Notes under the pieces: model-generated
What the model was told of the DNA's origin: nothing
Database searches by the model: none
Seen by the model: the letters and a program-made list of their open reading frames with translations, nothing else
From: Psammoneis japonica
Lineage: Eukaryota
Reading direction: 5' to 3'
DNA length: 58,056 nucleotides
NCBI GenBank assembly: GCA_008632985.1
Contig: QPGO01000075.1
Location: 312,517 to 370,572, forward strand
Translations under genes and position numbers: made by a program
Shown: positions 1-58,056 of the stretch, piece after piece
Layout of the letters: the number at the start of each line of letters is the position of its first letter
Numbering within the stretch: position 1 is the stretch's first letter

Positions 1-722
1 TCTTCATCTACTTGGAGCATGGGCGCCCTTGCGCGGTCTTCAACTCCAACGTCTTGGACGTCCATGGCAATATCATCCTCGGCACGTGCCTCGACGCCTC
101 CAAACCCTTCCACTCGAAAGGCTCCGGGTTGATCTTGTTGTTCTTCCCTAGAGAGCAACGTTGTTTCTCCCGGTCTTCCTTCATCCTCTTCTGGAACACT
201 GGCTAGCCTCGCCGCTTCTGCCTCGGCGAAATTCTTGCTGTTCTTCCAGCGTGTTCTCGCGTCTGGCTCATCGATAACAATCGGATAGCACTTCTTCTTA
301 TTGTTTGGTCCAGAAGCTGCTAGTTTCTTTTCCTCGATGTGCTTTTCGTTCTTGTATGGCGACTGCGTAGAAAGCAGAATCTCATCAGATGGAAAATCTT
401 TTTCATTTTCCTCCATGTGCTGCTCCTTCTTTCGATACGAGGACAGCGGAATCTCGTGAACGGAACATTTCTCACCGTACTTGTGTGTTGATGCCTTTTT
501 CTTTTCCAAAAGTATATCGTCGTCCTCGTCAGTAGAGCAAGAATACCTTGTTTCCGGAAGCTCTTGCGCAAAGTCTTGGTCCGTGGAAGAGTGTCGCTTG
601 GGCATGACTACTGGAGCTATCGGTTCCGTGTCCTCTCTCTGGGGTCGGCCCACCGTTGGTCGCCTTGCGACATGATGATTATGATTCGCAACTTGGGCTT
701 GACTTGTGTTTTCGCTATTCAT
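1..722 (-). CDS. 5' part of a hypothetical protein running off the window start; low-complexity N-terminus with a QPGAFRV motif
   Basis: Manual translation gives an uninterrupted frame from ATG at 722 (MNSENTSQAQ...EEQQDQPGAFRVEG...) to the window edge, with an in-frame TAA just upstream of the ATG. PGA(F/Y)xV motifs are, from recall, common in N-termini of diatom receptor-like proteins. Absent from the ORF track because it has no stop in the window. Confidence 0.65.
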   Translation of the reverse strand, partial: MNSENTSQAQVANHNHHVARRPTVGRPQREDTEPIAPVVMPKRHSSTDQDFAQELPETRYSCSTDEDDDILLEKKKASTHKYGEKCSVHEIPLSSYRKKEQHMEENEKDFPSDEILLSTQSPYKNEKHIEEKKLAASGPNNKKKCYPIVIDEPDARTRWKNSKNFAEAEAARLASVPEEDEGRPGETTLLSREEQQDQPGAFRVEGFGGVEARAEDDIAMDVQDVGVEDRARAPMLQVDE

Positions 723-1544
723 GATTATCTCGGGAGAATCAGAAGTGACTTATTGAAAGATTTCAAATATGCTCTTTATGCGGGTTTGCCTCGTGATGGA
801 CGAGTTCGGGTTGCAGACTGGGGAGCGGTGTTCGGGAATTGGTGTCGCGCTTCCATCGCATCATCTTTCATGGTCACGTTTCTCATACTTCTGATTCTCA
901 TGGAAGCAAACAAGTCCCAAAATGGCCGAGGGGGTGCATAAACCAAGCCAAGACATGATGATTCTTCACAAAAAAGTACAAAGTTAAAAAAAGATGGCAA
1001 CGGAAACGTTTGCATCATCATCATTCATCATGCCACATCATGGCCGCGGCAAGAAGACGCACGATGCAGTCGTGACTTACTCGAATCTGAGCCACGAGTG
1101 ACGTCACTGTACTGTATGCGTAAAAATGTGTATGTACTACGCCTGTCTGTGCATCCGTCCCCTTCATTTCCGCGTTTTCAACGTTTCAGGCTCGCTCCTT
1201 TATCTCATCTGCCCCAGCAAGCAAAGTCATCAAGCTCAAAGCTACTGTAGCTCTACTTATTTTGGACGCAATAAAATTCTTTTGACTAGAAGGAATGACA
1301 ACCTCGCATCGTCGATCAGAAGGAGCAAACACACAAAAAGACATGCTACAATCAACAGCGAAATACAAACTAGAGTAGTGCGCGTCTCTCTATAGACTTG
1401 GGCACACAAGGTACGGTCATGTTTGACGTGACATAATTAGTGCAAGAACAAGATTTATATAAAGTAATGTCTAAGTAAGCTGTAAAAAAATCGATCTTTT
1501 GAACCCATTCCTCAAAATCAATTCGAATTCCAATCCAGAACTCC

Positions 1545-2552
1545 CTATAAGACCATTCGGCCCATTCCGTCCGTGGTCGCCGGCAAGACTTGCGGCCCAT
1601 CCAATCGTTGCATAGCTCTATTACTAGTCAAATTGGAAGAATACAATCGAATAGCACTCTGAATCGGACAATGGCCAACTGGACAGGCACACTTGTTCTG
1701 AACCACCAAATCGGCACACTCGTCACAGAGACACGCATGACCACATGGAATGAGAGCATGCGACACTTGCCGAGTGCCACACTCGACACAGGGTTGAATG
1801 CGTGACTCGTGTGGAATCCACAACGTCATGGGCGGAGTGCCCTGCACTCCCGATCCCACCACGACACGCCATCCCATGGACGGCGGCAACTCGTTCTTTT
1901 CACCCGTCGCCATGGCCGCATACAAATCCGTATCGTATCTGGTTCCCGGAGCGTGCTGTTTGGAACAAATCGATAGATACCACCGACTCGACTTGTCCGA
2001 ATGCACGCAACGAAACACGGAAAACACCACGTTTTGTGATTTGTACTTTCCGGGCTTGTCGTAGCGTCCCACATGATCCACCATGCCTGTGCATCTGTAC
2101 AAGCCATTCACCGTGGGCAACGACGCTTCCTCCACCGCCAAGACACCAAAAGTCAATTCCTCGGGCAAGCCCAATTCCATACGAGGGTCTCGTCCCAAAT
2201 CATTCAGAATGTCTCCAATTTCAGAAAGGGTGTTCTCGTTTTCTTCCATGCTGGTACTCGACAGAGATATCAGCAGCGGAGCGGTATTCTTCTTTTTTCG
2301 AGATCGTTGTCTGCGTTCCACAACGAGCGGTGGTTCTCGTATGCTTTCGGGACACGGTCGTCCGTCGAGAATTTCTTCAATAATTTCATTGCGATCCGCC
2401 AGTACGGGCGCTGCCGCCGCAGAGCTGGAATAACTCGTGGAAGGCGGCGGCCTCATGAACAACACATCGCTGCTTTCGCTGTCGTTGTCGTTCTTTTCGG
2501 CATCTACTGTAATCCATGCCGGTATACCTTTATTCGATTGAGTCAGTACCAT
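1545..2552 (-). CDS. C3HC4-type RING finger protein (putative E3 ubiquitin ligase), 335 aa
   Basis: C-terminal CVEC-x11-CGHACLCDEC-x9-CPV RING pattern; single long ORF with normal TpA/CpG content. Confidence 0.85.
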   Translation of the reverse strand: MVLTQSNKGIPAWITVDAEKNDNDSESSDVLFMRPPPSTSYSSSAAAAPVLADRNEIIEEILDGRPCPESIREPPLVVERRQRSRKKKNTAPLLISLSSTSMEENENTLSEIGDILNDLGRDPRMELGLPEELTFGVLAVEEASLPTVNGLYRCTGMVDHVGRYDKPGKYKSQNVVFSVFRCVHSDKSSRWYLSICSKQHAPGTRYDTDLYAAMATGEKNELPPSMGWRVVVGSGVQGTPPMTLWIPHESRIQPCVECGTRQVSHALIPCGHACLCDECADLVVQNKCACPVGHCPIQSAIRLYSSNLTSNRAMQRLDGPQVLPATTDGMGRMVL

Positions 2553-3749
2553 GGTAATAGTAAGTCTTTTGGTTGTTGTTGATGAGTGACTGTTGTGTTC
2601 GCAACCTTCGCAACAAAAACCATGAAGCTATCGCAAGTGTTGCTTTGCTGACGATGACAGGACTTGAAGGGAATTTTCTTTGGTGAGAAATTTTAAATAA
2701 AAATTATCAGTCATAAGGTAATATATTACAGAGGAATCCCATTCAATTTTTTTAAAATAATTAAGCTACGCGTATTATAATACACGTCATAAATTGCATA
2801 CTCAGCGATGAGAGGTATCTTTTCAATTAAGCCCAGAACGTTCTGCCAGCCGTTGTGGATTACCAATGTTCAGTGTTGCATTATTACATGCAATTTTTCA
2901 TATTTAAAATCTCATCTACAGATTTTAAGGACAAGCATTTTGGCGGGAAAGAGTGCAGGTTGGTCATCACTATAAACAGCATGAGAATTTGCTTGCCTTG
3001 CCCCTGTGTGCTCCACCCTCCACCCGTCATGATTCATGCACCCATTTTGTTAACTTCCAAAGGAGTCATGGGGTCAAGATCCAACAATGGCACAGTCTGA
3101 GATGCCGCACCTCTCAGCACACTTCTCACACTCGCACAGCAACAATGCACTCGGCACTGCTGGGCACGTGCCCCAGCTCCAGAGTTTGCAAAGAGGTCGC
3201 GCAACAGAACATCATCACATGCATCCATTGTGCACACCACAGTGGTGATGGTGTTAGAACATTGAGGTTCAAGGTGGTTCTGGGAGGACACACAGACAAT
3301 GTTGCAACAGCAAAAAAGATTGCTGACCATTGCAAATGACGCCGTGCTGGGCATTTTTATGAGAAAACACACTGGTTTGTTCTCCCCACTTTTTGGCTTC
3401 TGCACCATGTCAACATGGTGGCGTGGCAATGGCGCCAGTGACAGCATGAGACACGCGCATGTTTGCAGCCCATGTGGTGAGCTTTGGAGAGCCCAGGTTG
3501 GTGCGGCAGGTTTGGTGTCAGCAAAATGGCAGCAAGGCTCCAACACAGAAGTCAAAAAGGTGCAAGGGCTGGGAAAACAAGAGAAACCCAAAGGGAAGGC
3601 TGGGAAGTTGAGAGAAATCCAATGCCTGGTTGGTGCAAGTGATCGCAGCATTTGAGCTCACTGAGCTGACACAGTTGATTTGTCAACTTGTTGCTCCAGT
3701 TGAAGGAGTGGCTCTGCCTGGGTGAGATTTTGTGTCACCCTTGTTGAGG

Positions 3750-4194
3750 TGCAACACACAGCTGCTGACAAGAGCCAATGTATCACGGCGACGTGTCACA
3801 GCCTTTAAATGTCACAAAGGGCGTGACAAAATAACCTTTTGTCTGCATGCATGCTGCGTTGTGAATTCACAGCGGAGTGGTGCATCGCAACCACCAGGCA
3901 GGAGGCCAGGGGTTCGAAACCCTGAGTGGGAGTTGTCTGCAGCAACGTTGATCACTGTCGAACGCGCAAAACTCTGTGCAGTTCTGTGTGTTCCTTCGTG
4001 CGTGCCCACACTGTTCCACCAAAACCGTGCAGTGTCAGTGCACGTTGGTAAAGAGCCGCATGGATGCGTGACACATGGGGAGGAGTGCAATGTGCAGCTG
4101 CCAACAAGAGTTGATGTGTCACGGCGACGTGTTACAGCCTTTAAATGTCACAAAGGGTGTGACAAAATAACCTTTTGTCTGCATGCATGCTGCA
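3750..4194 (+). mobile_element. TRIM-like miniature LTR element A (445 bp; 109-bp LTRs at 3750-3858 and 4086-4194)
   Basis: Two 109-bp direct repeats starting TGCAA; polypurine tract GGGGAGGAG immediately before the second repeat; GAGG on both flanks (3746-3749 and 4195-4198, a candidate 4-bp TSD). No canonical TGG PBS seen. Confidence 0.75.
3863..3932 (+). ncRNA. tRNA-derived Pol III promoter cassette (A box and B box) inside TRIM A
   Basis: CAGCGGAGTGG at 3870-3880 (A box TAGCNNAGTGG after TA->CA) and GGTTCGAAACC at 3911-3921 within a CAGGG/CCCTG stem. Acceptor and anticodon stems are poor, so it is not a functional tRNA. Confidence 0.5.
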
Positions 4195-7100
4195 GAGGAG
4201 TGGCTGGCAAGAAATGATCTCTGGAGGACCTTGCTTTGAGGAAGCTGCAAGGGTCCACTGAAAAAGGGTGCAGCAAAGTTGTGTTGAGCCAGGAATGATG
4301 CCAGCATGGGCAAGGACATGGGAATCTTTCAAAAATGACCCGTGAAGCAAAACATGCACAAATCAGCACTTGAGAATGTGCCCGCAGAATCCAAACGTTT
4401 TTGTGCCAAAACTGTCATCTTCTCAAAACTTGTGCAAAAAAGGACTTGACTGCCAACTGATCAGGTGCATTTCTGCAAATGCACTGTTCCAAAACAGTCT
4501 GATCAGTTTGCAGACAAGCCCATTTCTTGCAGAATTAAAACTCATCGAGGGCAGAGGACAGACAGAGAAAATTTGATGTTCTTCTTGGTGCTGGTCTGCA
4601 CAATTTCTGCACATTTGTTGACAACGACTCTGCAGTGCAAAAGATTGCTGTTGGGAGCACATGGAAGCATGAAAGATTTGAGATTGGAAGGAGTGGGTGC
4701 ATGACGCCATTGCTGGGTTGGGATGACAGGCAGATGGGTGCTGCACAGAAACCACAAGAAAGACAAGTGAGTGAATTGGAAGAATGCTTGGGCAAGAGAT
4801 GCCGGCGTTGGCATCTCCGAGGCAGGAAAACAAGCAAGAGGAGCTGGAGGAGCATCCATTGGGTGCAACCACATCAGAGAAGGACAAGTCAGTCTGGCGG
4901 AAATGACATGATTGCGGTGTGAAACAGGGTGTGATCTGCAAGATGCAGAAGGCAAGAGCACTCAACACAATTGTGGAACAGTTGGCAAAGGCAGTCTGTC
5001 ACAAAGTTGAAGCAGTGGCAGAGTTTGCAAAGGTTGCAAAGCATTTGGAAAAATTGTGTGAATGCAGGACAGACTCTGCGTCTTTTTCATGCATTGAAGC
5101 TGCACTGACAAATGCCCCAAAGGCACAGATGGACAGAATTTGTTCAAACAGCAGCTGTGTGGACATGTGCCCCAAATGAGGGTTGCTTCTTGATGCACTT
5201 AAAATCTGGTGCATGACAAAACAAGGTGACAAGAAGGGGAACCTGGCTCTGCTCACACCTCCCTCTGACACACCTCTGGGTGGTGGCACAATGGAGCTGC
5301 AAATGTTCTTCCAAAGTTGAGATGATGTCACAGCCACTGCATTCTTGCCAGCAGGGACAATGCCAGCAGAGACAATGCCAGCAGGACTGCAAACCAAGAT
5401 TGCAGCTCCATTTTGAACTGTTGCTCTTGTTCAATGAGGCAAGCATTGATGGAGCAAGGGAGGTGCAAGACTTGGAGCAGCTGTGCTTGGAGATTCTCAA
5501 TCAGCACAGACAAGAGAGAGACATCTTCAAACTTTGGTCATGTGACAACCTTTTTGTTGGTGCTGCTTTGACCATCCATGATGAGAAGCATCTGTTCCAC
5601 GTCATGCCCCATGCAGTCAAGGTTGGTGCAATGTCTTGCTCCAACAATGATGACAACAAGAGAGAGTTCTGCTCATGTTTCAGCAAGGGCACCCGATGGC
5701 ACATGCTTTGTTTTTCTGCACATCTTTTTGCCAGACCAGAAGCTCAGCTTCAAATTTCCACTTTGCTGCTTGGGCTTGGCTGCGCCCCCAAAACAGCGAC
5801 AGTCCTTGCATCCCCCACAGTTGTCCTCATGCAAGTGAAACAAGTGGATGAACAGTTTGGCAAGACAGCATCCAAACCTCATCTGCTGCCATGTCAGGGC
5901 AAAGGAAACATCAGTGTCCAACAAACAGCAGCATCCACATGGCAGTTGCACATTGCACAGAAACCAGCTCAAGACAATTGAGTTGGGGCATCAGACACAG
6001 TCAAAGACAAACCTTGTGCACCAACTGACAGCAGTCATCTGGGTCCATGTTGCATGCATTTTTGATGGCACCAGGAAAGAAGTCTGGCAACCAACTGGTG
6101 GCCTCTTGTCTTTGCACAAGTGATTGCCAATTTGGTGATGGGATGCTTCAAATTGCTTGCAGCTCATGAAATGCTGGTCCAGCAGGTTGTCACAGGCACC
6201 ATCTTGATTTTTGAACACATCATTGCATGCCTTTCTCATCTGACAATTAACCCCACACTGCTTCAACTCACCAGCATCAGAGACAGGCTGCATGGAAGAA
6301 ATGCCAACCACTCTGTTGTCATTGCTGTTCTTGTCATCAGCATGGAATGCACAATCTCTGTCTTGGTTTGAAAAATGTGTCATGATGGCAGCAATGTCAG
6401 GGTGGATGGCATTCCCAAATGCTTTGTTGTGGCAGGGACAGGTGGGATTGGCAAAAGGGTGCTGCCCCACCTGGGAACAAATGCACAGTTTCACCCAGAA
6501 TGCCAGCGGCAAAAGAAGTGGCAATCATTTCATTGATGAACGCAGGATTGGGCCATTGGTCTGCAGACTTGGGAGCAGACTTTAACTTTGGCAGGCAGGC
6601 AGCTTGTGGAATGGATGGTCTGCTGTGTCCATCTTCACTGTGTGTCCATCCATTTGATTGGCAGCCAGTGAATCTGACATTGCAGCAGTTGGTGGCCTTC
6701 TGGCACACAACTGTTTTTCTGAAATTTTTCTTTGGTGTTGGATTGAATTTGCAGCCATGCTTGATGCCCTCATGGATGCCTCACCAACTGACATCTTTGG
6801 CAAGCACAGAAGCACTGTGGTTGCCATTGTGCATCACAATGTGTTCATTGCAATGTGATGGTGTCTTTGGATTGCACAAGAACAAGGGAGGGGCAACGCC
6901 ATGGCACATGCACAGTTGCTTCATGGTGTTCATCAAATGACTTGTGAGACACTGGCCATGGCCTTTCTCACTGCTGCGCAACAAGCAGGATTGAAGTTTG
7001 GGCTGATTTGGTGCAAACAGCATTGGCGGGGAAAGTGCAGTCATCTTCATGGACAGCTGCTTTGCCATTGGTGCTGTCAGCAACAACAGAGGACACACAA

Positions 7101-10100
7101 AGTGTGAGATGCCATGTGACAGAATGCACCACAGTGCATGTGGGTGCTGTTGGGGTGCTGGTGTGCAAACTCACTGCATGACAATCATTTGCCGCATGGT
7201 CAATGATGTTTGGTTTTTGTTTGTGCACTTGTTGAGCAGGAGGGCTTGGGTCTCTCAACTCCATTTTTTTCCAACTCCAAGCACTGGGCTCAAATTTTCA
7301 TCAATTTGTTGAAAATGAACAACACAAAATTGCGATGTTGTTGAGGTTGAATGCAACACAAACTTGTGCTGATGTTCATCACATGGACCAGCACAAATTT
7401 GACAGTCAATCCAGGAAACACTCAACGCACATGACCCAGGCATGATGCGACATTGTTGCCCCCCACCTGGGACAGACATTGTGCTTGCCATGCATTGCAT
7501 GATCAACATCAAGTGAGAGCATGATGGTGGCAAACTTTTGAGAAAGATTGATGATTGCCATCATCATTGTGCTTCAATTGCAGCATGCAATGGTTCTCAT
7601 TTTTGTGTGTGATCAGGTGCAACATGGACAATTTTTGTGTTCAAAAACAAACACTTGCAAACAAACATTGCTCAAATGCCACAGCAATTTTAGGACAAAC
7701 ACGGGGGTGACCCATCAGTCAGGATGCAATGACGTGCATTGAGACAGGGTTTAAACAACCAATGACACTGGCACAATTGTGGGAGCTCCATCTTGATGAG
7801 TTGCCCAACAACTGCACAGCACTTTAAAACAACACAAAAATGACACAAAAGTCATGCAGAAATGCACAAGCATGACATGTGGCATGATTTAAAGAACTGT
7901 CAATGTCACAATTCAGCAGTGCAAGGTCCCACCTCTCTAGAGCTGGAGTGCATCAACTGCCAACAAGCAACACAAAAGGCCACGGAGCATGTGGAGAAAC
8001 ATCCAAAGGACAAGAAAAGGGAAAAAGGAAGGCAAACTTTTTGCTGAACATGAAGCACAATGAAAATGAGAAAGAAGCAGAGCAGGAGCAACAGCCTGAG
8101 CTGGGCATCTGCTGTGATGAAATGGACATCACTGGGTGCAGCAGCACAGACATGCTTGGAAACATTGGCGCAAATCTTGATGACGATTGTAAAAAGGCAT
8201 CAACAACTGATGCAATGAAGCAGCTAAAGACATGGAAGGAGGAAAATCTTTGACACAATGCTTGCACATTTCATGGCAGAGGATTTTCACCAAAGTTTAG
8301 GGAGAAAAATGTCCAAGCAGTGGTGAGTGGCTTCATGAGTGCCTGACAAAAAATTGACAAAAAAATGCAAACAAACAAAAAACTGAGGCAAACAAGGCAT
8401 TGCTGAGTTCCTTGAGACTGCAGAAATCACCCAAGACACTGCATCAATGTGGGCAGTGACATTTCCATGGAGGACTTCAAGATGCCCACCAAGAACCCCA
8501 TCAAGGCAAAAGAGATGGCAGTTGCTCGCACAAAGTCAGATGATCAAATGCTGATTTTCTTCTTTTGCTCTGCAAGCTCTCCACCAGCAAAGTTTTATGA
8601 CAAGAACACCTTCAAAGCTCCAGGCAATGAAGGCAAAGACACAGACAACATTTGCAGAAAAGAAACCTTTGGTGACAAATGAGTCAACCAGTTTGTCAAG
8701 GATGCTCCAGTCAACACTGAACTTCAACATGACTGAGCTGCATGGAAGAACAAGTGGAAGGTCAAGACAGCCCCAGCCAACAAGGAAAAGATGCTGAAAA
8801 ATCCCTCTGTTCCAACACCCTCCTTCTCCACTGGCTCTAATTCTTTGATGGTCTCATCCCTTTTTGTTGTCATCCCCCTCTTCCAACAATGTGAATGTGA
8901 TGGATCTTGCTTGCAGCCTGCCCACCCCCAGTGCCTGCAGCTCTGATGACTTGTGCAAGAAGTTTGCCAGTGCAGCACCACCCAAGAAGAACAAAGAGTG
9001 CAGCCCCAAGCTTTCTGAGGAAGAGCTGATGGGTGCTGAAGCCAGCTTTGTTGACATCAACATCACCAAAGCTGAGACACCCCAGCAAGCCTGCCACTGC
9101 CAAGAAAAGTGTGGATGAACCCATGCGGGCAACCAAGTTTGGACAAGAAGACCCCTCACATCAGGAAGTCTGTGCTGCCCAGCAGGATTGGCCCCCAGTC
9201 CAAGAAACTGATCAACCAGAACAAAGGAAAAAACAATGAGCCAAAAGTGTTGAAAACCATGCCAAATGCAGAGGAGAAAGCCAAAGCTCCAAAAACTCCC
9301 ACCCACCAGCACCCAGCTCTCTGTGGAAGCCAAGGTCAAAGCAAAACAAGACAAATCTGATCTAACCCACACAGCCCTGCTGCTGGCAAAAGCAAAACAA
9401 CCAAGACTCAAGCAAAGAAAGACTGCCAGCGACAAGCCAAAAACCCTTGTGAACTGCACAGAAGCTGCAAAAGCTTGACCCAGCTGCAAACAAATGTTGA
9501 AAGCTCAACCCAAGCCTGTCCAAGCTGTCAAAGCTCCACCCAAGTCCAACCAAAACCCTCAACTGATGCCCCTGTGGCACCTGTCTTTGCCTCCAAGTCC
9601 GCTGACAGTGGCAAAACCATTTGCAACCTCTGGGCTAACTTTGCAATGAAAATTCCACCCTTGGACAAGCTGCCAAAGGACGAAAACCCCCAGAAGTCTC
9701 TCTTGGGAAATTTGTTGGTGCTCTCCTGAAGAACTGAGCTTGTGATCTTGCTGGTGGCAGTTTTGCTCTGATGGCCTGGACCAGCAATGCAAAAGACAGC
9801 ACCGTCAGCCAAACAGCTGCCCAAGCTGCCAGCTTCCCAAGTTGAAGAGCTTTCTCTGTGGCACCATGTCAAATCAAACACACTCAATGCCAGCCAGACA
9901 GATGTCTGCACAGGTGTGAACCCAGGTGTGCTGCAAGCAACAAGGATGTGCTCCTCAAGCCAAAAGCAGCACTGCAGAGTGCTGAGTTCAACAAAGGGGG
10001 GCTGTGGTTCATGTGGCAGCACTGCAATCTTGACCCCACCAAGCTGCAGAAAGAAATTGGCAACAGGTGCTCAAGATTCCCATTTTGAGCAGTTGAGAAG

Positions 10101-12436
10101 AAACTGGAAAGTCATGAAACTCTCTCCAACTCCACAGCCATCCACCCACAGCCCAATGTGCTGCTCCACATCATTTGTTGTGCCTGCAATGTGGATGCCA
10201 CTTGACCAATCCTGCAAGTCTTGTTCTCTTGGTCCAACCCTGGCCATCCCTTTGGTGCCATTTCCAGGCTTGTTGACTCCAACAGCAGTTTAGAGACCTC
10301 ACAAAGTGTCTGTGGTGCAGCCACCAAGGTGCTGGGAGGGAATTTGCAATCCTCCCACAACAGCACTGAATCTGATCAAGCCAGCCAGCCACAGGACAGG
10401 CCAGTGAGGGTGAGCAGTCTGTGCAGAGAAAGGCCACATTGGGCAGCCACATGGTCTCTTGAAGAAGCAGAGAGGCCATGGAGAAAAAACAAGAGGACTT
10501 GATGGCCCCCAAACAAAGCTGCAAGACCAACAAACAACAACAAAAGATCCGCAAAAACAATGCAGACAGCAGCAGTTGTGGGGCCATCTGCACTCATGTC
10601 AGACTCAAAACCACTCTTTTCATCAATGGACTCCTGGACAATGAAAACAATCCAAGAATGAAAGTGTCCATGGTGCCATCCAAGAAAAACAGGTCAATGT
10701 GTCTGCATGAACAAGACCAACCATCACTGGAAAACAGTTCCTTGTGGGCAGCATCCTCAAGCATGGTTCAAAGAATGCCAGGAGCACCGCCCAAGTGTGC
10801 TGGCTGCTTGCAACTTTCATGATGCCTGTTCTTCTTGCTCTCAACCAGGGGGTGCCATGACAATGAGCACAGGGCAAGCCCAGCCACTGAGCAACTGAAA
10901 CAGGACAGAACCCTGCTTGTTTGACCTGGCACAGAGGAAAGGCAGGTGTCACTCTTGCTTTGAATTGCAGCGGTGCATCATCCCTGCAAAAGTCTCACAA
11001 CCGTGCTTGCAGCACAGTCTGCACTCAATGCTGGAGGCACTTCCAGCAGCACAATTGTGACAGATGCTCATGCCACAGGTGTGCATGGCTTTAAGATCTT
11101 GCCAAGGATGCAGAGGCCTGACACAAGAAGAGAGATCAAGTCATTCCAACCAGGGGCATCAACAAGAAGGACAGCATTTGCTCCCACAAGCTTTGCTCAG
11201 CTTTTGAAAACACACAGCTGCACAAACTTTTTTTGGAGGAGTGCAGAGCTGAGTCCATGCCCCCCACATGATTTCCTGGGTCTGCCTCAATTGATGAGTT
11301 CTGGGCCACAAGAGGCATCTTCATAGAACAGGGGGGCATGCTTCCATTTGGATGAGGATTCCTTGGCTCAGGGCACAGACTGGCATGGGGGTCAGTGCAT
11401 CACTCCAAACTGTGTTTGGTGCTCCACCTCCTGGGGTCAAATGACACCCATCATGATGGCTCAGCCAAACTGAATGACATGTTGACTGTCAACCACTTCA
11501 ACAAAAAGTGCAAGCAACATGTCATCAAAATTAATCTGGTGAGTCTCAGCATCAGGAATGAGAAATGTGGCACTTGTCCCCTGGTTTCATCACAGATTGA
11601 AGAGCTGGAGACTGCTGACAAGCTGCAAGTGGAAGAACTGTGGTTGGCAGACCAGAAGTGCAGGAAACCACAAGTGGGGGGAAGCCATGATTGCCAAAGT
11701 TGAAGAGGGCCTCAAATTGTGTTGAGCTGCATCCAGCACTCCTCATGAGGCAGCACAAACAACTCAAGGTCAGCTCACACAAGATTTGCTGCTTGGAGAA
11801 AAAAACACAAGGACCAAGGTGCACACATGCACCAATGCTCAAGCAGCTTCAAGAGGGACTCTCCCTTTGCCAGTGCAAGGAGTGCAGAGCAGCAATTGTG
11901 AGGGAGGCAAAGGATCACCAAGCAAAATTTCTGGAGAGTCAAGCTGAAGAAATGGCAAATGCCTGCAACTGAATTGCAGAAACCCAGACCTGTGTTCTCA
12001 AACAAAAAAAGCAGCCTTGGGAGCAGAGCTGATGAGCCAGCTGCATCTCAGGGAAACTGTTTGCTGAGAAAGCCCAGACAAGAATCCTTGTCAACCAAGA
12101 GAATGGACCTGATCAAGAAGCAGCAGAGAAAGAGGCAACAAAAACTGCCTCAATCAAATGTTGGGAACCAAGCTCATGCAAAAGCTGCTGGTCAATGGCA
12201 CCCAGTTCTCAGGAGCTGGCCAACAAGCCAAAGCTGTTCTCAATGGATCATGCTGCAACAGAGGCCATTTAAACTTTTGGATCTGCACCTGAGCTCAATG
12301 CTGCTTGTTCCAAGGAGGAGTGCCAGTGCAGCACTGTTGACTGTTGAAGCTGGTTGGCAGAGAGGACAATGTGGTTGCAGTTGATGCAGCTGAGAATGGC
12401 GTGGGTGGGGAAATTTAAAGGGTTCATGTTGAAGCA

Positions 12437-13300
12437 ATGCTGGAGGCAGAAGCATCAGCAGATTTGGCACAAGGCATTGACTTGGTGCATCTTCCACTTT
12501 GCAGCAATTTGAGTGCTCCACCTGGTGTGCCATGTTGTGGTGCATTTCTTGCATTCTTGGAGATGCACTTTTCAAGGTGTGGATGGAGCAAAGGTGATGG
12601 TCAAGCACAAGTGCAAGAAGCTGCACTTTGTTTCATGACAAGCACACTTCTAGCTTGGGATGAAAGGAACCCCAACAAAGCAAAAGCAACCCCAAAGCAG
12701 CAAGTCAAGCTCATTTCTTTGCCTCCAAAAGAGTTGTGTTGGCAAGTTCAAGCCATGTTTGTTGCACTCGGAAATGAAGTTGACTCAAAACCTGGTGCAC
12801 CACTTTTCAAGAAAATGATGTCAAAGAAGGCAGACAACTTTTTAAAAGAGATGCTTGAAGCAGATTGTTGCTCTGACCCACCAGGTTTCAGCTGCTGCTG
12901 CTTCTGGTGCTTGACCCTGACAGCAGCCCAGTTGTTGACAAGCACAGGCTGAGGTTGCTGTCTTGGACCACAGCTGCACAGCAGTTGACATTGAGAGCAG
13001 CCACAAGTGCTGAAAAATGCCACATTTAGACCAGTTGCCCAGCTGGTCCAAGTGGCAGCAAAAAAAATCCATGGCTGCCAGCAAATGGGGTGCTGCAATG
13101 TGTGGCAAACCAACAAGGTGGGCTTGAGTCACAGAGCTCTCTTGCACCCACCACATGTGGTGGCCAGTGATGTGCTGGACATGCCAGTGAGAACTTTGCA
13201 GCAGCATCCATTTGCTCAGAAGAGCTTGACACCACACTTTGGGCCTGAATGGCTGAGATTCCCACAAAAAATCAAGAACAACTTTTCCAGTGACTTGAAA
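12437..13300 (+). pseudogene. Degenerate ORF of a putative DNA transposon (SDPPG-motif protein, possibly DUF6729-associated family)
   Basis: PLFKKMMSKKADNFLKEMLEADCCSDPPGFSCC followed out of frame by VDKH and IESSHK; resembles from recall a repeat-encoded protein family once Cys is read back as Tyr. Needs an HMM search. Confidence 0.35.
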
Positions 13301-14299
13301 TTCTTGTGCAAGCAGCATGGAGCACTGACCCCATTCTTGCCAGCACCCTCTCTGCTCAATTTTCAAGAAGTTCAATCTCAGAAGTCATGCTGCCCACTGT
13401 GCCCTGCACCCTCCTTTTTGTCTCCCATGGTTTGTGGTGCTTTTTGAGTTTTGAGTTGGCGCACATGAAAGAAATTCTTGGGGCATTTTCTTGCCTCTTG
13501 AGGTGGGTGGCAGTGGCGGCAAAATGAAGCAATGGCACTCATCAAGGTGTTTTCTTTTCAGCCCATGGGAATGATTTGGATCAAATGCTTTGCCAAAACC
13601 AGGGGGTTTGTGCTCTTCAGTCTGTCAAGAACAAACAAAGTTGAAGCACAAAAGTTGCAAGAGCCAAGCAGCTCTCACAGCAGCAAAAACACAGAACAAG
13701 GTTTTGTCCATTTTGAACTTTCTCACCTCCATTTTCTTGGACACATGATGTCAGAGCAAAGTGTGGCATGTCATGTGCTGATGCCATTGGCAAGATGGAA
13801 AAAATCAAATGTCGGCTCTTGTTGCTGCCATCATGGTGAGTTTTTGGTGATGGTTGGCGGGTGCCTGGGCCTGAGGTGCATTGATCATCTGGGCACCATT
13901 GGTGCACCATTGCTTGAGTTTGGAAGATTTTTTGCATGGAGCTCAGCTTTGTTTCTCTCTGGAGTTCACATCTTTTTCATGTTCCTCAAAGACACACCAA
14001 AGAATGTGCTTTTTGCATCAAAATGATGCCAAGCATGATGATGTGCACTTGGACTTGCAGCAGCACTGAACTCTTTCTCTTTCTTCTTTTCCCTTTTCCT
14101 CTCTTTCTCTTTTTTCTCCTCTCTTTTTGCATTGCTCCATCAATGGTGCCAAAAAGTTGCCACCTGTGCCAGAGGACAGGACTCTGTGTGACATTTGCTC
14201 ACAGAACTCTGTGCACAAGCTTCACAGCTTGCACTCTGATCAGCCTGCACACACATCTTTGACATTCAAAAAACAATGACCAAGTGTGAGTTTGTGGCA

Positions 14300-15210
14300 C
14301 AATTTTGCTCTCAATGCTTGAAGTTTTTGAAAATCTGCTTGCCCCGCACAACTTTTGAGACACTGAAAAATTGCACTGCATGAAAAAATGTCAAAAGTTG
14401 TTGAAGGATGGCCCAACAATTGTGCCATGCATGGCACATCATGGCACACAACAACAAAAAATGCAAGTGCCGCAGTTCCGGGCCAAGAGGCTCCACCTCT
14501 GGAGCTGGAGTGCATCCTTGTTTTGCTCCCAGCATGCTCCCAAGGGCCATTTTTTCTCTTTGTCATGCACATCATCTCCCAATTGTTCACCAACTCAGTT
14601 GTTGATTTTGAGAAAGGAGAAAGAAAAGGTCCAAAGTTGGCACCATTGCGGTGCTGAGGATTTTTGGTGCTGAGGATTCTTTTCCTGCTTTGCCCACTGC
14701 ACAACTTGTTGCTTGGCATGTGCATTGTTGAAACTGCTGCACAATTGCCACCCAAATGCATGAACAACAAGCACTTGACACACAGACTGCATGATTGGAT
14801 TTGCACAAAAAAAAGCAAGATGACATGCTCTGGCCCTGGGCAGGATTCCATGTGTGATGTTTGCCTGTGAAGCTCTGCATGTGAGCTCTTTAGCTTGCAC
14901 TCTGCTTGGCGGGCATCTTTGCATTTGATGTTTAAATGGACAACCAACCTTGCAGCTCAGCTTTGCCTCTCAACACTCAATGTTTTGAAAACCCACCTGC
15001 CCCACACAACTCTTGTGATGTTGAAGAACTGCGCTGCATGAAAAATGCCAAAGCTGCTGACTGGATCACCTGACAATTGTGCTGCAAAATGACACAAAAC
15101 GCTGCCAAAATCATGTGGAGATGTGCGCACATGACACATGGAGCATGACCAAAAAATGCATGTGTCACAGCTCTGTGCTGCAAGGTCCCACCTAGAGCTG
15201 GAGCATGTCT
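14300..15210 (+). repeat. Two diverged copies (about 14300-14520 and 14965-15210) of a dispersed repeat that also occurs near 7900-7953, 48600-48708 and 57570-57675
   Basis: All copies end in a shared motif approximating TGTCACA-x9-GCRAGGTCCCACC-x0-4-AGAGCTGGA-YRCATC; the two local copies also align upstream (TTTTGAAAA...GCCCCRCACAACT...CTGCATGAAAAA). Confidence 0.65.
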
Positions 15211-16278
15211 GATGAACCTTGCATGTTGGCACAATTGTGCGATCACAAGTTGCTCATGGGAGGGTTGAGCTCTCATCTTGTGGCACCATCCAGGGCTAAA
15301 AAACCAGATCAACTCACAGAAACAATGGTGCGGGTGCATGAGCAAGGCCTTTTTGCACACACAGAAGCACAGGTGGCTGTTGCAAACTTGGGGAGAGCTT
15401 TCTTTGCTCCAGCGTTCCTGCCAACTCCCATGCACTGCAATGACAACACTCCCACGCACTGCAATGACAACACAAGAAAGTTTTAAGTTGGTTTGCTCCC
15501 TTGAATTCCATGTCTTCCTCTGGAACTTCTTCTTCCACTTCTTTTTGTCGGCTTTTTCTTCAAGCAGCTTGTTGGCAATGGAGCAATGGCGACATTGAGG
15601 TGCAATTGTCATTGTCGGAAAAAACTTTTGCCGGTGATCCTTTTCGCCAAACCTCACCAGGAGCAGAACAAACGATTTGTTGAAAAAAAAGGACCACCAG
15701 CAGAACAGCTGCAACAAGGCTGACATGCAACAGACTGCCACGTAAGTTAGTTGCGCGAGCTTCTAACATTTCAATTGTACCTCCTGTTCCTACATGTCGT
15801 TAAGATGCAACAAATGTCCAAAGGTGGTGGCGCGCCTGGGATGGGCGGTGATGGACCTCCACCCAATTTCGATGCCATGATGAACGGTGCTGCTGGTGGT
15901 GGCGGCGGTGGCATGCCGGATGTGGAATGTGGAGTCCATGGCTCAAATGATGCAAAGCATGCGCATGGAGGAGGCAAGTGGAAGCAGAAAGAACAATTAG
16001 TCAAGATACTTGTGATGACGCAGTTTGTGGAGGAGCAACTACCTACAGCAAAAGGATGGTATCCCACATGGTTCTCATAAAAGAATCAGAACTAAGCTTC
16101 TTGTCACCGATCAAGGATGTCACGAAAAACACTTTACAAATATAAATGCCATTTTGATTCAGTCTCGCTTCATATCCCATGCAGCTGTCAGATCTGAAGC
16201 TAGACAACGTGTCCTGCAATCCTCTGGCCCGGTAACAGTTCTGTTGCAGGAGTCACCTTCGCACCGATAGTCGGAGTG

Positions 16279-18954
16279 TTAGGTGAATGGGTCGTTCGAC
16301 ACCGATGATGGAGAAAGAATAGGACTTGAACTTGGGAAAGTAGTCGGCGATACACGAGTATGCGCACGAGTCGGTGACCGAGTAGGTGCTGTCATTTGCG
16401 ACTGGGTAGGTGAACCAGCACTTTTAAACTTTGTCAAAGGTTTTTCTGCAAGCACTGCGACTTGGGCTTGTGACAAACTGTCAGAAAAGACATAGACTTC
16501 GTCGATGAGACCAGTATAAGACTCGTGGCTCGGAAGCAACCTCTGATACGTCTTTCGGTCACTATGCCCGAACCCGCCGACACTCATGGTACCAGAGGTG
16601 GTGAAGAACAAATAGTCGTCCTTTCCTTTAACCTCTGTGGCCACACGCTCGCCATTGATAAACATTTGAACTTCTGATAAACGACAACTGTTTCTTGGCA
16701 TTGAAATGGCTAAATGTTGCCAGTTTGCATTGGACAGTTTAATGGACTTTTCAACTGGCTCCAGCTTCATGTCGGCTCCAGCATAGAGAGCAGGGAAGCC
16801 CTTGTCGAGCGTCAGCGTAAAAATCTGATTTTTCGTAAACTCCGTGAACACAAAGAATTCGCCAAAGTGAAGGAGAACCTGATTCCTTTTCGATACCCTT
16901 GTCTTAAACCAAAGGGCATAGGACACCTTCAGACCTGCGACATGCGGGCCCATGCTATGTTGTAGGTTAAATAGATAAGGGAACAGAGTTAGGATTGGCA
17001 GTAGTGAGAGCAATAAAGAAATCGAACAGACTTACGCAAAAATAGCAACCCGACTATGAGTTCCGTTAAAGGCTGCGGCTTTGCCTTGCACACCCTTGTA
17101 AAGGGCGACATTTGCAGTTTGTGCATCGTATTGCTCTGTTGGTATAAAGCAGCGAAACAGATTTCAACTGTGTGAATAGAAATGTAAGCAAAAACCATCC
17201 AATTACCAGAAAACTTACGACCGAATTCTCCCGTATTTGGGAACGAATCCCAACATTGAAGCCCCTGAATGGTGATCTTTCTCTGCTTCAATGTCTTTTC
17301 GATATCATCATGTGCCATCGCGAGGACGGGTCTTTGAAACAAAGGAACTTTTTTGTCGAACGACAAGTGGATCATTGGCTTTTGTCTGTTCAAAAATTTC
17401 AGTGAGCCGCTAGAGTGAAATTCGTAAGTAGGAAGTTCCTGTGTCGAGCCACCGGACTCGTACGAAGATCTCACTCCGGACTTGTCAATTATAAGTTGGC
17501 CGTAGAATTCATAGTTGTCGTTCCGTCTCGGTTTCGGTCCGATTTCGTTAAACTGGTCAATTCGGATGATGTCGTCGGATACGTCTACGGTTAGAAAATT
17601 TTGAGCACCATTTCCCCTGTTGTTGTGACAAGCGAAATGATGAAGGAATCGAAAGTAGCGAAATTAGGACACCGACGCATTGAATAGATAAAGAAGTCCA
17701 TGTATTGTCAGAGGGCGCTCACCTTGACACTACCTGGACTAAGTTTGATTTATCGTCCTTGGTGACCGTATTGGCGTGCACCTGCTCCAAAAGACATTGA
17801 TAGAAAGCAACTGTTGGTGAGGACCACAATCCTGCTAATTTACGCGATTAGGGGCAGAGAGCAACACTTACGTCTCCGGAAAAATAGACATCCACCTTGT
17901 AATCGCGCATTGCTTGAAAGAAGTCGGAGTTTTCAGCCCCATCCATGAATTGGCCAGTGCATCGAATCTTGCGTACGGGCTGCAGTATCGGTGGGTGCCC
18001 TTGAACGAAAATGTGCTTGATAGTATTATCCTTGCGTGCTTCCGATAAAACCTCCCTGAACCACTGCAAATGTTTCCCCACCACGTCACAAGTCACCGAA
18101 CCCTCGCCACCGAGACCCTTTTCTTTATCAATAAAGTCAGACGGCACAGATCTGAACACATCTACGGTCACAAACAAAACGTTCTTATGGCGGTATGCGT
18201 AAGATGTTGTCTCATAGGTAGTATTGAAAGGACGGGAATCTGCTTCTGATTTGGTCATGAACGTCACAAAAGGCCTGTGAGAAGGAAACATTTATTTGGT
18301 GGTGTCATATTTGGGAGCCACCGCATACTTACTCCCGATTGGATCTTGATACGTTGGCTTTCCTTTCTCGTCCTTGTTGAATTCGTCGTAAAAGATTTTC
18401 CTGAAATCCGGCAAGAGGCCAGTCTTTGTCTCCTTTATTGGCCAAGAATTGCTGTAGAAAATCCGGTGATGCAGTTGAGTCTTTGAGGCACTGCATATCG
18501 AAAAAGGTTCTTCATTTTATTTGACTTACCCACCCAATTCATGATCGCCGACCGCCATCAGCAATTTGTAATACCCCGCTTCACGAAAGACATGTTTCAT
18601 GCTCTGGTAACATCTCTGCCCTGCTTTCTTCACTGCCGCCTCAGCAGTTCGCACATTCAAAATTTTGAGAAACTCCTTCTTGTACCACTTCCCAGCGTTT
18701 GAGTCGCCCGGAAGCACCACTAACTCGCCTCCATAGTTGTCTTTTATGTGTCTGAACGTTCGGGCTTTCCTGACAGCGTCGTCGTTTCGTCCGAAAGCCT
18801 GCTTGCTCTTCACAGGCCTAATCACGAAGGGCTTTGCACCATGCCAATCCGCGAGGACTATGAAGCGCCAATAAATCCCTTTCTTTGTCTCGGCAGCATG
18901 GCTCTGAGACAGCGCAAGCAAAAGCCACGTACAACAAGTCGCGAAAGCACGCAT
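16279..18954 (-). CDS. Secreted calcineurin-like metallophosphoesterase with C-terminal LamG/concanavalin-like domain; multi-exon
   Basis: Signal peptide MRAFATCCTWLLLALS; motifs ADWHG, PGD, VGDHE, QGHPP and YFSG in successive exons; C-terminal exon with WQHLAIS...MFING...YTGLIDEVYVF (LamG-like) and a P/T/S-rich tail; GT-AG introns. Internal exon borders not fully resolved. Confidence 0.8.
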
Positions 18955-19434
18955 CCTCTCGTGAAAACGTTGTGTTGCGTCGTCTGAGAGTTGCTGTTGG
19001 ATACGCTCTCTCGTTTATCGCTGTGAGCTTGTTCGAAAGTAGTCGTAGCGTCTATGAGAGTTCCAGAATTGAGTGGCGAGGCCAGTACTGTAGGGCCTAG
19101 TAGTTGCTGTTTCATTCCATTCCTGTTTTGTGAGCGTGAAACAAGAAATGAGATGCGGCGGTCAGCTTCGAAACAATTATTGCGTTAAATCACGCGAAAA
19201 AATTACTTAGGACTACTTACATTTTGTCTATTGCCTGATCCCCATCAAAACATCTATATAAGTCATTACAACATTTATGAGGACAATTATGTTTATAGGG
19301 AAGTAGTACTCTTCGTACGCACTATACAGAGCCTACCCATGCCCCCGCATTGGAAAGTTTCTGCTTTTCAACGTCGAAAATTGAACCAGAAGAGTCCGGG
19401 TAGTCTATCTACTACCGGTACAGTAGATAGAGTA

Positions 19435-22400
19435 GCGCGCGTTGCATCATGCGAAAATGGGCTTTTTTTTGCGCGTGGCCAAGGCCTGGGGCAAGTCAGC
19501 AGGCACTTGACACATGCCTGGGCTGATTGCCACGAAGAGCTGTTTGATGATGTGTCCATCATTGATGCTGCAGCACCTTTTGGTCCACCATTTGTTCTGA
19601 TTTCTGCTTGACTTGTGCAAAGATGAGATGTGTGATGTGGTGCCACTGTGGTCGCTCAAGCAGCCCTCGAAAGCAGGGCAAGCGAGGCGCAGCAGAAGCT
19701 TCTGCAAACAGCACTTCCTGCTCAAAATGGCTGCAAAGTGGGCCAGCAGCAACCATCCTCTGAAAGCTCATTTGCATTGGCCCCAGTTGTCAGGCAGTTG
19801 GTTGGCGCTTTGCACAGTGTGGCAGCCCCCCCCCCCCCTTTGTGGTCAAAGCCGTGTCTCTCCAACCTCCCGCAGCTCTCTCTTTTGGAGCTTTGAATTT
19901 GCAGGTGGCAAAAGCTTGTGGCATGCATGGCATCATGAGCAAGCAGCTCAATCCAGCCTAAACTCCAGGGGTGCATTGGTGCCCATTCTTGCCCCTTGCT
20001 TTGTGGCACAGGGCTGAGGTGAAGTGGTGGTCTGGCAGCCTGCCCAAACAAGTGGTGTTGGTGTGGCACAGTTTAAAGCCCAAAGACAGTTGCTCAAAGA
20101 AGAAGGCTTCTGTCCAATCCATGTGGTGACCAAGCAACTGAGCTTCCAATCTGGTGCAATGATGCACACACAGCTCATTGCTTGGGGGTGGCAGGGTGCA
20201 GACAAGAACCAGCCCTGTCAACATCTTGGGCTGAAGCTGTGCAGCTGAAACAAAACAAAATGAGGCAAACAAAACATGACAAGATTGTTCATTGATGTTT
20301 TCAGTTGGTTGCAACAAGAAGCCATGTCCAAGAAACAGTGGAGGAGTGCAGCGCAGAGTCTCCCGCAAGATCTTTTCAAGTTGCTGATGGGCTGATGGAG
20401 CACACCCGCTTGACCTCCTGCACTGCAGCAAACATGCTCAATGCATTAACTCAAAAGACAAAGTGTGAGAGTTTGCCACAGCTGCTGTGGCAATTTTGCC
20501 AGCAAATGCACTCCAGCCCTGGCCAGTGGCCACACCTGCTCTGATGTGATTTTTTTAATGTCTTTTCAAAAATGGTCATGATTTTTGCAAACACTGGGCA
20601 ACTTTGTCTGGAGCTCTAAAGACTTTCGGTTGTTGCTCAGCTGCACAAGGTCACAAGGCAAGAAACTTTGAAATCTTGCAAATTTTTTGTCAACATCATC
20701 TCACATCTCACCCATTGTGCAGTGCATCTGGCCATTCTTTTTTTGTGCAAGCCAGCCACTGCACCCAACTTGAATGCTCCCAATGGTCTTGCTGAGTGCT
20801 GTTTGGCAACTTTTTCCACCTGGTGAAGCTGGTTTACCTCCTTCAATGACAGCCCGTGCAACCTCAACTTCAGAGAGAGGTGACAAGCCCAAACAGCAAA
20901 ATGCAGCAGAGGGGAAGAAAAGCTGACTTTGATGCTCCCTCCAAGGATGAAAAATGTGTGCTTCTTGTTGTTAGCGACATTGTGAAAGTTGTCAAGAGTG
21001 GCAAGAAAGAGCTGCCATTTGTGGCAGGCTCAACAATCCACTGAGCCTCTCTAAAAAAAACCAACTGCCAGAAAAGCTGCATCTTGCTGATTTTTTGGAG
21101 CTTGCAGGTGAGGCGATCTGTGAGAAACAATTGGTGAGCATTCTGCACAGACACATGGGGCGCACAAACTGAACAACAGGGTGGAGAGCTGACCACACAC
21201 TGCTGAGAGTTGCAACTCATGATTCCAACCACACCAGGCCCAACGTTGAGTCATGTGAACTTTGATGATCAAACCATTGTTGCTTTCTTTGTGAGCATCT
21301 CTTTCCTGACATTGTGGGACATGCAGAAATCACTGATGAGCACCTGAGCAATTGAAGGGCACCAAGTCATGACACTTGCAAGATGCTTGGTTGAAAATTC
21401 TGTGACAATGAGGTGGAGCTGGCTTGTGAAGCAGCACTGCACTCTTGTTGTTTCCAGTGCAATGCATTTTGAGAATGTGGTGCAGAGAGGTTGTTGAAGA
21501 AAGGGCGGTCAGATGGGTCAAGCAAAATGCCCAGACTTTGGCACCAGTGCACTGAAACCAAGGTGTTCACATGTTGGAAGAGTGGCGCCATGTGTGCATG
21601 GGCCAACAAACAGCGCTGGCATCTTCACAAGCATGGCACACTGTGGGGTGCATTTTTGCTGTGTGTGACCTCAATGTTTGCAAAATGCACCACACCAGGC
21701 ACTGCTCCAAGCTGTTGTGCTGTTGATGTTGGGTGAGTCAATGTCTGCTTGGTCACCACACACCTTGAAGTTTGGTGGCCCACCAAATTGCACCTTTGAG
21801 CTGAGGGGAAGCCAGTGATGTTTGTTGATGCCATGTCCAAAAATGGTGCTGAGTGCATCTCAGGGAGTGATTCTCCTGTGTCAGGCAGCCAAAAAAGCAA
21901 CAGGCAAAAAGATGGTCAGAGTGACAGTTGACACATTTGCAGGGTCACTCCCTGATGCAAGCTCATGCTGCTGAGGTTCTCCAGCAAGCTGAGGGAGCAT
22001 TCCCATGTGCACAGAGTTGTGCAAGATTTGTGGTGTGCACCCAGCATTTGTTGCCACAAACAAAGCACAAAGCTCTGCGCAGAGAAGTGTTTGGAGCACA
22101 TTTTGGTGGTGCAGCAGCATGTGGTGGAAACTGATGGCACCTGACTTGGGTCATTGTGGGTCACAGCATCAACAACAACATCTGAGATGCCAGTCATTCT
22201 TGTGTTGTTGGTGCATGTGCAGGGCCATTCAAGTGCAGCATGCGCGGCACATCTCCAGGTGACAGGCCCCATGTCTTTGGCCATGAAGATGAGCATGGAA
22301 GCACTGTGTCAAAGGAGCTGCTGCTGCACCCCAGACTTGTGGATTTTGTTTGTGAGTGCCTCTTCTGTTGCATGACAAACACAACAAACAATGACAGGCC

Positions 22401-25400
22401 ACTCTTGTGCTGGAGAAAGTGTGGCCAACAAAAGGTTGTTGGCTCTGATTGCTGAAAACACTGACAAGTGAGTGCATTGTTGACAGTCTCCACAGGTGTC
22501 AAAATCATGATGAGAAAAGGAATGTCAAAATGAGCATTTGCAAGTCTGCAGACTTCACGTGCAAACACATTAAGAAACAAAACTGATTTTCTTGCAAGTC
22601 ATTTGACAATTTGTGGCTTTGACTTGAATTTTCCTGCCATGTTGCACAAGAAAATTCAAATTGAAAAAGCACAGGCATGATGTGCTTGGCATTTTTAAGT
22701 GCAAGATTTGGGTGCTTGTTTCCACCTCATGACAAATCACTTTTTCTGGCCAACCCCAAACTCAAACCACAAGCAAAAATGCTGTTGTGTGCTGTCAACT
22801 CTTTCCTGCTCTGATGTTCAAAACATGTCTTGCATCCAATGGTCCTGTTCACTGGAAAACAATGCCGCTCCTTTGCCAATTTGCTTGTGTGTCGGGGTGT
22901 GGCTGCATGCTCTGGTGGTTGGCTGTGCCTTGTCCTGAAGCCAGTCTTGTTGAAGCACCATTGTCCATGGAGTGGCTGCACCCAGCATTTCTTTTTGTGT
23001 GCTCCCAAGTGTGTTTTCTCTCCCCCCCCCATCTTTGTTGTTGCTCCAACCCACTTCTGGACTCACCCACCCATTCACTCTGTCTTTTTTCTTCCTTTTT
23101 CTGCCATTGGTGCAGGTGCTGTCCATTGACTCTGTTGTGTGTTCCTTCCTCTTCTGTGATCACACCATGCAGGTTGTTGTGTCACTTGATGCTGCTCTGG
23201 CTCTGTCCTTGACTCCTTTTGGCACCCTTCTCCTGGAGTGTGTGCTTTGGAGGCACGGGCTTTCTTGTCTGTTCCTTGCCACAGTCCTCCTCTTCCAGCT
23301 TGATTGTGGCAGTTGTGGCAGCCATCTTGCAGCAGCTCTCATGCACAACCCTGGCAAAAGCTTCCATGGTGCATGGAGTTGGCAAGTTGCTCATGCTTTG
23401 TGTTGCACTGTCTTGAGCTGTTCCATTCCAGCCACCACCAAAGAACAGAAGTTTTTCTAAGAACCAGAAGTGCATGTGCTTGACAACTCCCAACCTTTCT
23501 TTGTGTTTTGGCTGCTTTGGGCTGTTGTCTCCAGCCATGGCTGCAAACAGTGCAGTGCAAGAATGAGTGAGACATCTGTGCATGGTGGCACTTCAGTGTG
23601 AACAAGCTTGTGCTTGCCAATCATCTTCTTCATGAAAACCTCCTGTCTGTTGTTTTGTCATTGACCAAGCCATTTTCTTGCTTTTTCCTTGCTGGCTCTG
23701 CTCCCACCAAACCACACAGTCATCCTCTCAGCCATGTCAAGGTGCTTGCAAACCTCTTTCTGCACTTTGCTTCCAAAAGCCAACTTGACATTTTGTGGAT
23801 TGTGCACTTGGTCTTTGGGCACACCATGGTTGTCATGCAGTTGATCATCTGACCATCCATGAGCTTCTTCTTTTGCCACATCTGAATGCTCCTGCACTGA
23901 GCACAATTGCAGGATGCCATCTGTGCAACATCATGGGTGTGCTCACTTCAACAAATGACCCAATGGTGCTGGCACAAAAACTGCTGCTGTCTCTGTGGTG
24001 CTCTCAGCTGGTCAATGCATCACACACACCTGATGAGTCATTGTGCATCAGTGTGTTTGTCAACTGGATTTCACAGCACTGTGTCCCTCAAATGGAGCTG
24101 GAGAGCAAAATTGTTCATGGCAGGGATTTCAGGAGACAGCTCTTGTGGTGGGTTCTTGTTTTTGAATTGGTTGACTGTGGAAACTCTCCCAAGAAGAAGT
24201 TGCTTCAGTGTGGGAGCAACTGTGCTGGGCAACACAAAGCTCAGCTTCAAAATAAAAACCCAAGAACAGGGAATTCATCAGCTGGCATGCAGTCTGCCCA
24301 ACAAAGGCTCCTCTTGCACAGCTTCAAGGAGCTTGTCCATGACACCAGCTGGGGCATCCTTGAAGCAATGTGGGCCCCATGTGTGAACCACAGGGATGGT
24401 TTTCTTGCCATTGTGCACTTTGGGAAAGACAAGATCCTCATTGGCAGAAAGGGCATCATCTCTTGACCCAACTCAACAAAGCCACCAGAGTCAACACATC
24501 AGTGGTGAGCTTGTCTGCCAAGAAAGGAGGTTCTCCATCATCAAATGATGGAGAGGGTGAGCCATCATTGTCCAAAAAAATTGCTCTGAATCATTGTCAG
24601 CAGCTGGCACAACACAGCATTGTCAAGGGAACAGCACGACTCTCACATTTGCAGGAAAGCATGATTGGCTCTCAATGTCTGGGGATTGTGTCAAGTGCAA
24701 ACTTGTGGGGCCAATGCAGTGGTTGAGTGAGACAAACCAATGCCCGTTGCAGCTGGGAAGTGGCAGGGTCAACATGGTCTTTTGGCTCTTCCATTGGCGC
24801 CTCTTTGCTGTGCACATTTGCTGCTTCAATGACAGAAACATGAGCCCATTGAGCAAACATGAGTTTGCGTGACAAATGCACTCTGAGGTGCAGCTGCAGA
24901 GTGCCAGTGATTGGAAGGTGTGGGGGGCAGTCATTTGTTTGAGCAGCTGATGGTGCCATGGCTCACAACAGAGTGAACAAAGATGGAGGTGATGTCATCT
25001 TCATGCCAGTCAGCCCCACTTGCACAAGGCAGTTGACAATTGAAGACAAGTGTGGCTGGCCACAATGACAGAATTTTGTCATGCTGGTGTGCATCTCAGA
25101 CCCATGCACAACCAGACAAGTGACTGCAATGACTCCAGTGATTGAAGCTGGTGAGGTTCAACATGACTGCTCAAGTGGCAGCACTCACCTTGCTTGAGTT
25201 GCCAACAGCAATGGTGCAACAACAACAAGTGCTGTGGTCAAGAGGGAGAGAACAAAAGCATGGACAATGGCATGTGGGAACTGCACTCCAGAAAATGTGT
25301 CAGATGTGTTGGTTGGCTGGCTCTGCCAGTGACAAAAACAGAAGAGGGTCATCACTTGTTGGTGTTGTTCTCTGGGTGTGGTGCACCTCTTTGTAAGACA

Positions 25401-28400
25401 GACCAGTGCTTGGGGGTGTGTGTGTGGACAAAGTGACTGCAAAACAGTGAGGTGCTGCAGTGACAAGAAGAAAGGCAGTGTCCCAAGTGACATGTGAGCT
25501 CAACACTCTCAGCGGACAGCTGAACATGCAGCAGCAGGAGTGGCAGGGCATGTGGACAAAAAGTGGGGCAGCAAACACAGCTCAGCACAGTTGCCATCCC
25601 AGCAAGAGTGCCATGATGTGCAAGGTTTGCATGTCCAGACAGGACTGGCACCACTGGTGGGAGAAAAGCACACAACTCTTGTGGTGTGCAAGCAACAAGA
25701 GAACAGTCAGGTGGCACTTTCCCAGCCAGCCAGCAGAGAGCTCAGTCATTTTTCAGGGCCTCATTGTGCATCATAAAAACAGCTGTCGAAGCCATCACAC
25801 ACACAAGAAGAGCCTGTTCATGCCTGAATGACAAAGGTGCATGCCATTGAGCTTTTGTGTCAAAATGAGAAAAGCAGCGTCAAAAACAAAAAGCTCCAAG
25901 ATTGGTGCTTCAAGGCTGAAATGAGTTGCCACTGCAAGCTTGCATCTCTGCCACCAAGAAGCCTTTTTCAAAAAGTTCACCACATTCTTGGACAAGGCAC
26001 ACCTGCTGGAGTGCTTCACAGATGCAAGAACTCTTTTTGTGTGCAAGTGCTGCACTTTACAGTGCTTGTCTGAGCAACACAGTGTTGCAGAAATGTTGAC
26101 TTTGCACCACAGTTGCCTGTGAAAAACATGTGTTGCTGCTGAAAAGGCCAGCGCAAAATCCAAGTTTTTCCACATGGCGATGGCAGGTGCTGCTGCTGTT
26201 GAAAATGTGGTTTGTCCAAAAGCAATGCACACAAGGACATTGATTTGATGCAACATTGATGTTTGGCATCAACAACAACTGTGCATGTAAAAACATTGCT
26301 CTCATGCCTGTCAGGAGACCAATCATGATGAATCCACTGTTGGCGGCAAAGTCAGTGAGATCAAAAGTGCCACCAACAACCTTGAAGCACTCAAAAAAGA
26401 CGTTGAAACTCATTTTTGAGTCTTTGTCACACACATTCAAGACCCCAATCATCGTGCAACATTTCAGCCAGGAAAGAGGTGGTTTCTGCCCACCTCTGTT
26501 GAAAAAGCATGGGCAGCATGCCCCATGTTTCTGAGCAGGACATGCCAAGGGTGTTCAAGCCAAGGTGGATAAATTTTTTAGAAATTTCCATTCTCAGAAC
26601 TCAAATCAAGATCCGTTGGCAAACGCAAATTTGTCACAGTGAAGATGAGCCACCAAGACTCTGGGCATGGCGACAACTGCACACCACACTGTCATGACTT
26701 CCACAAAAAAAGTGGAGATCCCATCAATCCATGCAAGGCCACAGTTGTGTCACAAACAAGAGATGAGAAGGCATCCAGCTGACTGCTTGGAGAGGCAAAT
26801 GTGATGAATCTTCTGTTTCTTCATAAAAAACTTCTGCAAACAAGGAAACAACAACACTGTCAGCAGAAAAAGACCACCACTCTTCCTCAGAGCCTGCAAC
26901 CACAGCTGCAGCCACACCACAATCTCTGGGCAACATGAAGAAAAAGCCTCCAGGCCCAGCAGTGCAAGCAACTCCAGCAGCAGTCATGTCAGCAGCAGAC
27001 AATTGAAGTGCTGGAAATGCCAACCCGCCATCTCCAAATGGTTTTCTGGAGTTTGAAAAATCACTGCAAACAGCTCAGCTTGACACATGTCTGATGCACA
27101 CTGTGGGACACACTGTGCATGAGCTGGTCACCATGCTTTGTGGGGACCAGAGCTGAAAAACACTGTCAGATTCAATGGCCAAGTTGGTTCTGGTTCAGAG
27201 TTGATTTGTGACTGAAGGGTGCAAGAGGCAGCACAAGAAGCACTCGGACCCAGCAGTGGATGCATTGGTGGTGGCAGTTGCAGCACCCAAAACACTTGCT
27301 CACTTTGAGGACAAAGACAAAGACTGAGCAATGGAGAAGATGTTTTCCAAGGATGAGAGAGCTGAGTGCAGAGTGCAAATGTTGGGTGAAGAGGACACTT
27401 TGCAGTTGCAGCAGGTTGGTGGGATGTCAGACAGGAAAATGGCTGCATTCAGTCAAATGCTCTCTGGTCTCTTGGGAGTTGAATTTTGTGATCACAAAAA
27501 CATGCTGTCAAGATTGACAGAGGGGTCAATGATGGACTTCAAAGTGAAGGTTGTGGCAAAAGGAGAAGAGGCAGAGCAACAAAGGTGCGCTGTTGACCAT
27601 GTCAGTGATGTGGCATGCAACTGCACTGTGTCATTGTGTGACTCAAAGCTGCTTTGGAATTCTTCTTTCAAGTCTCTTCCAGATGACAGCACTGTCATCT
27701 TGTGCTTTGGAGGGGACAAAGGCAGCAAGTTTGTGCAGTTCAAGCATGGACTTGCAGCAGTCAATGGGGTTGAGCTCAATGGCACAGATTCATTTGATGC
27801 TTGCACTGTGCTTGATGCACCACCAGACACATGTTGCAATCTCAAGAAGGGTGTTTTTGATGTGACAAAGGATGAAATGAATTTCCATTTTGATGCCACA
27901 CACAAGGAACCTCCAAAGGTGGCTTTGTTTGCATTCAAGGAGAGGGTTCTTTGTGTTGCCATGTGCAGTGGAGAAGAATTGCTGTTTGACAACTCACAAG
28001 AGACACAATGCTCAATTGAGTCAGACTCAGTTTTGCAAGGGGTGTGCTCTGGTGGACCATGCTCCTTTGGTGACACCTCAAGAACATTGTTGCTCCAGGA
28101 CAGCAATGTGGCATGGGGAGTGAAATTCCCAGACATGGGGCAGGATGAGCAAAACACTGTCAGATTCAAGCAGCGAGCCCACATTGAAAAAACAACTCAA
28201 GGATGTCAGAGCAGCATCACGACTCACATTGCATTCTTGGCAGTGACACTGATTTTCTTGACATTGCACTCTGGGTCTTCATGGATTTGCTCTGTGACAT
28301 GCTGCCCCTGCCATCTCTGTGAGATCACCTTGGAAACCTTGAAGACAAGGGGAAAAGACATGGAATGCAGGACAACACATGCCCATGAAAAGTTTCAAGA

Positions 28401-29880
28401 ACAAAAACAAGCTGCAAAGGAGAGCTGCTCCATGAGCCCCAAGCAGTCAATGCCAGCCAACTTTTCTTGCATTCTCATTGTCATGCTTCATGTTGTTGTT
28501 TTGGGTGTCACAAAGAAGTTGTGGAATGAGTCAGTTTGCAAAATCCAAGAAGTTGTTTTGACCATGGAAGTGACAACCAGTGCCGGGAACTTGCCAACAC
28601 CAGGGACTCACTCATGACACACTCACTGTGCACAACAATGCAGAAAACAAGAAGCTGGTGAGGAAAAACATGTCAAGCACACAGAAGACATTTGCTTCAA
28701 GAAACCATGGGAAAAGCATTCTGAGGCCCAACAAAGTGGCACCTGGAACGCAAATGTTGAGAAGGTTTTGCATCAAACTCATGCAAATGCATGCCAACTT
28801 GCAAAGGATGCAAAAGAAGCATGGAACAGCAGGGATGAGAGAGTGCTGCTGTTGCTTGAAGCACCACCAAAGGAATCTGAGCAGATGTGCCTAAAAGAAA
28901 AAAGAGGGTGGCATGAGCAAGTGTTGGAAACACACTGCTGAGTGAGTTGCCAATGAAAGCAAAGCACAACTCATGCTGCAGCAGAGCTTTCAATGGAAAC
29001 GAGGATTGCTTCAGATTGTTGATGAAAAATTGTCAGTTGCTTGTGTTTGATCTTCTCTGAGGACAGCAGCAGCTGAAGCCAATGGAGCACAAAAGACAGA
29101 GAAAATTGCAGCTCATCATGAAAGAGTCTGGAGCACATTTGCCAACATCATTCCATTGTTCTGCTCCACTCAATTGTTGTCACTGCTGGGGAGCATGTCT
29201 TGCCACTTGAAGATGTCAAGACATGTTGGACAGAGTGCATCGACAACACATCAAAGGCTCCACAACCCTCAAGATCCATTTCCTTGCACATCACATGGAA
29301 GCCATGCTCTCTCTCTGTGGTGCTGTTGGATTGTTGGCAGAAGATGGGATGGAATCCATGCATGCCATTGTCAAACACACTGGCAAGGTCATTCGCAGCG
29401 TTGCCCTCAGCACGGGGCACTGGCTGGGCATGTGGTCAAGAGAGCCTTTGGGCAAGAAAGAGAAGTGCAGTTTCCAAGGAATGTGAGGCCAGTGGCAAGC
29501 CATCCAACAGAAGGAAGACAGTGCAGGGAAGGAGTGGGAACAAGAATGAAGTTGCCAGCACTTTTCAACTGACGTGGGTTGACGCCGCACCGCATCTCAC
29601 ATGCCATCAAGTGTTTTGTTGTTGACGAGCAAGGTTCAAGGTGAGTCTGAAGACGGACCAACCTTTCCTCCCAACTTTCAGCCAATAGAGTGTGAGAAGT
29701 GCCAGGATGGGGTGGGCACATATGTTGCAATGCCCAACGTGTTGATGCCGCTGCATCACTTGTTGCATTGTGTCGAGAGGAGCACGAAGCTTGAAAAGTG
29801 AGAAAAGATGCATTTTTTCATGTGACATCAGGTCATGGGTTAAGTCACTCTCTGTCGCCATGCACGCAGGGCCCTGCTGT
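19435..29880. mobile_element. TpA-depleted block of degenerate transposon DNA, block 2
   Basis: TA is frequent up to 19434 and then nearly vanishes for about 10.4 kb; contains a DDE transposase relic. Confidence 0.8.
27331..29400 (+). pseudogene. RAG1-core-like (Transib/Chapaev-type) DDE transposase relic, frameshifted
   Basis: Ordered motifs: FGGDKG (first catalytic D), DT(C)(C)NL, CPCHLC, MLHVVVLG (PLHxxLG-like), FNGN near 28990, KIHFLAHH and GLLAEDGMESMHA (KxHxLxxH...GxxxExGxESxH, catalytic E). The 428-aa ORF has no Tyr. Confidence 0.6.
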
Positions 29881-30296
29881 AGTCCACCGGCACCAGTAGA
29901 AAACAAGCACCCTGACTTTCGTGTTGGACTACCGTGTGGACTCCTACCGGTACCTTCGCTTCGAGCACGCCATTTTCATGCACGAACTTGGTTCCGACTG
30001 TTGCAACTTTTGAAGCTCAAGGTAACTGTTACCGTTAGAAGATGACCCTGTACAGTTATCACAATTATCACAACTTGCGACATCTATATTGTATCTATAT
30101 ATACAACGAGAATGTAGTAATTTGTATTCTTATCAAAATGACAGTAGAAGTGAATTCGTAATCCAGGGACGGCAACCGATGATGACACGAATTTTTAAAT
30201 CATTCATATTTTACTTCAAGACAGGATAAATATTTAAATAAGATTTTAACGGCGAAAGACAAAACTATCGCGCAAGCAGGTCACAAAATCTGTTGT

Positions 30297-31379
30297 GTGC
30301 CGCCCATTCATTGCATGCTTTCGACCATGATGCACAAAAAGAAAACGACCATGGCTCCACCGTATGGATCTATCCAAGCCTCCGCTTCGACCGAAGAGGA
30401 CAGCAGCGCCGAAAGCAACTTTGATCCCGAGATACCGACGATAGTAACAAACGATAGCGGAAGCCCCCAGGTGCAGGAGACCATGGAATCATCTGAAAAG
30501 TACGACGCTGCAACGATTCGGGCCGAGTTCAGAACCTACCAATCGATTCTGCCCCGACCCGACGAACTCCTGCAGGGACACCACTCGGTCCACACGCTTC
30601 GAAGCAATATCGAGCAGAGCAACATCGAAGTACCGCGTTTCATGAAAGACAAATTCGAAGGTGGGATCACGCCGCATCACGCCCTGTGCTGCTTGCTTCT
30701 AAGCGACTACGAAGCGGAGGAACGCAAGGAGGCGGAGGAAAGGCGGCGTGTCTACCCGTGGCTGGTCCGAATACTGTCCTTCGGTTACCTACACCGCCAG
30801 CTCAACAATCCGGCGGAGTTTATCAGGGATCAGTTCAACAGGGTCGCCCATGCCATCCCCGTAGAAGACGTCAAGCCGAAAACGCTAAGGTTGAAGATTC
30901 GGGACAGGGGCCTACCCGTGCCGAACTACTTCCTCGACCCGGAGGACGGCAATCAGTTCCCACCCCACATTGCGCTGCTGGTGATCCTTCAAGAAGACGA
31001 GGAAGAGTCGAGAAAGCTGAACAATGTTTTCTACCGCGTCCTTTTCTCGTTGTTTGCTTTCGTGGCTCTGCTTCTCCGAATTGTACTCGAGGTCATTGGC
31101 GGTGCGGGAGCCATCTGGGGTGGCGCGGAGGTTTTCACGCTTCGCCACGCCGACAATGCGGAACTGTGGCGGTGGATTTCCGTCATTGTCGGTGTCCTGT
31201 GCCTGCTCCGTTTCGTGACTCTGAACGTGCCACAGAAAGAGGATGAGGGCGACATTCTCGGGCCAGCCGGACCCTGGAGTCTCCGCCCGCCCGTTCGGTT
31301 CCGGGCCGTTTGCGAACATCCCTTTCACTATTTTGTGCGGGCGGCGCCGCCATTCTCTGACAGCAAAAAGCGCGACTAA
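30297..31379 (+). CDS. Hypothetical membrane protein, about 350 aa (true start probably a Met at 30315-30351)
   Basis: Long ORF with normal composition; C-terminal hydrophobic segments (VLFSLFAFVALLLRIVLEV, WISVIVGVLCLLRF). Confidence 0.75.
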   Translation: MPPIHCMLSTMMHKKKTTMAPPYGSIQASASTEEDSSAESNFDPEIPTIVTNDSGSPQVQETMESSEKYDAATIRAEFRTYQSILPRPDELLQGHHSVHTLRSNIEQSNIEVPRFMKDKFEGGITPHHALCCLLLSDYEAEERKEAEERRRVYPWLVRILSFGYLHRQLNNPAEFIRDQFNRVAHAIPVEDVKPKTLRLKIRDRGLPVPNYFLDPEDGNQFPPHIALLVILQEDEEESRKLNNVFYRVLFSLFAFVALLLRIVLEVIGGAGAIWGGAEVFTLRHADNAELWRWISVIVGVLCLLRFVTLNVPQKEDEGDILGPAGPWSLRPPVRFRAVCEHPFHYFVRAAPPFSDSKKRD

Positions 31380-31734
31380 CCAATTCGATTCGCGTCCTGC
31401 AAGAGATGGCTTCTTCTTGGTTACCAGAGACGGTACAACTGCAAATAGATCAATAACTCATTCAAAGAATACTTACGGTAGACCTAGGAAAGCGTATTTC
31501 CGCGGATAAAGCTTTGAACAGTACCTAACCCGTTAACTCGTGCCAACTATCCGTGTGTGCACCGATTGTGCGAACGCACATGGGCCCAAAAGTTTGACCC
31601 TCAAAATTGGGTTGGAAGAATCATCAGTTGAACGAGCCGTACGAACCATTGGTACCCATAGTAGGAATAGTACGAACTTCCATGGGACGGTAGTTTGACC
31701 CTTCCTTCGATGCCTTCGGTAGCTGGTGGTGTTG

Positions 31735-32120
31735 CGTCCGCATCCCCAGAGTCTAAGGCATAAACAGAAAGCGGCAGTGGAATGAGGGAAATAGTACAAG
31801 CGACGCCACCAAACTGGTCACATGTCCGAACTGTTCCACCACCATTTGGCCCAAAAAGCTGGAAGGCGTCGCTCCAAGACCAAAGCAATATGCGGTCAAG
31901 CCGACCGTAAAAATAAGAAATGCACGCAATCTGCACATGAGCAGGGACGACGCATAATACTCTTCGATCACTAGCTTATTGAACTTACTCGGAGCGTTGA
32001 AGCGACCTGTCCCGAATAGGTAATGTCCGCCATCAACGCCTCCACTAAGCCCGCCCAAGATCTGAGTTGACAAAAGAGCTGTACTGCGAGCATCTTTGAA
32101 GCATATTATGAGTGCACAAC
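31735..32120 (-). pseudogene. C-terminal fragment of an MFS-type transporter
   Basis: STQILGGLSGGV...GTGRFNA...GLTAYCFGLGATPSSFLGQMVVEQFGHVTSL resembles the last MFS helices; it is disrupted (MP*TLG) and has no room for the N-terminal half before the upstream gene. Confidence 0.45.
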
Positions 32121-32286
32121 GCCACCCGGAGTCAATTTGTCCCCGGCATGGAAGAGAACGAAAGATCAAAGAGTGGGATACAACTATTGAAACGCGTCTC
32201 GATCGGCCTTGACAAGTTCACTTTGTTTTAGGCTTAATTAGCACACTCACTTTCACACTACTTGGACTGATGCTTCGTCGCAATAT

Positions 32287-33672
32287 TTACGAAAAGCCAA
32301 ATCCAACACGAGCATAGTCTTTCCAAGAACTCAAATCCTCGTCCGCTTCCACACTATCATCAGTACCGCCTTCAGTGAATCCCATGGACGCTTTGGGTTC
32401 CAAAATGACGTTTAGCACTCTCATTGGAAGCTGCGCCGCCCCGCCTCGGACTTGTGCCGCCAGCTTGGCAACTTTGCGTCGCTTCACCCACAAGTAGTTC
32501 ATGTATAGCCGTGCACAAACCATTCTCTTGATCACCATCAACAGATTGGCCCTCTTCGCATTGTCTCCAAAGGATTGTTCCCAGAGTGCGTATAGTCCAT
32601 CCGCAGCCAACAAGACACCCACCGCAACTTCCAGGGCGAGACAGATTCGTGACGAGAGTTTGGCCAAGACGGCTTGTCGTTTGGCCGGAGTCGCATTCTT
32701 CCATACGGACGGTGTCACCAAGAGACTCATGACAACATTGGTCACAGATTGACCAACTTGTAGGAGAGACGAAATGGAAGCATTCTCTTGTTCTTGATTG
32801 GTGGTGAGCAAAACCAAAACGTCTGAAAGTACCAGCAGAGTTGAGATGGCTTCTCGAATCAAAATGGGTCCCACCAATAAGAGCGGACTGTATTTTCCAA
32901 TGGGTGGTTTCCACCACCACGGTTCTGCTCCAGTAGAAGTGGGTATCCACACCAAGAGGAGCGCAGTATAAAAGAGATACTGCGACACGGGATCATCCGA
33001 CAGTTTCTCCATCCATACACGAGCTTTTCTTAGCCCCACCTGAGGAATCGCGGTGGCAGCCATGGTCGATGCGGCCAAAAGTCCACTAACGTGTTTGGTC
33101 ATGGCAAACTGCAAACTCCTTTTCAAACATGTGAGTTTAAGCTTTGATTTTGTGGGAAGAAGGATTGTTCCAAATGCTGCGAGTGTCGCCAAGGACGAAC
33201 AGACGCACTGGAGTGCGTGCGCTCCACCGTGAGACTTCAAAAAGTAATTTGCCAACACAGACGTGGCGGCAGCTTCCACTCCACCTCCTTCTTCCTGTAT
33301 ATCTCTATTGTAATCAGAAGCACCCATGGCATATCCAACAGACGAGACCGAGTCGTCAATTTTGTCAAGATCGGATCGTAAGATATCAGCATCCTTACGA
33401 ATCGCATTTCCGAGAGCTTGGGCAGAATCCTTTTCCGACAGTGTTTTTGATAACTCTTCCTTACCATCAATCGGCTTCTTTTTTCTCCTCTTCTTTTTCT
33501 TTTTGGGCGCTACTGCTGCTGCATTCGTGTCGCCTCCACGAGGAAGCTTGGCGGAGACTAATGACGAGAGGGACGACTTTGTGCGAGATGCGGTCGGAAG
33601 CTCTGGAATGTTGGACGCGTTCGTCGGACTTGCCGAGGCACATATCACCAACACAACGAATGGTTTCTTCAT
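32287..33672 (-). CDS. Multi-pass membrane protein, weakly TMEM33/Pom33-like
   Basis: ORF 32287-33729; likely start MKKPFVVLVICASAS (signal-like, followed by an LPRGG motif); several hydrophobic segments; DDPVSQYLFYTALLL resembles TMEM33 family (weak). Confidence 0.7.
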   Translation of the reverse strand: MKKPFVVLVICASASPTNASNIPELPTASRTKSSLSSLVSAKLPRGGDTNAAAVAPKKKKKRRKKKPIDGKEELSKTLSEKDSAQALGNAIRKDADILRSDLDKIDDSVSSVGYAMGASDYNRDIQEEGGGVEAAATSVLANYFLKSHGGAHALQCVCSSLATLAAFGTILLPTKSKLKLTCLKRSLQFAMTKHVSGLLAASTMAATAIPQVGLRKARVWMEKLSDDPVSQYLFYTALLLVWIPTSTGAEPWWWKPPIGKYSPLLLVGPILIREAISTLLVLSDVLVLLTTNQEQENASISSLLQVGQSVTNVVMSLLVTPSVWKNATPAKRQAVLAKLSSRICLALEVAVGVLLAADGLYALWEQSFGDNAKRANLLMVIKRMVCARLYMNYLWVKRRKVAKLAAQVRGGAAQLPMRVLNVILEPKASMGFTEGGTDDSVEADEDLSSWKDYARVGFGFS

Positions 33673-34060
33673 GTTGTTCTCGTATCTCAGTACTTGTTTT
33701 TCTTTTCTCTTTTTTGTTATACATAACAACGACGAGGCGGTTCGTTCAGATGTTACTTCTGGCCGCCGTCCTGCTTTCGTTTCGCTCGTCGTCCTCTATC
33801 GCGAGCAGTTGAGCGAGCTACTGTAATCTTTTTCGTCCGTCCGTCCGTCGCATCGACGCACGATTCGACGCAGTCAACGCGACGTCGTTCTCGAGACGTT
33901 TGACGTTGCGTGTTGCGTTGGCCCGTTGCTACTTCTACTACTTGCACAGTACAGAGCGATCGGCGTTTCAAAACTTGAACGAACAGAAAGGAAACAACAC
34001 AACGAGGGGTTATCACACGCTTGTATAAAGCTTCGACGCATTCCTTATCCTTGCTGCAGA

Positions 34061-34939
34061 ATGATGAAGTCCATTGCTACGTTCGCTTTGTGCCTCCTTG
34101 TTGGAACATGCTTGAGGCATTCTTTTCGGCCGTCCACCCCAGAACAAGTACCCAGGGTCTCCGTTTCAGCTCGCCCGATTCCTCCTGTGGAAGATTTTCC
34201 ACAAGGGTTTGAAGAGTTGAAAAGGGGCTATGAATCTTTTGTGTGGAATCAGGATTGGGTGGACTACGGTTCATGGAGTTGGGCTGATGATGATGTGGAG
34301 GTTTGGAGACAAAAATTCGTCGAGCTTGGTGCGGACCTTCTTGTGCGGCAAGCAAAAGTTGGCCAAGCTTACGTTCGCGGCGTCAATGTTAGAGAAGAAA
34401 TGGGTAGAGAGCTGACCGAGATATTTTACTGTGAGCTTGAGTATACAGACTATGAAGCTTGGCTGGAGGACATGGCCCATTTCGAATATCTTCCTCACTA
34501 TCTCCAATCCATACAGGAGTTCCTCGAGCCAGAAGGAGAGGGGTCCTCCCGTGCGTCTTATACATCAATCGCCAGTCGAAGTTTCGAGTTCCGGGCCCAC
34601 TACTCTAGTTTCTATCTGAAAAGTAGGGCCAGGTATGCCGAGTTATTGTCGGACGCCGAAAAACAGATGCAACTGCCGATGGACCACGACGTGACTGGGC
34701 TGAAAGCCATTGTGGAACTCATTCAAAAGGCGACTGATATTCGCCAAAAGAAAGTAGATGAGGGCAATCTTAGCCAGTTGGTGGAATTCTTGCTTCCTCT
34801 CCTTCGGGACTATCTCCCGACAGTACAAGTACCCACATTTCACGGACTGTCGTCGACGAGGCCTCAGAGGAATGAAACAGTTATTGAAGTGCCCGACACG
34901 CAGTTCAAGATTGAAATTCACGGACCATCACGCTTTTAG
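34061..34939 (+). CDS. Hypothetical protein with N-terminal signal peptide/anchor
   Basis: Within ORF 33926-34939; MMKSIATFALCLLVG is a plausible start; normal composition. Confidence 0.7.
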   Translation: MMKSIATFALCLLVGTCLRHSFRPSTPEQVPRVSVSARPIPPVEDFPQGFEELKRGYESFVWNQDWVDYGSWSWADDDVEVWRQKFVELGADLLVRQAKVGQAYVRGVNVREEMGRELTEIFYCELEYTDYEAWLEDMAHFEYLPHYLQSIQEFLEPEGEGSSRASYTSIASRSFEFRAHYSSFYLKSRARYAELLSDAEKQMQLPMDHDVTGLKAIVELIQKATDIRQKKVDEGNLSQLVEFLLPLLRDYLPTVQVPTFHGLSSTRPQRNETVIEVPDTQFKIEIHGPSRF

Positions 34940-35645
34940 ATTAGCAGCTACAAGATTTCCCGCCTTAATTCTAGCTAGAGATAATGTGAAAAATAGGGCT
35001 TGCCTCTTTCTTCTTTTGCCGCCGTTACTTATTACACTACTACGTGTAGGTATCAGTTCGCTTTCTCAGCAAATCCGTACAGTACCGGTGCTTTCTACCG
35101 GTACACAGCTGAAGGTTGAACGTTGAGGGTGCTGCAACGTTTAAGCAACTAACTACTTGGGATGGGCAACGGTGTGCTATTTGAATGATGCAATAATGTC
35201 TACCACAGGCATCGACCAAAGCACTATAGGAGCGACCCCGAAGCCATTGGGAAAAGCAAACAAAACGAATCGCCAAAACAGCTTCGTGCCACGCACACGA
35301 CGCTGTCACGACCAGCCACAAACCCTTGATTGACAGGAAGCTCTGAAACAGTGCTTTCTTTTTTACGGCCGACAAATCAAAATTTCTATGAAACCATAGG
35401 TGAATACCGAACAAACATACAACCCAACGTTGATCACGCGACAACTACTAAATCTGTTGATAGTTGAAAAGCTCAAAAGTAACCTATTACTGGTGTGCAA
35501 TGGGCAATACTCGTAGCTACTAAAGTAATCCTCTTATAGATACGTACATCCGCTAACCATGCGTGTTTCGTGTAGTTGCTTGATCGCGGCGCGGAAGGAA
35601 GGTAGGCTTCATGTATCCTGCATTAGTCATTTCTGACTACGCTTA

Positions 35646-36191
35646 CTACAAAGGAAAGATCTGTCCACGAACTTCACCAGGAGGATTCTTTTCGGTGTGC
35701 ACGTTGAGGTAGATCTTGCGCTGTTGAATAGCTTCGAAGAGAGACGCGGGGTTGTTAATGGCAACATCGCAAGCTCCCGTTCCGTCCGTCTCTATGATCT
35801 CCGCGATTTTCCCCGAAGCGATGCGTCCGTTCCTGGTGACACCGCCCGGACCCCCGATGGGCGCCACGTTGAACAAGACCGCAACGACGGGGCCGTTCGC
35901 GCCTGCCGAGTTGCAATGCAAGTGCGCCTGCGTAATCTTGCGTCCCCTAAAGACGTCCAAGGTGAACCAGACATTGGTGAAGGTCTTGTCAAAGAAGAGG
36001 CGAATAAAGGCGGACGACCTAGATTCGACGGCAGGAACTTCTTGGGCACCGCTTGCGTTTGCCGTGAATGAGTAGCACTTTCCTGGTTGGCAGCAAATAC
36101 CAAAACAATTGGTCTTGTGCGAAGAACCCGAAGCCAGTGGGGCGGACAACAAGGTGGCGACAAGAGCAAAGACGACGGTGTGAATCTTCAT
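35646..36191 (-). CDS. Secreted CHRD-domain protein, 181 aa
   Basis: Signal peptide; CHRD motifs SGAQEVP, ITQAHLH, GANGPVV, YLNVHTEKNPPGEVRGQI. Confidence 0.92.
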   Translation of the reverse strand: MKIHTVVFALVATLLSAPLASGSSHKTNCFGICCQPGKCYSFTANASGAQEVPAVESRSSAFIRLFFDKTFTNVWFTLDVFRGRKITQAHLHCNSAGANGPVVAVLFNVAPIGGPGGVTRNGRIASGKIAEIIETDGTGACDVAINNPASLFEAIQQRKIYLNVHTEKNPPGEVRGQIFPL

Positions 36192-37010
36192 CTTGGTGTA
36201 GGTCTACCTTGGTATCTTGGGGTTTAGATTTTTTTTTTGTGACACGTCGGCGAATACAGTAATGATTTTAATTTTGGGGTGAAGCTGTGAATGATTTGTG
36301 AGGCGATCAGCGTGGAGTGAGGCGGGGGCAATAGCCGCAAAGATTTCGCGCGATAATTGTTTTTCGGGTCTTGGCCAATAAATGATTTACTTAAAAAGGA
36401 TTTCATGGAGAAAATCCATCTACTTATTAATAAATTATATCATTTATATAGAGAAAAATGACAATGGCCCTACAAACACTTCTTCGTCCATGTCATAGAG
36501 GTACAGTACAGTACTGTATTTGTTCATAATACAGTATATATATATATCCAGCATGAACCTGGTATTCCATCGTATGTATGATTCGTACCATGTTTCCACT
36601 CAATAAATATTTCTGGGACTTAACATCCTTGATGACATTTCCGAACATCAGACAAATTTGCACGACGCGCGCCGCCGCCCGGCCGGCCGCCCGCCGCCCG
36701 CCCGAAACTTGTTTTATTTCGTCTGTCCCTCGACCCGCGTATTTGCCGGGTGACGTGTTTCTGGTGAGGGTCGGAGGGAGAAAAACGAAATTCTATTCCC
36801 ACAACAAAACACAATACTCTTTCACATCCTTCGTGGAATCTATCCATCTCCTTCGCAAGAACATGCCGCGAACTCTTTGGAAGAAAATCGAGTGGCTTTG
36901 CGGGTCGAGGGTCGAGTCGTCGTCGAGTCGAGTCGAGGTAGTTCTTATTGTTGCTGCTGTTGTTGAGCATTGCTCTCGATCAAACGGCACACAAGAAGAG
37001 AAACACAACC

Positions 37011-38351
37011 ATGTTTGGAGGCATTCCGTTTGAACACTTTGCTCATAGTGGCGGCGCCGGTCGTTCGTTTCACGGTGGTCCTTCGTCTGAAGATGTCGAC
37101 ACGACCAAGTTGTATGAAACACTCGAAGTGCCCAAAAACGCTTCGGCCAAGGACATTAAAAAAGCTTATCGCAAGCTTTCTAGAACGCACCATCCCGATA
37201 AGGGCGGTGACGAGCACAAGTTTAAAGAAATCAACGCTGCTTATGAAATTCTGAGTGACGAAGACAAGCGCAAGGCCTACGACAAGTACGGACTCGACGG
37301 TGTTTCGGAAGATGGAGGTCCTGCGTCTGCGGGCGGTGAAGACTTGTTTAGCATGTTTTTCGGAGGAGGCTCTCGCCGAAGTGCTGGTCCGCGAAAGGGC
37401 CCGAGTGTCAATCACCCGCTCAAGGTGTCTCTGGAAGACTTGTACAATGGCAAGACGGTCAAGTTGGCAGTCAATCGCAAAGTCATTGTCGGCGATGTCA
37501 AGACGTGCAACTCCTGTGACGGACAAGGTATGGTGATGGAGGTACGTCAGTTGGGACCGGGTATGATTACGCAGATGCAACGTCCCTGTGGAGACTGCGG
37601 TGGAGAAGGAAATAAGGCGAAGACAAAGTCGGAGCGCAAGGTGCTCGAGGTGCATATCGATAAGGGTATGACGCACGGGCAGAAAATTACCTTTAGGGAA
37701 ATGGCTGATGAACACCCGAACATGGAAACGGGAGATATCAATTTTGTCATTCAAGAAAAGGATCACGAGCTGTTCAAGCGAAAGGGAGCCGATCTGTTGG
37801 TCACCAAGGATATTTCGCTGAATCAAGCCTTGACTGGTTTTGCGGTATGTACTGTTTTTCTCATTTTTGGAATACTCGTGTAGCGTTGTTATGGTCTTGC
37901 GTTCGCTCATACTCTATTATTATCAATTTTTTGCAGTGGAAGGTCAAGCACTTGGATGGCAGGGACATTCTCATCAAGACCAAACCGGGAGAAGTCATTC
38001 GTACAGAAATGAAGGATCCCATCACGGGAAAGATTATCCCTTTATAAAAATGGTCAAGGACGAGGGTATGCCCAGCCACGGCAATCCCTTTGTCAAGGAA
38101 ACTTGTACATTAACTTTCATGTTAAATTCCCGGAAGACGGAGCACTGTCGCCAGAAGTGGTGGAGACTCTCAAAAAAGCCTTGCCTGATCCGGATCCAGA
38201 GGTGGAGCATGATCCCATGGAGGTCGAAGAGGTTTTTATGGATGTGGCGGATTTGAGACACTTTGGAAAGGGAGGAGCTGCCATGACTGGCTCAGAGTAT
38301 GATTCCGATGAAGAGGGTGGTCCACAAGCGGTGCAATGTCAGCAATCATAG
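37011..38351 (+). CDS. DNAJA: Type I Hsp40/DnaJ (DNAJA family) co-chaperone; intron 37845-37936; two apparent 1-nt frameshifts in exon 2
   Basis: J domain with HPD, G/F region, CNSCDGQG and CGDCGGEG zinc-finger repeats, C-terminal CaaX box CQQS; GTATGT...TTGCAG intron; frame slips near 38040 and 38098 in homopolymer runs. Confidence 0.93.
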
Positions 38352-38469
38352 ATTTTCTAGTGAAGTGCACTGCGGGTTTTGGTTGTTTTGAGTGTAACGC
38401 GGTTTTCAGTTATTAGTGTGTTGTCGCTACGACTATTATCTATTTATTATGCTCATTCTAGCTCTAGTG

Positions 38470-41400
38470 TTAAAAAGCGGATCCCTTGAGTTCGACTCGT
38501 GTAAAGGCGTCGCCGCCGTCAGCGGAGTCGGCGCCCTCGAAGCTCTTGACCATGGATCGTTCTTGTTTCAGCCACGCACGAATCTTGGTCTTGAGCACAC
38601 CACTTGTGCCGTGGCCATGCAAAATATAACCACATTGCGTCCCGACACAGGCTCTGGCTAAACTTCTCCATACACTTTTGTTTTGCTTCTTCCATGTAGC
38701 TACCTCGAACATCAATCGTGTTTGAGGCGGTGCGGATACTAATAGATGATGACTTTTTCGTGGATCCTTGCTGCTGCTCTCGTGTCAGTGAGTTGGTACC
38801 CTGCTGTTGTCGTTCTGCTTGGATGGCCTTTCGAGCAGCCTTTGACAAGTTCTTTGGTCCGGTTTGTTGCGTCGAAGCAGAGGATTTCATGGGGGCAACG
38901 CCGTCAATTGGCATTGCAACTTCTGTGTTTTTCATCGAATGACAACTCCCGCACTTTGACTTGGAACTGGTTTCCAACTTGCATAATGGTCCCCTTCTTT
39001 CCCATCATGGGACCCTTCTTACACACCATGATTGCGTCGCCCACCTTGAGAACAGGCTTTTCACGCATTTCCGCCAAGGGAACAAGATCAGACAAGGTCT
39101 TTTCCCGCACCGCCGCATTTTTTACCTTCTGTGCTACAACACTCGGTACATTTTCAGCGTCGTTCAGCGCGTCTCGCTTGACAAACTTGACATCCTCCCA
39201 ACTCTTGGCAACGACACGACGGGATGGATTGGACTTGAGCTTGTCCAAAATGTCTTCGAGCAAGCTTTCCTTTTCTTCTAGCTTTTTAGCGAATTTCTTG
39301 GCTTCCTCTCGCCGTGCACTCAATTGTTTGGATTCCAGTTTTGCTTGTTGGGCACGCATCTCTTCTTGCAGTTTTTCCATTTCCTTCTTTTTCGCAGCCA
39401 TTTCTTCTACTTGCTTATCCACCAAGGCCTTTTGATCTTCCAGCTCTCGAATCAAATCACCCATTTGACGCGTTTCTTGATCCAACAAGGCATTGGCACG
39501 GTCAATAACAGTTCGAGGGAGGTTGAGTCTTTCGGCAACGGCAAGAGCAAATGATTCTCCTACTGTTCCCGGCAGTAATTTATAGGTGGGCCGGCCGTTG
39601 ACAAACTGCATTCCACCAACGGCAAAGCGATCATCGGATGCTGCCAACTGCTTGAGTTCCATGTAATGGGTTGTAATTGCGACACGCGCACCTGTCTCCA
39701 CGAGAGCTTCCAACAAGGCTTGTGCAATGGCTACACCCTGAGAAGGATCTGTGCCACTACCTAGCTCATCCATAAGGACAAGAGCATTCTGACCGGCGTT
39801 TGCCAATACCTCGCGACACACCAACATGTGTCCTGAAAAGGTGGACAAGTCACCGCCGACACTCTGCAAATCACCAATATCAGCAAGAACAGGATTGAAA
39901 AAGTCAACTCGTGGCTTGTAGTCCTCGTCGACATGGATACCGCCCGCTGGTGCAGCTGTAACAGGAATACCGGTTCGAGCCATGAGAGCCACCAAACCCA
40001 ACAGTTTCAGAATAACAGTCTTACCACCCGAGTTGGGTCCGGTGAGCACTAGACCTTGATTTCCGTTTGCGCCAACATCAATGTCGCTCCCGACGACATT
40101 GTCCAATCCCGAAGAAGCAATACGGGGTGCTTGGCATTGGCAAGCGATACAATGCCTTCATTGCCAACGGTTGGAATGACTCCATTGAGCTTTCTTCCCA
40201 CAACACCCGGGCCACGACAAGGTCGAGTTGTCCGGCTGCGGCCACGGCTTGTTCTAGATCCTGACGATTGGCGAGAATCTGTTCCGACAAGAGTCGCCAT
40301 ACCCGTGCTTCTTCTGCACGTAATTCACCCTCGGCTTGTCTTAGCTCATTGGTGGTTCCTACAATTTCGGTTGGCTCCACATAGACGGTTTTACCTGACC
40401 GTGACGCGTCATGAACAATCCCGACGGATGCCTTGTTGTTTGCCTTTTCGTCAATTGGAATGACAATCCTTCCATTAATTTCAGAGTACGTGGCACCACC
40501 GCTTTCCGTCGCTATCTTCGACTTGATGGATGGCGTTGTCAATAATGTATCAAGCGTATCAAGAATATCGCCCTTGAGTGTTCGAACCTTGGCACGCAAT
40601 TGTCCAATGGTGGGAAAGGTGGTCCCACTCAGCCTACCATTCTTATCGAATGCGTTATGAAGTAAATCCTGAAGCGTAGCATTGACCGTAATACAGTCTC
40701 CCAGCTTTGGCAGCTCTTCAAACATTCGCTTCTTTTCACCATTAGTCTCGTCGCTTTCCACTTTGCTCAGACCTTTCGACCACAATGTGATATCCTCCAG
40801 AACGTCCATCATTGTGGAAACCTCGAGAATCTCTGGGCCTTCCAGCACTTGTCCATTATCTACCATATCCATTATTGATTTTAGATTAAATGTCATGCCC
40901 TGAAACGGAGGTGGACCCAAACTCTCCTTGTACCCTCGTCGATTTCTCCAATACGCGTCTCGGAGCACCGACATGTTGTCGACGTCGTGGCTGTCGGGAT
41001 CCGGCAAGAGAGCTTGCATTTCCTTTACAGCGTCGTATCGGCTTTGGATTCCTTCCACAGAATCAGCAGTCAATGGCATGTATGCGTTTGATGACAAGGC
41101 CTTTTTGCTCTTTTTTGCCTTGCTTTGTCCCTGCGTCGGAGGTAGCGCCATGGCACGACCGGGTACGGTGGAGCATTCTTCCTCAAGCGCAGACAGTACA
41201 ATTGGAAAATCCAAAGTATCGAGCGTGCGTTGAAACAAATCAAGCGCTTCATCCTTGGGTCCGTCACTGTGTGCTTTTGATTTCGATTGAGTTAACTTTT
41301 TCTTGGGCATGTTGTTGTTCCTGTTGAATTTTCTTGCATTCAACCATGATTCGTCCAACAAGCGATCCTCGTTTTCATCTTTTAACTTTGTGGGTGCATC

Positions 41401-41556
41401 AAAGGTTGGGTCTTTTGTTGGATCCCACTTTACCGGTTGTCTCAGTACCGAATACCCACTTGTTCCCGCACGTTCTCCGTCTTGCTGTTGCGTACCCATC
41501 ACGGCACACGTGAACGACGGTCTCTTGATGACGAAGCATACCGACCGACAAAGCAT
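38470..41556 (-). CDS. mutS2: MutS2-family ATPase with C-terminal Smr domain (split by apparent frameshifts near 40190, 38930 and 38640)
   Basis: SRSGKTVYVEP, AKHPVL, Walker A TGPNSGGKT, LSTFSGH, MDELGSGTDP, TTHY, coiled coil, then IDVRG and LHGHGTSGVLK (Smr). Confidence 0.9.
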
Positions 41557-42070
41557 CGTCCTTCTCTCAAGAAAAGCGCCAGCAACAAGATTCTCGTACC
41601 GCCATTTTCTGTTGTCTATGTTTTATGTTTCAACGAGCGATAGGATACCGTATTCTGAGTCATGGTTGCGCCAATCAGTTGTCTGTTGTTGTTCGTTGTT
41701 CATCCTCTCAAAGAAAAAAAGGTCGGAGGTGGAGGGAAGTTCTGACCGCTGACCCCGCTGACCGCGCGTCTCCACGTCAGCTGTTTTTCCGTACGTCGTA
41801 CAGGCGAAATAATTATTGTATATAGCTTCGTATACATCATTTAAATTCAAATTCTCAGTGACGATTACGCGCACGCACGCGACAAACGGCCACTTTCTGT
41901 CGCGCCATCCGCGGACGAGCAAACACAAGCTGAACTCAAGGATAAGCATTTCTGCTTGCCGTTGTTCTTGTTGTTGTGTTTGATCACTTTGTTGACTGCT
42001 ACTAGACCTTAGTTGTCTTTCTTTTGCTATCAAACGTCTCTTGACTGTACCGTCCAACTTTTATACAATC

Positions 42071-42864
42071 ATGGGTGGCAAACGCAAAGGTACAAGTGTG
42101 TCTGCACCTGCCGTCACGACGAGTGTGGTGTCACACGGCACCACTACTCAAGACTCTTGGGAAGCAACCATGTACAAGCTCAAAGAGATGAATAGTAACG
42201 AAAACCTTTTTGGATATGTAAATATCGGTCTCCAAAAGAGCAGCGAGTGCATGGCAGCGCTGCAAGCCTCTCAGAGCGAGGTTGAGAAAAAGGCTGAATT
42301 GATCAAGAACAATCTCACCCATCAGATTGAACAAGCTCGCGAAGCCTGTCGTGCAGAGTCGAACGACTTGTACCAAATCAAGGAGAATCTATCTCGACTG
42401 GAATATGAAAAGAATTCTCTCAAGGATGCATTGGCACAAGTGGAAGTCAACAAGCACGCGTCGGTTCAACGAATTCACAAATACCAGCAGGAAGCCAAGC
42501 AACAAGTCGAATCGATGATCAGGTAGAGGCGGAACGCATCAAGCAAGTTCCTCGTCTCAAGAGTCAAATTTCACTGTACGCCAAGGTGACGGGTATCAAG
42601 TGGGACTATGATCGGCAAGACGTTATTGCGGGAGAAGTGGTATGTAGATTGTTGGCAGGTAGTCTTGCGCCTGTTGACTATGAAGTAGATACCCTGCAAC
42701 TCACTTGCTCATTCGTTGTTTTCTGTTTTCACTGTCTTCCAAAAGGCTGTTCCCGGGAAGGCTAGTATGCGTCGCTTCTCGATTGATCCCAAAAGCATTC
42801 AGAGTTTGAAATCGTAAACATGTTGTGGAGTCTCAAGGATGGTACTTTTCCGATGGAGGGTTGA
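42071..42864 (+). CDS. SPC24: Kinetochore NDC80-complex subunit Spc24-like; one intron (about 42640-42745); apparent frameshifts
   Basis: N-terminal coiled coil followed by SLYAKVTGIKWDY and FEIVNMLW, typical of the Spc24 C-terminal domain; divergent from mutS2. Confidence 0.65.
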
Positions 42865-43481
42865 TTTACACCAAACATACCGCACGGTACTTTTCAACTC
42901 TGTCGTTCTCCATCGAAATAGCGCTGCAATAAAGATTATAGGGATATCTTTGTTGTTGTCAAGAGTAACGTCGAGTACCATTGTTTGTTCTCGTTGTTTC
43001 TGCCCGTAACACAAACGTGAAGATGGGTTCTGCATTATGGCGATTTTCTTTTCAGCATCAGATCGGCGCTCTCTTGACTCGTTCGGAAATGGTTGTATTG
43101 ATGCATAAGAAGCTAGCTCCTTCCTTTGTAAGGTTACAGTAACATTTCATCCAGAGTAATGAGTATAAGCACCTCGGTATTGTTATTCGTGCCCGATGTG
43201 CATAAAGGCGAAACAAACACAGAGCGCGACAACGGATGCGAAGCTCCACCCCGAGTAAGCATTGGGAGGTGGGTCGTCTGTGGTATGTTATAGGTACAAG
43301 ACGCATGCATGCGACAAAAGAATTCCAGGTAAGATGCATTCTAATAGAGTTTGGTCTAAAGTGAATTTGTGGAAACGCGACCGAGCTTTAAGTCTCTGTA
43401 CAAAGAGCCTTTTGTTGGCATACGCAGCTTCCTCCTCAAAAGTGCCGCAGAAGCGACATTCTAATAGCCTTCTTGTACAGT

Positions 43482-44263
43482 TTATTCCACGTAATGCGCA
43501 GAGGATGTTTGAGATTGACTCTCCCACTCCATTTCTAGCTCATTCGTGCGTTCTGTTTCAGCGGTCTCCAGCTGCTCTTTGCTAAAGCCTGAAACCGCAA
43601 TCAACCGTTCCTTGCGTTCATCAGGACTGAGTCGTTTTGGTGGTTCTGGCAAATACTGATAGTGGCACAGTTGCTCAAGCGATTCTTCGTCTTGTGAAAG
43701 ACTGCTCTCCCGTTTCTTTTGTTCCATAAAGGTATCAACGTCCACCACAGTCAGCTTGGATTATGCTTCCAATCCAACGACAGCGGCACGCCTTCTTCAC
43801 AAAAGGGGTGATCGCCAATTGTCAGCGCGTATTCTCGAATCTCCACATTGGTAAATTTGATTTTTCGCTTCTTGGAGCGACGACAAGTCGACGAGGAATC
43901 GTGAAGACTTGCCCACGATTGATTGATCGAGTGCAAATGAAGCCACGATTCGTTGCAATCATCGTGGTTTTCGTTTTCCAGCAGAAAGTCATCAAACAAG
44001 TCGCTTTCAAAGGACGAATCCGAAACGTCCAAAAAGTGCGAAAACTCATCGTAGCTGCTGCTGCTGCTATCGTCATCGTCGTCACTGTCGTACCAACTAA
44101 AACTGCATTGTTTGGATTGGTCCTTGATGGGAGAAGTAGTAGGAAGTTGTTGTTGTTGTTCTAGCGCCATGGGATTTTGAAGTGGGTTCTTTTCTTCGTC
44201 CTGATTGCTACAACAAGAAGTGATTGATTGATTTCGATGGTGATTGGGAACAAGAGACTCCAT
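43482..44263 (-). CDS. Hypothetical diatom-type protein (IREYxxTIGDHP...PLSLDW motif); apparent frameshift near 43750
   Basis: Acidic/Ser-rich N-terminus, KIKFTNVEIREYALTIGDHPFCEEGVPLSLDWKH, continuing as PPKRLSPDERKERL in ORF 43482-43748. Confidence 0.7.
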
Positions 44264-44620
44264 TATTGATGGTTTTCGTTTCGTGTTTTGTGTCTTTGCA
44301 GCTTGCAGTTTCGATGTGTTGGGTGTGCGTTTGTGCTGAGCGGGCTTCGGATCGCAAAATTGTGAGGTGCACGTTTCGTGACGTTGTCGCTTGTCGCGCG
44401 CCATCCGTCAAAAAGTTCAATGACGCGCTGGTATCTGGTATGTTCTCTACTTACGTACTGTGTACGTGCCACGTATGTATGCGTGCGTGTTGAAGATAGT
44501 GATCGACACAGTGTCGTGGCAGATTTTTAGCTCGAATGCTACTTATCAAAATAGCTCGTGATTTCTCTCGAAAAAAATTTCGCAGTGCCCTCTCTTGCAG
44601 CAGCTGCTCTCTAGAGAGTA

Positions 44621-47600
44621 GACTGGTGAGTGCAATGGAGGGTGTCTGTCCGCTGAGTCTTGTTCATTGTTCACCTCAAGCTCCACATGCATCAAAGGTC
44701 ACACATCTCATCAGAGCACCCGTTGCAGTGGTCAACACCGCCTTCTTTTCCCGCGGTGATTTTTTTTTCCTTTTGCAGGTTAAAACAATGTGCACTGTCA
44801 AACCTCATTGTGTTGACTGTGATTGAGGATGAACAATTTTGTGCCATGGGGTCTGAGGATCTCCCTGCTCCCTGTGAGAAAACATGTTTCACTGTGAAAC
44901 AACCACCCGTTTTTCCCATGAGAGTGCTGCCCACCCCCTCCATCCCCGCGGGTTGTTGTTTGCATTTCATTCAAATGACACTGATGGAGACAACACTGTG
45001 CAAGTTTGCAGCAGCAGCTGCAGCTCTTTTTCTTGAAGTGCCACTGCCAGCAGCCACCTTGTTCATTGCCAAAAAGTGCAGAACATGTTGTGAGAGTGCA
45101 GCCAGTGTGGATGAGCCAACACAGCCAAGAACAGGAACAGCAACACAGACTTGCCGGTGCATCCAGTGCCGCTGATTCTGGAGCAGGTGAGTTTGCAGCA
45201 GGAGCTGCTGTTCCATGATTTGAGCTGCTGCTGCTCTGACCCACCTTGTTCATTGCCAAAAGGGCAAAATGCCAACTGAGTTTGCCGCGCACCTCCCCAT
45301 GCTGTGGATGGTTTGTTGATGGCATGTTTGGAGCAAGGACCAGAAACAGCAGAGAGACTTGGGAAGCCTTTAAAAATGAGCTTGACAACTCAGGCAACCT
45401 CCAATGGGTTGCCCCCCCACTCTCTGCCTCTGCAGTCTTTCTGGATCTGGANGCAGTCTTTCTGGATCTGGACAAAAATTGGAGAAGACAGGTGCAACAT
45501 TGGCAAATGTGTCAAAAACCAATGAACCTCTTTTTGCACATGCCTTGTTTGAAGAGTGTGTCACATGTGGTGAGCACTGTTTCATGTGTGCAATTCTGAG
45601 AGCCATGGGAACAAGCACCACCTGCAGTCTTTCTGGATCTGGATGCAAAAATTGGAGAAAACAGATGTGTTGTTGGTGAATGCATCAAAAACCAATGAAC
45701 CTCTTTTTGCACATGCCTTGTTTGAAGAGTGCCATTTGTGGCAACTTGCAACAATTCTGGATGCAGAACTCTGAAACATGCAATTGTGCCAATGCTGCAG
45801 AAAAGTTTGTGTGACATGCATGTGCACAACAACATGCTGGCTCAGCATTCTGGATGGCAATTCTTTGATGCAGCAGATTTGTGACAGCACACTCACAATC
45901 ACTAAACTCAAGCAATGCTCCAATCAAAACCCATCTTGACCAACCAGAAGGACAGCAGGTCTCGCCACACATTGAGCTGCTGTCATCGGCCTGTGGGTTG
46001 GAGTTTTTCACCACCATGGCAGGTCATTGATTTGCAGCTTTGTGACCACATGTAGAATCCATGTGAATCATGACATTGCATGCTCTTGCTTTTCAGTTTT
46101 TGGTGAGAGGGTGTGCACTGTTGTGAAGTGTGCAGAAAATTGCACATGCAAAAAAATGCTCAAAATGCTGTGGACCAACAGGCAGTGCAAATCTGGGAAT
46201 CACAAAGAGAAATTTAAAATGAGGGTGGGTCACGTGCATGTGTGAAGCAGACTGCACATGTGCAAAGATGTGTGCACATGTGAGTGGGAAGGGCCAAAGT
46301 TAAAACCAAGTTCAAGTTGATGATTGTCAAAAGGAAACCAAATCATGCATCACAAAAAATGGATGTCAATCCCAATTAAAACAAAATTGCATGCATTTGA
46401 TTGAAGCTTGTGTGCAAGAAAAGCTGGTGAGACATCAGATGAAACACACAAAACAGCTGCATTTTGTTGAGCACTGTTGCTGGCATTTTTCAAATTTGGC
46501 TTGTTGGCAATTTCAACAGTGCACATCAAAAAATTTACAAAGGAAAGTGGAGACCACTGTGTTGCAGCCTCTGATGCTCAAAAGTTTGTGGATGGTCAAC
46601 TGCGGCAGTTTTTGGAGAACAAATGGTGTGCAGCCACCACACACACCCTCATGTCAATGATGTGCTCAAGCTCTGTTGCTTTTTCTTTTTCTTGCTGACC
46701 ACATTCAAAAAATGCAAAGAAGTGCCACAGAAACCCAAAACACAGGACAAAAAAGGCCAAGAAGAGCCGCATGACAAGGTGTGCAGATGTCTGGGAAAAA
46801 AAGGTGCATTCTCAGCAGCATTCCTGCTCTCTTGTGAGCCAGCCAGAAGCCAACATCACTGGGGATTTTTGATGCATGTTCTGAGTTGTGGAACATTGTT
46901 GCCAGCCAAATGCTCCAGACAAGCCATGTGGTGAGTGTGGAGCTTCAGCTGCTCAAAAGACATTGACAAAGCTTGCTTGTGAGACATTGATGAAGCTGGA
47001 TGCTGCTGCCGCTGCTCTGGTGCTGCTCATTGTTTGAAGTGACTGCTTGTGCAGCCCTTGTTTGTTGCAAAAAGAGCTCACAATGGAAGCTGCTGCTGTT
47101 CATCACCATCATTTGGAACATTTGCTTGTGCACAGCCCTTGTTTGCAACAAAAAATGTCAAAGCCACCACCATTGCTGCTGCTGCTCATCATCATTGGGA
47201 GCACCTGCTTCATGTGACACTTGCTTGCCTGCAACAAGATGTTGGCTGCTGCTGCTGCCTCCACTCATCATTTGGAGCAACTGCCTCTGCTCTTCTGAGC
47301 TGGTGCTGCAGCTTGATGTTAGAAGACACACAGCTCCTGCTCTGGCAGTGCTTGTGCAGAGACTGAAGCAAGCTCCAATGAGCAAACACAGAGCCCCCAA
47401 ACCAATGGCATCTGGCACCAACTTTTTACAGTCAATTGGCAAAAATGTTCTCTCTTGGCAGCACTTTCATCTCTCTTTGTTGTTTTCTCCTCTGCACCAA
47501 GAGCACCAAGGTCCTTTGCAACATTTTTCTCATCACATGTGTGCGCTGTTGTCAGCAGCTTGCAAGAGACCTCAATTTGAAAATGGGGTTGGTTCATTTT

Positions 47601-49526
47601 CCTTGTCATTGGAACTTTCTCAAGGGGAGTCAACAGGTCCAGACAATGACGTTTGTTGCTTTTCCCTGCACTGCAAAGCTGACCAATCTCTCTCAGGTGG
47701 AAAGCATGCACAAAATTGTCCACAGACAAATGGCAGTCTGTGCTGGATCCAGCAAGAAAGTTTCCAAAACATTGTCGGCAAAGTGAAGCTTTCACTTGCA
47801 TGGACTTGGCAGTGTTTTGAGTTGGAGCAATCTTTTTGCATGAGACAAAACAAGAGAGCAGACAGAACAGGTCCATGTCATTGTTCAATGTGAGTGTGGG
47901 TTTAGAGTGCCAACAGAGGTTGCAGTGTGGACAATGACAAAGTGCAGATTGCATGAAATGCATTTTCTGACAGAATGAGCCAAAATGCCAAAGATGCTGA
48001 TCTAAGAACAAGAGATGGCTTGTGATGTGCAACTCCAGAAAAATTCAGCAAAGACACATGCCAGTGCTCTTTTTCAGGTCGTTTGCTCGATGATTGCCCT
48101 CCAATTGTGGCATCCTCAACAACAAACGGCGGTGACAAGACAAAGATGTGGACCTGCGCAGAGACCTCATTCACACCTTGTTGGTGCAAAACCTTTGAAG
48201 CACCAGGGAGTGCATCCATTGTCAATGGGGTCAACATTGACGAAGCTCTGTGCAGATCCATTTGGATGAATCCCAACTCTCGAAAGCGGAACTTGCCATT
48301 GATCGGCTGCAGACACATTCCAGACATGGTGGGAATCTGTGTGACATTGGGCCCATGGAATTCCATGTGCAAGCTCAGCAGTAAAACCATCAGGCAATTA
48401 ATGCGCCAATGATCGCCAACAGAAAATGAGGCAATTTTGCGAACGCACAAACTCGTCCATGATTGAAGTGCATCATTTTTTGCTCAGCCAGGTGCACTCT
48501 TCAGACATTGAAGAATGCACCTGGAGCATTTGTGTTCCTGTGATTTTGTCAAACAAAACATCTGGGGTTTCGCAAAACAGCAAGTCTGGAACAATTTTTT
48601 GGAAGATCACACGCAGAAATGTGCACGCGAAATGTGCGACGGATGAAAAAAACAATTGTGTCACACGTCAGCACTGCGAGCTCCCACCTGCCAGGGCTGG
48701 GACGCATCTGCAGTTGCACGAAAGTTGTTGCGTTTTGAGCTGTGCCAGCCAAAGAGGGGAACTGTGCAATCTGGCTGCGGCTGGGTGGGATCACAAACAA
48801 AGCCTTCAAGGCGACACAGGGTGCAGCCGTTCTGCTGTGTGGGGCCGCCGTCAATGTGCTCTCCTGAGTCACTGTCCTGGACAATGTCGTCAACTTCTGT
48901 GTGCCTCTCAGGCTGTGTTGTGATGAAATTGTTAGAAAGCTGGTCATGTCACCAAGCAAACATCGGAGCGGTGCTGCGTGGTTGCTCCTCATGTGGACTG
49001 AAGATGTGGCCATTGAAGACAAACTCACGGCATCCATTTTTCGACGTTCTTGCGGTTGCTTCCAAAGACAAAACATGACTTTCAGGAACGGAATTCCAAC
49101 ATGGATCTGATGATGCAAAATGGTCCTGCAAGTTCCCGTTGCACCATGTGTGCATTGGAGTTGGGCCATTGGCATCGGGACAGACATCACTCGCAAGACA
49201 AAATTTGTGCAGTTTGTGACTTTCTGCCAAAAAAGTTTTGCCGTGCTTGCAACACAGCAACCAAGGGCAACTTTGGACAATCAAGGTGAGTGCAATGGAG
49301 GGGCTCCACCCACCAACTCTCATTTGTTTTGCACTCCTTGTGCACCAGAGGTCTGACATGCATGTCAAAAGTTTTTGGACAGTGAGCTGTGTTTTGGACA
49401 AGAATGAACGGCTCTTGCTCACCTGCTGAGTGTCCAGTGCAGCTCAACTCCACTGCACTTGATGGGCTCCAGTCCCAGGTGGTGACATTGGGCCCACAGA
49501 ATTTTGCGTGCGAGCTCCGCAGCAAA
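44621..49526. mobile_element. TpA-depleted block of degenerate repeat DNA, block 3 (host of the copia insertion; continues at 57349-58056)
   Basis: TA nearly absent; internal duplications at about 45431-45560/45623-45731 and 47040-47280; 48428-48708 is homologous to 57396-57675. Confidence 0.75.
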
Positions 49527-49802
49527 TGACAGAAATTGAAGGCAAATGGCAAGAATTCAAACAATGACTCCTCACTGCTGTCTAAATGGCAGATGAGTCT
49601 CCGCTCAGAGACTGTCACAGGAGCCGAAAGACGTGCAAGTCGGTGCAATCGGGCTACTGTCATTATTCTTGTGAGCCTTGTGGCTCGAAAGCAAACTACA
49701 TCGCGCGTGAACGCGCGGAACTAAAGCACACAAAACTGTGCACGGTAAACTAAACAGCGCGCGATGCTTCGCGCGCACCCAAATCCTGTTCAAATCCTGT
49801 CA
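49527..49802 (-). repeat. 3' LTR of the copia element
   Basis: 262/276 identical to 56357-56632 by manual alignment, no indels; preceded on the minus strand by the PPT. Confidence 0.95.
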
Positions 49803-52800
49803 CTCCCCAGTTTGCTTGAGGAGCCACAGAAACAGATTCGACTTCAGATGGAATGAAGTTCCAGAACATGAGGGGGCGGAGAAGGTCCCAGATTTGGGAG
49901 CAACCCCAATGCTTGCTGAGAATGTCAGCAGGGTTGCGGGAGCCTTCGATGAAGTGGAACTCAAGGTAACCAGAGGCAATTGCCTCACGCACACGATGGA
50001 ACGATAGTGCGGTGTGTCGTTTGTGTAACTTGGAGTGCGGGATGGTGGCACTGTCTACAACTGACTTGTTGTCACCGAACATGTAACTAACGTTACGGAT
50101 CGGGACGCCAAGGTGGCGCAGGGTGATGCGCAGGTCGACAATCTGCTCAACACAAGTCCTTGCGGCAACAAATTCAGACCCGCAGGTCGCAGTCTCCACG
50201 GTGGCTTGTTTCTTAGAGAACCAATCAGCCGGGAATTTGTTGAGGAAGTGGAGCATTCCCATGACAGAGCGTCCGGTGAGCATGCAATGGTGCAAGTTTG
50301 CATCGACGTAGTGGGTGGCAGTGACGAACTCGCCAAGGGGCGGTGGAGCGTCCTTCGGGATCATCTCTTCTGCTTCACCATGCACGGAATGCATCCATTC
50401 ATAGGCCGGAGCAGGGAGATCTGAACAGTCGGGCTCTTCCGTGCGAACGCGGAGAGCACCGTGTCGCATCTTGGAGAGGTGCCCACAGACGCGTTTGGCA
50501 CGATCCAAGTGGCCTTGACGGGGCGCAGCTCGGAAGCTAGAGAGTGACATGACGGCCGTGGTAATGTCAATTCGACCAAGGGACACTGCCCATTGGAGTG
50601 AACCAACAAGAGACTGGAACTTGTGAATGCCATCGGGTCCCAGCAGTTCGGAAGTGTCCAGTTCGGGGTGGTCACCCTTCTCTAGAGGTGACAGGGCGTT
50701 GGTGGGGTTTCTCCCCAAACAGTCGGGCACAGCTGTCGACCATGCGCTCGATGTACTTGCGCGGAGACAGGCACAAGGTTCCGTCGGGTTCCCGGGAAAA
50801 GTCGCAACCCAGATGGAACTCAATGGGTCCCGCCCTTGAGCTTGAACTTGTGCTTTTCCGTGAGAGTGTCGACGAAAGATTGAGGGTCCTTCATGGCAAT
50901 GGCGAGGTCATCCACATAAACGGCAATGTGTTCACAGTGGTCGCCGTTCCTGCGCATCCAAATGTCGGGTTCGGCGCGGCAGGGGAAGAAGCCTTCAGCT
51001 CGCAGGCAGTCGGCGAAGCGCTCGTGCCAGCGGAGACCGGAGCTGCGCAGTCCATGCAGTGCCTTGTGGATGACAAGGATGTGTCCTTCGAGTTTGCCGA
51101 ACTCGGGTCCAGCTACAATGTAAAGCTTCTCCTTGGTGGTGGCTTCAAGGTGGGCATTGCCAATGTCGGTGGCCCATGTCTCCAACTCGTTGAGTTCGGC
51201 CAGGAAAATCATCAGCCGAAGGCCACGGAGGGAGACTACTCCGGAGCAGACACTGTCGACAGGTACGTCCGTGAGGTGCCCGTCGGCTACGAGTCGTGCC
51301 TTGTGGCGACCGTCGTGTTTCACGTCGTGCACCAGGTGCACTCGGATCTTCTTGTGTCCCGCAGGAGGAGTGGAAGACTTGAAGGGCCCGCAGTCATGGA
51401 AGACTTCGTATTCGTCGAGTTGGTCCATCTCGAGATTAGTTGCGTCTCCCCACTTGCGGTTGCCGTTGCGTTTGTCTGGTGACATGGCGTGTTTGCAGTT
51501 CCGGGGAACTTCGCATCCACACTTGTAGCGAGGTGCAGTGCGGAAGGAGCGAAGCTTGGCTTGGTTGGCCATGCGAAACAGCTTCTTTTGGCGCCTCGCA
51601 ATGGTGCGGAACCGCTTCCAGCCATCCGTGTCGAGGAGTCCGTTCTCTCGTGCATGGATGGCACAGGTGATGGGGTCGTCCTTGGCGATGATGGCAAGAG
51701 GCTCGGACGTGATCTCCCCACTTTCCCATTCAAGCATGATGTTGTAGCTGGAGCCTTTCCAGGTTGGGTCGTGAGGCTTCAGAGGTCCTTCGTGTGACAC
51801 GATGCGTCGAAATTTCCAAACAGTGGTGTCTTCGTCTTCTTGCTCAATGTGATTCATGATGTCATTGCAGGCAAGGACTTCCTCGTATTCGTCATTGTTG
51901 ACAGAGCAGACGAACCCAGTGAGCTCGGGATTGCCGTTCACTTTCCATTCGTGGTCTTCGACGGCCTTGACGATGCGAGCTCTGTGGCGTTGTCCGTCCT
52001 CTTGTGGCTGCATGAGGAAGGTGCGTCCAATGATGTCTTGCGGATCGAAAACTGGCATCTTGGGTGTCCTGATCTCCCCATCAGGAGAGTCGACGGGGTT
52101 GTCGTCATGGCGAGATTTGATGATGGGTTCAGGTGGCTCCCCATCAGGAGGATCAAGACGCAGGTTTCAAATGGCAGGATCAGGGGTGGCGGAGCGGATG
52201 TTGGACCGGTGGAGGATTTTCTGAGTCTCATCGGACAGAATCTTGAAGGTCATCTGGTGGCCAACGTGCTCAGCAATGCCAACGAAGCGTCCACGCAACT
52301 CACGGGATTCGGATGGCCAATCGGAGTCATCGAGGTGGAAGCACACGGGTTCCCACCAGTGAAAGCGAAGCAATGGGCTGATGTCCGGGGTGGAGCCAGT
52401 GAGAGTCTCGAGGGGCGTGCGCCAGTGGAGACGTGGGGACGCTGTGTGGTTGAGCATGAAGCACACGCACATGAGCGCCAGCAGCCATGTGTGGGCGGGC
52501 GAACCAAAGCGATCCATGACAGTGTTCGCCATGCGCTTCACGGTCTGGTGTTGATGCTCGGCAAAGTTTTGGTGTTGCTGGTGAGGCTCACTTTGCCAGC
52601 TAGAGATGAAGAGGGCGCGCAGGATCCCGAGCACTTTGTGGCTGATCTCAACTTGAGCACGGTCGCCAATGAGTTTGGACGGGGCACCACGTTCACGGAT
52701 CTGATCCTCGAGTGTGTTGACAAACTCTTTGTCCGTCTTAGTGCCGTAGACGTCAGTGACGGTAGACTCGGTGCCAACAAACAGTTGGGTGCTGGTGCAA

Positions 52801-55415
52801 CCAGAGTCGACGGCCGGGGTGTCGGCATGAACGGTGTCAGTGGCGACAGGCTCGTTGCGGCGGTGCACATTAAGGGCGGGGTTGGGTGATTTGTGGGCCT
52901 TGCGAAGGTGTGTACCGGCGGGCATGCGGGCGTACTGCGTGGTGCAGTCAAAAGTACGACGGACCGTGTCGGCAGGTAGGAAGCCAAAGCAAGGCCGAAG
53001 AGACTCGAAGGGGGGGTCCTTGGGCTGTACAGTGCGCTCCGGAGGTGGAACGTCATCGCCCTGGGGGCCAATCGCATGCAGATGACACTCGTAGAACACG
53101 TCGTCGTTCGGAATGAGGTGATCATCGAGGGCGGACGCGTGATCGGCAGACAAGGAAGCGGACATGATGGTCTCGTTGACAACGACACGATGACGGTGGT
53201 TGCCGCATTCGTCAAATAGGTTGGCAGTGGGATCGTCCTGCAGGTCAGAGATCGCGTCGCACCACTGGTCGTCGTCAGTGACAGAGTGATCGAGGACGGA
53301 AGGGTCCCATGTGTCATCACCGGTGAGGATGACATGGGGCAGGGTGTCCCATTCGGCGTCAGTGTGAGGTCGCATGGCAACACAAGGCAGGCCAGCCTTG
53401 ATGTCAATGGGGATGACATGGCCATCAGGAGTGGCAATGCGTTGCAAGCCGTTGGGCACCTTGACAGAGCGATCGTTGACATCCTGTTTGCACCATTCGA
53501 GCTGGCCGCAGGAATGGATGGTCTTGCCCTTGCCCGTGTGTGCGCACTGATGGAGGATGGCGATGACGGGACCATGCTGGGTCTCAACAACGGCACCAGC
53601 GGTGACAATGGGGATGTCCACCAATTGATGATCGTCAATGCCCTGAACGTCGACTTGGCGAGAGGTGCATGCAATGACGCGAACGTCGTCGCCAGCAATG
53701 CCGCCGTTGGCCCCACGATCGACTAGAGCGCCAGTGCGTGTGGAGCGATGAGCAGAGGCAGAGCAAATGACATTGTGGTTGTCAACGCAGCGGCAAGTGC
53801 GGCCGTCAAGTTCCATGTCATCTGCAGAGGCTGGCGGGGTAGAGGAAGCGGCGGATGGCCCCGGTCGACTGGCATTGGGGGCTTGGTTAGGAGACAACAG
53901 ACGTTGCAGATCACCGGGTGGCAGTGGCTTGCGCTTGGTGAGGTGCGCCAGGATGGGATTGTCCGAAGTGGCGTCCACATGTGGAGCGGAGTCACCAGAG
54001 TCAGCAGGAGTCGTGTTGGACAAGTTGACATCACCGTCACTCCCAAGGTGTTGGTCGTGAAGGTTGGCCGTAACAGACTCATGGCAGTCACTGGCTCGCG
54101 GGTTGCGGGGAGGTGGACGAGAATGCTCAAGGATGATCGCCTTGGAGGAATCGGGCAACGAATCCCAGAGCCGTTGGTGGTCGGGAGGGAGACGTCTCCA
54201 TTGGACACCGGTGAGGCTGGGACCGCGGGTGCAGGCAGCATTGGCTTGAAGGACATCAACGTCGCTGTCAATGTCGTAGAACACATCGTCGGACGGTTCC
54301 TCGGAGCAGACGTCGTGTGCGTGTGTGGCGCGTCGGGGAGCTCGAGGTGTCGTCTTGGGTTGAAACGTGCTGTCGCACTGAGCTGCCGCGGAGAGGAGCA
54401 AACCACAGTGTTGGTCGCATGTGAGGCTCTTGCCACTCTGCGTGCGATGCTGATCAGCTTGGTTCTTGACAGCACGGAGTTCCTCGACAGGGTGCACGGC
54501 ATTCTCGAGCATGACGCGCTTCTGTCCTTCAGAGAAGTGGTCACTGGCCGGGATGAGTGCCTCGCACTTGCGCAGCTGATCTTGCCAATGAAGGATGAAC
54601 CCGTGGGTCGGACCTTTCCAAGTGCCATCACCAAGACGTGCGGTGGTGAGGTGCGTGAGCAGGGTGGAGGACTCGACAGATGCGCGGGTGGAGGCAAGCG
54701 CGTGCTCAGACAAGGAGCGGCAGACAGTCTGTGCGTCAGAAGACCCCACATTTTCGCGAATGAGAGCCTTGCCCTTGTCGGTGAGAAGGATGCGTTCGAA
54801 GACGGCGAACATGTGCTTTTGCTGTTCAGCAAAGAGCAGTTTGTCTTCGGGGCTGGTCGGTTTGTACGACGAGTCTAGAGTGCACTCGACGTCTTGGGCA
54901 TGGGCTTGTGCCACAAGTGAGGTGTGCCAAGTGTGCCACTGCTTGTCGGATTTGAGAGCCGTGAAAGCGGTGGGATCACGCTTGATGCCTCGCTTGAAGT
55001 CCCGCACCGGGTCACGTGCCTTGGTCGGGTTGGTGACATGTGGAGGTGCAAGGGGTGAGCTGCCGATGGACACAGAAGACATGCAGTCGGGGCTGAGGCG
55101 GCAGGCAAGGAACTCGTCATGCGTGAACAAAGAGGAGTCGTTGGCAACGTCAAGACCTTTGTGTGCTTTGACAATGTACAGACTGACCAGTGCTGCTAAC
55201 ATGTTCTTATAACCACGGGGCAAAGGGGTTGCATTAGTGCCGTTGTCGCACTCAAGCGAGTCGATTTGGGACGGGATGAACGTGAACAGTTCCTGATGCG
55301 AGTCCATGCCATCTTGGGCCAAAGCCAAACGAAGAGGACTCCCAGCACCTTGGGCAAGCACGGTTCCAACCACATGCTCGAAACCATCGGTTTGTTGCTG
55401 ACGAGTGAGAACCAT
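49750..55415 (-). pseudogene. Copia gag-pol polyprotein, inactivated (in-frame TGA at 52167-52169, frameshifts near 50830 and 50700, many Tyr->Cys/His)
   Basis: Protease LVDRGANGG; integrase VATDTV, IGDRAQVE, SEPHQQHQNFAE; RT HKARLVA, DIGNAHL, ALHGLRSSG, YVDDL; RNase H YVDANL, GSEF, GDNKSV, NPADILSK. Confidence 0.93.
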
Positions 55416-56341
55416 GGCAGACAAAAGTGGTGTCAGGACAATCAATTCTGGTTGGGAAGCGAAGGTGGACTCGAAACTTGGGTGAGAATGGACTTGACTT
55501 GAAGTGGACTTGACTTGAAATCTTGAACTGTCTTAAAATCAGAAGTCGCCGGGCTTTGTTGTCCCGTTCGTTGTCAAGTGCTAAACTTCCTGTCCGGTCC
55601 GTAGAGTTGTGCCGGCACGTCCGAACCCGCAGCTGGCGGCGCTTTGGGTTGCTTGCGAGCGGAGTGGCGGGTTGCAAACCCCTGCAGGCAAGCTGACCAG
55701 AGGTGGACAAGACCCCCGAACCGTTCTCATTTTATGTCGGTTGGATTTCCCGATCAGGCTGGCCAGTTGACGCAGGCGTCAGGCGCTGTGGACGAACGAA
55801 CAAACGCGGGAAAGCACCCTCGCCCCAACGCAGGCTGCAATCACGACCACCTGCTCTCACAGTCGTCCTCGTGGACCTGGCAGAACTGTGGAGCACCAGC
55901 AGTCCGGGGTGGATCAGGTGCAATGGACTCGGTGTGCTTGTAGAGTGGCAGCAAAACCGCAGTCCGAAGAGTGGACAAAGGTTCTTGGCCGTGAAGACAT
56001 GCACACATGTGTGTGTGTCTTCAGCGACTGAGATCCTTGAATGTGCGGGGTTCTTGACCGTCAACCGAGGAACAGGCACACAAAGGGATGTTGATCAAGG
56101 ATGGACTTGGACGTGACCGTTGAATGTGAGTCTTCAGCGACCAAAGGCAGCACAATCAATCCAGACATCCAGCGGCAAGGAGACTTGATGGTGACGTTAA
56201 CTTCCTGCCGATGCCCTGGCATTGAATGCGCGCAGACTTGCCGACACATGTAGAACACATACGGAGGTCCACGCAGAATTGAAATGGCATCGTTGGCAAA
56301 TCAACGACGACGATGGCGGTTGCTCAATGGGTTGACAATGA

Positions 56342-56356
56342 GCAAGACTGTCAATC
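56342..56356 (-). promoter_or_regulatory. Putative half-tRNA-type primer binding site of the copia
   Basis: No TGG after the 5' LTR; the plus strand reads GCAAGACTGTCAATC, an anticodon-loop pattern GA-CT-NNN-AA-TC, which would be GACTGTTAATC (Asn, GUU) before a TA->CA change. Confidence 0.45.
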
Positions 56357-56632
56357 TGACAGAAATTGAAGGCAAATGGCAAGAATTCAAACAACAACTC
56401 CTTGCTGCTGTCTAAACAGCAGATGAGTCTCCGCTCAGAGACCGTTGCAGGAGCCGAAAGACGTGTAAGTCGGTATAATCGGGCTGCTGTCATTATTCTT
56501 GTGAGCCTTGTGGCTCGAAAGCAAACTACATCGCGCGTGAACGCGCGGAACTAAAGCACACAAAACTGTGCACGGTAAACTAAACAGCGCGCGATGCTTC
56601 GCGCGCACCTAAATCCTGTTCAAATCCTGTCA
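56357..56632 (-). repeat. 5' LTR of the copia element
   Basis: Direct repeat of 49527-49802 with TG...CA termini. Confidence 0.95.
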
Positions 56633-56692
56633 TGACAGGATTTAAACAAGATTGACCAACTCGATTAAATCCGACCCATCAACCTGAAAAAT

Positions 56693-56756
56693 TGCGATAC
56701 CCAGGAATCGAACCTAGGTCCTCTTATAACCGGTTACCGTCTAAACCATTTACCGC
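56693..56756 (-). ncRNA. tRNA-like Pol III unit in the 3' LTR of TRIM B (64 nt, no canonical anticodon arm)
   Basis: GCGGTAAATGGTTTAGACGGTAACCGGTTATAAGAGGACCTAGGTTCGATTCCTGGGTATCGCA: acceptor-like GCGGTA/TATCGC plus A, A box, T arm CTAGG-TTCGATT-CCTGG, then ATTTTT terminator. Confidence 0.7.
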
Positions 56757-56857
56757 TTTCTTCAAACTGACAGGCTTTTTGTACATAGTCACACATGTTT
56801 CAGCCAGAGAGTGACATACACCTTTAATTCTTCTTAGAATTCTGTCACTCCCCATAT

Positions 56858-56893
56858 GTCACGAAGCTGTCTGACGTCACGAAGCTGTCTGAC
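56858..56893. repeat. Perfect 18-bp tandem duplication GTCACGAAGCTGTCTGAC x2 in the TRIM B interior
   Basis: Read directly from the sequence. Confidence 0.9.
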
Positions 56894-57193
56894 GTTCCTT
56901 TCTTTGGACAATGATACTTCTCACAGCTCCCCTTCTACCTGGGCCACATTTTTCTGCACATGTCATGACCTCCCCGGCGAACTGATAATTGGGCGGCCAT
57001 TCCGGCCTCGGCATCCCTAATAAGAGCACTATGTGCATCGTCGGTCTGTCTCACCGCAGCCTCTCCTCAGTTTTAGAGTCATCTTGAAGGAGCACACACA
57101 CCTAGGTTCAAATCATCAACGGTCCTCGCACCATGACAGGATTTAAACAAGATTGACCAACTCGATTAAATCCGACCCATCAACCTGAAAAAT

Positions 57194-57257
57194 TGCGATA
57201 CCCAGGAATCGAACCTAGGTCCTCTTATAACCGGTTACCGACTAAACCATTTACCGC
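57194..57257 (-). ncRNA. tRNA-like Pol III unit in the 5' LTR of TRIM B
   Basis: Same as 56693-56756 except the A box reads TGGTTTAGTCGG; followed by TTTTT. Confidence 0.7.
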
Positions 57258-57757
57258 TTTCTTCAAACTGACAGGCTTTTTGTACATAGTCACACATGTT
57301 TCAGCCAGAGAGTGACACACACCTTTAATTCTTCTTAGAATTCTGTCAGTAAAATTGTTCAGCAATGGACACATGAATGATCACCAACAGAAAAAGAGGC
57401 AATTTTGCGAACGTGTCTCCTCCTCCACACTTGAAGCACATTCTTTGCAGCATGCCCGGGTGTGTTCTTCAGACATCAAAGAATGTGCCCAGCGCATTTT
57501 TGTTGTCACAAATGCAGACAACAGAAAGCCTTCAGCTTCGCAAAACAGGCAGTGTGGAACAAATTTGTGCAACAGAACATGCAGAAATGTGCGCGCAAAA
57601 CATGCAACGGATGACAAAAAACAATTGTGTCACAGTTCAGCAGTGCGAGGTCCCACCCAGAGCTGGAATGCATCACTTGTCAAATGTGGTGTTTCTCTTC
57701 CTCTTGGCTGGAGGACAGCTCCAGCTCTCCAGAGGTGGTTGGTGTGTGTGATGTGGT

Positions 57758-57758
<1 letters not shown>

Positions 57759-57792
<34 letters not shown>
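57759..57792. repeat. (CA)17 microsatellite
   Basis: Read directly from the sequence. Confidence 0.95.
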
Positions 57793-57794
<2 letters not shown>

Positions 57795-58056
57795 AGAATG
57801 CGAGCGCGAGAGTTGGTTTTTCGGACGGTTGCCACGATTGATTTTTGGTTTCTGCGCAGCATCCAGCACTGTTTCCACTGGACTCAACTGCACACATCGA
57901 GTTTTTTTGGTTGAGGCTGTTTTGCACTGCACCCTTTGGAGTTCGGAGAAAGGGAAGACACCAGGCAATGTCCCCAGCGAGTGAAGTTCAGGTTTGCTTG
58001 AGCCGCTGGCATGGTCGCATTTAACGGCTTCAGTGCTCATGGTGTGCGACTCGCTT

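Follow-up and report, generated by a model that had tools for sequence, protein, structure and literature searches.

TpA-specific hypermutation has so far been reported once, in the unrelated alga Bigelowiella natans, where experiments showed it acting on giant-virus (NCLDV) and virophage sequences integrated in the genome (Mettrop et al., bioRxiv 10.64898/2026.01.13.699255). The sections of that preprint cited here describe mutation-accumulation lines whose two viral insertions had 231 mutations, of which 230 were A-to-G or T-to-C and the GC-biased ones all fell on TpA; they give a de novo rate about 1000 times background, with only some of the lines active (10.64898/2026.01.13.699255). An earlier note on the present locus named no described system of this kind for diatoms; with this preprint the kind itself is on record. 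Our literature search found no report of TpA hypermutation for diatoms. Fungal RIP is a C-to-T process, mostly at CpA, that creates TpA, and the transposons of diatoms are CpG-methylated. The cited sections of the B. natans preprint likewise give RIP changes as C-to-T (10.64898/2026.01.13.699255).

Here we analysed a stretch of 58,056 nucleotides (hereafter the window), which carries the following features:

2976..15740, no strand: block B1, saturated depletion of TpA and CpG (TA 40 versus 854 expected, CG 100 versus 736)
19435..29700, no strand: block B2, saturated depletion of TpA and CpG (TA 21 versus 690, CG 66 versus 593)
27337..29798, plus strand: relic of a DUF1280/Chapaev-type DNA transposase gene inside B2 (blastx homology span)
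29881..44620, no strand: internal control, ordinary gene-bearing DNA (TA 566 versus 973, CG 908 versus 853), including a MutS2 gene at 38473–41622 on the minus strand (MutS_V, E 6.1e-29)
44621..49526, no strand: block B3, saturated TpA depletion (TA 15 versus 342, CG 68 versus 273)
49527..56632, minus strand: Ty1/copia LTR retrotransposon (RVT_2, E 2.4e-22; TA 74 versus 337, CG 504 versus 554)
49527..49802, minus strand: copia 3' LTR, left in window coordinates (276-bp pair, 94.9% identity)
56357..56632, minus strand: copia 5' LTR, right in window coordinates (276-bp pair, 94.9% identity)
56633..57348, minus strand: possibly young TRIM-like (terminal-repeat miniature) LTR element (99% identical repeat)
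57349..58056, no strand: block B4, saturated TpA depletion, continuing past the window end (TA 1 versus 45 in 57354–58056)

We read this locus as transposon and repeat DNA, most likely of a diatom nuclear genome, that was rewritten after insertion by two transition processes, of which the one at TpA is of the same kind as in B. natans; we give this reading a probability of roughly 0.78. As in the cited sections of the preprint, the changes at TpA are only A:T to G:C and yield TpG or CpA according to strand, and a confinement to foreign or mobile DNA between normal flanks may be common to both: the block edges in the window are sharp and enclose a copia element, a Chapaev transposase relic and a dispersed repeat, but most of B1 and B3 has no recognised origin. 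TpA frequency is 0.0020–0.0031 in B1–B3 versus 0.0018 in the low-TpA coding-sequence subgroup of B. natans, whose depleted genes are described there as enriched in reverse-transcriptase and DDE-endonuclease domains. Unlike that rhizarian alga, the host here has diatoms as its best named matches, and what is hit is not viral: the targets are an LTR retrotransposon, dispersed repeats and the relic of a Chapaev-type DNA transposon. Moreover, saturation extends over blocks of 5–13 kb and coincides with CpG loss, whereas the cited sections make no mention of CpG. The evidence presented below is comparative, while the B. natans rate was measured in mutation-accumulation lines.

Like fungal RIP, the process at this locus inactivates mobile DNA by heritable hypermutation through transitions, has sharp boundaries and is read out as a dinucleotide skew. 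However, TpA is destroyed here rather than created, and GC is not lowered (0.47–0.48 in the blocks, similar to the flanks), on which grounds RIP was rejected as the class. Methylation-driven CpG decay resembles the old blocks in its CpG depletion and reciprocal gain of TpG/CpA, but it explains the CpG half only, and in the copia element it lags far behind the loss of TpA. In animals, ADAR/APOBEC editing of retroelements also piles up transitions in mobile elements, and ADAR prefers a 5' U; its clusters are strand-coordinated and pre-integration, and APOBEC alters C. The changes here are unclustered (runs-test z 0.06–0.92), strand-symmetric and post-integration, as the differing LTRs indicate, and they include a DNA transposon relic; ADAR-type clusters were rejected accordingly.

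Sliding 1-kb windows over about 3000–15500, 19500–29500 and 44500–49500 gave TpA observed/expected (O/E) ratios of 0.00–0.15 and TG+CA ratios of 1.7–2.1, versus 0.4–0.8 and 0.9–1.3 in the DNA flanking the blocks. In B1–B3 pooled (2976–15740, 19435–29700 and 44621–49526) there are merely 76 TA versus 1886 expected from base composition, and the strong TA depletion and TG/CA flood described in the earlier note are thereby borne out. That note overlooked the decay of CpG to TpG/CpA: in these very blocks CpG is as depleted as TA and almost absent (234 CG versus 1602 expected). The TA O/E of the saturated blocks is 0.02–0.05 and the CpG O/E of the old blocks 0.02–0.15, with a matching gain of TpG/CpA, while three control stretches contain 115, 158 and 566 TA versus 202, 260 and 973 expected. 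The three longest TA-free gaps measure 2068, 1864 and 1519 bp, and the longest sits in B2 (26824–28892). CpG is only half depleted across 3000–4600 in B1; in B3 its depletion is strong to about 47500 and roughly half at 48000–49500. Block edges are sharp to tens of bp, with TA dense until 2973, 19433, 44619 and 57350 and restored from 15743 after B1 and from about 29686–29880 after B2.

AA and AT had both been described as not depleted. This holds for AA/TT (O/E 1.15–1.38 in the blocks, 1.1–1.29 outside), but ApT is mildly lower in the blocks (0.5–0.9). The lack of AA depletion also makes a poor fit with the proposed Pol eta-like synthesis, which acts A-to-G at both TA and AA. In a mass-balance simulation, conversion of 96% of the TA and 90% of the CG of control DNA gave a TG/CA O/E of 1.88–1.94, versus 1.87 observed, and we estimate that CpG loss accounts for about 60% of the TG/CA surplus, i.e. 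more than TpA loss gives. GpC O/E is 1.2–1.6 in the blocks, a value not reproduced by the two-process simulation, which yields only 1.05. TG and CA occur in nearly equal numbers and in random order (runs test, z = 0.92 in B1, 0.07 in B2 and 0.06 in B3); the two outcomes are strand-symmetric and unclustered. A context bias is apparent among the survivors: 12 of 71 residual TA lie within TTTAAA, and when scaled to control DNA the surviving fraction is 0.55 for TTAA, 0.33 for CTAA/TTAG and at most 0.01 for ATAC, CTAC, ATAG, GTAC and ATAT.

The third depleted block had been drawn at 44621–56632. Its part 44621–49526 is indeed saturated, but 49527–56632 is the copia element, which is GC-rich and shows partial TA loss with normal CpG. 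This element is bounded by direct 276-bp LTRs that end in TG..CA and carries an RVT_2 reverse transcriptase, and its Gag and integrase were recognised by homology to relatives only, Pfam giving no match for either. It is defective: an in-frame TGA lies at 52167–52169, and the RT and RNase H ORFs are separated by a frameshift. In the 5-bp target-site duplication the depleted side has GCAAA and the opposite side GTAAA, the right flank lying beyond the abutting TRIM-like element.

By the mechanism of retrotransposition, the two LTRs of an element are identical at integration. The copia LTRs now differ at 14 positions in 276 bp, with 14 transitions and no transversion, all in aligned pyrimidine–purine (YR) steps (TA/CG/TG/CA), and in the RY alphabet the pair is 100% identical. 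There are 4 sites with TG versus CA, 5 with TA versus TG/CA and 1 with CG versus TG; 6 TA and 19 CG are shared, and no change occurs elsewhere (about 200 non-YR positions). TA-type sites hold 13 of the 14 transitions, and at the 5 sites where one copy keeps TA the direction is TA to TG/CA. These differences place the process after integration. Among visibly TA-derived sites 9 of 15 differ between the LTRs, versus 1 of 20 CG sites. Our estimate is that in each LTR about 55% of TA sites have been hit, with an upper bound of about 1.5% for other sites, and hence a TpA rate ratio of at least 100 over background, a figure drawn from one LTR pair. The copia element is apparently caught mid-process, with TpA partly lost and CpG intact.

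Conversion of TA to TG/CA makes no stop codon yet destroys every Tyr codon, and reading frames can therefore stay long and open but dead. We compared 744 copia positions conserved across up to 79 relatives and found that Tyr had changed at 31 of 38 positions versus 49 of 706 for other residues, His or Cys making up 28 of the 31 Tyr changes. The 38 conserved Tyr are now 7 Y, 14 H, 14 C, 2 F and 1 W; the ratio of Tyr-to-His to Tyr-to-Cys is 14:14, meaning that A-to-G equals T-to-C on the coding strand. When compared with 120 database proteins, the RT domain by itself retains 4 of its 14 conserved Tyr and has 5 H, 4 C and 1 W at the others. The consensus of the family does not lack TA; TA O/E is 0.49–1.02 in all 79 metagenomic copia loci, with no 1.5-kb window below 0.39, and none of the 79 is TA-depleted. 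Some environmental copia loci have a CpG O/E of 0.05–0.24 without TpA loss, so CpG decay can happen by itself.

The transposase relic in B2 contains an ORF (27328–28614) with no Tyr in 429 codons, while Tyr content is 1.3–3.8% in the 12 relatives listed among 47 found by phmmer (best E 2.7e-45). Of the two columns with conserved Tyr, one now has C and the other H. DUF1280 was detected (E ≤ 0.001) in 8 of the 10 relatives tested, 6 of these above the curated cut-off, and the cited passage of PMC3985635 equates DUF1280 with Chapaev transposases. Since a DNA transposase relic was hit too, an RNA intermediate is not required.

A self-BLAST in the purine/pyrimidine-reduced (RY) alphabet links B1, B3 and B4 by dispersed repeat copies at 7849–7963 and 14174–15211 in B1 and 48312–48710 in B3; B4 is a copy of the repeat at 48359–48708 in B3. 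Repeat copies show TG versus CA at the same site in 15 cases between B3 and B4, 15 between 14174 and 14838 in B1, 6 between 45453 and 45624 in B3 and 4 between 3746 and 4082 in B1, and the internal 113-bp repeat of B1 (3746–3858 and 4082–4194) has 15 transitions and no transversion. The copy-versus-copy spectrum is dominated by TA to TG/CA. The earlier note had named three outcomes that would overturn its reading, namely a TA-free family consensus, reads at odds with TG/CA and copy spectra with no TA to TG/CA excess; each was checked in some form and none came about. The proposed conversion of TpA to TpG/CpA inside mobile and repeat DNA, sparing the DNA in between, is upheld by these sites together with the LTR differences, the Tyr-to-His/Cys changes and the TA-normal relatives. 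Blocks B1–B4 are old, because the B3 and B4 copies differ by 43 transversions in 351 columns, and saturation by itself would not need a very high rate. Transposon or repeat DNA had been reported in every depleted block. Such ties were found for B2, the copia element and the repeat common to B1, B3 and B4 only, and none of the 149 ORFs (≥ 90 aa) in the saturated blocks reaches the curated Pfam cut-off. B1 and B3 yielded no recognisable transposon gene in the Pfam scan of ORFs, a further ORF search or an Atlas search, and it is the shared dispersed repeat by itself that would indicate their mobile origin.

The evidence from LTRs, Tyr codons, relatives and reads makes it unlikely that the pattern is an artefact, reflects native composition or stems from RNA that was edited before being reverse-transcribed. 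Modification is often heavy in transposons, and nanopore data are known to contain miscalls that depend on it. An error of sequencing, base-calling or polishing at modified bases is nevertheless scarcely credible, since a public read set (X1, which may share its sample with the assembly), joined into contigs by exact 31-mers, supports the sequence: the contigs span 18928–29766 at 53–66x word depth, equal to flank depth, with 7 differing letters in the four contigs listed. Six of the nine differences listed within 19003–29766 are TA or CG versus TG/CA. Furthermore, if a modified palindromic site were misread on each strand, the reads would be a mixture of CA and TG, and such contigs would break; the same Tyr-to-His/Cys signature recurs in P0151 and P0155, two database proteins of other origin; and the Illumina-based experiment in the cited sections on B. 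natans shows that the process exists. We hold it just as hard to believe that foreign or satellite DNA was free of TA and CG from the start, through selection or native composition and with no mutation process. Most of B1 and B3 has no ancestor sequence for comparison, but where testable the idea is contradicted by family-conserved Tyr turned into His/Cys, by relatives with normal TA, by TG versus CA at the same sites of repeat copies and by GCAAA versus GTAAA in the target duplication. Editing of A to I in the transcripts of transposons (ADAR- or ADAT-like), made permanent through reverse transcription, would suit the 5' U preference that the cited sections call typical of RNA adenosine deaminases (10.64898/2026.01.13.699255). 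It is very improbable all the same: the two LTRs of one integrated copia element differ, which contradicts it for that element, the DNA-transposase relic and non-coding repeats are affected as well, and the 14:14 ratio comes without strand tracts.

It is also conceivable, though quite unlikely, that no dedicated enzyme is involved and that TA decays slowly and passively where an ordinary TpA-context lesion goes unrepaired in silent heterochromatin, e.g. by local exclusion of a repair pathway. The age of B1–B4 and their coincidence with CpG-depleted, presumably methylated DNA agree with this. However, the 13 TA-type transitions versus none at non-YR positions in the copia LTRs, with the estimated ratio, lie far above known context effects, neutral-looking intergenic DNA beside the blocks retains a TA O/E of 0.5–0.8, and the B. 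natans process was, by the cited sections, on in 11 of 15 lines only, which points to regulated activity. Unlikely as well, though slightly less so, is a lesion on thymine, which would alter the mechanism and leave the phenomenon the same: a TET/JBP-type dioxygenase or similar enzyme would oxidise T at TpA to 5-hydroxymethyl- or 5-formyl-uracil, mispairing with G and giving T-to-C, and the same chemistry on CpG 5-methylcytosine could link both depletions. 5-Formyluracil does mispair with G; both depleted steps are palindromic YpR whose pyrimidine bears or can bear a 5-methyl group, both end as TG/CA, and strand symmetry with site independence suits a methyltransferase-like recognition of double-stranded DNA. 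Against it, the two rates are uncoupled in the copia LTRs, and other copia loci lose CpG but keep TA.

We return to the reading of two transition processes acting after insertion. The faster would turn TpA into TpG or CpA (A:T to G:C at the A of either strand), hitting single sites of integrated DNA on both strands alike and leaving no tracts; it would stay within the element, spare TA in TTAA/TAAA context and run at an estimated 100-fold or more over background. The slower would be the CpG to TpG/CpA decay expected of methylated transposons, and jointly they would all but remove both palindromic YR dinucleotides and raise TG/CA twofold. What the data show directly is the signature, its timing after integration, its strand symmetry and its context bias, together with an apparent confinement to mobile DNA. 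We infer an enzyme as the agent and genome defence as the role, the latter solely from the confinement to mobile DNA. The leading candidate, put forward tentatively, is a TadA/ADAT-type adenine deaminase acting on DNA; in the natural tRNA substrate of TadA/ADAT the edited A is preceded by U. The spectrum is the same for A-to-G on one strand or T-to-C on the other, so no data here favour adenine deamination. The chances are a little under even that diatoms and chlorarachniophytes share, or converged on, a heritable DNA base-editing defence that recognises newly inserted mobile DNA and erases TpA at least 100 times faster than background. If true, the agent would be either an enzyme that modifies thymine or a TadA/ADAT-like adenine deaminase working on DNA, all Tyr codons would be killed and never a stop codon made in two distant eukaryotic lineages, and the enzyme could be found by comparing signature-bearing genomes with those lacking the signature.

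The process had further been called repeat-targeted. Within the window it does appear confined to transposon and repeat blocks, but a homology trigger in the sense of RIP is not supported; the 99%-identical LTR pair of the TRIM-like element remains TA-rich; that state may be simply due to youth. This element of 716 bp has LTRs of about 215 bp with TG..CA ends, about 500 bp apart, and carries the same CTCCCC tract as the copia element. Its two LTR units have 2 differences, one transversion and one TA/CA, and 13 TA are common to both.

Across the 58,056 bp, in sliding 1-kb windows, three long stretches gave observed/expected (O/E) ratios of 0.00–0.15 for TpA and 1.7–2.1 for TG+CA, while the DNA between the depleted stretches gave 0.4–0.8 and 0.9–1.3, respectively. 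The counts are listed by region below, with expected TA and CG numbers calculated from base composition.

Observed/expected TA and CG counts in the TpA-depleted blocks (B1–B4), the copia element and control DNA
B1, 2976–15740: TA 40/854; CG 100/736
B2, 19435–29700: TA 21/690; CG 66/593
B3, 44621–49526: TA 15/342; CG 68/273
B4, 57354–58056: TA 1/45; CG 24/43
Copia element, 49527–56632: TA 74/337; CG 504/554
Control, 1–2900: TA 115/202; CG 178/160
Control, 15800–19400: TA 158/260; CG 185/192
Control, 29900–44500: TA 566/973; CG 908/853

The longest runs without TA measured 2068, 1864 and 1519 bp, and the block edges were sharp for TA, to within tens of bases. The ratios, counts and TA-free runs bear out the strong TA depletion and TG/CA excess that an earlier note had reported from the sequence alone. 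Its third block, taken as one, needs dividing: 44621–49526 is indeed saturated, but 49527–56632 is GC-rich, has lost part of its TA and retains CpG at a normal level, 56633–57348 is TA-rich, and saturation resumes from 57349 on. An equally strong CpG loss in B1–B3 had also been overlooked. When the control O/E ratios (TA 0.58, CG 1.05, TG/CA 1.13) were applied to the B1–B3 expectations, about 1020 TA and about 1450 CG had been lost against about 2520 TG+CA gained, and the sums balance; by this estimate, CpG loss supplied roughly 60% of the surplus. A forward simulation on control DNA, in which 96% of its TA and 90% of its CG were converted, returned a TG/CA O/E of 1.88–1.94, compared with 1.87 observed. 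GpC was also raised in B1–B3 (O/E 1.2–1.6 versus about 1.0 outside); the simulated conversions reached only 1.05, and this excess is not accounted for by the two processes.

The features identified in the window were the following.

27337–29798, right end of B2: relic of a DUF1280-family gene (47 relatives, best E 2.7e-45); the coordinates are the span of blastx homology
38473–41622, minus strand: MutS2-type gene in normal DNA, with MutS domains III and V encoded by ORFs of the window
49527–56632, minus strand: Ty1/copia LTR retrotransposon with 276-bp LTRs and TG..CA ends (RVT_2, E 2.4e-22)
56633–57348: TRIM-like miniature LTR element of 716 bp, with LTRs of about 215 bp (99% identical) and TG..CA ends

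Homology to relatives covered 1074 of 1121, 445 of 448 and 294 of 385 residues of the three copia ORFs, and the element is interrupted by one in-frame TGA and one frameshift. Its reverse transcriptase matches Fistulifera solaris, a diatom. None of the protein matches is identical, so the genome is not that of Bigelowiella natans and is apparently missing from the protein collection; among the possible placements a diatom has the best support. The gag-integrase and RNase H ORFs had no Pfam match at E≤1. The two LTRs of one such element are identical at integration. Between those of the copia element there are now 14 differences in 276 positions, every one a transition in an aligned pyrimidine-purine (YR) step: four sites are TG versus CA, five are TA versus TG or CA, and one is CG versus TG. 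Six TA and 19 CG are common to both LTRs, there is no other difference, and in the purine/pyrimidine-reduced (RY) alphabet the two are 100% identical. The substitution spectrum obtained from these copies, with 13 of 14 differences at TG/CA- or TA-type sites and none outside YR steps, agrees with the change that the earlier note had proposed. We estimated that about four further TA sites were changed identically in both LTRs, giving about 19 ancestral TA, of which about 55% were converted per LTR. At the other roughly 200 positions the 95% upper bound on pair divergence is about 1.5%; the rate at TA sites is estimated to be at least 100-fold higher than there. CpG was much slower than TpA in this pair, with 1 of 20 CG sites changed.

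The encoded proteins carry the same mark. We defined a family consensus as the 744 positions with at least 70% agreement among at least 25 environmental relatives. The copia element keeps 7 of the 38 consensus Tyr residues, the others having become 14 His, 14 Cys, 2 Phe and 1 Trp, and it differs at 49 of the 706 non-Tyr positions. In the reverse transcriptase domain alone, set against 120 database proteins, the 14 conserved Tyr positions read 4 Y, 5 H, 4 C and 1 W. TAY becomes His through T-to-C and Cys through A-to-G, so the 14:14 ratio indicates no coding-strand bias. The earlier note had allowed that the family itself might be TA-free with His or Cys at these sites. In fact, 79 metagenomic copia relatives have TA O/E ratios of 0.49–1.02, with no 1.5-kb window below 0.39, and have conserved Tyr where the copia element has His or Cys; TpA loss is therefore not a trait of the copia family. 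Some of the metagenomic loci (L068, L009, L002, L017 and L062) have a CpG O/E of 0.05–0.24 with normal TpA, and CpG decay alone is thus common in this family in nature. Moreover, two of the 120 copia reverse transcriptases, P0151 and P0155, have the lowest Tyr and the highest His+Cys content, with His or Cys in 7 of 14 and 9 of 19 conserved-Tyr columns, respectively, versus a fraction of at most 0.105 in the other 118. These two belong to different families (60% identity) and come from other public sources than the window.

The relic in B2 contains no Tyr among its 429 residues, versus 1.3–3.8% in the 12 relatives listed, and Cys and His have replaced Tyr in its two conserved-Tyr columns. DUF1280 was found at E≤0.001 in 8 of the 10 relatives tested, 6 of them above the curated cut-off, and Majorek et al. 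(PMC3985635) equate the DUF1280 family with Chapaev transposases. Self-comparison in the RY alphabet, which is blind to transitions, revealed a dispersed repeat common to B1, B3 and B4 (7849–7963, 14174–15211, 48312–48710 and 57327–57683), scoring 125–389 bits versus 95 for the best shuffled control; ordinary self-BLAST gave six repeat pairs only, and the dispersed repeat was visible only in the RY version. Sites with TG in one copy and CA in the other numbered 15 in the B3/B4 pair, 15 in the B1 pair 14174/14838, 6 in the B3 pair 45453/45624 and 4 in the B1 pair 3746/4082, the last having 15 transitions and no transversions. Ordinary mutation would almost never yield TG versus CA at one site.

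The TRIM-like element adjoins the right copia LTR, and both elements have a CTCCCC tract beside the LTR; the TRIM-like element is probably non-autonomous, related to the copia family and mobilised by it. The pair is flanked by GCAAA (49522–49526) and GTAAA (57349–57353), which have one TA/CA difference and are the 5-bp target-site duplication of a copia-plus-TRIM composite. A single duplication spanning both suggests that the two elements went in together or that they share an insertion junction. The TRIM-like element remains rich in TA, with TA/CA as one of the two differences between its LTRs; either it is too young, or the process has yet to target it. Together, the LTR pair, the replacement of Tyr by His and Cys, the repeat copies and these flanks uphold the claim that TpA was converted to TpG/CpA by mutation.

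The order of TG and CA along B1, B2 and B3 is random (runs-test z 0.92, 0.07 and 0.06), and by this test B1–B3 lack the strand-coordinated tracts that processive single-strand deaminases leave behind. Residual TA is strongly context-biased, with 12 of 71 within TTTAAA, and 4 of the 6 TA common to both copia LTRs lie in TAAA. Relative survival is 0.55 for TTAA, 0.33 for CTAA/TTAG, 0.05–0.08 for ATAA and GTAA, and at most 0.01 for ATAC, CTAC, ATAG, GTAC and ATAT; the loss is greatest at Tyr codons (82%). The copia element, 3000–4600 and 48000–49500 are TA-poor with a CpG O/E of 0.4–0.9, and none of the sliding 1-kb windows is CpG-poor yet TA-normal: TA loss comes before CpG loss. The data show a process that is TpA-specific, acts after integration, and is strand-symmetric, site-independent and context-biased; within the window it appears confined to the element.

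The possibility that the TG/CA sites are sequencing or assembly artefacts is countered by a public run (X1), possibly from the same sample as the assembly. X1 contains 97% of sampled 31-mers of 22001–32000, and its contigs span 18928–29766 in four pieces of 977–5727 bp with 7 differing letters altogether, at a word depth of 60–66 over the block versus 53–60 on the flanking genes, i.e. equal. Noisy reads cannot be the source of exact-word contigs of this length, and miscalls on the two strands of a palindromic modified site would produce a mixture of CA and TG reads, at which the contigs would break. Two other runs, X2 and X3, covered the block little or not at all, which counts neither way, and no RNA run was listed as carrying the sequence. 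Among the 9 listed differences between window and run in 19003–29766, two are TA in the window versus CA or TG in the run and four are TG or CA versus CG, so both classes of site are still polymorphic.

To our knowledge, all heritable hypermutation defences against mobile DNA known before 2026 were cytosine-based (RIP, APOBEC-type editing). RIP is ruled out, as the earlier note had argued, because its direction is opposite, and ADAR- or APOBEC-type editing is ruled out as clustered, pre-integration or acting on the wrong base. Pol eta-like patch synthesis, which that note had offered as a candidate, has to be dropped: AA is untouched, which rules out WA mutagenesis. The note had also known of no such system in diatoms, and in our literature searches no account of diatom TpA depletion or hypermutation came up. 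A single preprint now reports a TpA-specific process on the adenine/thymine side, in the rhizarian alga B. natans. In mutation-accumulation lines of B. natans, according to the accessible text of this preprint (Mettrop et al., bioRxiv 10.64898/2026.01.13.699255), two integrated viral regions accounted for 231 of the 302 nuclear single-nucleotide mutations, and 230 of these 231 were A-to-G or T-to-C; the GC-biased mutations all hit TpA, with a rate of about 6e-7 per site and generation, and arose in only 11 of 15 lines. The same text describes 124 genomic clusters of TpA-poor, CpA+TpG-rich windows and low-TpA genes enriched in reverse-transcriptase and DDE-endonuclease domains, and its authors propose an ADAT2-like DNA adenine deaminase, having found an ADAT2 homologue. 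The targets there are integrated viral regions, whereas here they are the copia element, the Chapaev-type relic and the dispersed repeats; the accessible text mentions neither CpG nor diatoms, and CpG loss is a feature of the window blocks. Given this precedent and no diatom report found, the window shows this kind of process at work on different targets in a second lineage, unrelated to the first. A kind of system described once, in 2026, in another supergroup would thus have its first diatom case.

We infer that the process is enzymatic, is recruited through whatever mark silenced mobile DNA carries, and has a defence function. TadA/ADAT enzymes have as their natural substrate an anticodon-loop A that follows a U. 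This substrate, with the ADAT2 homologue in the accessible text of the B. natans preprint, makes a TadA/ADAT-type enzyme that would deaminate adenine at TpA the leading candidate. A lesion on the thymine, for instance oxidised thymine that mispairs with G, may be responsible instead; its spectrum would be like that of adenine deamination, and the spectrum cannot separate the two.

The signature in a diatom would make the TpA process more than an oddity of one species. This case is saturated over tens of kilobases, and a young LTR element shows it part-way through. Beyond the preprint, it presents the process as post-integration, strand-symmetric and unclustered, sparing TTAA and TAAA, and separate from and faster than CpG decay. 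The signature in none of the 79 environmental copia relatives, versus P0151 and P0155, offers a presence/absence comparison for an enzyme search. TA-to-TG/CA conversion cannot make a stop from a sense codon, and B1–B3 contain 97 TAA and 32 TAG versus 1353 TGA triplets. With TAA and TAG nearly gone, long meaningless ORFs abound and transposon genes are hidden from domain searches, and the gene and repeat annotation of affected genomes will be distorted. The longest ORFs in the blocks are within simulated chance, except the 429-aa transposase relic; a 299-aa ORF (46994–47890), with no match in homology search, has a length that TA-free DNA can reach by chance (mean simulated maxima 224–268). Pfam search of 149 ORFs of at least 90 aa from the saturated blocks gave sub-threshold matches only (best DUF1280, 22.3 bits versus a cut-off of 25).

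The remainder of B1 and B3 had no recognisable origin by Pfam, homology, Atlas or tblastx searches, the best Atlas score with ORF 14980–15762 being an uninformative 0.80. A tblastx search against the 79 copia loci found no copia remnants in the window outside 49775–55451; short matches with tiny E-values were rejected as apparent artefacts of summed statistics. The tRNA and Rfam scans of the window gave no matches, and Tandem Repeats Finder gave seven short arrays only. The summed X1 word depth is 123–195 at 15001–16334 and 18336–19002 versus about 60 on the flanks (2–3x), which suggests repeated sequence at the B1 and B2 edges. The single N in the window (45452) sits within a perfect 21-bp twofold duplication (45432–45472), which points to a join made in assembly, not to biology. 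Nothing links the MutS2-type gene to hypermutation. Its homologues add an Smr domain, and its best matches have 67–76% identity; the named matches are a record labelled Sro54_g... (67%), which we take to be from Seminavis robusta, a diatom, and brown algae (45–47%).

Follow-up and report, generated by a model that had tools for sequence, protein, structure and literature searches.

RIP, which operates in Neurospora and other fungi, converts C:G to T:A at CpA and thus enriches TpA and lowers GC. In the case of APOBEC3, cytosine is deaminated on the minus-strand cDNA before integration, which leaves strand-specific G>A changes in both LTRs. The retroelement locus described here lies in a window of 58,056 nt (the whole stretch of DNA that was analysed). 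It shares with RIP dinucleotide-specific transitions in chromosomal repeats and mobile DNA, the involvement of both strands, the inactivation of transposons and the distortion of LTR dating, but differs in that A:T is changed to G:C at TpA, with the result that TpA disappears and GC goes up. With APOBEC3 it has in common a context-dependent deamination (here putative) inactivating LTR elements; however, adenine or thymine is changed here, both strands are hit and the LTRs differ. Decay of methylated CpG likewise yields TG and CA and can be reciprocal between copies, but leaves TA alone, whereas in our element CG is nearly intact (observed/expected ~0.9; 10 of 10 conserved CG steps kept) and TA is mostly lost. 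Such decay accounts for one of the ten mismatched LTR sites and for the shortage of CG in old repeat blocks.

The closest known case, and in the part of the literature available the single earlier description, comes from an unrelated alga, Bigelowiella natans, in which integrated viral DNA undergoes TpA-restricted T/A>C/G hypermutation (Mettrop et al., bioRxiv 10.64898/2026.01.13.699255). The accessible part of the preprint proposes an ADAT2/TadA-type adenine deaminase and reports that hypermutation was seen de novo in mutation-accumulation lines, in some lines only. As far as that part goes, both cases involve almost exclusively A:T>G:C changes, confined to TpA, in foreign or mobile genomic DNA, with TpA decreased and CpA and TpG increased. 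The differences concern the host, the target and the kind of evidence: B. natans is a chlorarachniophyte in which integrated giant-virus and virophage DNA is targeted, whereas our locus belongs to a diatom-like host, has an LTR retrotransposon of high copy number as its target and is documented by comparison (an LTR pair and outgroups). In addition, older blocks at our locus also lose CpG, unlike in the B. natans case as described there. A literature search found no description of a TA-erasing signature in diatoms; the word 'diatom' is absent from the accessible preprint text, and the available part of a paper on diatom LTR elements (PMC2806351) yielded no passage on mutation spectrum.

The copia element, its neighbour and the composition of the window

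Repeat search and alignment identified two 276-nt direct repeats (49527–49802 and 56357–56632) with TG...CA ends, more fully TGACAG...CTGTCA, and no gaps between them. A reverse transcriptase matching Pfam RVT_2 lies between these TG...CA-ended LTRs, and the element is thus a Ty1/copia LTR retrotransposon. Further copies of it were not found within the window. Its features, together with those of an adjoining mini element, are as follows (strand is given where one applies).

49522–49526: left target-site duplication, GCAAA, 5 bp
49527–49802, minus strand: copia LTR, the 3′ LTR in element sense, the coding strand being minus (repeat search and alignment)
49565–49656: left-LTR hot tract, spanning LTR positions 39–130 (from mismatch positions)
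49753–50704, minus strand: C-terminal part of reverse transcriptase and RNase H-like part, P0001 residues 65–385 (relatives, alignment)
49803–49809, minus strand: TGGGGAG (minus-strand reading) adjoining the 3′ LTR, resembling a polypurine tract (presumed from position)
50833–52166, minus strand: N-terminal part of reverse transcriptase (Pfam RVT_2, E = 2.4e-22)
52167–52169, minus strand: in-frame TGA stop within a variable linker (comparison with relatives)
52170–55532, minus strand: 1121-aa open frame upstream of reverse transcriptase, read from position as gag-protease-integrase
56357–56632, minus strand: copia LTR, the 5′ LTR in element sense (repeat search and alignment)
56395–56486: right-LTR hot tract, spanning LTR positions 39–130 (from mismatch positions)
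56633–57348, minus strand: mini LTR element of 716 bp, abutting the end of the copia LTR (repeat search and sequence)
57349–57353: right target-site duplication, GTAAA, flanking the composite of copia and mini element

Compared with many family members, this copy has two 2-bp gaps, at ~50832 and ~50705, that interrupt the reverse transcriptase frame. The C-terminal/RNase H-like part (P0001) has 3324 relatives at E ≤ 0.001, and the 1121-aa frame has 10488 matches at the same threshold. In keeping with a diatom-like host, a Cylindrotheca-labelled protein is among the relatives of the reverse transcriptase/RNase H-like part. Pfam recognised no family in the 1121-aa frame or in P0001 even at E 0.1, and nothing besides RVT_2 in the intact relatives P0123 and P0130. 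In P0123, RVT_2 occupies residues 1367–1577 of 1881, i.e. lies near the C-terminus of the polyprotein. Protease and integrase, although unrecognised by Pfam, are presumably encoded by the 1121-aa frame, judging by its position. The origin of the in-frame TGA was considered and dropped as uninformative, since at this residue relatives carry P, R, T, N or E.

The mini element has LTRs of 215 bp (56633–56847 and 57134–57348) and shares with copia both the TGACAG...CTGTCA ends and the TGGGGAG tract beside the LTR. The two target-site copies, GCAAA and GTAAA, agree at four of five positions and their difference is again CA versus TA. In contigs from paralogous empty sites, 49526 is followed immediately by what lies beyond 57353. 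Copia and the mini element thus share one target-site duplication. LTR divergence is 5.1% in copia versus 0.9% in the mini element, whose LTRs differ by a T/A transversion at one place and by TA/CA at another and whose TA steps are intact (7–12 per 200 bp). The high-copy 7.1-kb copia is mutated, whereas the adjacent 716-bp element (summed depth ~900–4,600) is not, a contrast that a RIP-like threshold in duplication length or copy number could produce but that does not in itself demonstrate one. That an immediate neighbour is untouched favours targeting by recognition of the element or family over targeting of a chromosomal region. ARAGORN and Rfam detected no tRNA in the mini element; a weak match to the tmRNA model at 56700–56750 scored 12.9 bits, below the gathering score of 47.

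Observed/expected TA is 0.09–0.29 in the copia element, with CG at ~0.9 and GC raised to 57–59%, and it amounts to 0.5–0.8 in the parts of the window taken as genic. Across the repeat blocks and the element taken together TA is 0.02–0.29, versus 0.4–0.8 in the stretches at 16–20 kb and 30–44 kb, which are considered genic from their composition, and the edges between them are sharp. For comparison, TA in 79 related loci is mostly 0.6–0.85. The older repeat blocks are depleted in both TA and CG (CG observed/expected 0.02–0.16). Non-retroelement repeat DNA in the window bears the same signature, and other duplicates within the window have 12, 2, 4 and 5 reciprocal CA/TG sites. A metagenome contig from a different family (L008) displays the same TA loss. 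Within the window, TpA loss is confined to foreign or mobile DNA, the presumably genic stretches being spared.

Mismatches between the two LTRs

The LTRs differ at 14 bases, all 14 of them transitions without a single indel, at ten pyrimidine-purine steps. Alignment reproduced exactly the list given in the first-pass annotation, including its division into five sites with TA versus TG or CA (LTR positions 110, CA/TA; 119–120, TGCA/TATA; 130, TA/TG; 254, CA/TA), four reciprocal TG/CA sites (39–40, 47–48, 61–62 and 90–91) and a lone CG-type mismatch (position 87, TG/CG). These bases come from the assembly of one copy in a family with thousands of copies, and polishing errors are possible among them. 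Against a background in which pyrimidine-purine steps cover 52.2% of LTR bases, 200,000 random placements gave P = 8.5e-5 for all 14 changes falling within such steps (P = 1.5e-3 when counted as ten events) and P = 5e-6 for at least four steps having both bases changed. In repeat pairs of related elements from other organisms, 6 of 20, 4 of 23, 9 of 31, 31 of 72 and 8 of 13 mismatches fall in pyrimidine-purine steps. By our arithmetic from the LTR alignment, 13 of 30 visible TA site-copies have changed versus 1 of ~490 other base-copies, and the per-site rate at TA is a couple of hundred times that at other bases of this pair. The TA count is 7 in the left LTR and 10 in the right; 19 CG steps are common to both and one CG site has a single hit. 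Twelve or thirteen of the 14 mismatches cluster in LTR positions 39–130 (92 bp), where one TA/TA site, four single-hit sites and four reciprocal sites are found.

The two LTRs of an element are copied from one template by reverse transcription and are identical at integration. The expectation that LTR dating would overestimate the age of this copy held, as 14 of 276 positions differ with the TA-type changes versus 1 of 276 without them, a ~14-fold effect. Whether the reciprocal sites descend from TA or from CG had been left open in the first-pass annotation. Under an independent-hit likelihood model TA is favoured over CG as the origin of these four sites, with likelihood ratios ranging from 693 up to 45,000, and family sites with three states point the same way (see below). 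The model fitted to the observable classes only gives a per-copy p of 0.51. Its fit to the whole LTR is rough: by our arithmetic, 6/5/8 observed compares with 3.8/9.4/5.8 expected, using p = 0.55, a value derived by counting four assumed same-outcome double hits as invisible.

Direction of change in the coding interior

To polarise the changes, the coding interior of the element was compared with 26 outgroup elements; the LTR sites themselves lie outside this set. Six of the 19 TA steps conserved in the outgroups are still TA (32%), while seven are now TG, five CA and one AA, so that 12 of 13 changes end as TG or CA. Dinucleotides other than TA are kept at 78–100% of conserved steps (TG 30/30, CA 22/23, CG 10/10), and none of 53 conserved TG/CA steps has turned into TA. 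The same test applied to 25 outgroups revealed TA changed to TG/CA at 8 of 478 steps (Fisher P = 1.4e-14). At the protein level, among 27 conserved Tyr columns five are kept, nine have become His, ten Cys and three Phe (His or Cys in 19 of 27), in contrast with 37 of 550 conserved non-Tyr columns changed (P = 1.6e-19). Consistently, Tyr content is 0.90% in the element versus 3.78% in 270 relatives. When TG/CA is reverted to TA, 24 sites regain the consensus residue, compared with five on reversion to CG. In the element interior the change thus runs from TA to TG/CA, opposite to RIP, and an ancestral TG/CA state, which the first-pass annotation had named as evidence that would speak against its reading, fails there (0/53 versus 12/19).

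On the plus strand the 37 polarised events comprise 16 A>G and 21 T>C changes, interleaved in 25 runs. Since both strands are struck in this interleaved manner, sense-strand RNA editing and strand-coordinated cDNA editing are excluded as the sole cause. This bears out the earlier proposals that opposite strands were hit independently and that RNA or single-stranded cDNA editing is disfavoured, the latter also because the LTRs are unlike. Origin of the changes in chromosomal DNA after insertion is likewise supported, with ectopic conversion as a possible contributor to LTR differences that presumably arose in place. The base 3′ of the mutated TpA (C 18, T 8, G 8, A 3) was discarded as a measure of flanking preference, the counts being biased by the fact that events were mostly found via TAC/TAT codons.

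Variation within the family was assessed among the 40 listed of 534 differences, none of them at an LTR mismatch, using contigs of four runs from one sample, which is possibly the source of the assembly and thus not independent of it. Summed contig depth is 40,000–280,000 over the element versus ~100 in the flank, which corresponds to roughly a thousand copies or more. Among the listed differences, the pairs 49765/6, 50114/5, 50381/2, 51328/9 and 51247/8 all lean to TA as third state (5/5), and four of the five fall on Tyr or aromatic codons of relatives. At least six interior sites have TA here and CA/TG in 55–91% of family depth (49967, 50005, 50089, 50402, 51238 and 51526). Taken alone, these six resemble change toward TA. 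Based on outgroup residues, TA is ancestral at 50402, 51238 and 51526, the other three being uninformative. The derived TG/CA is therefore the family majority at three of three testable sites, and a simple majority consensus would mislead. CpGs have also been lost in this copy, the family majority being CG at 49742, 50422, 50729, 51519 and 51600. With these losses and the five CG-restoring sites, some reciprocal sites could still be CG-derived. A scan of the metagenome contigs with an LTR pattern allowing Y/R at every pyrimidine-purine step gave no matches, and among the 79 related loci LTR similarity amounted to one 15-base chance match.

Origin of the TpA changes

We consider it likely that copia was struck after integration by a TpA-specific mutator that changes A:T to G:C in chromosomal DNA. 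The direction of change, its restriction to TpA, its occurrence on both strands and its contrast with genes and outgroup elements are shown by the data, while the chemistry and the in-place origin of the LTR differences are inferred. The element would have inserted with identical LTRs, and the mutator would then have acted on chromosomal double-stranded DNA, replacing A:T by G:C at TpA steps. A strike on the adenine of the shown strand would turn TA into TG, and one on the adenine of the other strand, TA into CA. Each TpA in each LTR would be struck independently, with a probability per copy of ~0.5 over the whole LTR and ~0.76 at LTR positions 39–130. Such strikes would have produced the five single-hit sites (TA versus TG/CA) and the four double-hit sites that happen to have opposite results (TG versus CA); double hits of equal outcome would be invisible and about as numerous as the reciprocal ones. 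Such a process would cover 13 of the 14 LTR mismatches, the fourteenth (CG/TG) being an ordinary CpG transition. From the coding part it would also have removed ~60–70% of the TA steps, replacing Tyr with His or Cys, and from the older repeat blocks of the window almost all TA.

A RIP-like polarity, in which TG/CA is ancestral and deamination of CpA cytosine (TpG on the other strand) made the TA states, would account for TGCA versus TATA, an expected RIP product, for the six interior sites at which this copy has TA but CA/TG predominates in family depth, and for GTAAA in the right versus GCAAA in the left target-site copy within a TA-poor host repeat. We regard it as vanishingly improbable, because conserved TG/CA steps never turned into TA (0 of 53) whereas conserved TA steps were lost at 12 of 19, TA is depleted (0.09–0.29) with GC up at 57–59%, His or Cys has replaced conserved Tyr in 19 cases, and TA is ancestral at all three testable sites that have TA here and TG/CA in the family majority; moreover, reciprocal TG/CA from one ancestor would need two changes. 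Alternatively, the reciprocal sites may be methylated CpGs deaminated on opposite strands, with only the five TA-containing sites derived from TpA. CpG decay does act on repeats here, as indicated by old blocks poor in both TA and CG (CG 0.02–0.16), the CG/TG site in the LTR pair and the CpGs lost elsewhere in this copy. However, with 19 shared CG kept, four double hits and one single hit fit independence poorly, the likelihood favours TA 693- to 45,000-fold, and CG in the element stands at ~0.9 with 10 of 10 conserved steps kept. In addition, four TG/CA polymorphisms of the family fall on Tyr/aromatic codons and five of five paired sites lean to TA, so that a CpG origin appears very improbable.

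The differences might also have been imported, if ectopic gene conversion or recombination with a family copy replaced a ~100-bp patch in one LTR. A family of about a thousand or more copies and the concentration of 12–13 of 14 mismatches within LTR positions 39–130 are compatible with such an event, which we hold to be unlikely though worth bearing in mind. About 11 of the 40 listed family differences (of 534) lie off TA/TG/CA/CG steps versus none of the ten LTR sites (P ~0.04, estimated by us as 0.72^10), and the imported variants would still stem from a TpA mutator acting on integrated copies, with the dating argument alone altered. Editing before integration, either A-to-I editing of the element RNA or deamination of single-stranded cDNA, has well-known precedents for retroelements in animals, and interior changes by themselves cannot be dated. 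It is nonetheless extremely improbable, given that LTRs identical at integration differ at 13 TA-type bases, that sense-strand A>G and T>C are near-equal and interleaved, and that non-retroelement repeats of the window carry the same signature. Finally, mis-polishing among thousands of near-identical copies, or miscalling at modified TpA, deserves consideration because high-copy repeats are readily mis-polished and the contigs come from one sample, possibly the assembly source. Reciprocal outcomes in identical contexts of both LTRs are unlike context-driven error, though, and at high depth the contigs of the four runs carry TA, TG and CA as alternatives at shared positions. Tyr codons and TA have disappeared over many kilobases, a loss far exceeding local polishing error that recurs in L008, from a different family, which makes an artefact very improbable.

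As for the chemistry of the proposed TpA mutator, by analogy with the proposal for B. natans a DNA-acting TadA/ADAT-like enzyme might deaminate adenine to inosine in a 5′-TA context, a putative route that we prefer but to which we assign somewhat less than an even chance. Thymine modification at TpA giving T>C would leave an identical footprint. More tentatively still, diatoms may possess a defence that edits TpA in duplex DNA, by adenine deamination or thymine modification, and is aimed at transposon families, not at chromosomal regions. It would be a functional counterpart of fungal RIP whose chemistry runs the other way, would take its guidance from homology, copy number or small RNA, and would also exist in Rhizaria. 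Under that interpretation, copia and the mini element would have entered in one integration event and met opposite fates.

The copia LTR pair represents a compact natural experiment, in which the hits appear post-integration and on both strands. If A:T>G:C hypermutation at TpA also operates in diatoms, it is probably a widespread and overlooked defence or mutational system of SAR lineages, with a chemistry opposite to that of RIP and APOBEC. Dating of diatom retrotransposons by LTR divergence would then be strongly inflated (~14-fold here), and the majority-rule consensus of such families may hold derived states. Gene finders will be misled by TA-free reading frames that stay open on both strands, and heavily rewritten copies will be missed by homology-based repeat annotation.

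Mismatches between the copia LTRs

The copia LTR retrotransposon and the mini element next to it comprise the following features:
49527-56632, coding strand minus: copia LTR retrotransposon (LTR pair and Pfam RVT_2)
49527-49802 and 56357-56632: copia LTRs, 276 nt, TGACAG...CTGTCA (repeat detection and alignment)
50820-52058, minus strand: frame matching RVT_2 in Pfam (E = 2.4e-22)
52170-55532, minus strand: 1121-aa frame upstream of the RT, with 10488 relatives at E <= 0.001
56633-57348: mini LTR element, 716 bp with LTRs of 215 bp, directly adjoining the copia LTR end

The two copia LTRs align with 14 mismatches, all of them transitions (14/14), and no indels. Realignment matched exactly the 14 mismatches, 10 sites and dinucleotide classes of the first-pass annotation, which are, by position within the LTR:
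39-40, 47-48, 61-62 and 90-91: four reciprocal steps, TG in one LTR and CA in the other
110, 118-119 and 120-121 (TATA/TGCA), 129-130 and 254: five steps with TA versus TG or CA
87: one CG/TG step

Pyrimidine-purine steps cover 52.2% of the LTR bases, and the probability that 14 of 14 random changes fall in such steps is 8.5e-5 (1.5e-3 if counted as 10 events); for at least four steps changed at both bases, random placement gives P = 5e-6. In repeat pairs that related elements carry on metagenome contigs, 6/20, 4/23, 9/31, 31/72 and 8/13 of the mismatches fall in these steps; some of these pairs lie at the end of a contig and could be products of assembly. Six TA sites are intact in both LTRs and five carry a single hit, the corresponding numbers for CG being 19 and one. 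The same 92-bp tract (49565-49656 and 56395-56486) is heavily hit in both LTRs, and a CpG-rich tract (LTR positions about 170-250; 49700-49780 and 56530-56610) retains its TAs and CGs in both. These common hot and spared tracts represent shared local susceptibility.

According to the first-pass annotation, the reciprocal sites could derive from either TA or CG. A simple likelihood model, with independent hits and both outcomes equally likely, narrows this choice in favour of TA for all four, the likelihood ratio reaching 45,000 across the entire LTR and 693 within positions 39-130, the ancestral states being those of the model. The fitted per-copy hit probability is 0.51 and 0.76, respectively; over the whole LTR the fit is rough because hits cluster at positions 39-130 in both copies. 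The strand of the changes was considered for 37 events, 24 coding and 13 from the LTRs, the latter assuming TA ancestors. On the plus strand there are 16 A>G and 21 T>C changes, interleaved in 25 runs (probability of as few runs, 0.985). Such a mix argues against sense-strand RNA editing and strand-coordinated single-stranded DNA deamination, and agrees with duplex DNA in which either adenine (or thymine) of the palindromic TpA was hit independently, as had been proposed from the LTRs in preference to RNA or cDNA editing.

Direction of change in the coding part and in family copies

A degenerate LTR pattern gave no matches in metagenome contigs, no LTR similarity was found in 79 related loci, and none of the 40 family differences listed, out of 534, falls at the 14 LTR mismatch places. 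Polarisation was carried out on element positions 330-3480 aligned with 26 related loci, using columns conserved at >=80%. Among 19 conserved TA steps, six were kept, seven became TG, five CA and one AA, while TG was retained in 30/30, CA in 22/23 and CG in 10/10 cases; conserved TG or CA became TA in 0/53. The identical test on outgroups found TA changed to TG/CA at 8/478 steps in 25 loci (P = 1.4e-14 versus copia). At the protein level, 27 Tyr columns conserved at >=70% comprise five kept, nine His, ten Cys and three Phe, compared with 37/550 other conserved columns altered (P = 1.6e-19). Tyr makes up 0.90% of the copia polyprotein versus 3.78% in 270 relatives, with His and Cys higher. The consensus residue is regained at 24 sites by reverting TG/CA to TA and at five by reverting to CG; CpG decay is a minor share of the changes. 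Taken together, the step and Tyr results give a clear answer for the coding part, where conservation indicates that change runs from TA to TG/CA, the reverse of RIP. The RIP-type alternative raised in the first-pass annotation, with TG/CA ancestral, is contradicted there.

L008, a metagenome locus of a different copia family (2561 bases, protein identity about 69%), keeps 10/19 conserved TA steps, with five changed to TG and two to CA, and has a TA observed/expected ratio of 0.33; the 25 other related loci retain 82-100%. The signature is therefore found beyond this copia element.

The 1121-aa frame matched no Pfam family, and intact full-length relatives match RVT_2 alone; the frame and the equivalent part of these relatives belong to a copia lineage poorly modelled in Pfam. 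P0001, the C-terminal RT/RNase H-like protein piece, has 3324 relatives with top identities of 54-77%, mainly from metagenomes, one labelled Cylindrotheca. The defects of this copy are a single in-frame TGA (52167-52169) and, relative to much of the family in contigs over the locus, two 2-bp gaps near 50705 and 50832, where CA dinucleotides present in about half of the family depth are absent, so that the reverse transcriptase carries two frame changes. Both strands carry open frames hundreds of codons long; TAA and TAG stops were destroyed because TA was lost. The last open frame extends about 50 bases into the LTR (49750-49802).

No further copy of the family was found within the window, and family variation was taken from contigs of four runs of one sample over 49000-57400. 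Judged by summed depth, 40,000-280,000 across copia versus about 100 in the flank, this is a highly abundant family. Differences from this copy comprise 130 A>G, 109 C>T, 115 G>A, 114 T>C and 57 transversions. The 40 of 534 differences listed include at least five paired TG/CA polymorphisms (49765/6, 50114/5, 50381/2, 51328/9 and 51247/8), at all five of which unequal shares require TA, not CG, as the third state. Four lie on Tyr or Tyr/Phe codons of relatives (60/61 Tyr, 60/61 Tyr, 44/45 Tyr, and 26 Phe/16 Tyr), so that a TA ancestor can be demonstrated for some reciprocal TG/CA sites of the family. At six or more sites, TA in this copy stands against CA or TG in 55-91% of the family depth. 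Three of them (49967, 50005, 50089) are synonymous or variable in relatives; at the others, the ancestral state is TA and that of the family majority is derived, because relatives have Tyr/Phe at 50402, Val (45/45) at 51238 and Tyr/Phe at 51526. Rooting the family on its majority consensus is thus unreliable. The derived majority state reflects either amplification of already-mutated copies or direction-biased hits at some sites. At no fewer than five sites (49742, 50422, 50729, 51519 and 51600), CG is the majority state of the family and TG/CA the state of this copy.

The mini element and TA-poor surroundings

The mini element shares with copia the TGACAG/CTGTCA LTR ends and a TGGGGAG tract next to the LTR, and at their junction CTGTCA is followed directly by TGACAGG. 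A 5-bp target-site duplication flanks the composite (GCAAA, 49522-49526; GTAAA, 57349-57353), none was found for either element alone, and paralogous empty-site contigs join 49526 to the sequence after 57353. This arrangement would reflect one integration event, or else a second insertion without duplication; the common duplication suggests that two cDNAs were linked end to end and entered the chromosome together. The mini LTRs differ at 2/215 positions (one transversion, one TA/CA) versus 14/276 in copia, and changed TA site-copies number 1/28 versus 13/30 (P = 4.6e-4). TA occurs 7-12 times per 200 bp in mini, 0-6 times in the copia interior and not at all in the flank beyond. If equal in age, the two elements have had sharply different fates. 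This contrast suggests that the element or family is recognised, not the region, and is also compatible with a length or copy-number threshold. A stretch of the mini LTR (56690-56750 and 57190-57250) resembles a tRNA T-arm and acceptor; ARAGORN found no tRNA there, and Rfam gave one weak tmRNA-model match below threshold.

The TA observed/expected ratio is 0.09-0.29 in copia (CG about 0.9, GC 57-59%), 0.4-0.8 in putative genic stretches (16-20 kb, 30-44 kb) and 0.33-1.06, mainly 0.6-0.85, in related elements. Low TA with CG about 0.9 implies that TA loss is much faster than CpG loss in the young element. Older blocks (3001-15500, 20001-29500 and 45001-49500) reach 0.01-0.15, with TG and CA near 2 and CG about 0.02-0.16 in cores and about 0.3-0.6 in edge kilobases and at 48-50 kb. 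They have sharp borders with TA-normal stretches; the only N of the window (45452) lies within a TA-poor repeat block. Four other duplicated stretches in TA-poor blocks have 12, 2, 4 and 5 reciprocal CA/TG sites, so the ordinary spectra that would have spoken against the first-pass reading were not seen in the window.

Mechanism and consequences for dating

The change is TpA-restricted A:T>G:C, on both strands, in integrated mobile-element DNA. The copia LTR changes would have arisen in place, after integration; the main rival, that conversion from another family copy brought in the LTR differences, appears improbable. Adenine deamination at 5'-TA would account for the changes, and our tentative preference is a putative DNA-acting TadA/ADAT-like adenine deaminase. 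Modification of the thymine of TpA instead would leave the same footprint, because TpA is self-complementary. Each of RIP, APOBEC editing and ADAR editing has a defining feature that is contradicted here. The closest known case is TpA hypermutation in Bigelowiella natans, for which a TadA/ADAT-like adenine deaminase was proposed (2026 preprint, bioRxiv 10.64898/2026.01.13.699255); the preprint's text does not mention diatoms, and the literature searched gave no description of a TA to TG/CA signature in diatoms.

Divergence of the copia LTRs is 5.07% raw and 0.36% (one site) without TA-type changes, compared with 0.93% for the mini pair. LTR dating thus makes copia look roughly an order of magnitude too old, bearing out the earlier expectation that its age would be overestimated.

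Follow-up and report, generated by a model that had tools for sequence, protein, structure and literature searches.

The replacement of tyrosine by cysteine or histidine in the polyprotein of a dead Ty1/copia LTR retrotransposon of the diatom Psammoneis japonica is very probably (at roughly 0.8) the in-frame footprint of a mutation process that turned A:T into G:C pairs specifically at TpA in the integrated DNA. The element lies on the minus strand of a 58,056-nt stretch of contig QPGO01000075.1, here called the window, and extends from LTR to LTR over positions 49527-56632. A preliminary description of the sequence had placed it at 49750..55415, which holds for the coding part and not for the whole element. 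The changes run in one direction, are restricted to TpA, affect both strands and all codon phases and are independent of CpG decay; action after integration was observed in the LTR pair and at one base of the target duplication. The parts of the element are as follows.

49527..49802, minus strand: 3' LTR, 276 nt, TGACAG...CTGTCA, direct repeat with 56357-56632; TA observed/expected (o/e) 0.42
49750..50823, minus strand: ORF whose homology to pol, covering its RNase H end, is in frame between about 50691 and the TAG at 49752-49750
50705..50706, minus strand: second frameshift, 2 nt lost, seen as a tblastn frame change; other family copies have an extra CA
50820..52058, minus strand: reverse transcriptase ORF, 412 aa, Pfam RVT_2 (E 2.4e-22)
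50832..50833, minus strand: first frameshift, 2 nt lost, seen as a tblastn frame change; probable ancestral TpA (GGT|ACG, Gly-Thr)
52167..52169, minus strand: in-frame TGA separating the integrase and reverse transcriptase parts, in a column variable in relatives (K/Q/P/R/L and others)
52167..55445, minus strand: gag, protease and putative integrase ORF, 1092 aa, 7 Tyr left
56357..56632, minus strand: 5' LTR, direct repeat with 49527..49802; TA o/e 0.58

The reverse transcriptase is of the copia type, with a match to PF07727 of 80.2 bits (cut-off 31.6; E 2.4e-22), and the same family was present in all of the best 120 of the 2361 homologues found. A Pfam search detected no integrase in this copy or in the intact relatives L001 and L002. 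When the last 313 residues of the 1092-aa ORF, which precede the reverse transcriptase, were combined with 13 relatives into a profile, retroviral integrase cores were matched (5cz1, E 5.8e-4; also 5cz2, 3jca and 7usf), which lends modest support to a putative integrase at this place. The ORF with the RNase H end shared 63-77% identity with intact relatives in a third frame (tblastn). Both frameshifts are losses of 2 nt at TA-derived dinucleotides. At the first site CA or TG is present in other family copies and the relatives read K-G-T-G-P-I, with GGT ACG in one of them (L052); the second junction is CCT|AGC in two relatives. The copia element has a GGGGAG tract adjoining its 3' LTR, and no primer site of tRNA type could be recognised in it. 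The CoDi groups of diatom copia elements are those of Maumus et al. (2009; PMC2806351), defined by clustering of the reverse transcriptase domain with the reference elements CoDi1-7.

All ten motifs on which the preliminary description had based the loss of tyrosine were recovered by exact match across the three ORFs. QCAHTGKG is in the 1092-aa ORF (55445..52167), ALHGL, IGNAHLEA, DSVCSG and HCEHIAVYVDD are in the reverse transcriptase ORF (52058..50820), and RVCGHL, EPDCSD, TATCGSEF, LRHLGVP and HWGCSQ are in the ORF 50823..49750. The largest ORF, credited with about seven Tyr, contains exactly 7 (Cys 29, His 60), and 6 and 4 are left in the two others. Tyr at the quoted sites of related elements, as the preliminary description had stated, was confirmed in the best 120 of the 2361 homologues (ALYGL 117/120, NAYL 120/120, DSVYSG 120/120). 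The 18 Tyr-majority columns of the reverse transcriptase ORF now read 5 Cys, 7 His, 5 Tyr and 1 Trp.

For a full-length comparison, 24 intact metagenomic relatives with single ORFs of 1828-2180 aa were used, and columns conserved in at least 80% of them were scored (574 columns, 26 Tyr and 548 non-Tyr). The copia copy differed at 22 of the 26 Tyr columns, 19 of them to Cys or His, as opposed to 30 of the 548 others (Fisher 1e-21 for any change, 4e-30 for change to Cys or His). Four of these 26 positions keep Tyr, and the others hold Cys (8), His (11), Phe (2) or Trp (1). Intact relatives carrying Cys or His there would have spoken against a mutational origin; such residues filled only 4 of 623 cells and no more than one per relative, compared with 19/26 in the copia copy. 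At a looser threshold of 50%, 55 Tyr columns gave 19 Cys, 15 His, 13 Tyr, 5 Phe, 2 Trp and 1 Leu. Weak-to-strong changes other than those at TpA were nearly absent from conserved residues, and conserved Asn (16/16 columns) and Lys (22/23) were retained, so that no AA>AG signal was seen. Among Tyr codons, TAT and TAC did not differ (p 0.70); the table of flanking contexts is confounded by ancestral composition.

The depletion of TpA extends well beyond tyrosine codons. The internal region of the element (49803-56356; GC 0.570) contains 57 TA, while 500 mononucleotide shuffles gave 303 +/- 14 with a minimum of 259. Its TA o/e is 0.19 and its CG o/e still 0.89, in line with the earlier argument that TpA loss is no by-product of CpG decay. 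Over the window TA o/e falls from 0.58 in the genic stretch 30001-44500 (14.5 kb with DnaJ, MutS and CHRD genes; CG o/e 1.06) to 0.19 in the copia element and 0.04 in the old flanks. The organism-named matches of the DnaJ gene were all diatoms (5/5). Among the 1897 codons of the element TA occurs 18, 14 and 17 times in the three codon phases, that is 9, 7 and 9 per 1000; the corresponding medians in the 24 relatives are 37, 42 and 71 (minima 32, 17 and 36). The loss of Tyr is thus matched by loss of TA in the other phases. TG and CA in phase 1-2 reach 43 and 91 per 1000 codons, above the maxima of the relatives (29 and 84). TAA and TAG together amount to 9.4 per kb over six frames versus 44.6 in the relatives. 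The process had been said to inactivate the proteins both by stripping Tyr and by removing stops; the removal of stops is a side effect that does not inactivate, and the copy is also interrupted by the in-frame TGA and the two frameshifts.

The direction from TA to TG or CA is fixed by the outgroups and by the two LTRs. The LTR pair differs at 14 of 276 nt, and 13 of these differences are at TA-derived sites. Four sites read TG in one LTR and CA in the other (8 bases), five bases are TA against TG or CA, and the remaining difference is CpG/TpG. Thirteen TA events in 30 site-copies, probably 5 in the 5' and 8 in the 3' LTR, stand against a single event elsewhere, and none of the 14 differences was at AA. 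Since the LTRs differ at 13 TA-derived bases, at least part of the mutation took place in DNA after integration and on both strands. TpA is its own reverse complement, and for that reason TAY becomes TGY (Cys) when the coding strand is hit and CAY (His) when the opposite strand is, the two strand outcomes that the preliminary description had distinguished. The 19:15 ratio of Cys to His at the looser threshold indicates that both strands were hit about equally, and a runs test found no strand-coordinated runs of the two residues (21 runs, 17.8 +/- 2.8 expected).

The surroundings of the element show which sequences were affected and which were spared.

44751..49526: older erased flank, TA o/e 0.04, CG o/e 0.25
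49522..49526: GCAAA, one of two copies of a 5-bp target duplication that encloses the copia and TRIM-like elements, on the low-coordinate side, one mismatch to the high side
49664..49751: CGCGCG-rich spared stretch of the 3' LTR, all 5 TA kept
56633..57348, minus strand: TRIM-like small LTR element with two 215-nt LTRs, a tRNA-type primer site TGGTGCGAGG and a GGGGAG tract
57349..57353: GTAAA, second copy of that duplication, on the high-coordinate side, pairing with GCAAA
57349..58056: second older erased flank, beyond the TRIM-like element, TA o/e 0.04, CG o/e 0.56

The single mismatch between GCAAA and GTAAA is again TA/CA. Only this joint duplication was found, and neither the copia nor the TRIM-like element has one of its own. 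The TRIM-like element abuts the 5' LTR of the copia element, is not depleted in TA (o/e 0.67) and has 2 base differences between its LTRs, one of them TA/CA. None of the 10 TA site-copies in the spared stretch of the two LTRs was hit, as opposed to 12 of 18 in the LTR sequence beside it (Fisher 0.0009). Selectivity may accordingly be finer than the whole element, with the CpG-dense LTR stretch and the abutting TRIM-like element escaping. The long ORFs of the flank 44751..49526 matched no Pfam family, and a 300-nt stretch of the flank 57349..58056 is 74.5% similar to 48408-48708.

Equal loss of TA at synonymous NTA codons and T|A codon junctions had been proposed as a check. TA was indeed lost there, and the products were almost all synonymous. 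At 116 conserved Leu, Ile and Val columns the copia copy has 8 NTA, 37 NTG and 3 NCA (medians of the relatives 23.5, 20 and 0), and at 90 conserved Asn, Lys, Thr, Ile and Met columns 4 T|A, 60 C|A and 0 T|G (medians 21, 33.5 and 0). The rate at Tyr would lead one to expect 15.7 missense products at conserved TA sites outside Tyr codons, and only 3 were seen, which does not fit a single neutral decay in place. With the products so nearly confined to synonymous ones, some of the TA loss in the non-Tyr phases is probably older than the death of this copy, or else a result of codon bias. The codon counts suggest that synonymous TA may have been purged earlier under selection; a plain bias of the ancestor for GC-ending codons could also be their source.

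The internal losses of Tyr might, for the most part, have been inherited from a hypermutated, defective source copy that was mobilised in trans by the proteins of intact members, with the LTR differences alone arising locally. This would be the same process at another place and time, and we regard it as a possible, though rather unlikely, account. The family is multi-copy in the source sample, where 14116 contigs were aligned. In one sample of reads (run X1) the other copies differed from the copia copy by transitions at 297 of 324 variable places, including paired TG/CA sites. The extra CA at the frameshift sites was present in 16436/28722 and 17991/41308 of the summed contig depth in this run, a measure that is not a copy count. 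With both 2-nt losses common to about half of the summed depth of the family, the damaged lineage must have several copies, and some changes may come from an already damaged source copy. Internal Tyr loss (34/47, 0.72) also exceeds the rate in the LTRs (13/30 site-copies, 0.43). Against inheritance alone stand, among the 40 of 341 rows listed, places with TG or CA in the copia copy only and TA in the other copies, and also TG versus CA pairs.

A Pol-eta-like polymerase drawn to methylated repeats for error-prone patch repair, much like the one behind the A:T phase of antibody hypermutation with its WA motif, would dispense with a deaminase. Pol eta produces A>G at WA with TA as a hotspot, and CpG decay in the old blocks could provide mismatches from which this kind of repair sets out. 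The retained Asn and Lys columns and the lack of LTR differences at AA argue against this explanation, as does TA loss far ahead of CpG loss (13 events to 1 between the LTRs), and we consider it very unlikely. A-to-I editing of genomic RNA by an ADAR- or ADAT-like enzyme with a 5' U preference, fixed by reverse transcription over many cycles, would suit an element that passes through RNA, and A>G after T is a classic context of RNA editing. However, LTRs are identical at integration and this pair now differs at 13 TA-derived bases, which contradicts RNA editing as the main cause. The target duplication and non-coding flanks were also hit, and the sense-strand T>C changes (15 His next to 19 Cys) would require editing of antisense RNA, which is not reverse-transcribed; this route is highly improbable. 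Virtually no weight is left for an untargeted origin, with TA removed by GC-biased conversion between repeats, by drift in composition or by selection on codon usage. Such an origin could account for the GC of 0.57 against about 0.48 around the element and for the synonymous phases but is contradicted by the confinement of the changes to TpA (13/14 LTR differences) and by the loss of catalytic Tyr conserved in 120/120 homologues (best 120 of 2361), which selection would not bring about.

Other systems of repeat mutation resemble the TpA-specific process in part. RIP in Neurospora and other fungi changes C to T mostly at CpA, creates TpA and stops and lowers GC; it is set off by duplicated sequence, depends on a sexual phase and uses a RID-type methyltransferase. 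RIP and the diatom process are both dinucleotide-specific two-strand transitions that cripple transposon genes in place and leave repeat blocks with skewed dinucleotides, but RIP was rejected since it is opposite in direction: TpA and TAA/TAG stops are destroyed here and GC rises to 0.57. APOBEC3 acts ahead of integration, on C in the minus-strand cDNA, and through this deamination leaves strand-asymmetric G>A changes. It shares with the diatom process the deaminase-type, context-specific ruin of retroelement frames; the diatom changes differ in affecting A:T pairs, in their strand symmetry (19 Cys to 15 His) and in their occurrence after integration, and APOBEC-type editing of cDNA was rejected on the last two grounds. 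ADAR hyper-edits double-stranded RNA in clusters on one strand. The A>G chemistry and the 5' U/T preference are alike, whereas in the diatom the LTR pair and flank were changed at the DNA level and strand-coordinated runs are lacking.

The closest parallel is the chlorarachniophyte Bigelowiella natans, in which, as a preprint describes, integrated DNA of giant viruses and virophages undergoes TpA hypermutation (Mettrop et al., bioRxiv 10.64898/2026.01.13.699255). According to this text the changes are solely TpA>TpG and TpA>CpA, on both strands and towards GC, and affect foreign DNA while host genes are spared. The process is ongoing and episodic, with a roughly 1000-fold raised rate per generation, estimated at about 6e-7 per site per generation in mutation-accumulation lines. 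Enrichment for reverse transcriptase and DDE domains is described in coding sequences with low TpA, and adenine deamination with an ADAT2-like candidate is proposed; APOBEC3-type hypermutation and ADAR editing, with its A>G context after T, are also discussed there (10.64898/2026.01.13.699255). As far as the described features go, the diatom element agrees in the A:T>G:C changes at TpA on both strands (13/14 LTR differences, 19/22 Tyr changes to Cys or His) and in the sparing of host genes, here judged from TA o/e in the window (genic 0.58, copia 0.19, flanks 0.04). The viral regions of B. natans are described as mildly depleted (Rho TpA 0.45), compared with 0.19 and 0.04 in the diatom copia element and old flanks, and the old blocks of the diatom, unlike B. 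natans as described, lost CpG as well. The rate in B. natans was measured in lines, while our evidence is comparative and the target is an LTR retrotransposon.

In the mechanism that we favour, adenine following thymine would be changed to guanine. The agent might be enzymatic. The simplest candidate would be a DNA adenine deaminase, whose product hypoxanthine pairs with C, and its targets would be chosen mobile or repeat sequences and not host genes. The family may have been under TpA pressure while still active, with synonymous TA purged by selection. Tyr cannot be recoded because its sole codons, TAT and TAC, both carry an in-frame TpA, and it would have been lost once selection lapsed.

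So far TpA-targeted mutation is in print, as one 2026 preprint describes it, for one unrelated alga only, B. natans (10.64898/2026.01.13.699255), and our literature search found no report of TpA hypermutation in a diatom. New here are the synonymous products outside Tyr codons, the spared LTR stretch and TRIM-like element, and the 2-nt frameshifts at TA-derived dinucleotides. Speculatively, and with considerable doubt, these observations may be joined into an enzymatic DNA-editing defence of diatoms that acts at TpA of chosen mobile DNA and has shaped the transposons themselves, with active copia elements purged of synonymous TpA and with Tyr, the one amino acid that has an in-frame TpA in every codon, left as a target beyond recoding. 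Such an editor would read local features, sparing the CpG-dense LTR segment and the co-integrated TRIM-like element, and would sometimes hit both adenines of a TpA, with repair then excising the dinucleotide. If true, such a double hit and excision would account for both frameshifting losses of 2 nt at sites once occupied by TpA.

The ten motifs quoted in the preliminary description as bearing a replacement of Tyr by Cys or His were all recovered, and the 1092-aa ORF has exactly 7 Tyr. The region first indicated (49750..55415) spans the coding portion of one minus-strand LTR retrotransposon, a dead Ty1/copia element at 49527-56632 (the copia copy), with these parts:

49527-49802 and 56357-56632, minus strand: copia LTRs of 276 nt each, TGACAG...CTGTCA
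From 55445, read downwards, minus strand: 1092-aa ORF
52169-52167, minus strand: in-frame TGA between the 1092-aa and 412-aa ORFs
After the in-frame TGA, minus strand: 412-aa ORF, Pfam RVT_2 (E 2.4e-22)
Near 50832 and 50705, minus strand: two frame changes
Down to TAG 49752-49750, minus strand: RNase H end

A profile built from 13 relatives and the 313 residues preceding the RT matched retroviral integrase cores (E 5.8e-4), indicating that the integrase precedes the RT, as in Ty1/copia. Only this profile found it; single-sequence searches of the copia copy against Pfam and PDB gave no integrase match, and Pfam gave none even in intact relatives. No further copia copies were found within the window by blastn or tblastn. 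The leader carries a short CA/TG run, CACACATGTGTGTGTG, at 55995-56020, where other copies differ in 2-nt steps; this looks like ordinary slippage, and the run may have descended from a TA-rich one.

Of 2361 RT homologues, the best 120 were examined: the Tyr of ALYGL is present in 117 of them, and those of NAYL and DSVYSG in all 120. A scan of metagenome contigs yielded 80 related loci, 25 with a single intact ORF of at least 1800 aa; one (L051) was dropped for lying on the same contig as another (L028). The remaining 24 were aligned with the copia copy, whose stop was written as X to allow read-through, and 574 columns reached a conservation of at least 80%. At the 26 conserved Tyr columns the copy reads 4 Y, 8 C, 11 H, 1 W and 2 F, compared with changes at only 30/548 conserved non-Tyr columns (Fisher 1e-21). 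With the threshold lowered to 50%, 55 Tyr columns read 19 C, 15 H, 13 Y, 5 F, 2 W and 1 L. His or Cys in intact relatives would have spoken against a mutational origin; these residues occupied 4 of 623 cells at the 26 columns, at most one per relative. Seven of the 30 non-Tyr changes resemble CpG deamination (R>Q twice, R>H, V>I twice, A>T and T>M), suggesting that CpG decay has begun in the copia copy but is minor.

TA was also lost in the other codon phases, the pattern that a mutational cause requires. The copy has 18, 14 and 17 TA in 1897 codons (phases 1-2, 2-3 and 3|1), or 9, 7 and 9 per 1000 codons; in the 24 relatives the medians per 1000 codons are 37, 42 and 71 and the lowest values 32, 17 and 36. 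The internal region contains 57 TA (303 +/- 14 in shuffles) at a CG o/e of 0.89. TAA and TAG together fell to 9.4 per kb over six frames, compared with 44.6 in relatives, hence the many long ORFs on both strands; TGA is about unchanged (38 vs 43). Loss did not differ between TAT and TAC at Tyr columns (p 0.70). The flanks of surviving TA, compared with relatives, hinted at a preferential early loss of A/T-flanked TA; this comparison was rejected as evidence, both for the lack of a TAT/TAC difference and because the ancestor was GC-richer than the relatives. Kept Tyr codons had more CpG within 5 nt than mutated ones (1.23 vs 0.56, p 0.01), a lead only, being one of 8 tests and weakening at wider radii.

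The two LTRs of one element are identical at integration. Those of the copia copy now differ at 14 bases. At four sites (8 bases) TG in one LTR stands opposite CA in its partner, so that an ancestral TA must have been hit separately on each strand; five further bases oppose TA to TG or CA, one opposes CpG to TpG, and there is no other difference. Of 30 detectable TA site-copies 13 were thus hit, and a single change lies elsewhere. The target duplication of 5 bp also differs between its two sides, GCAAA and GTAAA, so the flanking DNA was hit as well. At least part of the mutation thus acted on DNA, after integration and on both strands. Together with the C:H ratio of 19:15 and the lack of strand runs among Cys and His outcomes along the element (21 runs vs 17.8 +/- 2.8 expected, z +1.1), these changes weigh against RNA editing as the principal cause and against an editor moving processively along a single strand. 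Family copies appeared in contigs from four runs that belong to a single study and a single sample, the only sample found to contain the element and probably the one that was assembled; no RNA run containing the element was among those listed. The family is multi-copy in these contigs, 297/324 variable places in one run (X1) are transitions, and paired TG/CA sites occur (40 of 341 variable places listed).

Two features point to selectivity at a scale below the element:

49664-49751 and 56494-56581, one per copia LTR: CGCGCG-rich stretch, all five TA kept in each
56633-57348: TRIM-like element, 716 nt, abutting the copia 5' LTR head-to-tail

In the CGCGCG-rich stretch, whose four CGCGCG-type clusters hold most of the LTR's 19-20 CpG, 0/10 TA site-copies were hit, in contrast to 12/18 in the adjoining stretch (Fisher 0.0009). 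The stretch faces inward in one LTR and outward in the other; sparing therefore follows sequence, not position. The TRIM-like element consists of two 215-nt LTRs with 2 bases different and an internal region of 286 nt. It carries a GGGGAG tract and a primer site, TGGTGCGAGG, that would pair with the 3' end of a tRNA; its LTR ends, TGACAG...CTGTCA, are those of the copia copy. The sole 5-bp target duplication flanks only the pair, which suggests that a joined copia/TRIM-like cDNA co-integrated. The TRIM-like element is not TA-depleted (o/e 0.67), and 1/28 TA site-copies in its LTRs were hit versus 13/30 in the copia LTRs (Fisher 0.0005).

Both frameshifts in the copia copy are exact 2-nt losses outside any microsatellite; at these places other members of the family have CA or TG. 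Judged from aligned sequences, both appear to sit at former TpA dinucleotides: an ancestral T|A at 50832/50833 is indicated by the frame together with the relatives' K-G-T-G-P-I (GGT ACG in locus L052), and at 50705/50706 two relatives read CCT|AGC. Such a loss would follow if lesions arose at the two adenines of the TpA palindrome and were then excised. The two cases are compatible with this route and prove nothing.

A single neutral decay does not fit the products at TA sites outside Tyr codons. At 116 conserved Leu/Ile/Val columns, the copia copy has 8 NTA (relatives: median 23.5, minimum 8), 37 NTG (median 20, maximum 35) and 3 NCA (median 0). At 90 conserved Asn/Lys/Thr/Ile/Met columns it has 4 T|A (median 21, minimum 9), 60 C|A (median 33.5, maximum 51) and 0 T|G. 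Lost TA outside Tyr codons thus became almost only the synonymous product, and 3 missense products were seen where 15.7 were expected at the Tyr rate of 0.72 (Poisson 1e-4). Synonymous TA may have been purged while the copia lineage was still under selection, with the remaining TA left in less mutable contexts, and Tyr would have been lost later, once selection lapsed, since it has no codon free of TpA (only TAT and TAC) to which it could be recoded. The duller explanation for the low synonymous TA is an ancestor simply biased towards GC-ending codons. Part of the damage may also have been inherited from a defective source copy; this is favoured by the higher internal Tyr rate (0.72, compared with 0.43 in the LTRs) and by the presence of the two 2-nt losses in about half of the family depth.

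Elsewhere in the window lie repeat blocks and host genes:

3001-15500, 20001-29500, 45001-49500 and 57500-58056: blocks with TA and CG almost erased, TA o/e 0.00-0.15, CG 0.02-0.44
35649-36203, minus strand: CHRD-domain ORF
36942-37880, plus strand: DnaJ family A gene
38907-41622, minus strand: MutS2-like gene, domains III and V

The erased blocks have TG/CA near 1.8-2.1 and sharp borders to genic DNA, and no credible Pfam family was found among their 40 ORFs of at least 140 aa. The three host genes adjoin them at ordinary TA and CG content. Among the best 120 matches of the DnaJ gene, all organism-named ones were diatoms (5/5, 71-74% identity: Fistulifera, Epithemia, Mediolabrus, Conticribra and Attheya), which marks the host as a diatom. 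A 300-nt repeat shared by the TA-poor flanks (74.5% identity) was uninformative, with too many transversions. Outside the window, metagenomic locus L076 (whole locus, 2759 nt; TA o/e 0.31) reads C or H in 7/15 conserved Tyr columns, compared with at most two columns in the other 77 of 78 relatives, and the homologous RT proteins P0014 (9/18) and P0120 (5/17) are similar. All three are environmental relatives from other copia families and carry the same footprint. Five further loci (L002, L004, L016, L062 and L072) have a CpG o/e of 0.05-0.24 at ordinary TA, so CpG decay and TA erasure are separable across hosts.

According to a preprint, lines of Bigelowiella natans show TpA-only changes on both strands of integrated viral DNA (Mettrop et al., 10.64898/2026.01.13.699255), and the signature of the copia copy equals theirs. 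This was the only report of TpA hypermutation found in a search outside subscription journals and bioRxiv supplements; no diatom report was found, and the diatom transposon papers PMC2806351 and 10.1101/2025.10.24.684338, checked for terms describing the process, contained none. Counts of Tyr-to-Cys/His changes against relatives and TG-versus-CA sites between LTRs provide a simple, direction-resolved assay of the process, applicable to any genome. The signature misleads gene finders, as long open frames arise on all strands, and distorts repeat dating, as LTR divergence is inflated about 14-fold in the copia copy; work on base editing would take an interest in a natural editor that acts on adenine at TpA in double-stranded DNA. 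TpA is an effective target, since Tyr cannot be recoded away from it, and an element that seems to have been purged of synonymous TpA still loses the catalytic Tyr of its RT and integrase. The signature is now on record in two distant lineages of algae, represented by the chlorarachniophyte of the preprint and the diatom studied here. A TpA-erasing mutator, the mirror image of RIP in fungi, would give eukaryotes a second type of mutagenic genome defence.

Follow-up and report, generated by a model that had tools for sequence, protein, structure and literature searches.

A TRIM with probably tRNA-Gly-derived units in its LTRs next to a Copia element: a putative Helenus-type retrotransposon of a diatom-like host

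The window (the whole stretch of DNA analysed, 58,056 nt) contains a TRIM and a full-length Ty1/Copia element that touch each other (Table 1). The untrimmed direct repeats of the TRIM span 56631-56847 and 57132-57348, and trimming to TG...CA ends yields the LTR limits; the LTR pair shows 2 mismatches in 215 nt. The minus strand was taken as the sense strand because a TGG-type primer-binding site (PBS) touches one LTR and a GGGGAG tract, part of the polypurine tract (PPT), touches the other. The plus strand was rejected as sense strand, since a TGG-type PBS and a purine tract are both absent from its LTR edges. The succession of LTR, PBS and PPT is that of a TRIM and agrees, coordinates included, with what an initial annotation made from the sequence had proposed. 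No ORF of 180 aa or more was found in the internal region, and the TRIM copy itself has no target-site duplication, its flanks being TGTCA and GTAAA. The TGACGT-type motif at the junction of the two 18-bp tandem copies in the internal region may be bound by a transcription factor.

Table 1. Positions of the features of the TRIM and of the adjacent Copia element within the window.
Feature	Position	Strand	Remarks
Whole TRIM: LTR, 286-bp non-coding internal region, LTR	56633..57348	minus	716 bp
5' LTR, TGACAG...CTGTCA	57134..57348	minus	215 nt
3' LTR, 215 nt	56633..56847	minus	differs from 5' LTR at 56740 and 56817
Primer-binding site (PBS) TGGTGCGAGGACCG	57133 to 57120	minus	abuts 3' edge of 5' LTR; TGG-type
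Polypurine tract (PPT) ATATGGGGAG	56857 to 56848	minus	abuts 3' LTR; GGGGAG tract
Box complementary to tRNA T arm, sense GATTTGAACCTAGGT	57100..57114	minus	11 nt past the first 8 PBS nt
Two exact 18-bp tandem copies, internal region	56858..56893	.	TGACGT motif at junction
64-nt tRNA-derived unit, 5' LTR (LTR positions 92-155)	57257 to 57194	minus	Rfam tRNA alignment
64-nt tRNA-derived unit, 3' LTR	56756 to 56693	minus	one difference, 56740, D loop/A-box region
Exact B box GGTTCGATTCC	57205..57215; second copy 56704-56714	minus	motif scan
A-box-like TGGTTTAGTCGG	57238..57249	minus	read from Rfam alignment
TTTTT (T5)	57188..57192; second copy 56687-56691	minus	one base (A) after discriminator
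Full-length Ty1/Copia element, touching the TRIM	49527..56632	minus	RVT_2, E 2.9e-22
Copia LTRs, 276 nt	49527-49802 and 56357-56632	minus	14/276 positions differ

The reverse transcriptase of the Copia element has its nearest named relative in the diatom Fistulifera solaris (58% identity), with best unnamed matches of up to 66% identity, and no relative was found for it in IMG/VR. Its ORFs lie at 49750-55532 on the minus strand, where one in-frame stop separates a 1121-aa from a 448-aa ORF and a frame change precedes the last ORF of 385 aa. No Pfam match was obtained for the 1121-aa ORF (gag-protease-integrase by eye) even at E<=5, which suggests a very divergent Copia lineage. The termini of the element are TGACAG...CTGTCA like those of the TRIM, and its purine tract ACTGGGGAG, at the position equivalent to that of the TRIM PPT, is similar to the latter, whereas its primer site is of a different type: GATTGACAGTCTTGCTC (56340-56356, minus strand) is not of the 3'-end (TGG) type, and in complement it resembles the stem-loop that would carry an anticodon GUC (Asp). 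Internal priming from an anticodon stem-loop is known for some Copia elements. The other ORFs tested correspond to ordinary cellular genes, namely RING finger, laminin-G-like domain and DnaJ, as well as a MutS2-like gene for which no close relative with a name was obtained. The description of the host as diatom-like is therefore based on a single line of evidence, the reverse transcriptase match.

The end of the TRIM LTR and the start of the Copia LTR are contiguous, with 0 nt between them, at a 21-nt near-palindrome (56612-56653). Neither element has a 5-bp duplication of its own; the outer flanks of the pair, GCAAA (49522-49526) and GTAAA (57349-57353), agree at 4/5 positions. A single cDNA in which both were joined may have integrated, or the junction may have come about later. 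Their LTR ages differ, with 14/276 differences for the Copia element as compared to 2/215 for the TRIM. When the TRIM LTR is aligned with the Copia LTR (56633-56847 against 56357-56632), the orientation opposite to the one set by PBS and PPT aligns better (z 5.0 vs 3.0), with 19/21 matches at one end and some 30 nt of similarity at the other.

Each TRIM LTR carries a 64-nt unit to which the Rfam tRNA model aligns from first to last position. The score, 17.5 bits, does not reach the gathering score of 29, and E is 0.16 for a search space of 121 nt. The unit agrees with its initial description as having an A box, a B box, a discriminator A and a terminator and lacking a proper anticodon arm. The unit consists of a 6-bp acceptor stem with one G-U pair, a 4-bp D stem, a T arm and the discriminator A; a 13-nt linker replaces the anticodon and variable arms, leaving 4 nt in the anticodon region as compared to 13 in the Rfam model. 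The 58-kb window has two matches to the B box as compared to 0.30 expected, both of them in the LTRs, and the A-box-like sequence departs from what we take to be the consensus by one mismatch and one extra base. On the sense strand of the TRIM, runs of four or more T occur only at the two T5 that follow the units, whereas an estimated 2.8 or so further runs would be expected from base composition; this scarcity fits a Pol III template. The minimum-energy fold of the unit is unremarkable when compared to shuffles (z -1.14), hence the tRNA ancestry that the unit displays is read from its sequence and from the model alignment and not from stability. Its best matches among 84 tRNAs, a biased set, are to tRNA-Gly, a likeness that had also been pointed out at the outset. 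The LTR unit is a degenerate, probably tRNA-Gly-derived sequence in which the promoter boxes for Pol III and a T5 have been retained.

Two other identities were considered for the unit and rejected. It does not qualify as a functional tRNA gene, lacking a complete cloverleaf and anticodon arm and scoring below the Rfam gathering score; ARAGORN at default settings called 0 tRNA genes, and its calls at relaxed thresholds were spurious cloverleaves only. Neither is it a tRNA-derived SINE (SINE2), as it is embedded in an LTR, where A+T5 and then unrelated LTR sequence without a tail come after it.

That the unit is a passive relic, i.e. a captured host tRNA gene, pseudogene or SINE head without a role, in a TRIM transcribed by Pol II, seems unlikely to us but has several observations on its side. 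Besides the lost anticodon arm and the unremarkable fold, there is a TATAA inside the unit at LTR position 120, and the unit of the 3' LTR has a change in the A-box region. Variable sites, as scored from the LTR pair and Logan contigs, number 3 in the 64 nt of the unit and 11 in the remaining 151 nt of the LTR; variation in the unit being no lower than elsewhere, there is no sign of extra constraint. On this view the LTR may be a composite, made up of an older 80-nt LTR, flanking DNA with a tRNA gene and a further piece resembling an LTR end; the LTR end motif CCTGTCA recurs at LTR positions 74-80 and so precedes the unit by 11 nt. Against this stand the exact B box, the near A box and the intact T5 in both LTRs, together with the lack of any other sense run of four or more T, while the internal CCTGTCA is a single 7-mer for which about 0.013 occurrences are expected per strand in 215 nt.

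As an observation in its own right, the repeated end motif (57269-57275) is found likewise in the other LTR, and the present LTR may have arisen from an older one of 80 nt together with adjoining DNA in which a tRNA gene was located.

Logan DNA contigs of three runs from one sample, the source sample, were aligned to 56400-57140. The PBS-to-LTR junction was confirmed in two of the runs, the region of PBS and box was covered by one contig per run, and variant TRIM copies occur among the contigs, which indicates more than one copy of the TRIM in the source sample. One contig of 1183 nt, from a single run, holds the LTR, the PBS and 115 internal nt (57017-57131) without difference and then diverges. 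It represents a second family member with the same LTR, which might be longer or autonomous. Summed word depth, which is not a copy number and stems from three runs of one sample, was 197,000-751,000 for the Copia LTR (56400-56632), 797-3243 for the TRIM LTR and 385-1559 for the TRIM internal region, and the TRIM family is clearly far rarer in the sample than the Copia family. The family to which the Copia LTR belongs is very abundant, at a depth hundreds of times that of the TRIM, and many of its sites vary.

The same contigs bear on the suggestion that the TRIM is not mobile at all and would be a local tandem duplication or an assembly artefact beside the abundant Copia LTR. The TRIM copy lacks its own target-site duplication and directly touches the Copia LTR, and none of the Logan contigs listed bridges 56632/56633. 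However, the TG...CA termini, the TGG-type PBS and the GGGGAG tract coincide precisely with the LTR edges, the junction of PBS and LTR is spanned by contigs from two runs, and variant copies exist, including the one in which LTR and 115 nt are followed by divergent sequence. We give this explanation hardly any credence.

The initial annotation had also drawn attention to complementarity between the unit and the region downstream of the 5' LTR, and re-counting gave the same figures. Once CCA is added, 8 contiguous nt of the unit pair with the PBS; the unit mismatches the PBS at positions 9-11 and reaches 11/18 over the first 18. Following the 11-nt spacer, the box is complementary to the T arm of the unit at 13/15 positions, 10 of which are contiguous. 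A score of 13/15 was reached by 1 in 500 shuffles of the internal region, and by 1 in 1000 when limited to its first 60 nt; the complementarity of the box to a tRNA T arm is beyond chance. The 8-nt match is weaker than it appears, because 3 of the 8 nt are the untemplated universal CCA and because the same 5-nt end is present in 1, and the same 4 nt in 2, of 34 tRNAs from fetched loci that were not selected by pattern. As to the box, the generic T-loop motif common to any tRNA accounts for 10 of the 15 positions, and the natural tRNAs scored match it at 9-12/15.

How much of this is specific to the unit depends on the type of tRNA involved. In eukaryotes and archaea, tRNA-Gly is characterised by G1-C72, C2-G71, G3-C70 and A73, which results in the end CGC-A, and we take CGC-A in both the unit and the complement of the PBS to be such a tRNA-Gly-type end, accounting for 4 of the 5 templated matches. 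Any primer with a CGC-A end, be it tRNA-Gly or another, would thus bring along these 4/5 matches by shared type. The pentamer ACCTA, which box and unit have in common beyond the generic GGTTC, would have no such shared-type explanation and forms the best argument for a closer link, either common descent from one tRNA species or a self-encoded primer. The 5-nt end match and the 13/15 box are jointly unlikely by pure chance, a point that we count against priming by a host tRNA and from which it follows that the unit and the PBS region are truly connected in some way. To our knowledge there is no earlier case of an LTR unit and a PBS region fitting each other at all, and the fit reflects either shared tRNA ancestry or a self-supplied primer.

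In order to describe which tRNA ends fit the PBS, large sequence collections were scanned. The IMG/VR pattern, a T loop followed by the acceptor strand implied by the PBS, retrieved 82 stretches, 39 of which hold a tRNA-Leu that ends exactly there, 3 a tRNA-Phe and 1 a tRNA call of undetermined type, the other 39 holding none. The tRNA-Leu genes match the PBS over 11 contiguous nt, and a T-run within 12 nt after the discriminator is present in 12 of the 43 tRNA-bearing stretches. A metagenome scan with the PBS acceptor strand plus the preceding GG gave 71 stretches with a tRNA at the match in 14 (Leu 7, Gly 5, Arg 2), and the examples scored match the PBS over 14 nt; one further match turned out not to be a tRNA. 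The acceptor strand of the unit itself, used in the same kind of scan on IMG/VR, occurred in at least 117 stretches, with 0 ARAGORN tRNAs, and the T arm plus acceptor of the unit gave 0 matches in IMG/VR. An IMG/VR search with CA plus 12 nt of the PBS was discarded, since a 14-mer is too short to inform: it yielded at least 120 matches, all in unrelated phage-like contexts. The IMG/VR stretches retrieved with the acceptor strand of the unit include a large set of near-identical phage sequences whose acceptor and T arm resemble those of a tRNA without an ARAGORN call, the commonest form being seen 33 times, mostly in one sample; these may be a truncated tRNA-like element of phages.

From these scans the PBS appears to correspond to a genuine and widespread tRNA 3' end that extends well beyond the 8 nt with which the unit can pair. 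The initial annotation had named a host tRNA ending in ...GGTCCTCGCACCA as the alternative to a self-encoded primer; a host tRNA of Gly or Leu type ending in ...CGGUCCUCGCA would fit the PBS over 11-14 contiguous nt. It counts against a host primer that the matching tRNAs of IMG/VR and the metagenomes come from no diatom record, and the metagenome scan gave no clearly diatom tRNA with a 14-nt fit. The predicted duplex between the 3' 34 nt of the unit and the first 40 internal nt has an energy of -37.4 kcal/mol and those of the natural tRNAs scored range from -35 to -48 kcal/mol, so the candidates are not separated by energy.

The initial annotation inferred that the element may transcribe its own primer. 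The RNA of the Pol III unit, ended at T5, trimmed by RNase Z and tailed with CCA to about 67 nt, would then prime minus-strand synthesis of its own element by means of the 8-bp PBS duplex and the T-arm box, which together would form a bipartite site like those of Ty3 and Ty1. If true, this would be a retrotransposon bearing the gene for its own primer. Several properties suit it: the 8 contiguous nt followed after the 11-nt spacer by a 13/15 box that only 1 in 500 shuffles attains, a duplex energy inside the natural tRNA range, a terminator right after the unit as befits a discrete small RNA, and an acceptor/T-arm minihelix, which is the part of a tRNA required by 3' processing and CCA addition. 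Nevertheless, 6 further PBS nt fit the acceptor/T-stem ends of natural tRNAs where the unit is mismatched at 9-11, and with 3 of the 8 nt in CCA and 4 in the presumed tRNA-Gly-type CGC-A a single informative base is left. It is known from retrovirus work that in new copies the primer itself is the template for part of the PBS, and the family is young (LTRs 2/215), so a PBS primed by the unit should fit the unit better than it does; Ty1 and Ty3 retain short primer sites, which tempers this argument. In addition, no such complementarity was found in the described Helenus families, according to the available text of Kojima 2024 (PMC10886601). Since the PBS fits natural tRNA 3' ends over 11-14 nt and the unit mismatches from position 9, self-priming appears disfavoured as compared to priming by a host tRNA, and we regard it as improbable.

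We consider it probable, on the whole, that the element is a Helenus-type TRIM (TRIMp3) that is mobilised by a Copia-type helper, with Pol III as its polymerase and a Gly- or Leu-type tRNA of the host as its primer; transcription mode, primer and helper are inferred. Pol III would start at the unit in the 5' LTR. A partial stop at T5 would give a tRNA-like RNA of about 65-70 nt, and partial read-through to the T5 of the 3' LTR a genomic RNA of about 570 nt with the unit as its terminal repeat (R), as proposed for Cassandra. Reverse transcription would start from a host tRNA, either Gly or Leu in type, with the 3' end ...(CGG)UCCUCGCACCA, which the T-arm box may steady in the way the extra boxes of Ty1 do. 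The partial fit between unit and PBS would then stem from the derivation of both from one tRNA type, the unit itself not being the primer. A Copia helper is suggested by two features that the TRIM has in common with the adjacent Copia element, namely the TGGGGAG core of the PPT and termini of the form TGACAG...CTGTCA. What counts against the proposed cycle is that T5 directly follows the unit, so that Pol III without read-through would yield a small RNA only and no genomic RNA, that the unit scores below the Rfam gathering score, that this TRIM copy is without its own target-site duplication, and that variation inside the unit is no lower than elsewhere in the LTR.

The class of elements is not new: TRIMs with tRNA-derived LTR sequence plus PBS and PPT have been described as Helenus, which together with Cassandra and Ajax form TRIMp3 (Kojima 2024, PMC10886601). 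With its tRNA-derived LTR sequence and its A and B boxes the present element has the structure by which Helenus and TRIMp3 are defined. The resemblance includes its 716 bp, within the 311-1263 bp given in the available text of that paper, a unit that is unlikely to encode a working tRNA, and a Copia-type neighbour: the fungal Helenus families are tied to Copia and to 5-bp target duplications, and several families use tRNA-Leu (PMC10886601). The hosts in Table 1 of Kojima 2024 are fungi, six animal phyla and the lycophyte Selaginella, with no stramenopile, whereas the element described here is of a diatom-like host; the words diatom and stramenopile are absent from the available text (PMC10886601). 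Further differences are the lack of the whole anticodon arm here, the T5 directly after the discriminator, terminators not being discussed for Helenus in the available sections of Kojima 2024, and the partial complementarity of the unit's 3' end and T arm to the PBS region. The idea of a self-encoded primer was in fact raised by Kojima, who found no complementarity between LTR unit and PBS and concluded that the unit is not the primer, and multiple origins of Helenus have been proposed in the same paper (PMC10886601, available text). The present element is likely of an origin independent of the described Helenus families, its placement being by structure and not by sequence relatedness.

Cassandra resembles the element in that each LTR contains the copy of a small Pol III gene, complete with promoter and terminator, and its proposed transcript runs from the unit of the 5' LTR to the terminator of the 3' LTR unit (PMC10886601, available text). 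Unlike in Cassandra, a plant lineage, the unit here is tRNA-derived and not 5S-derived; an Rfam scan of 56000-58056 gave no 5S rRNA match at E<=10. With Ty3 and Ty1 the element may share a short PBS supplemented by a further box that pairs with the T arm of the primer, which in yeasts is the host initiator tRNA-Met; the box of the present element differs in lying 11 nt downstream on the same side. Should the element prime itself, it would resemble Tf1 in supplying its own primer, but Tf1 primes from the 5' end of its own genomic RNA and the primer here would be a separate LTR-encoded Pol III RNA.

Searches of the literature, as far as its text was available, on follow-ups to Helenus and TRIMp3, diatom TRIMs and self-priming found nothing closer, and no TRIM with a Pol III-type LTR unit in diatoms. 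The CoDi paper (PMC2806351) does not mention PBS or tRNA primers in its available text, the readable supplementary files of a Phaeodactylum small-RNA paper contain no occurrence of the element sequence, and literal-sequence searches of papers returned unrelated primer lists only. Helenus and TRIMp3, with their Pol III-type LTR units, would be extended to a diatom-like host, and because the layout is clean, with a terminator after the unit and T-runs nowhere else, Pol III transcription in the manner of Cassandra is easy to test. LTR units of this kind can also lead to too many tRNA genes being predicted in algal genomes. A (CA)n microsatellite (57757-57791) that lies just downstream of the TRIM is the source of spurious miRNA and snoRNA Rfam matches.
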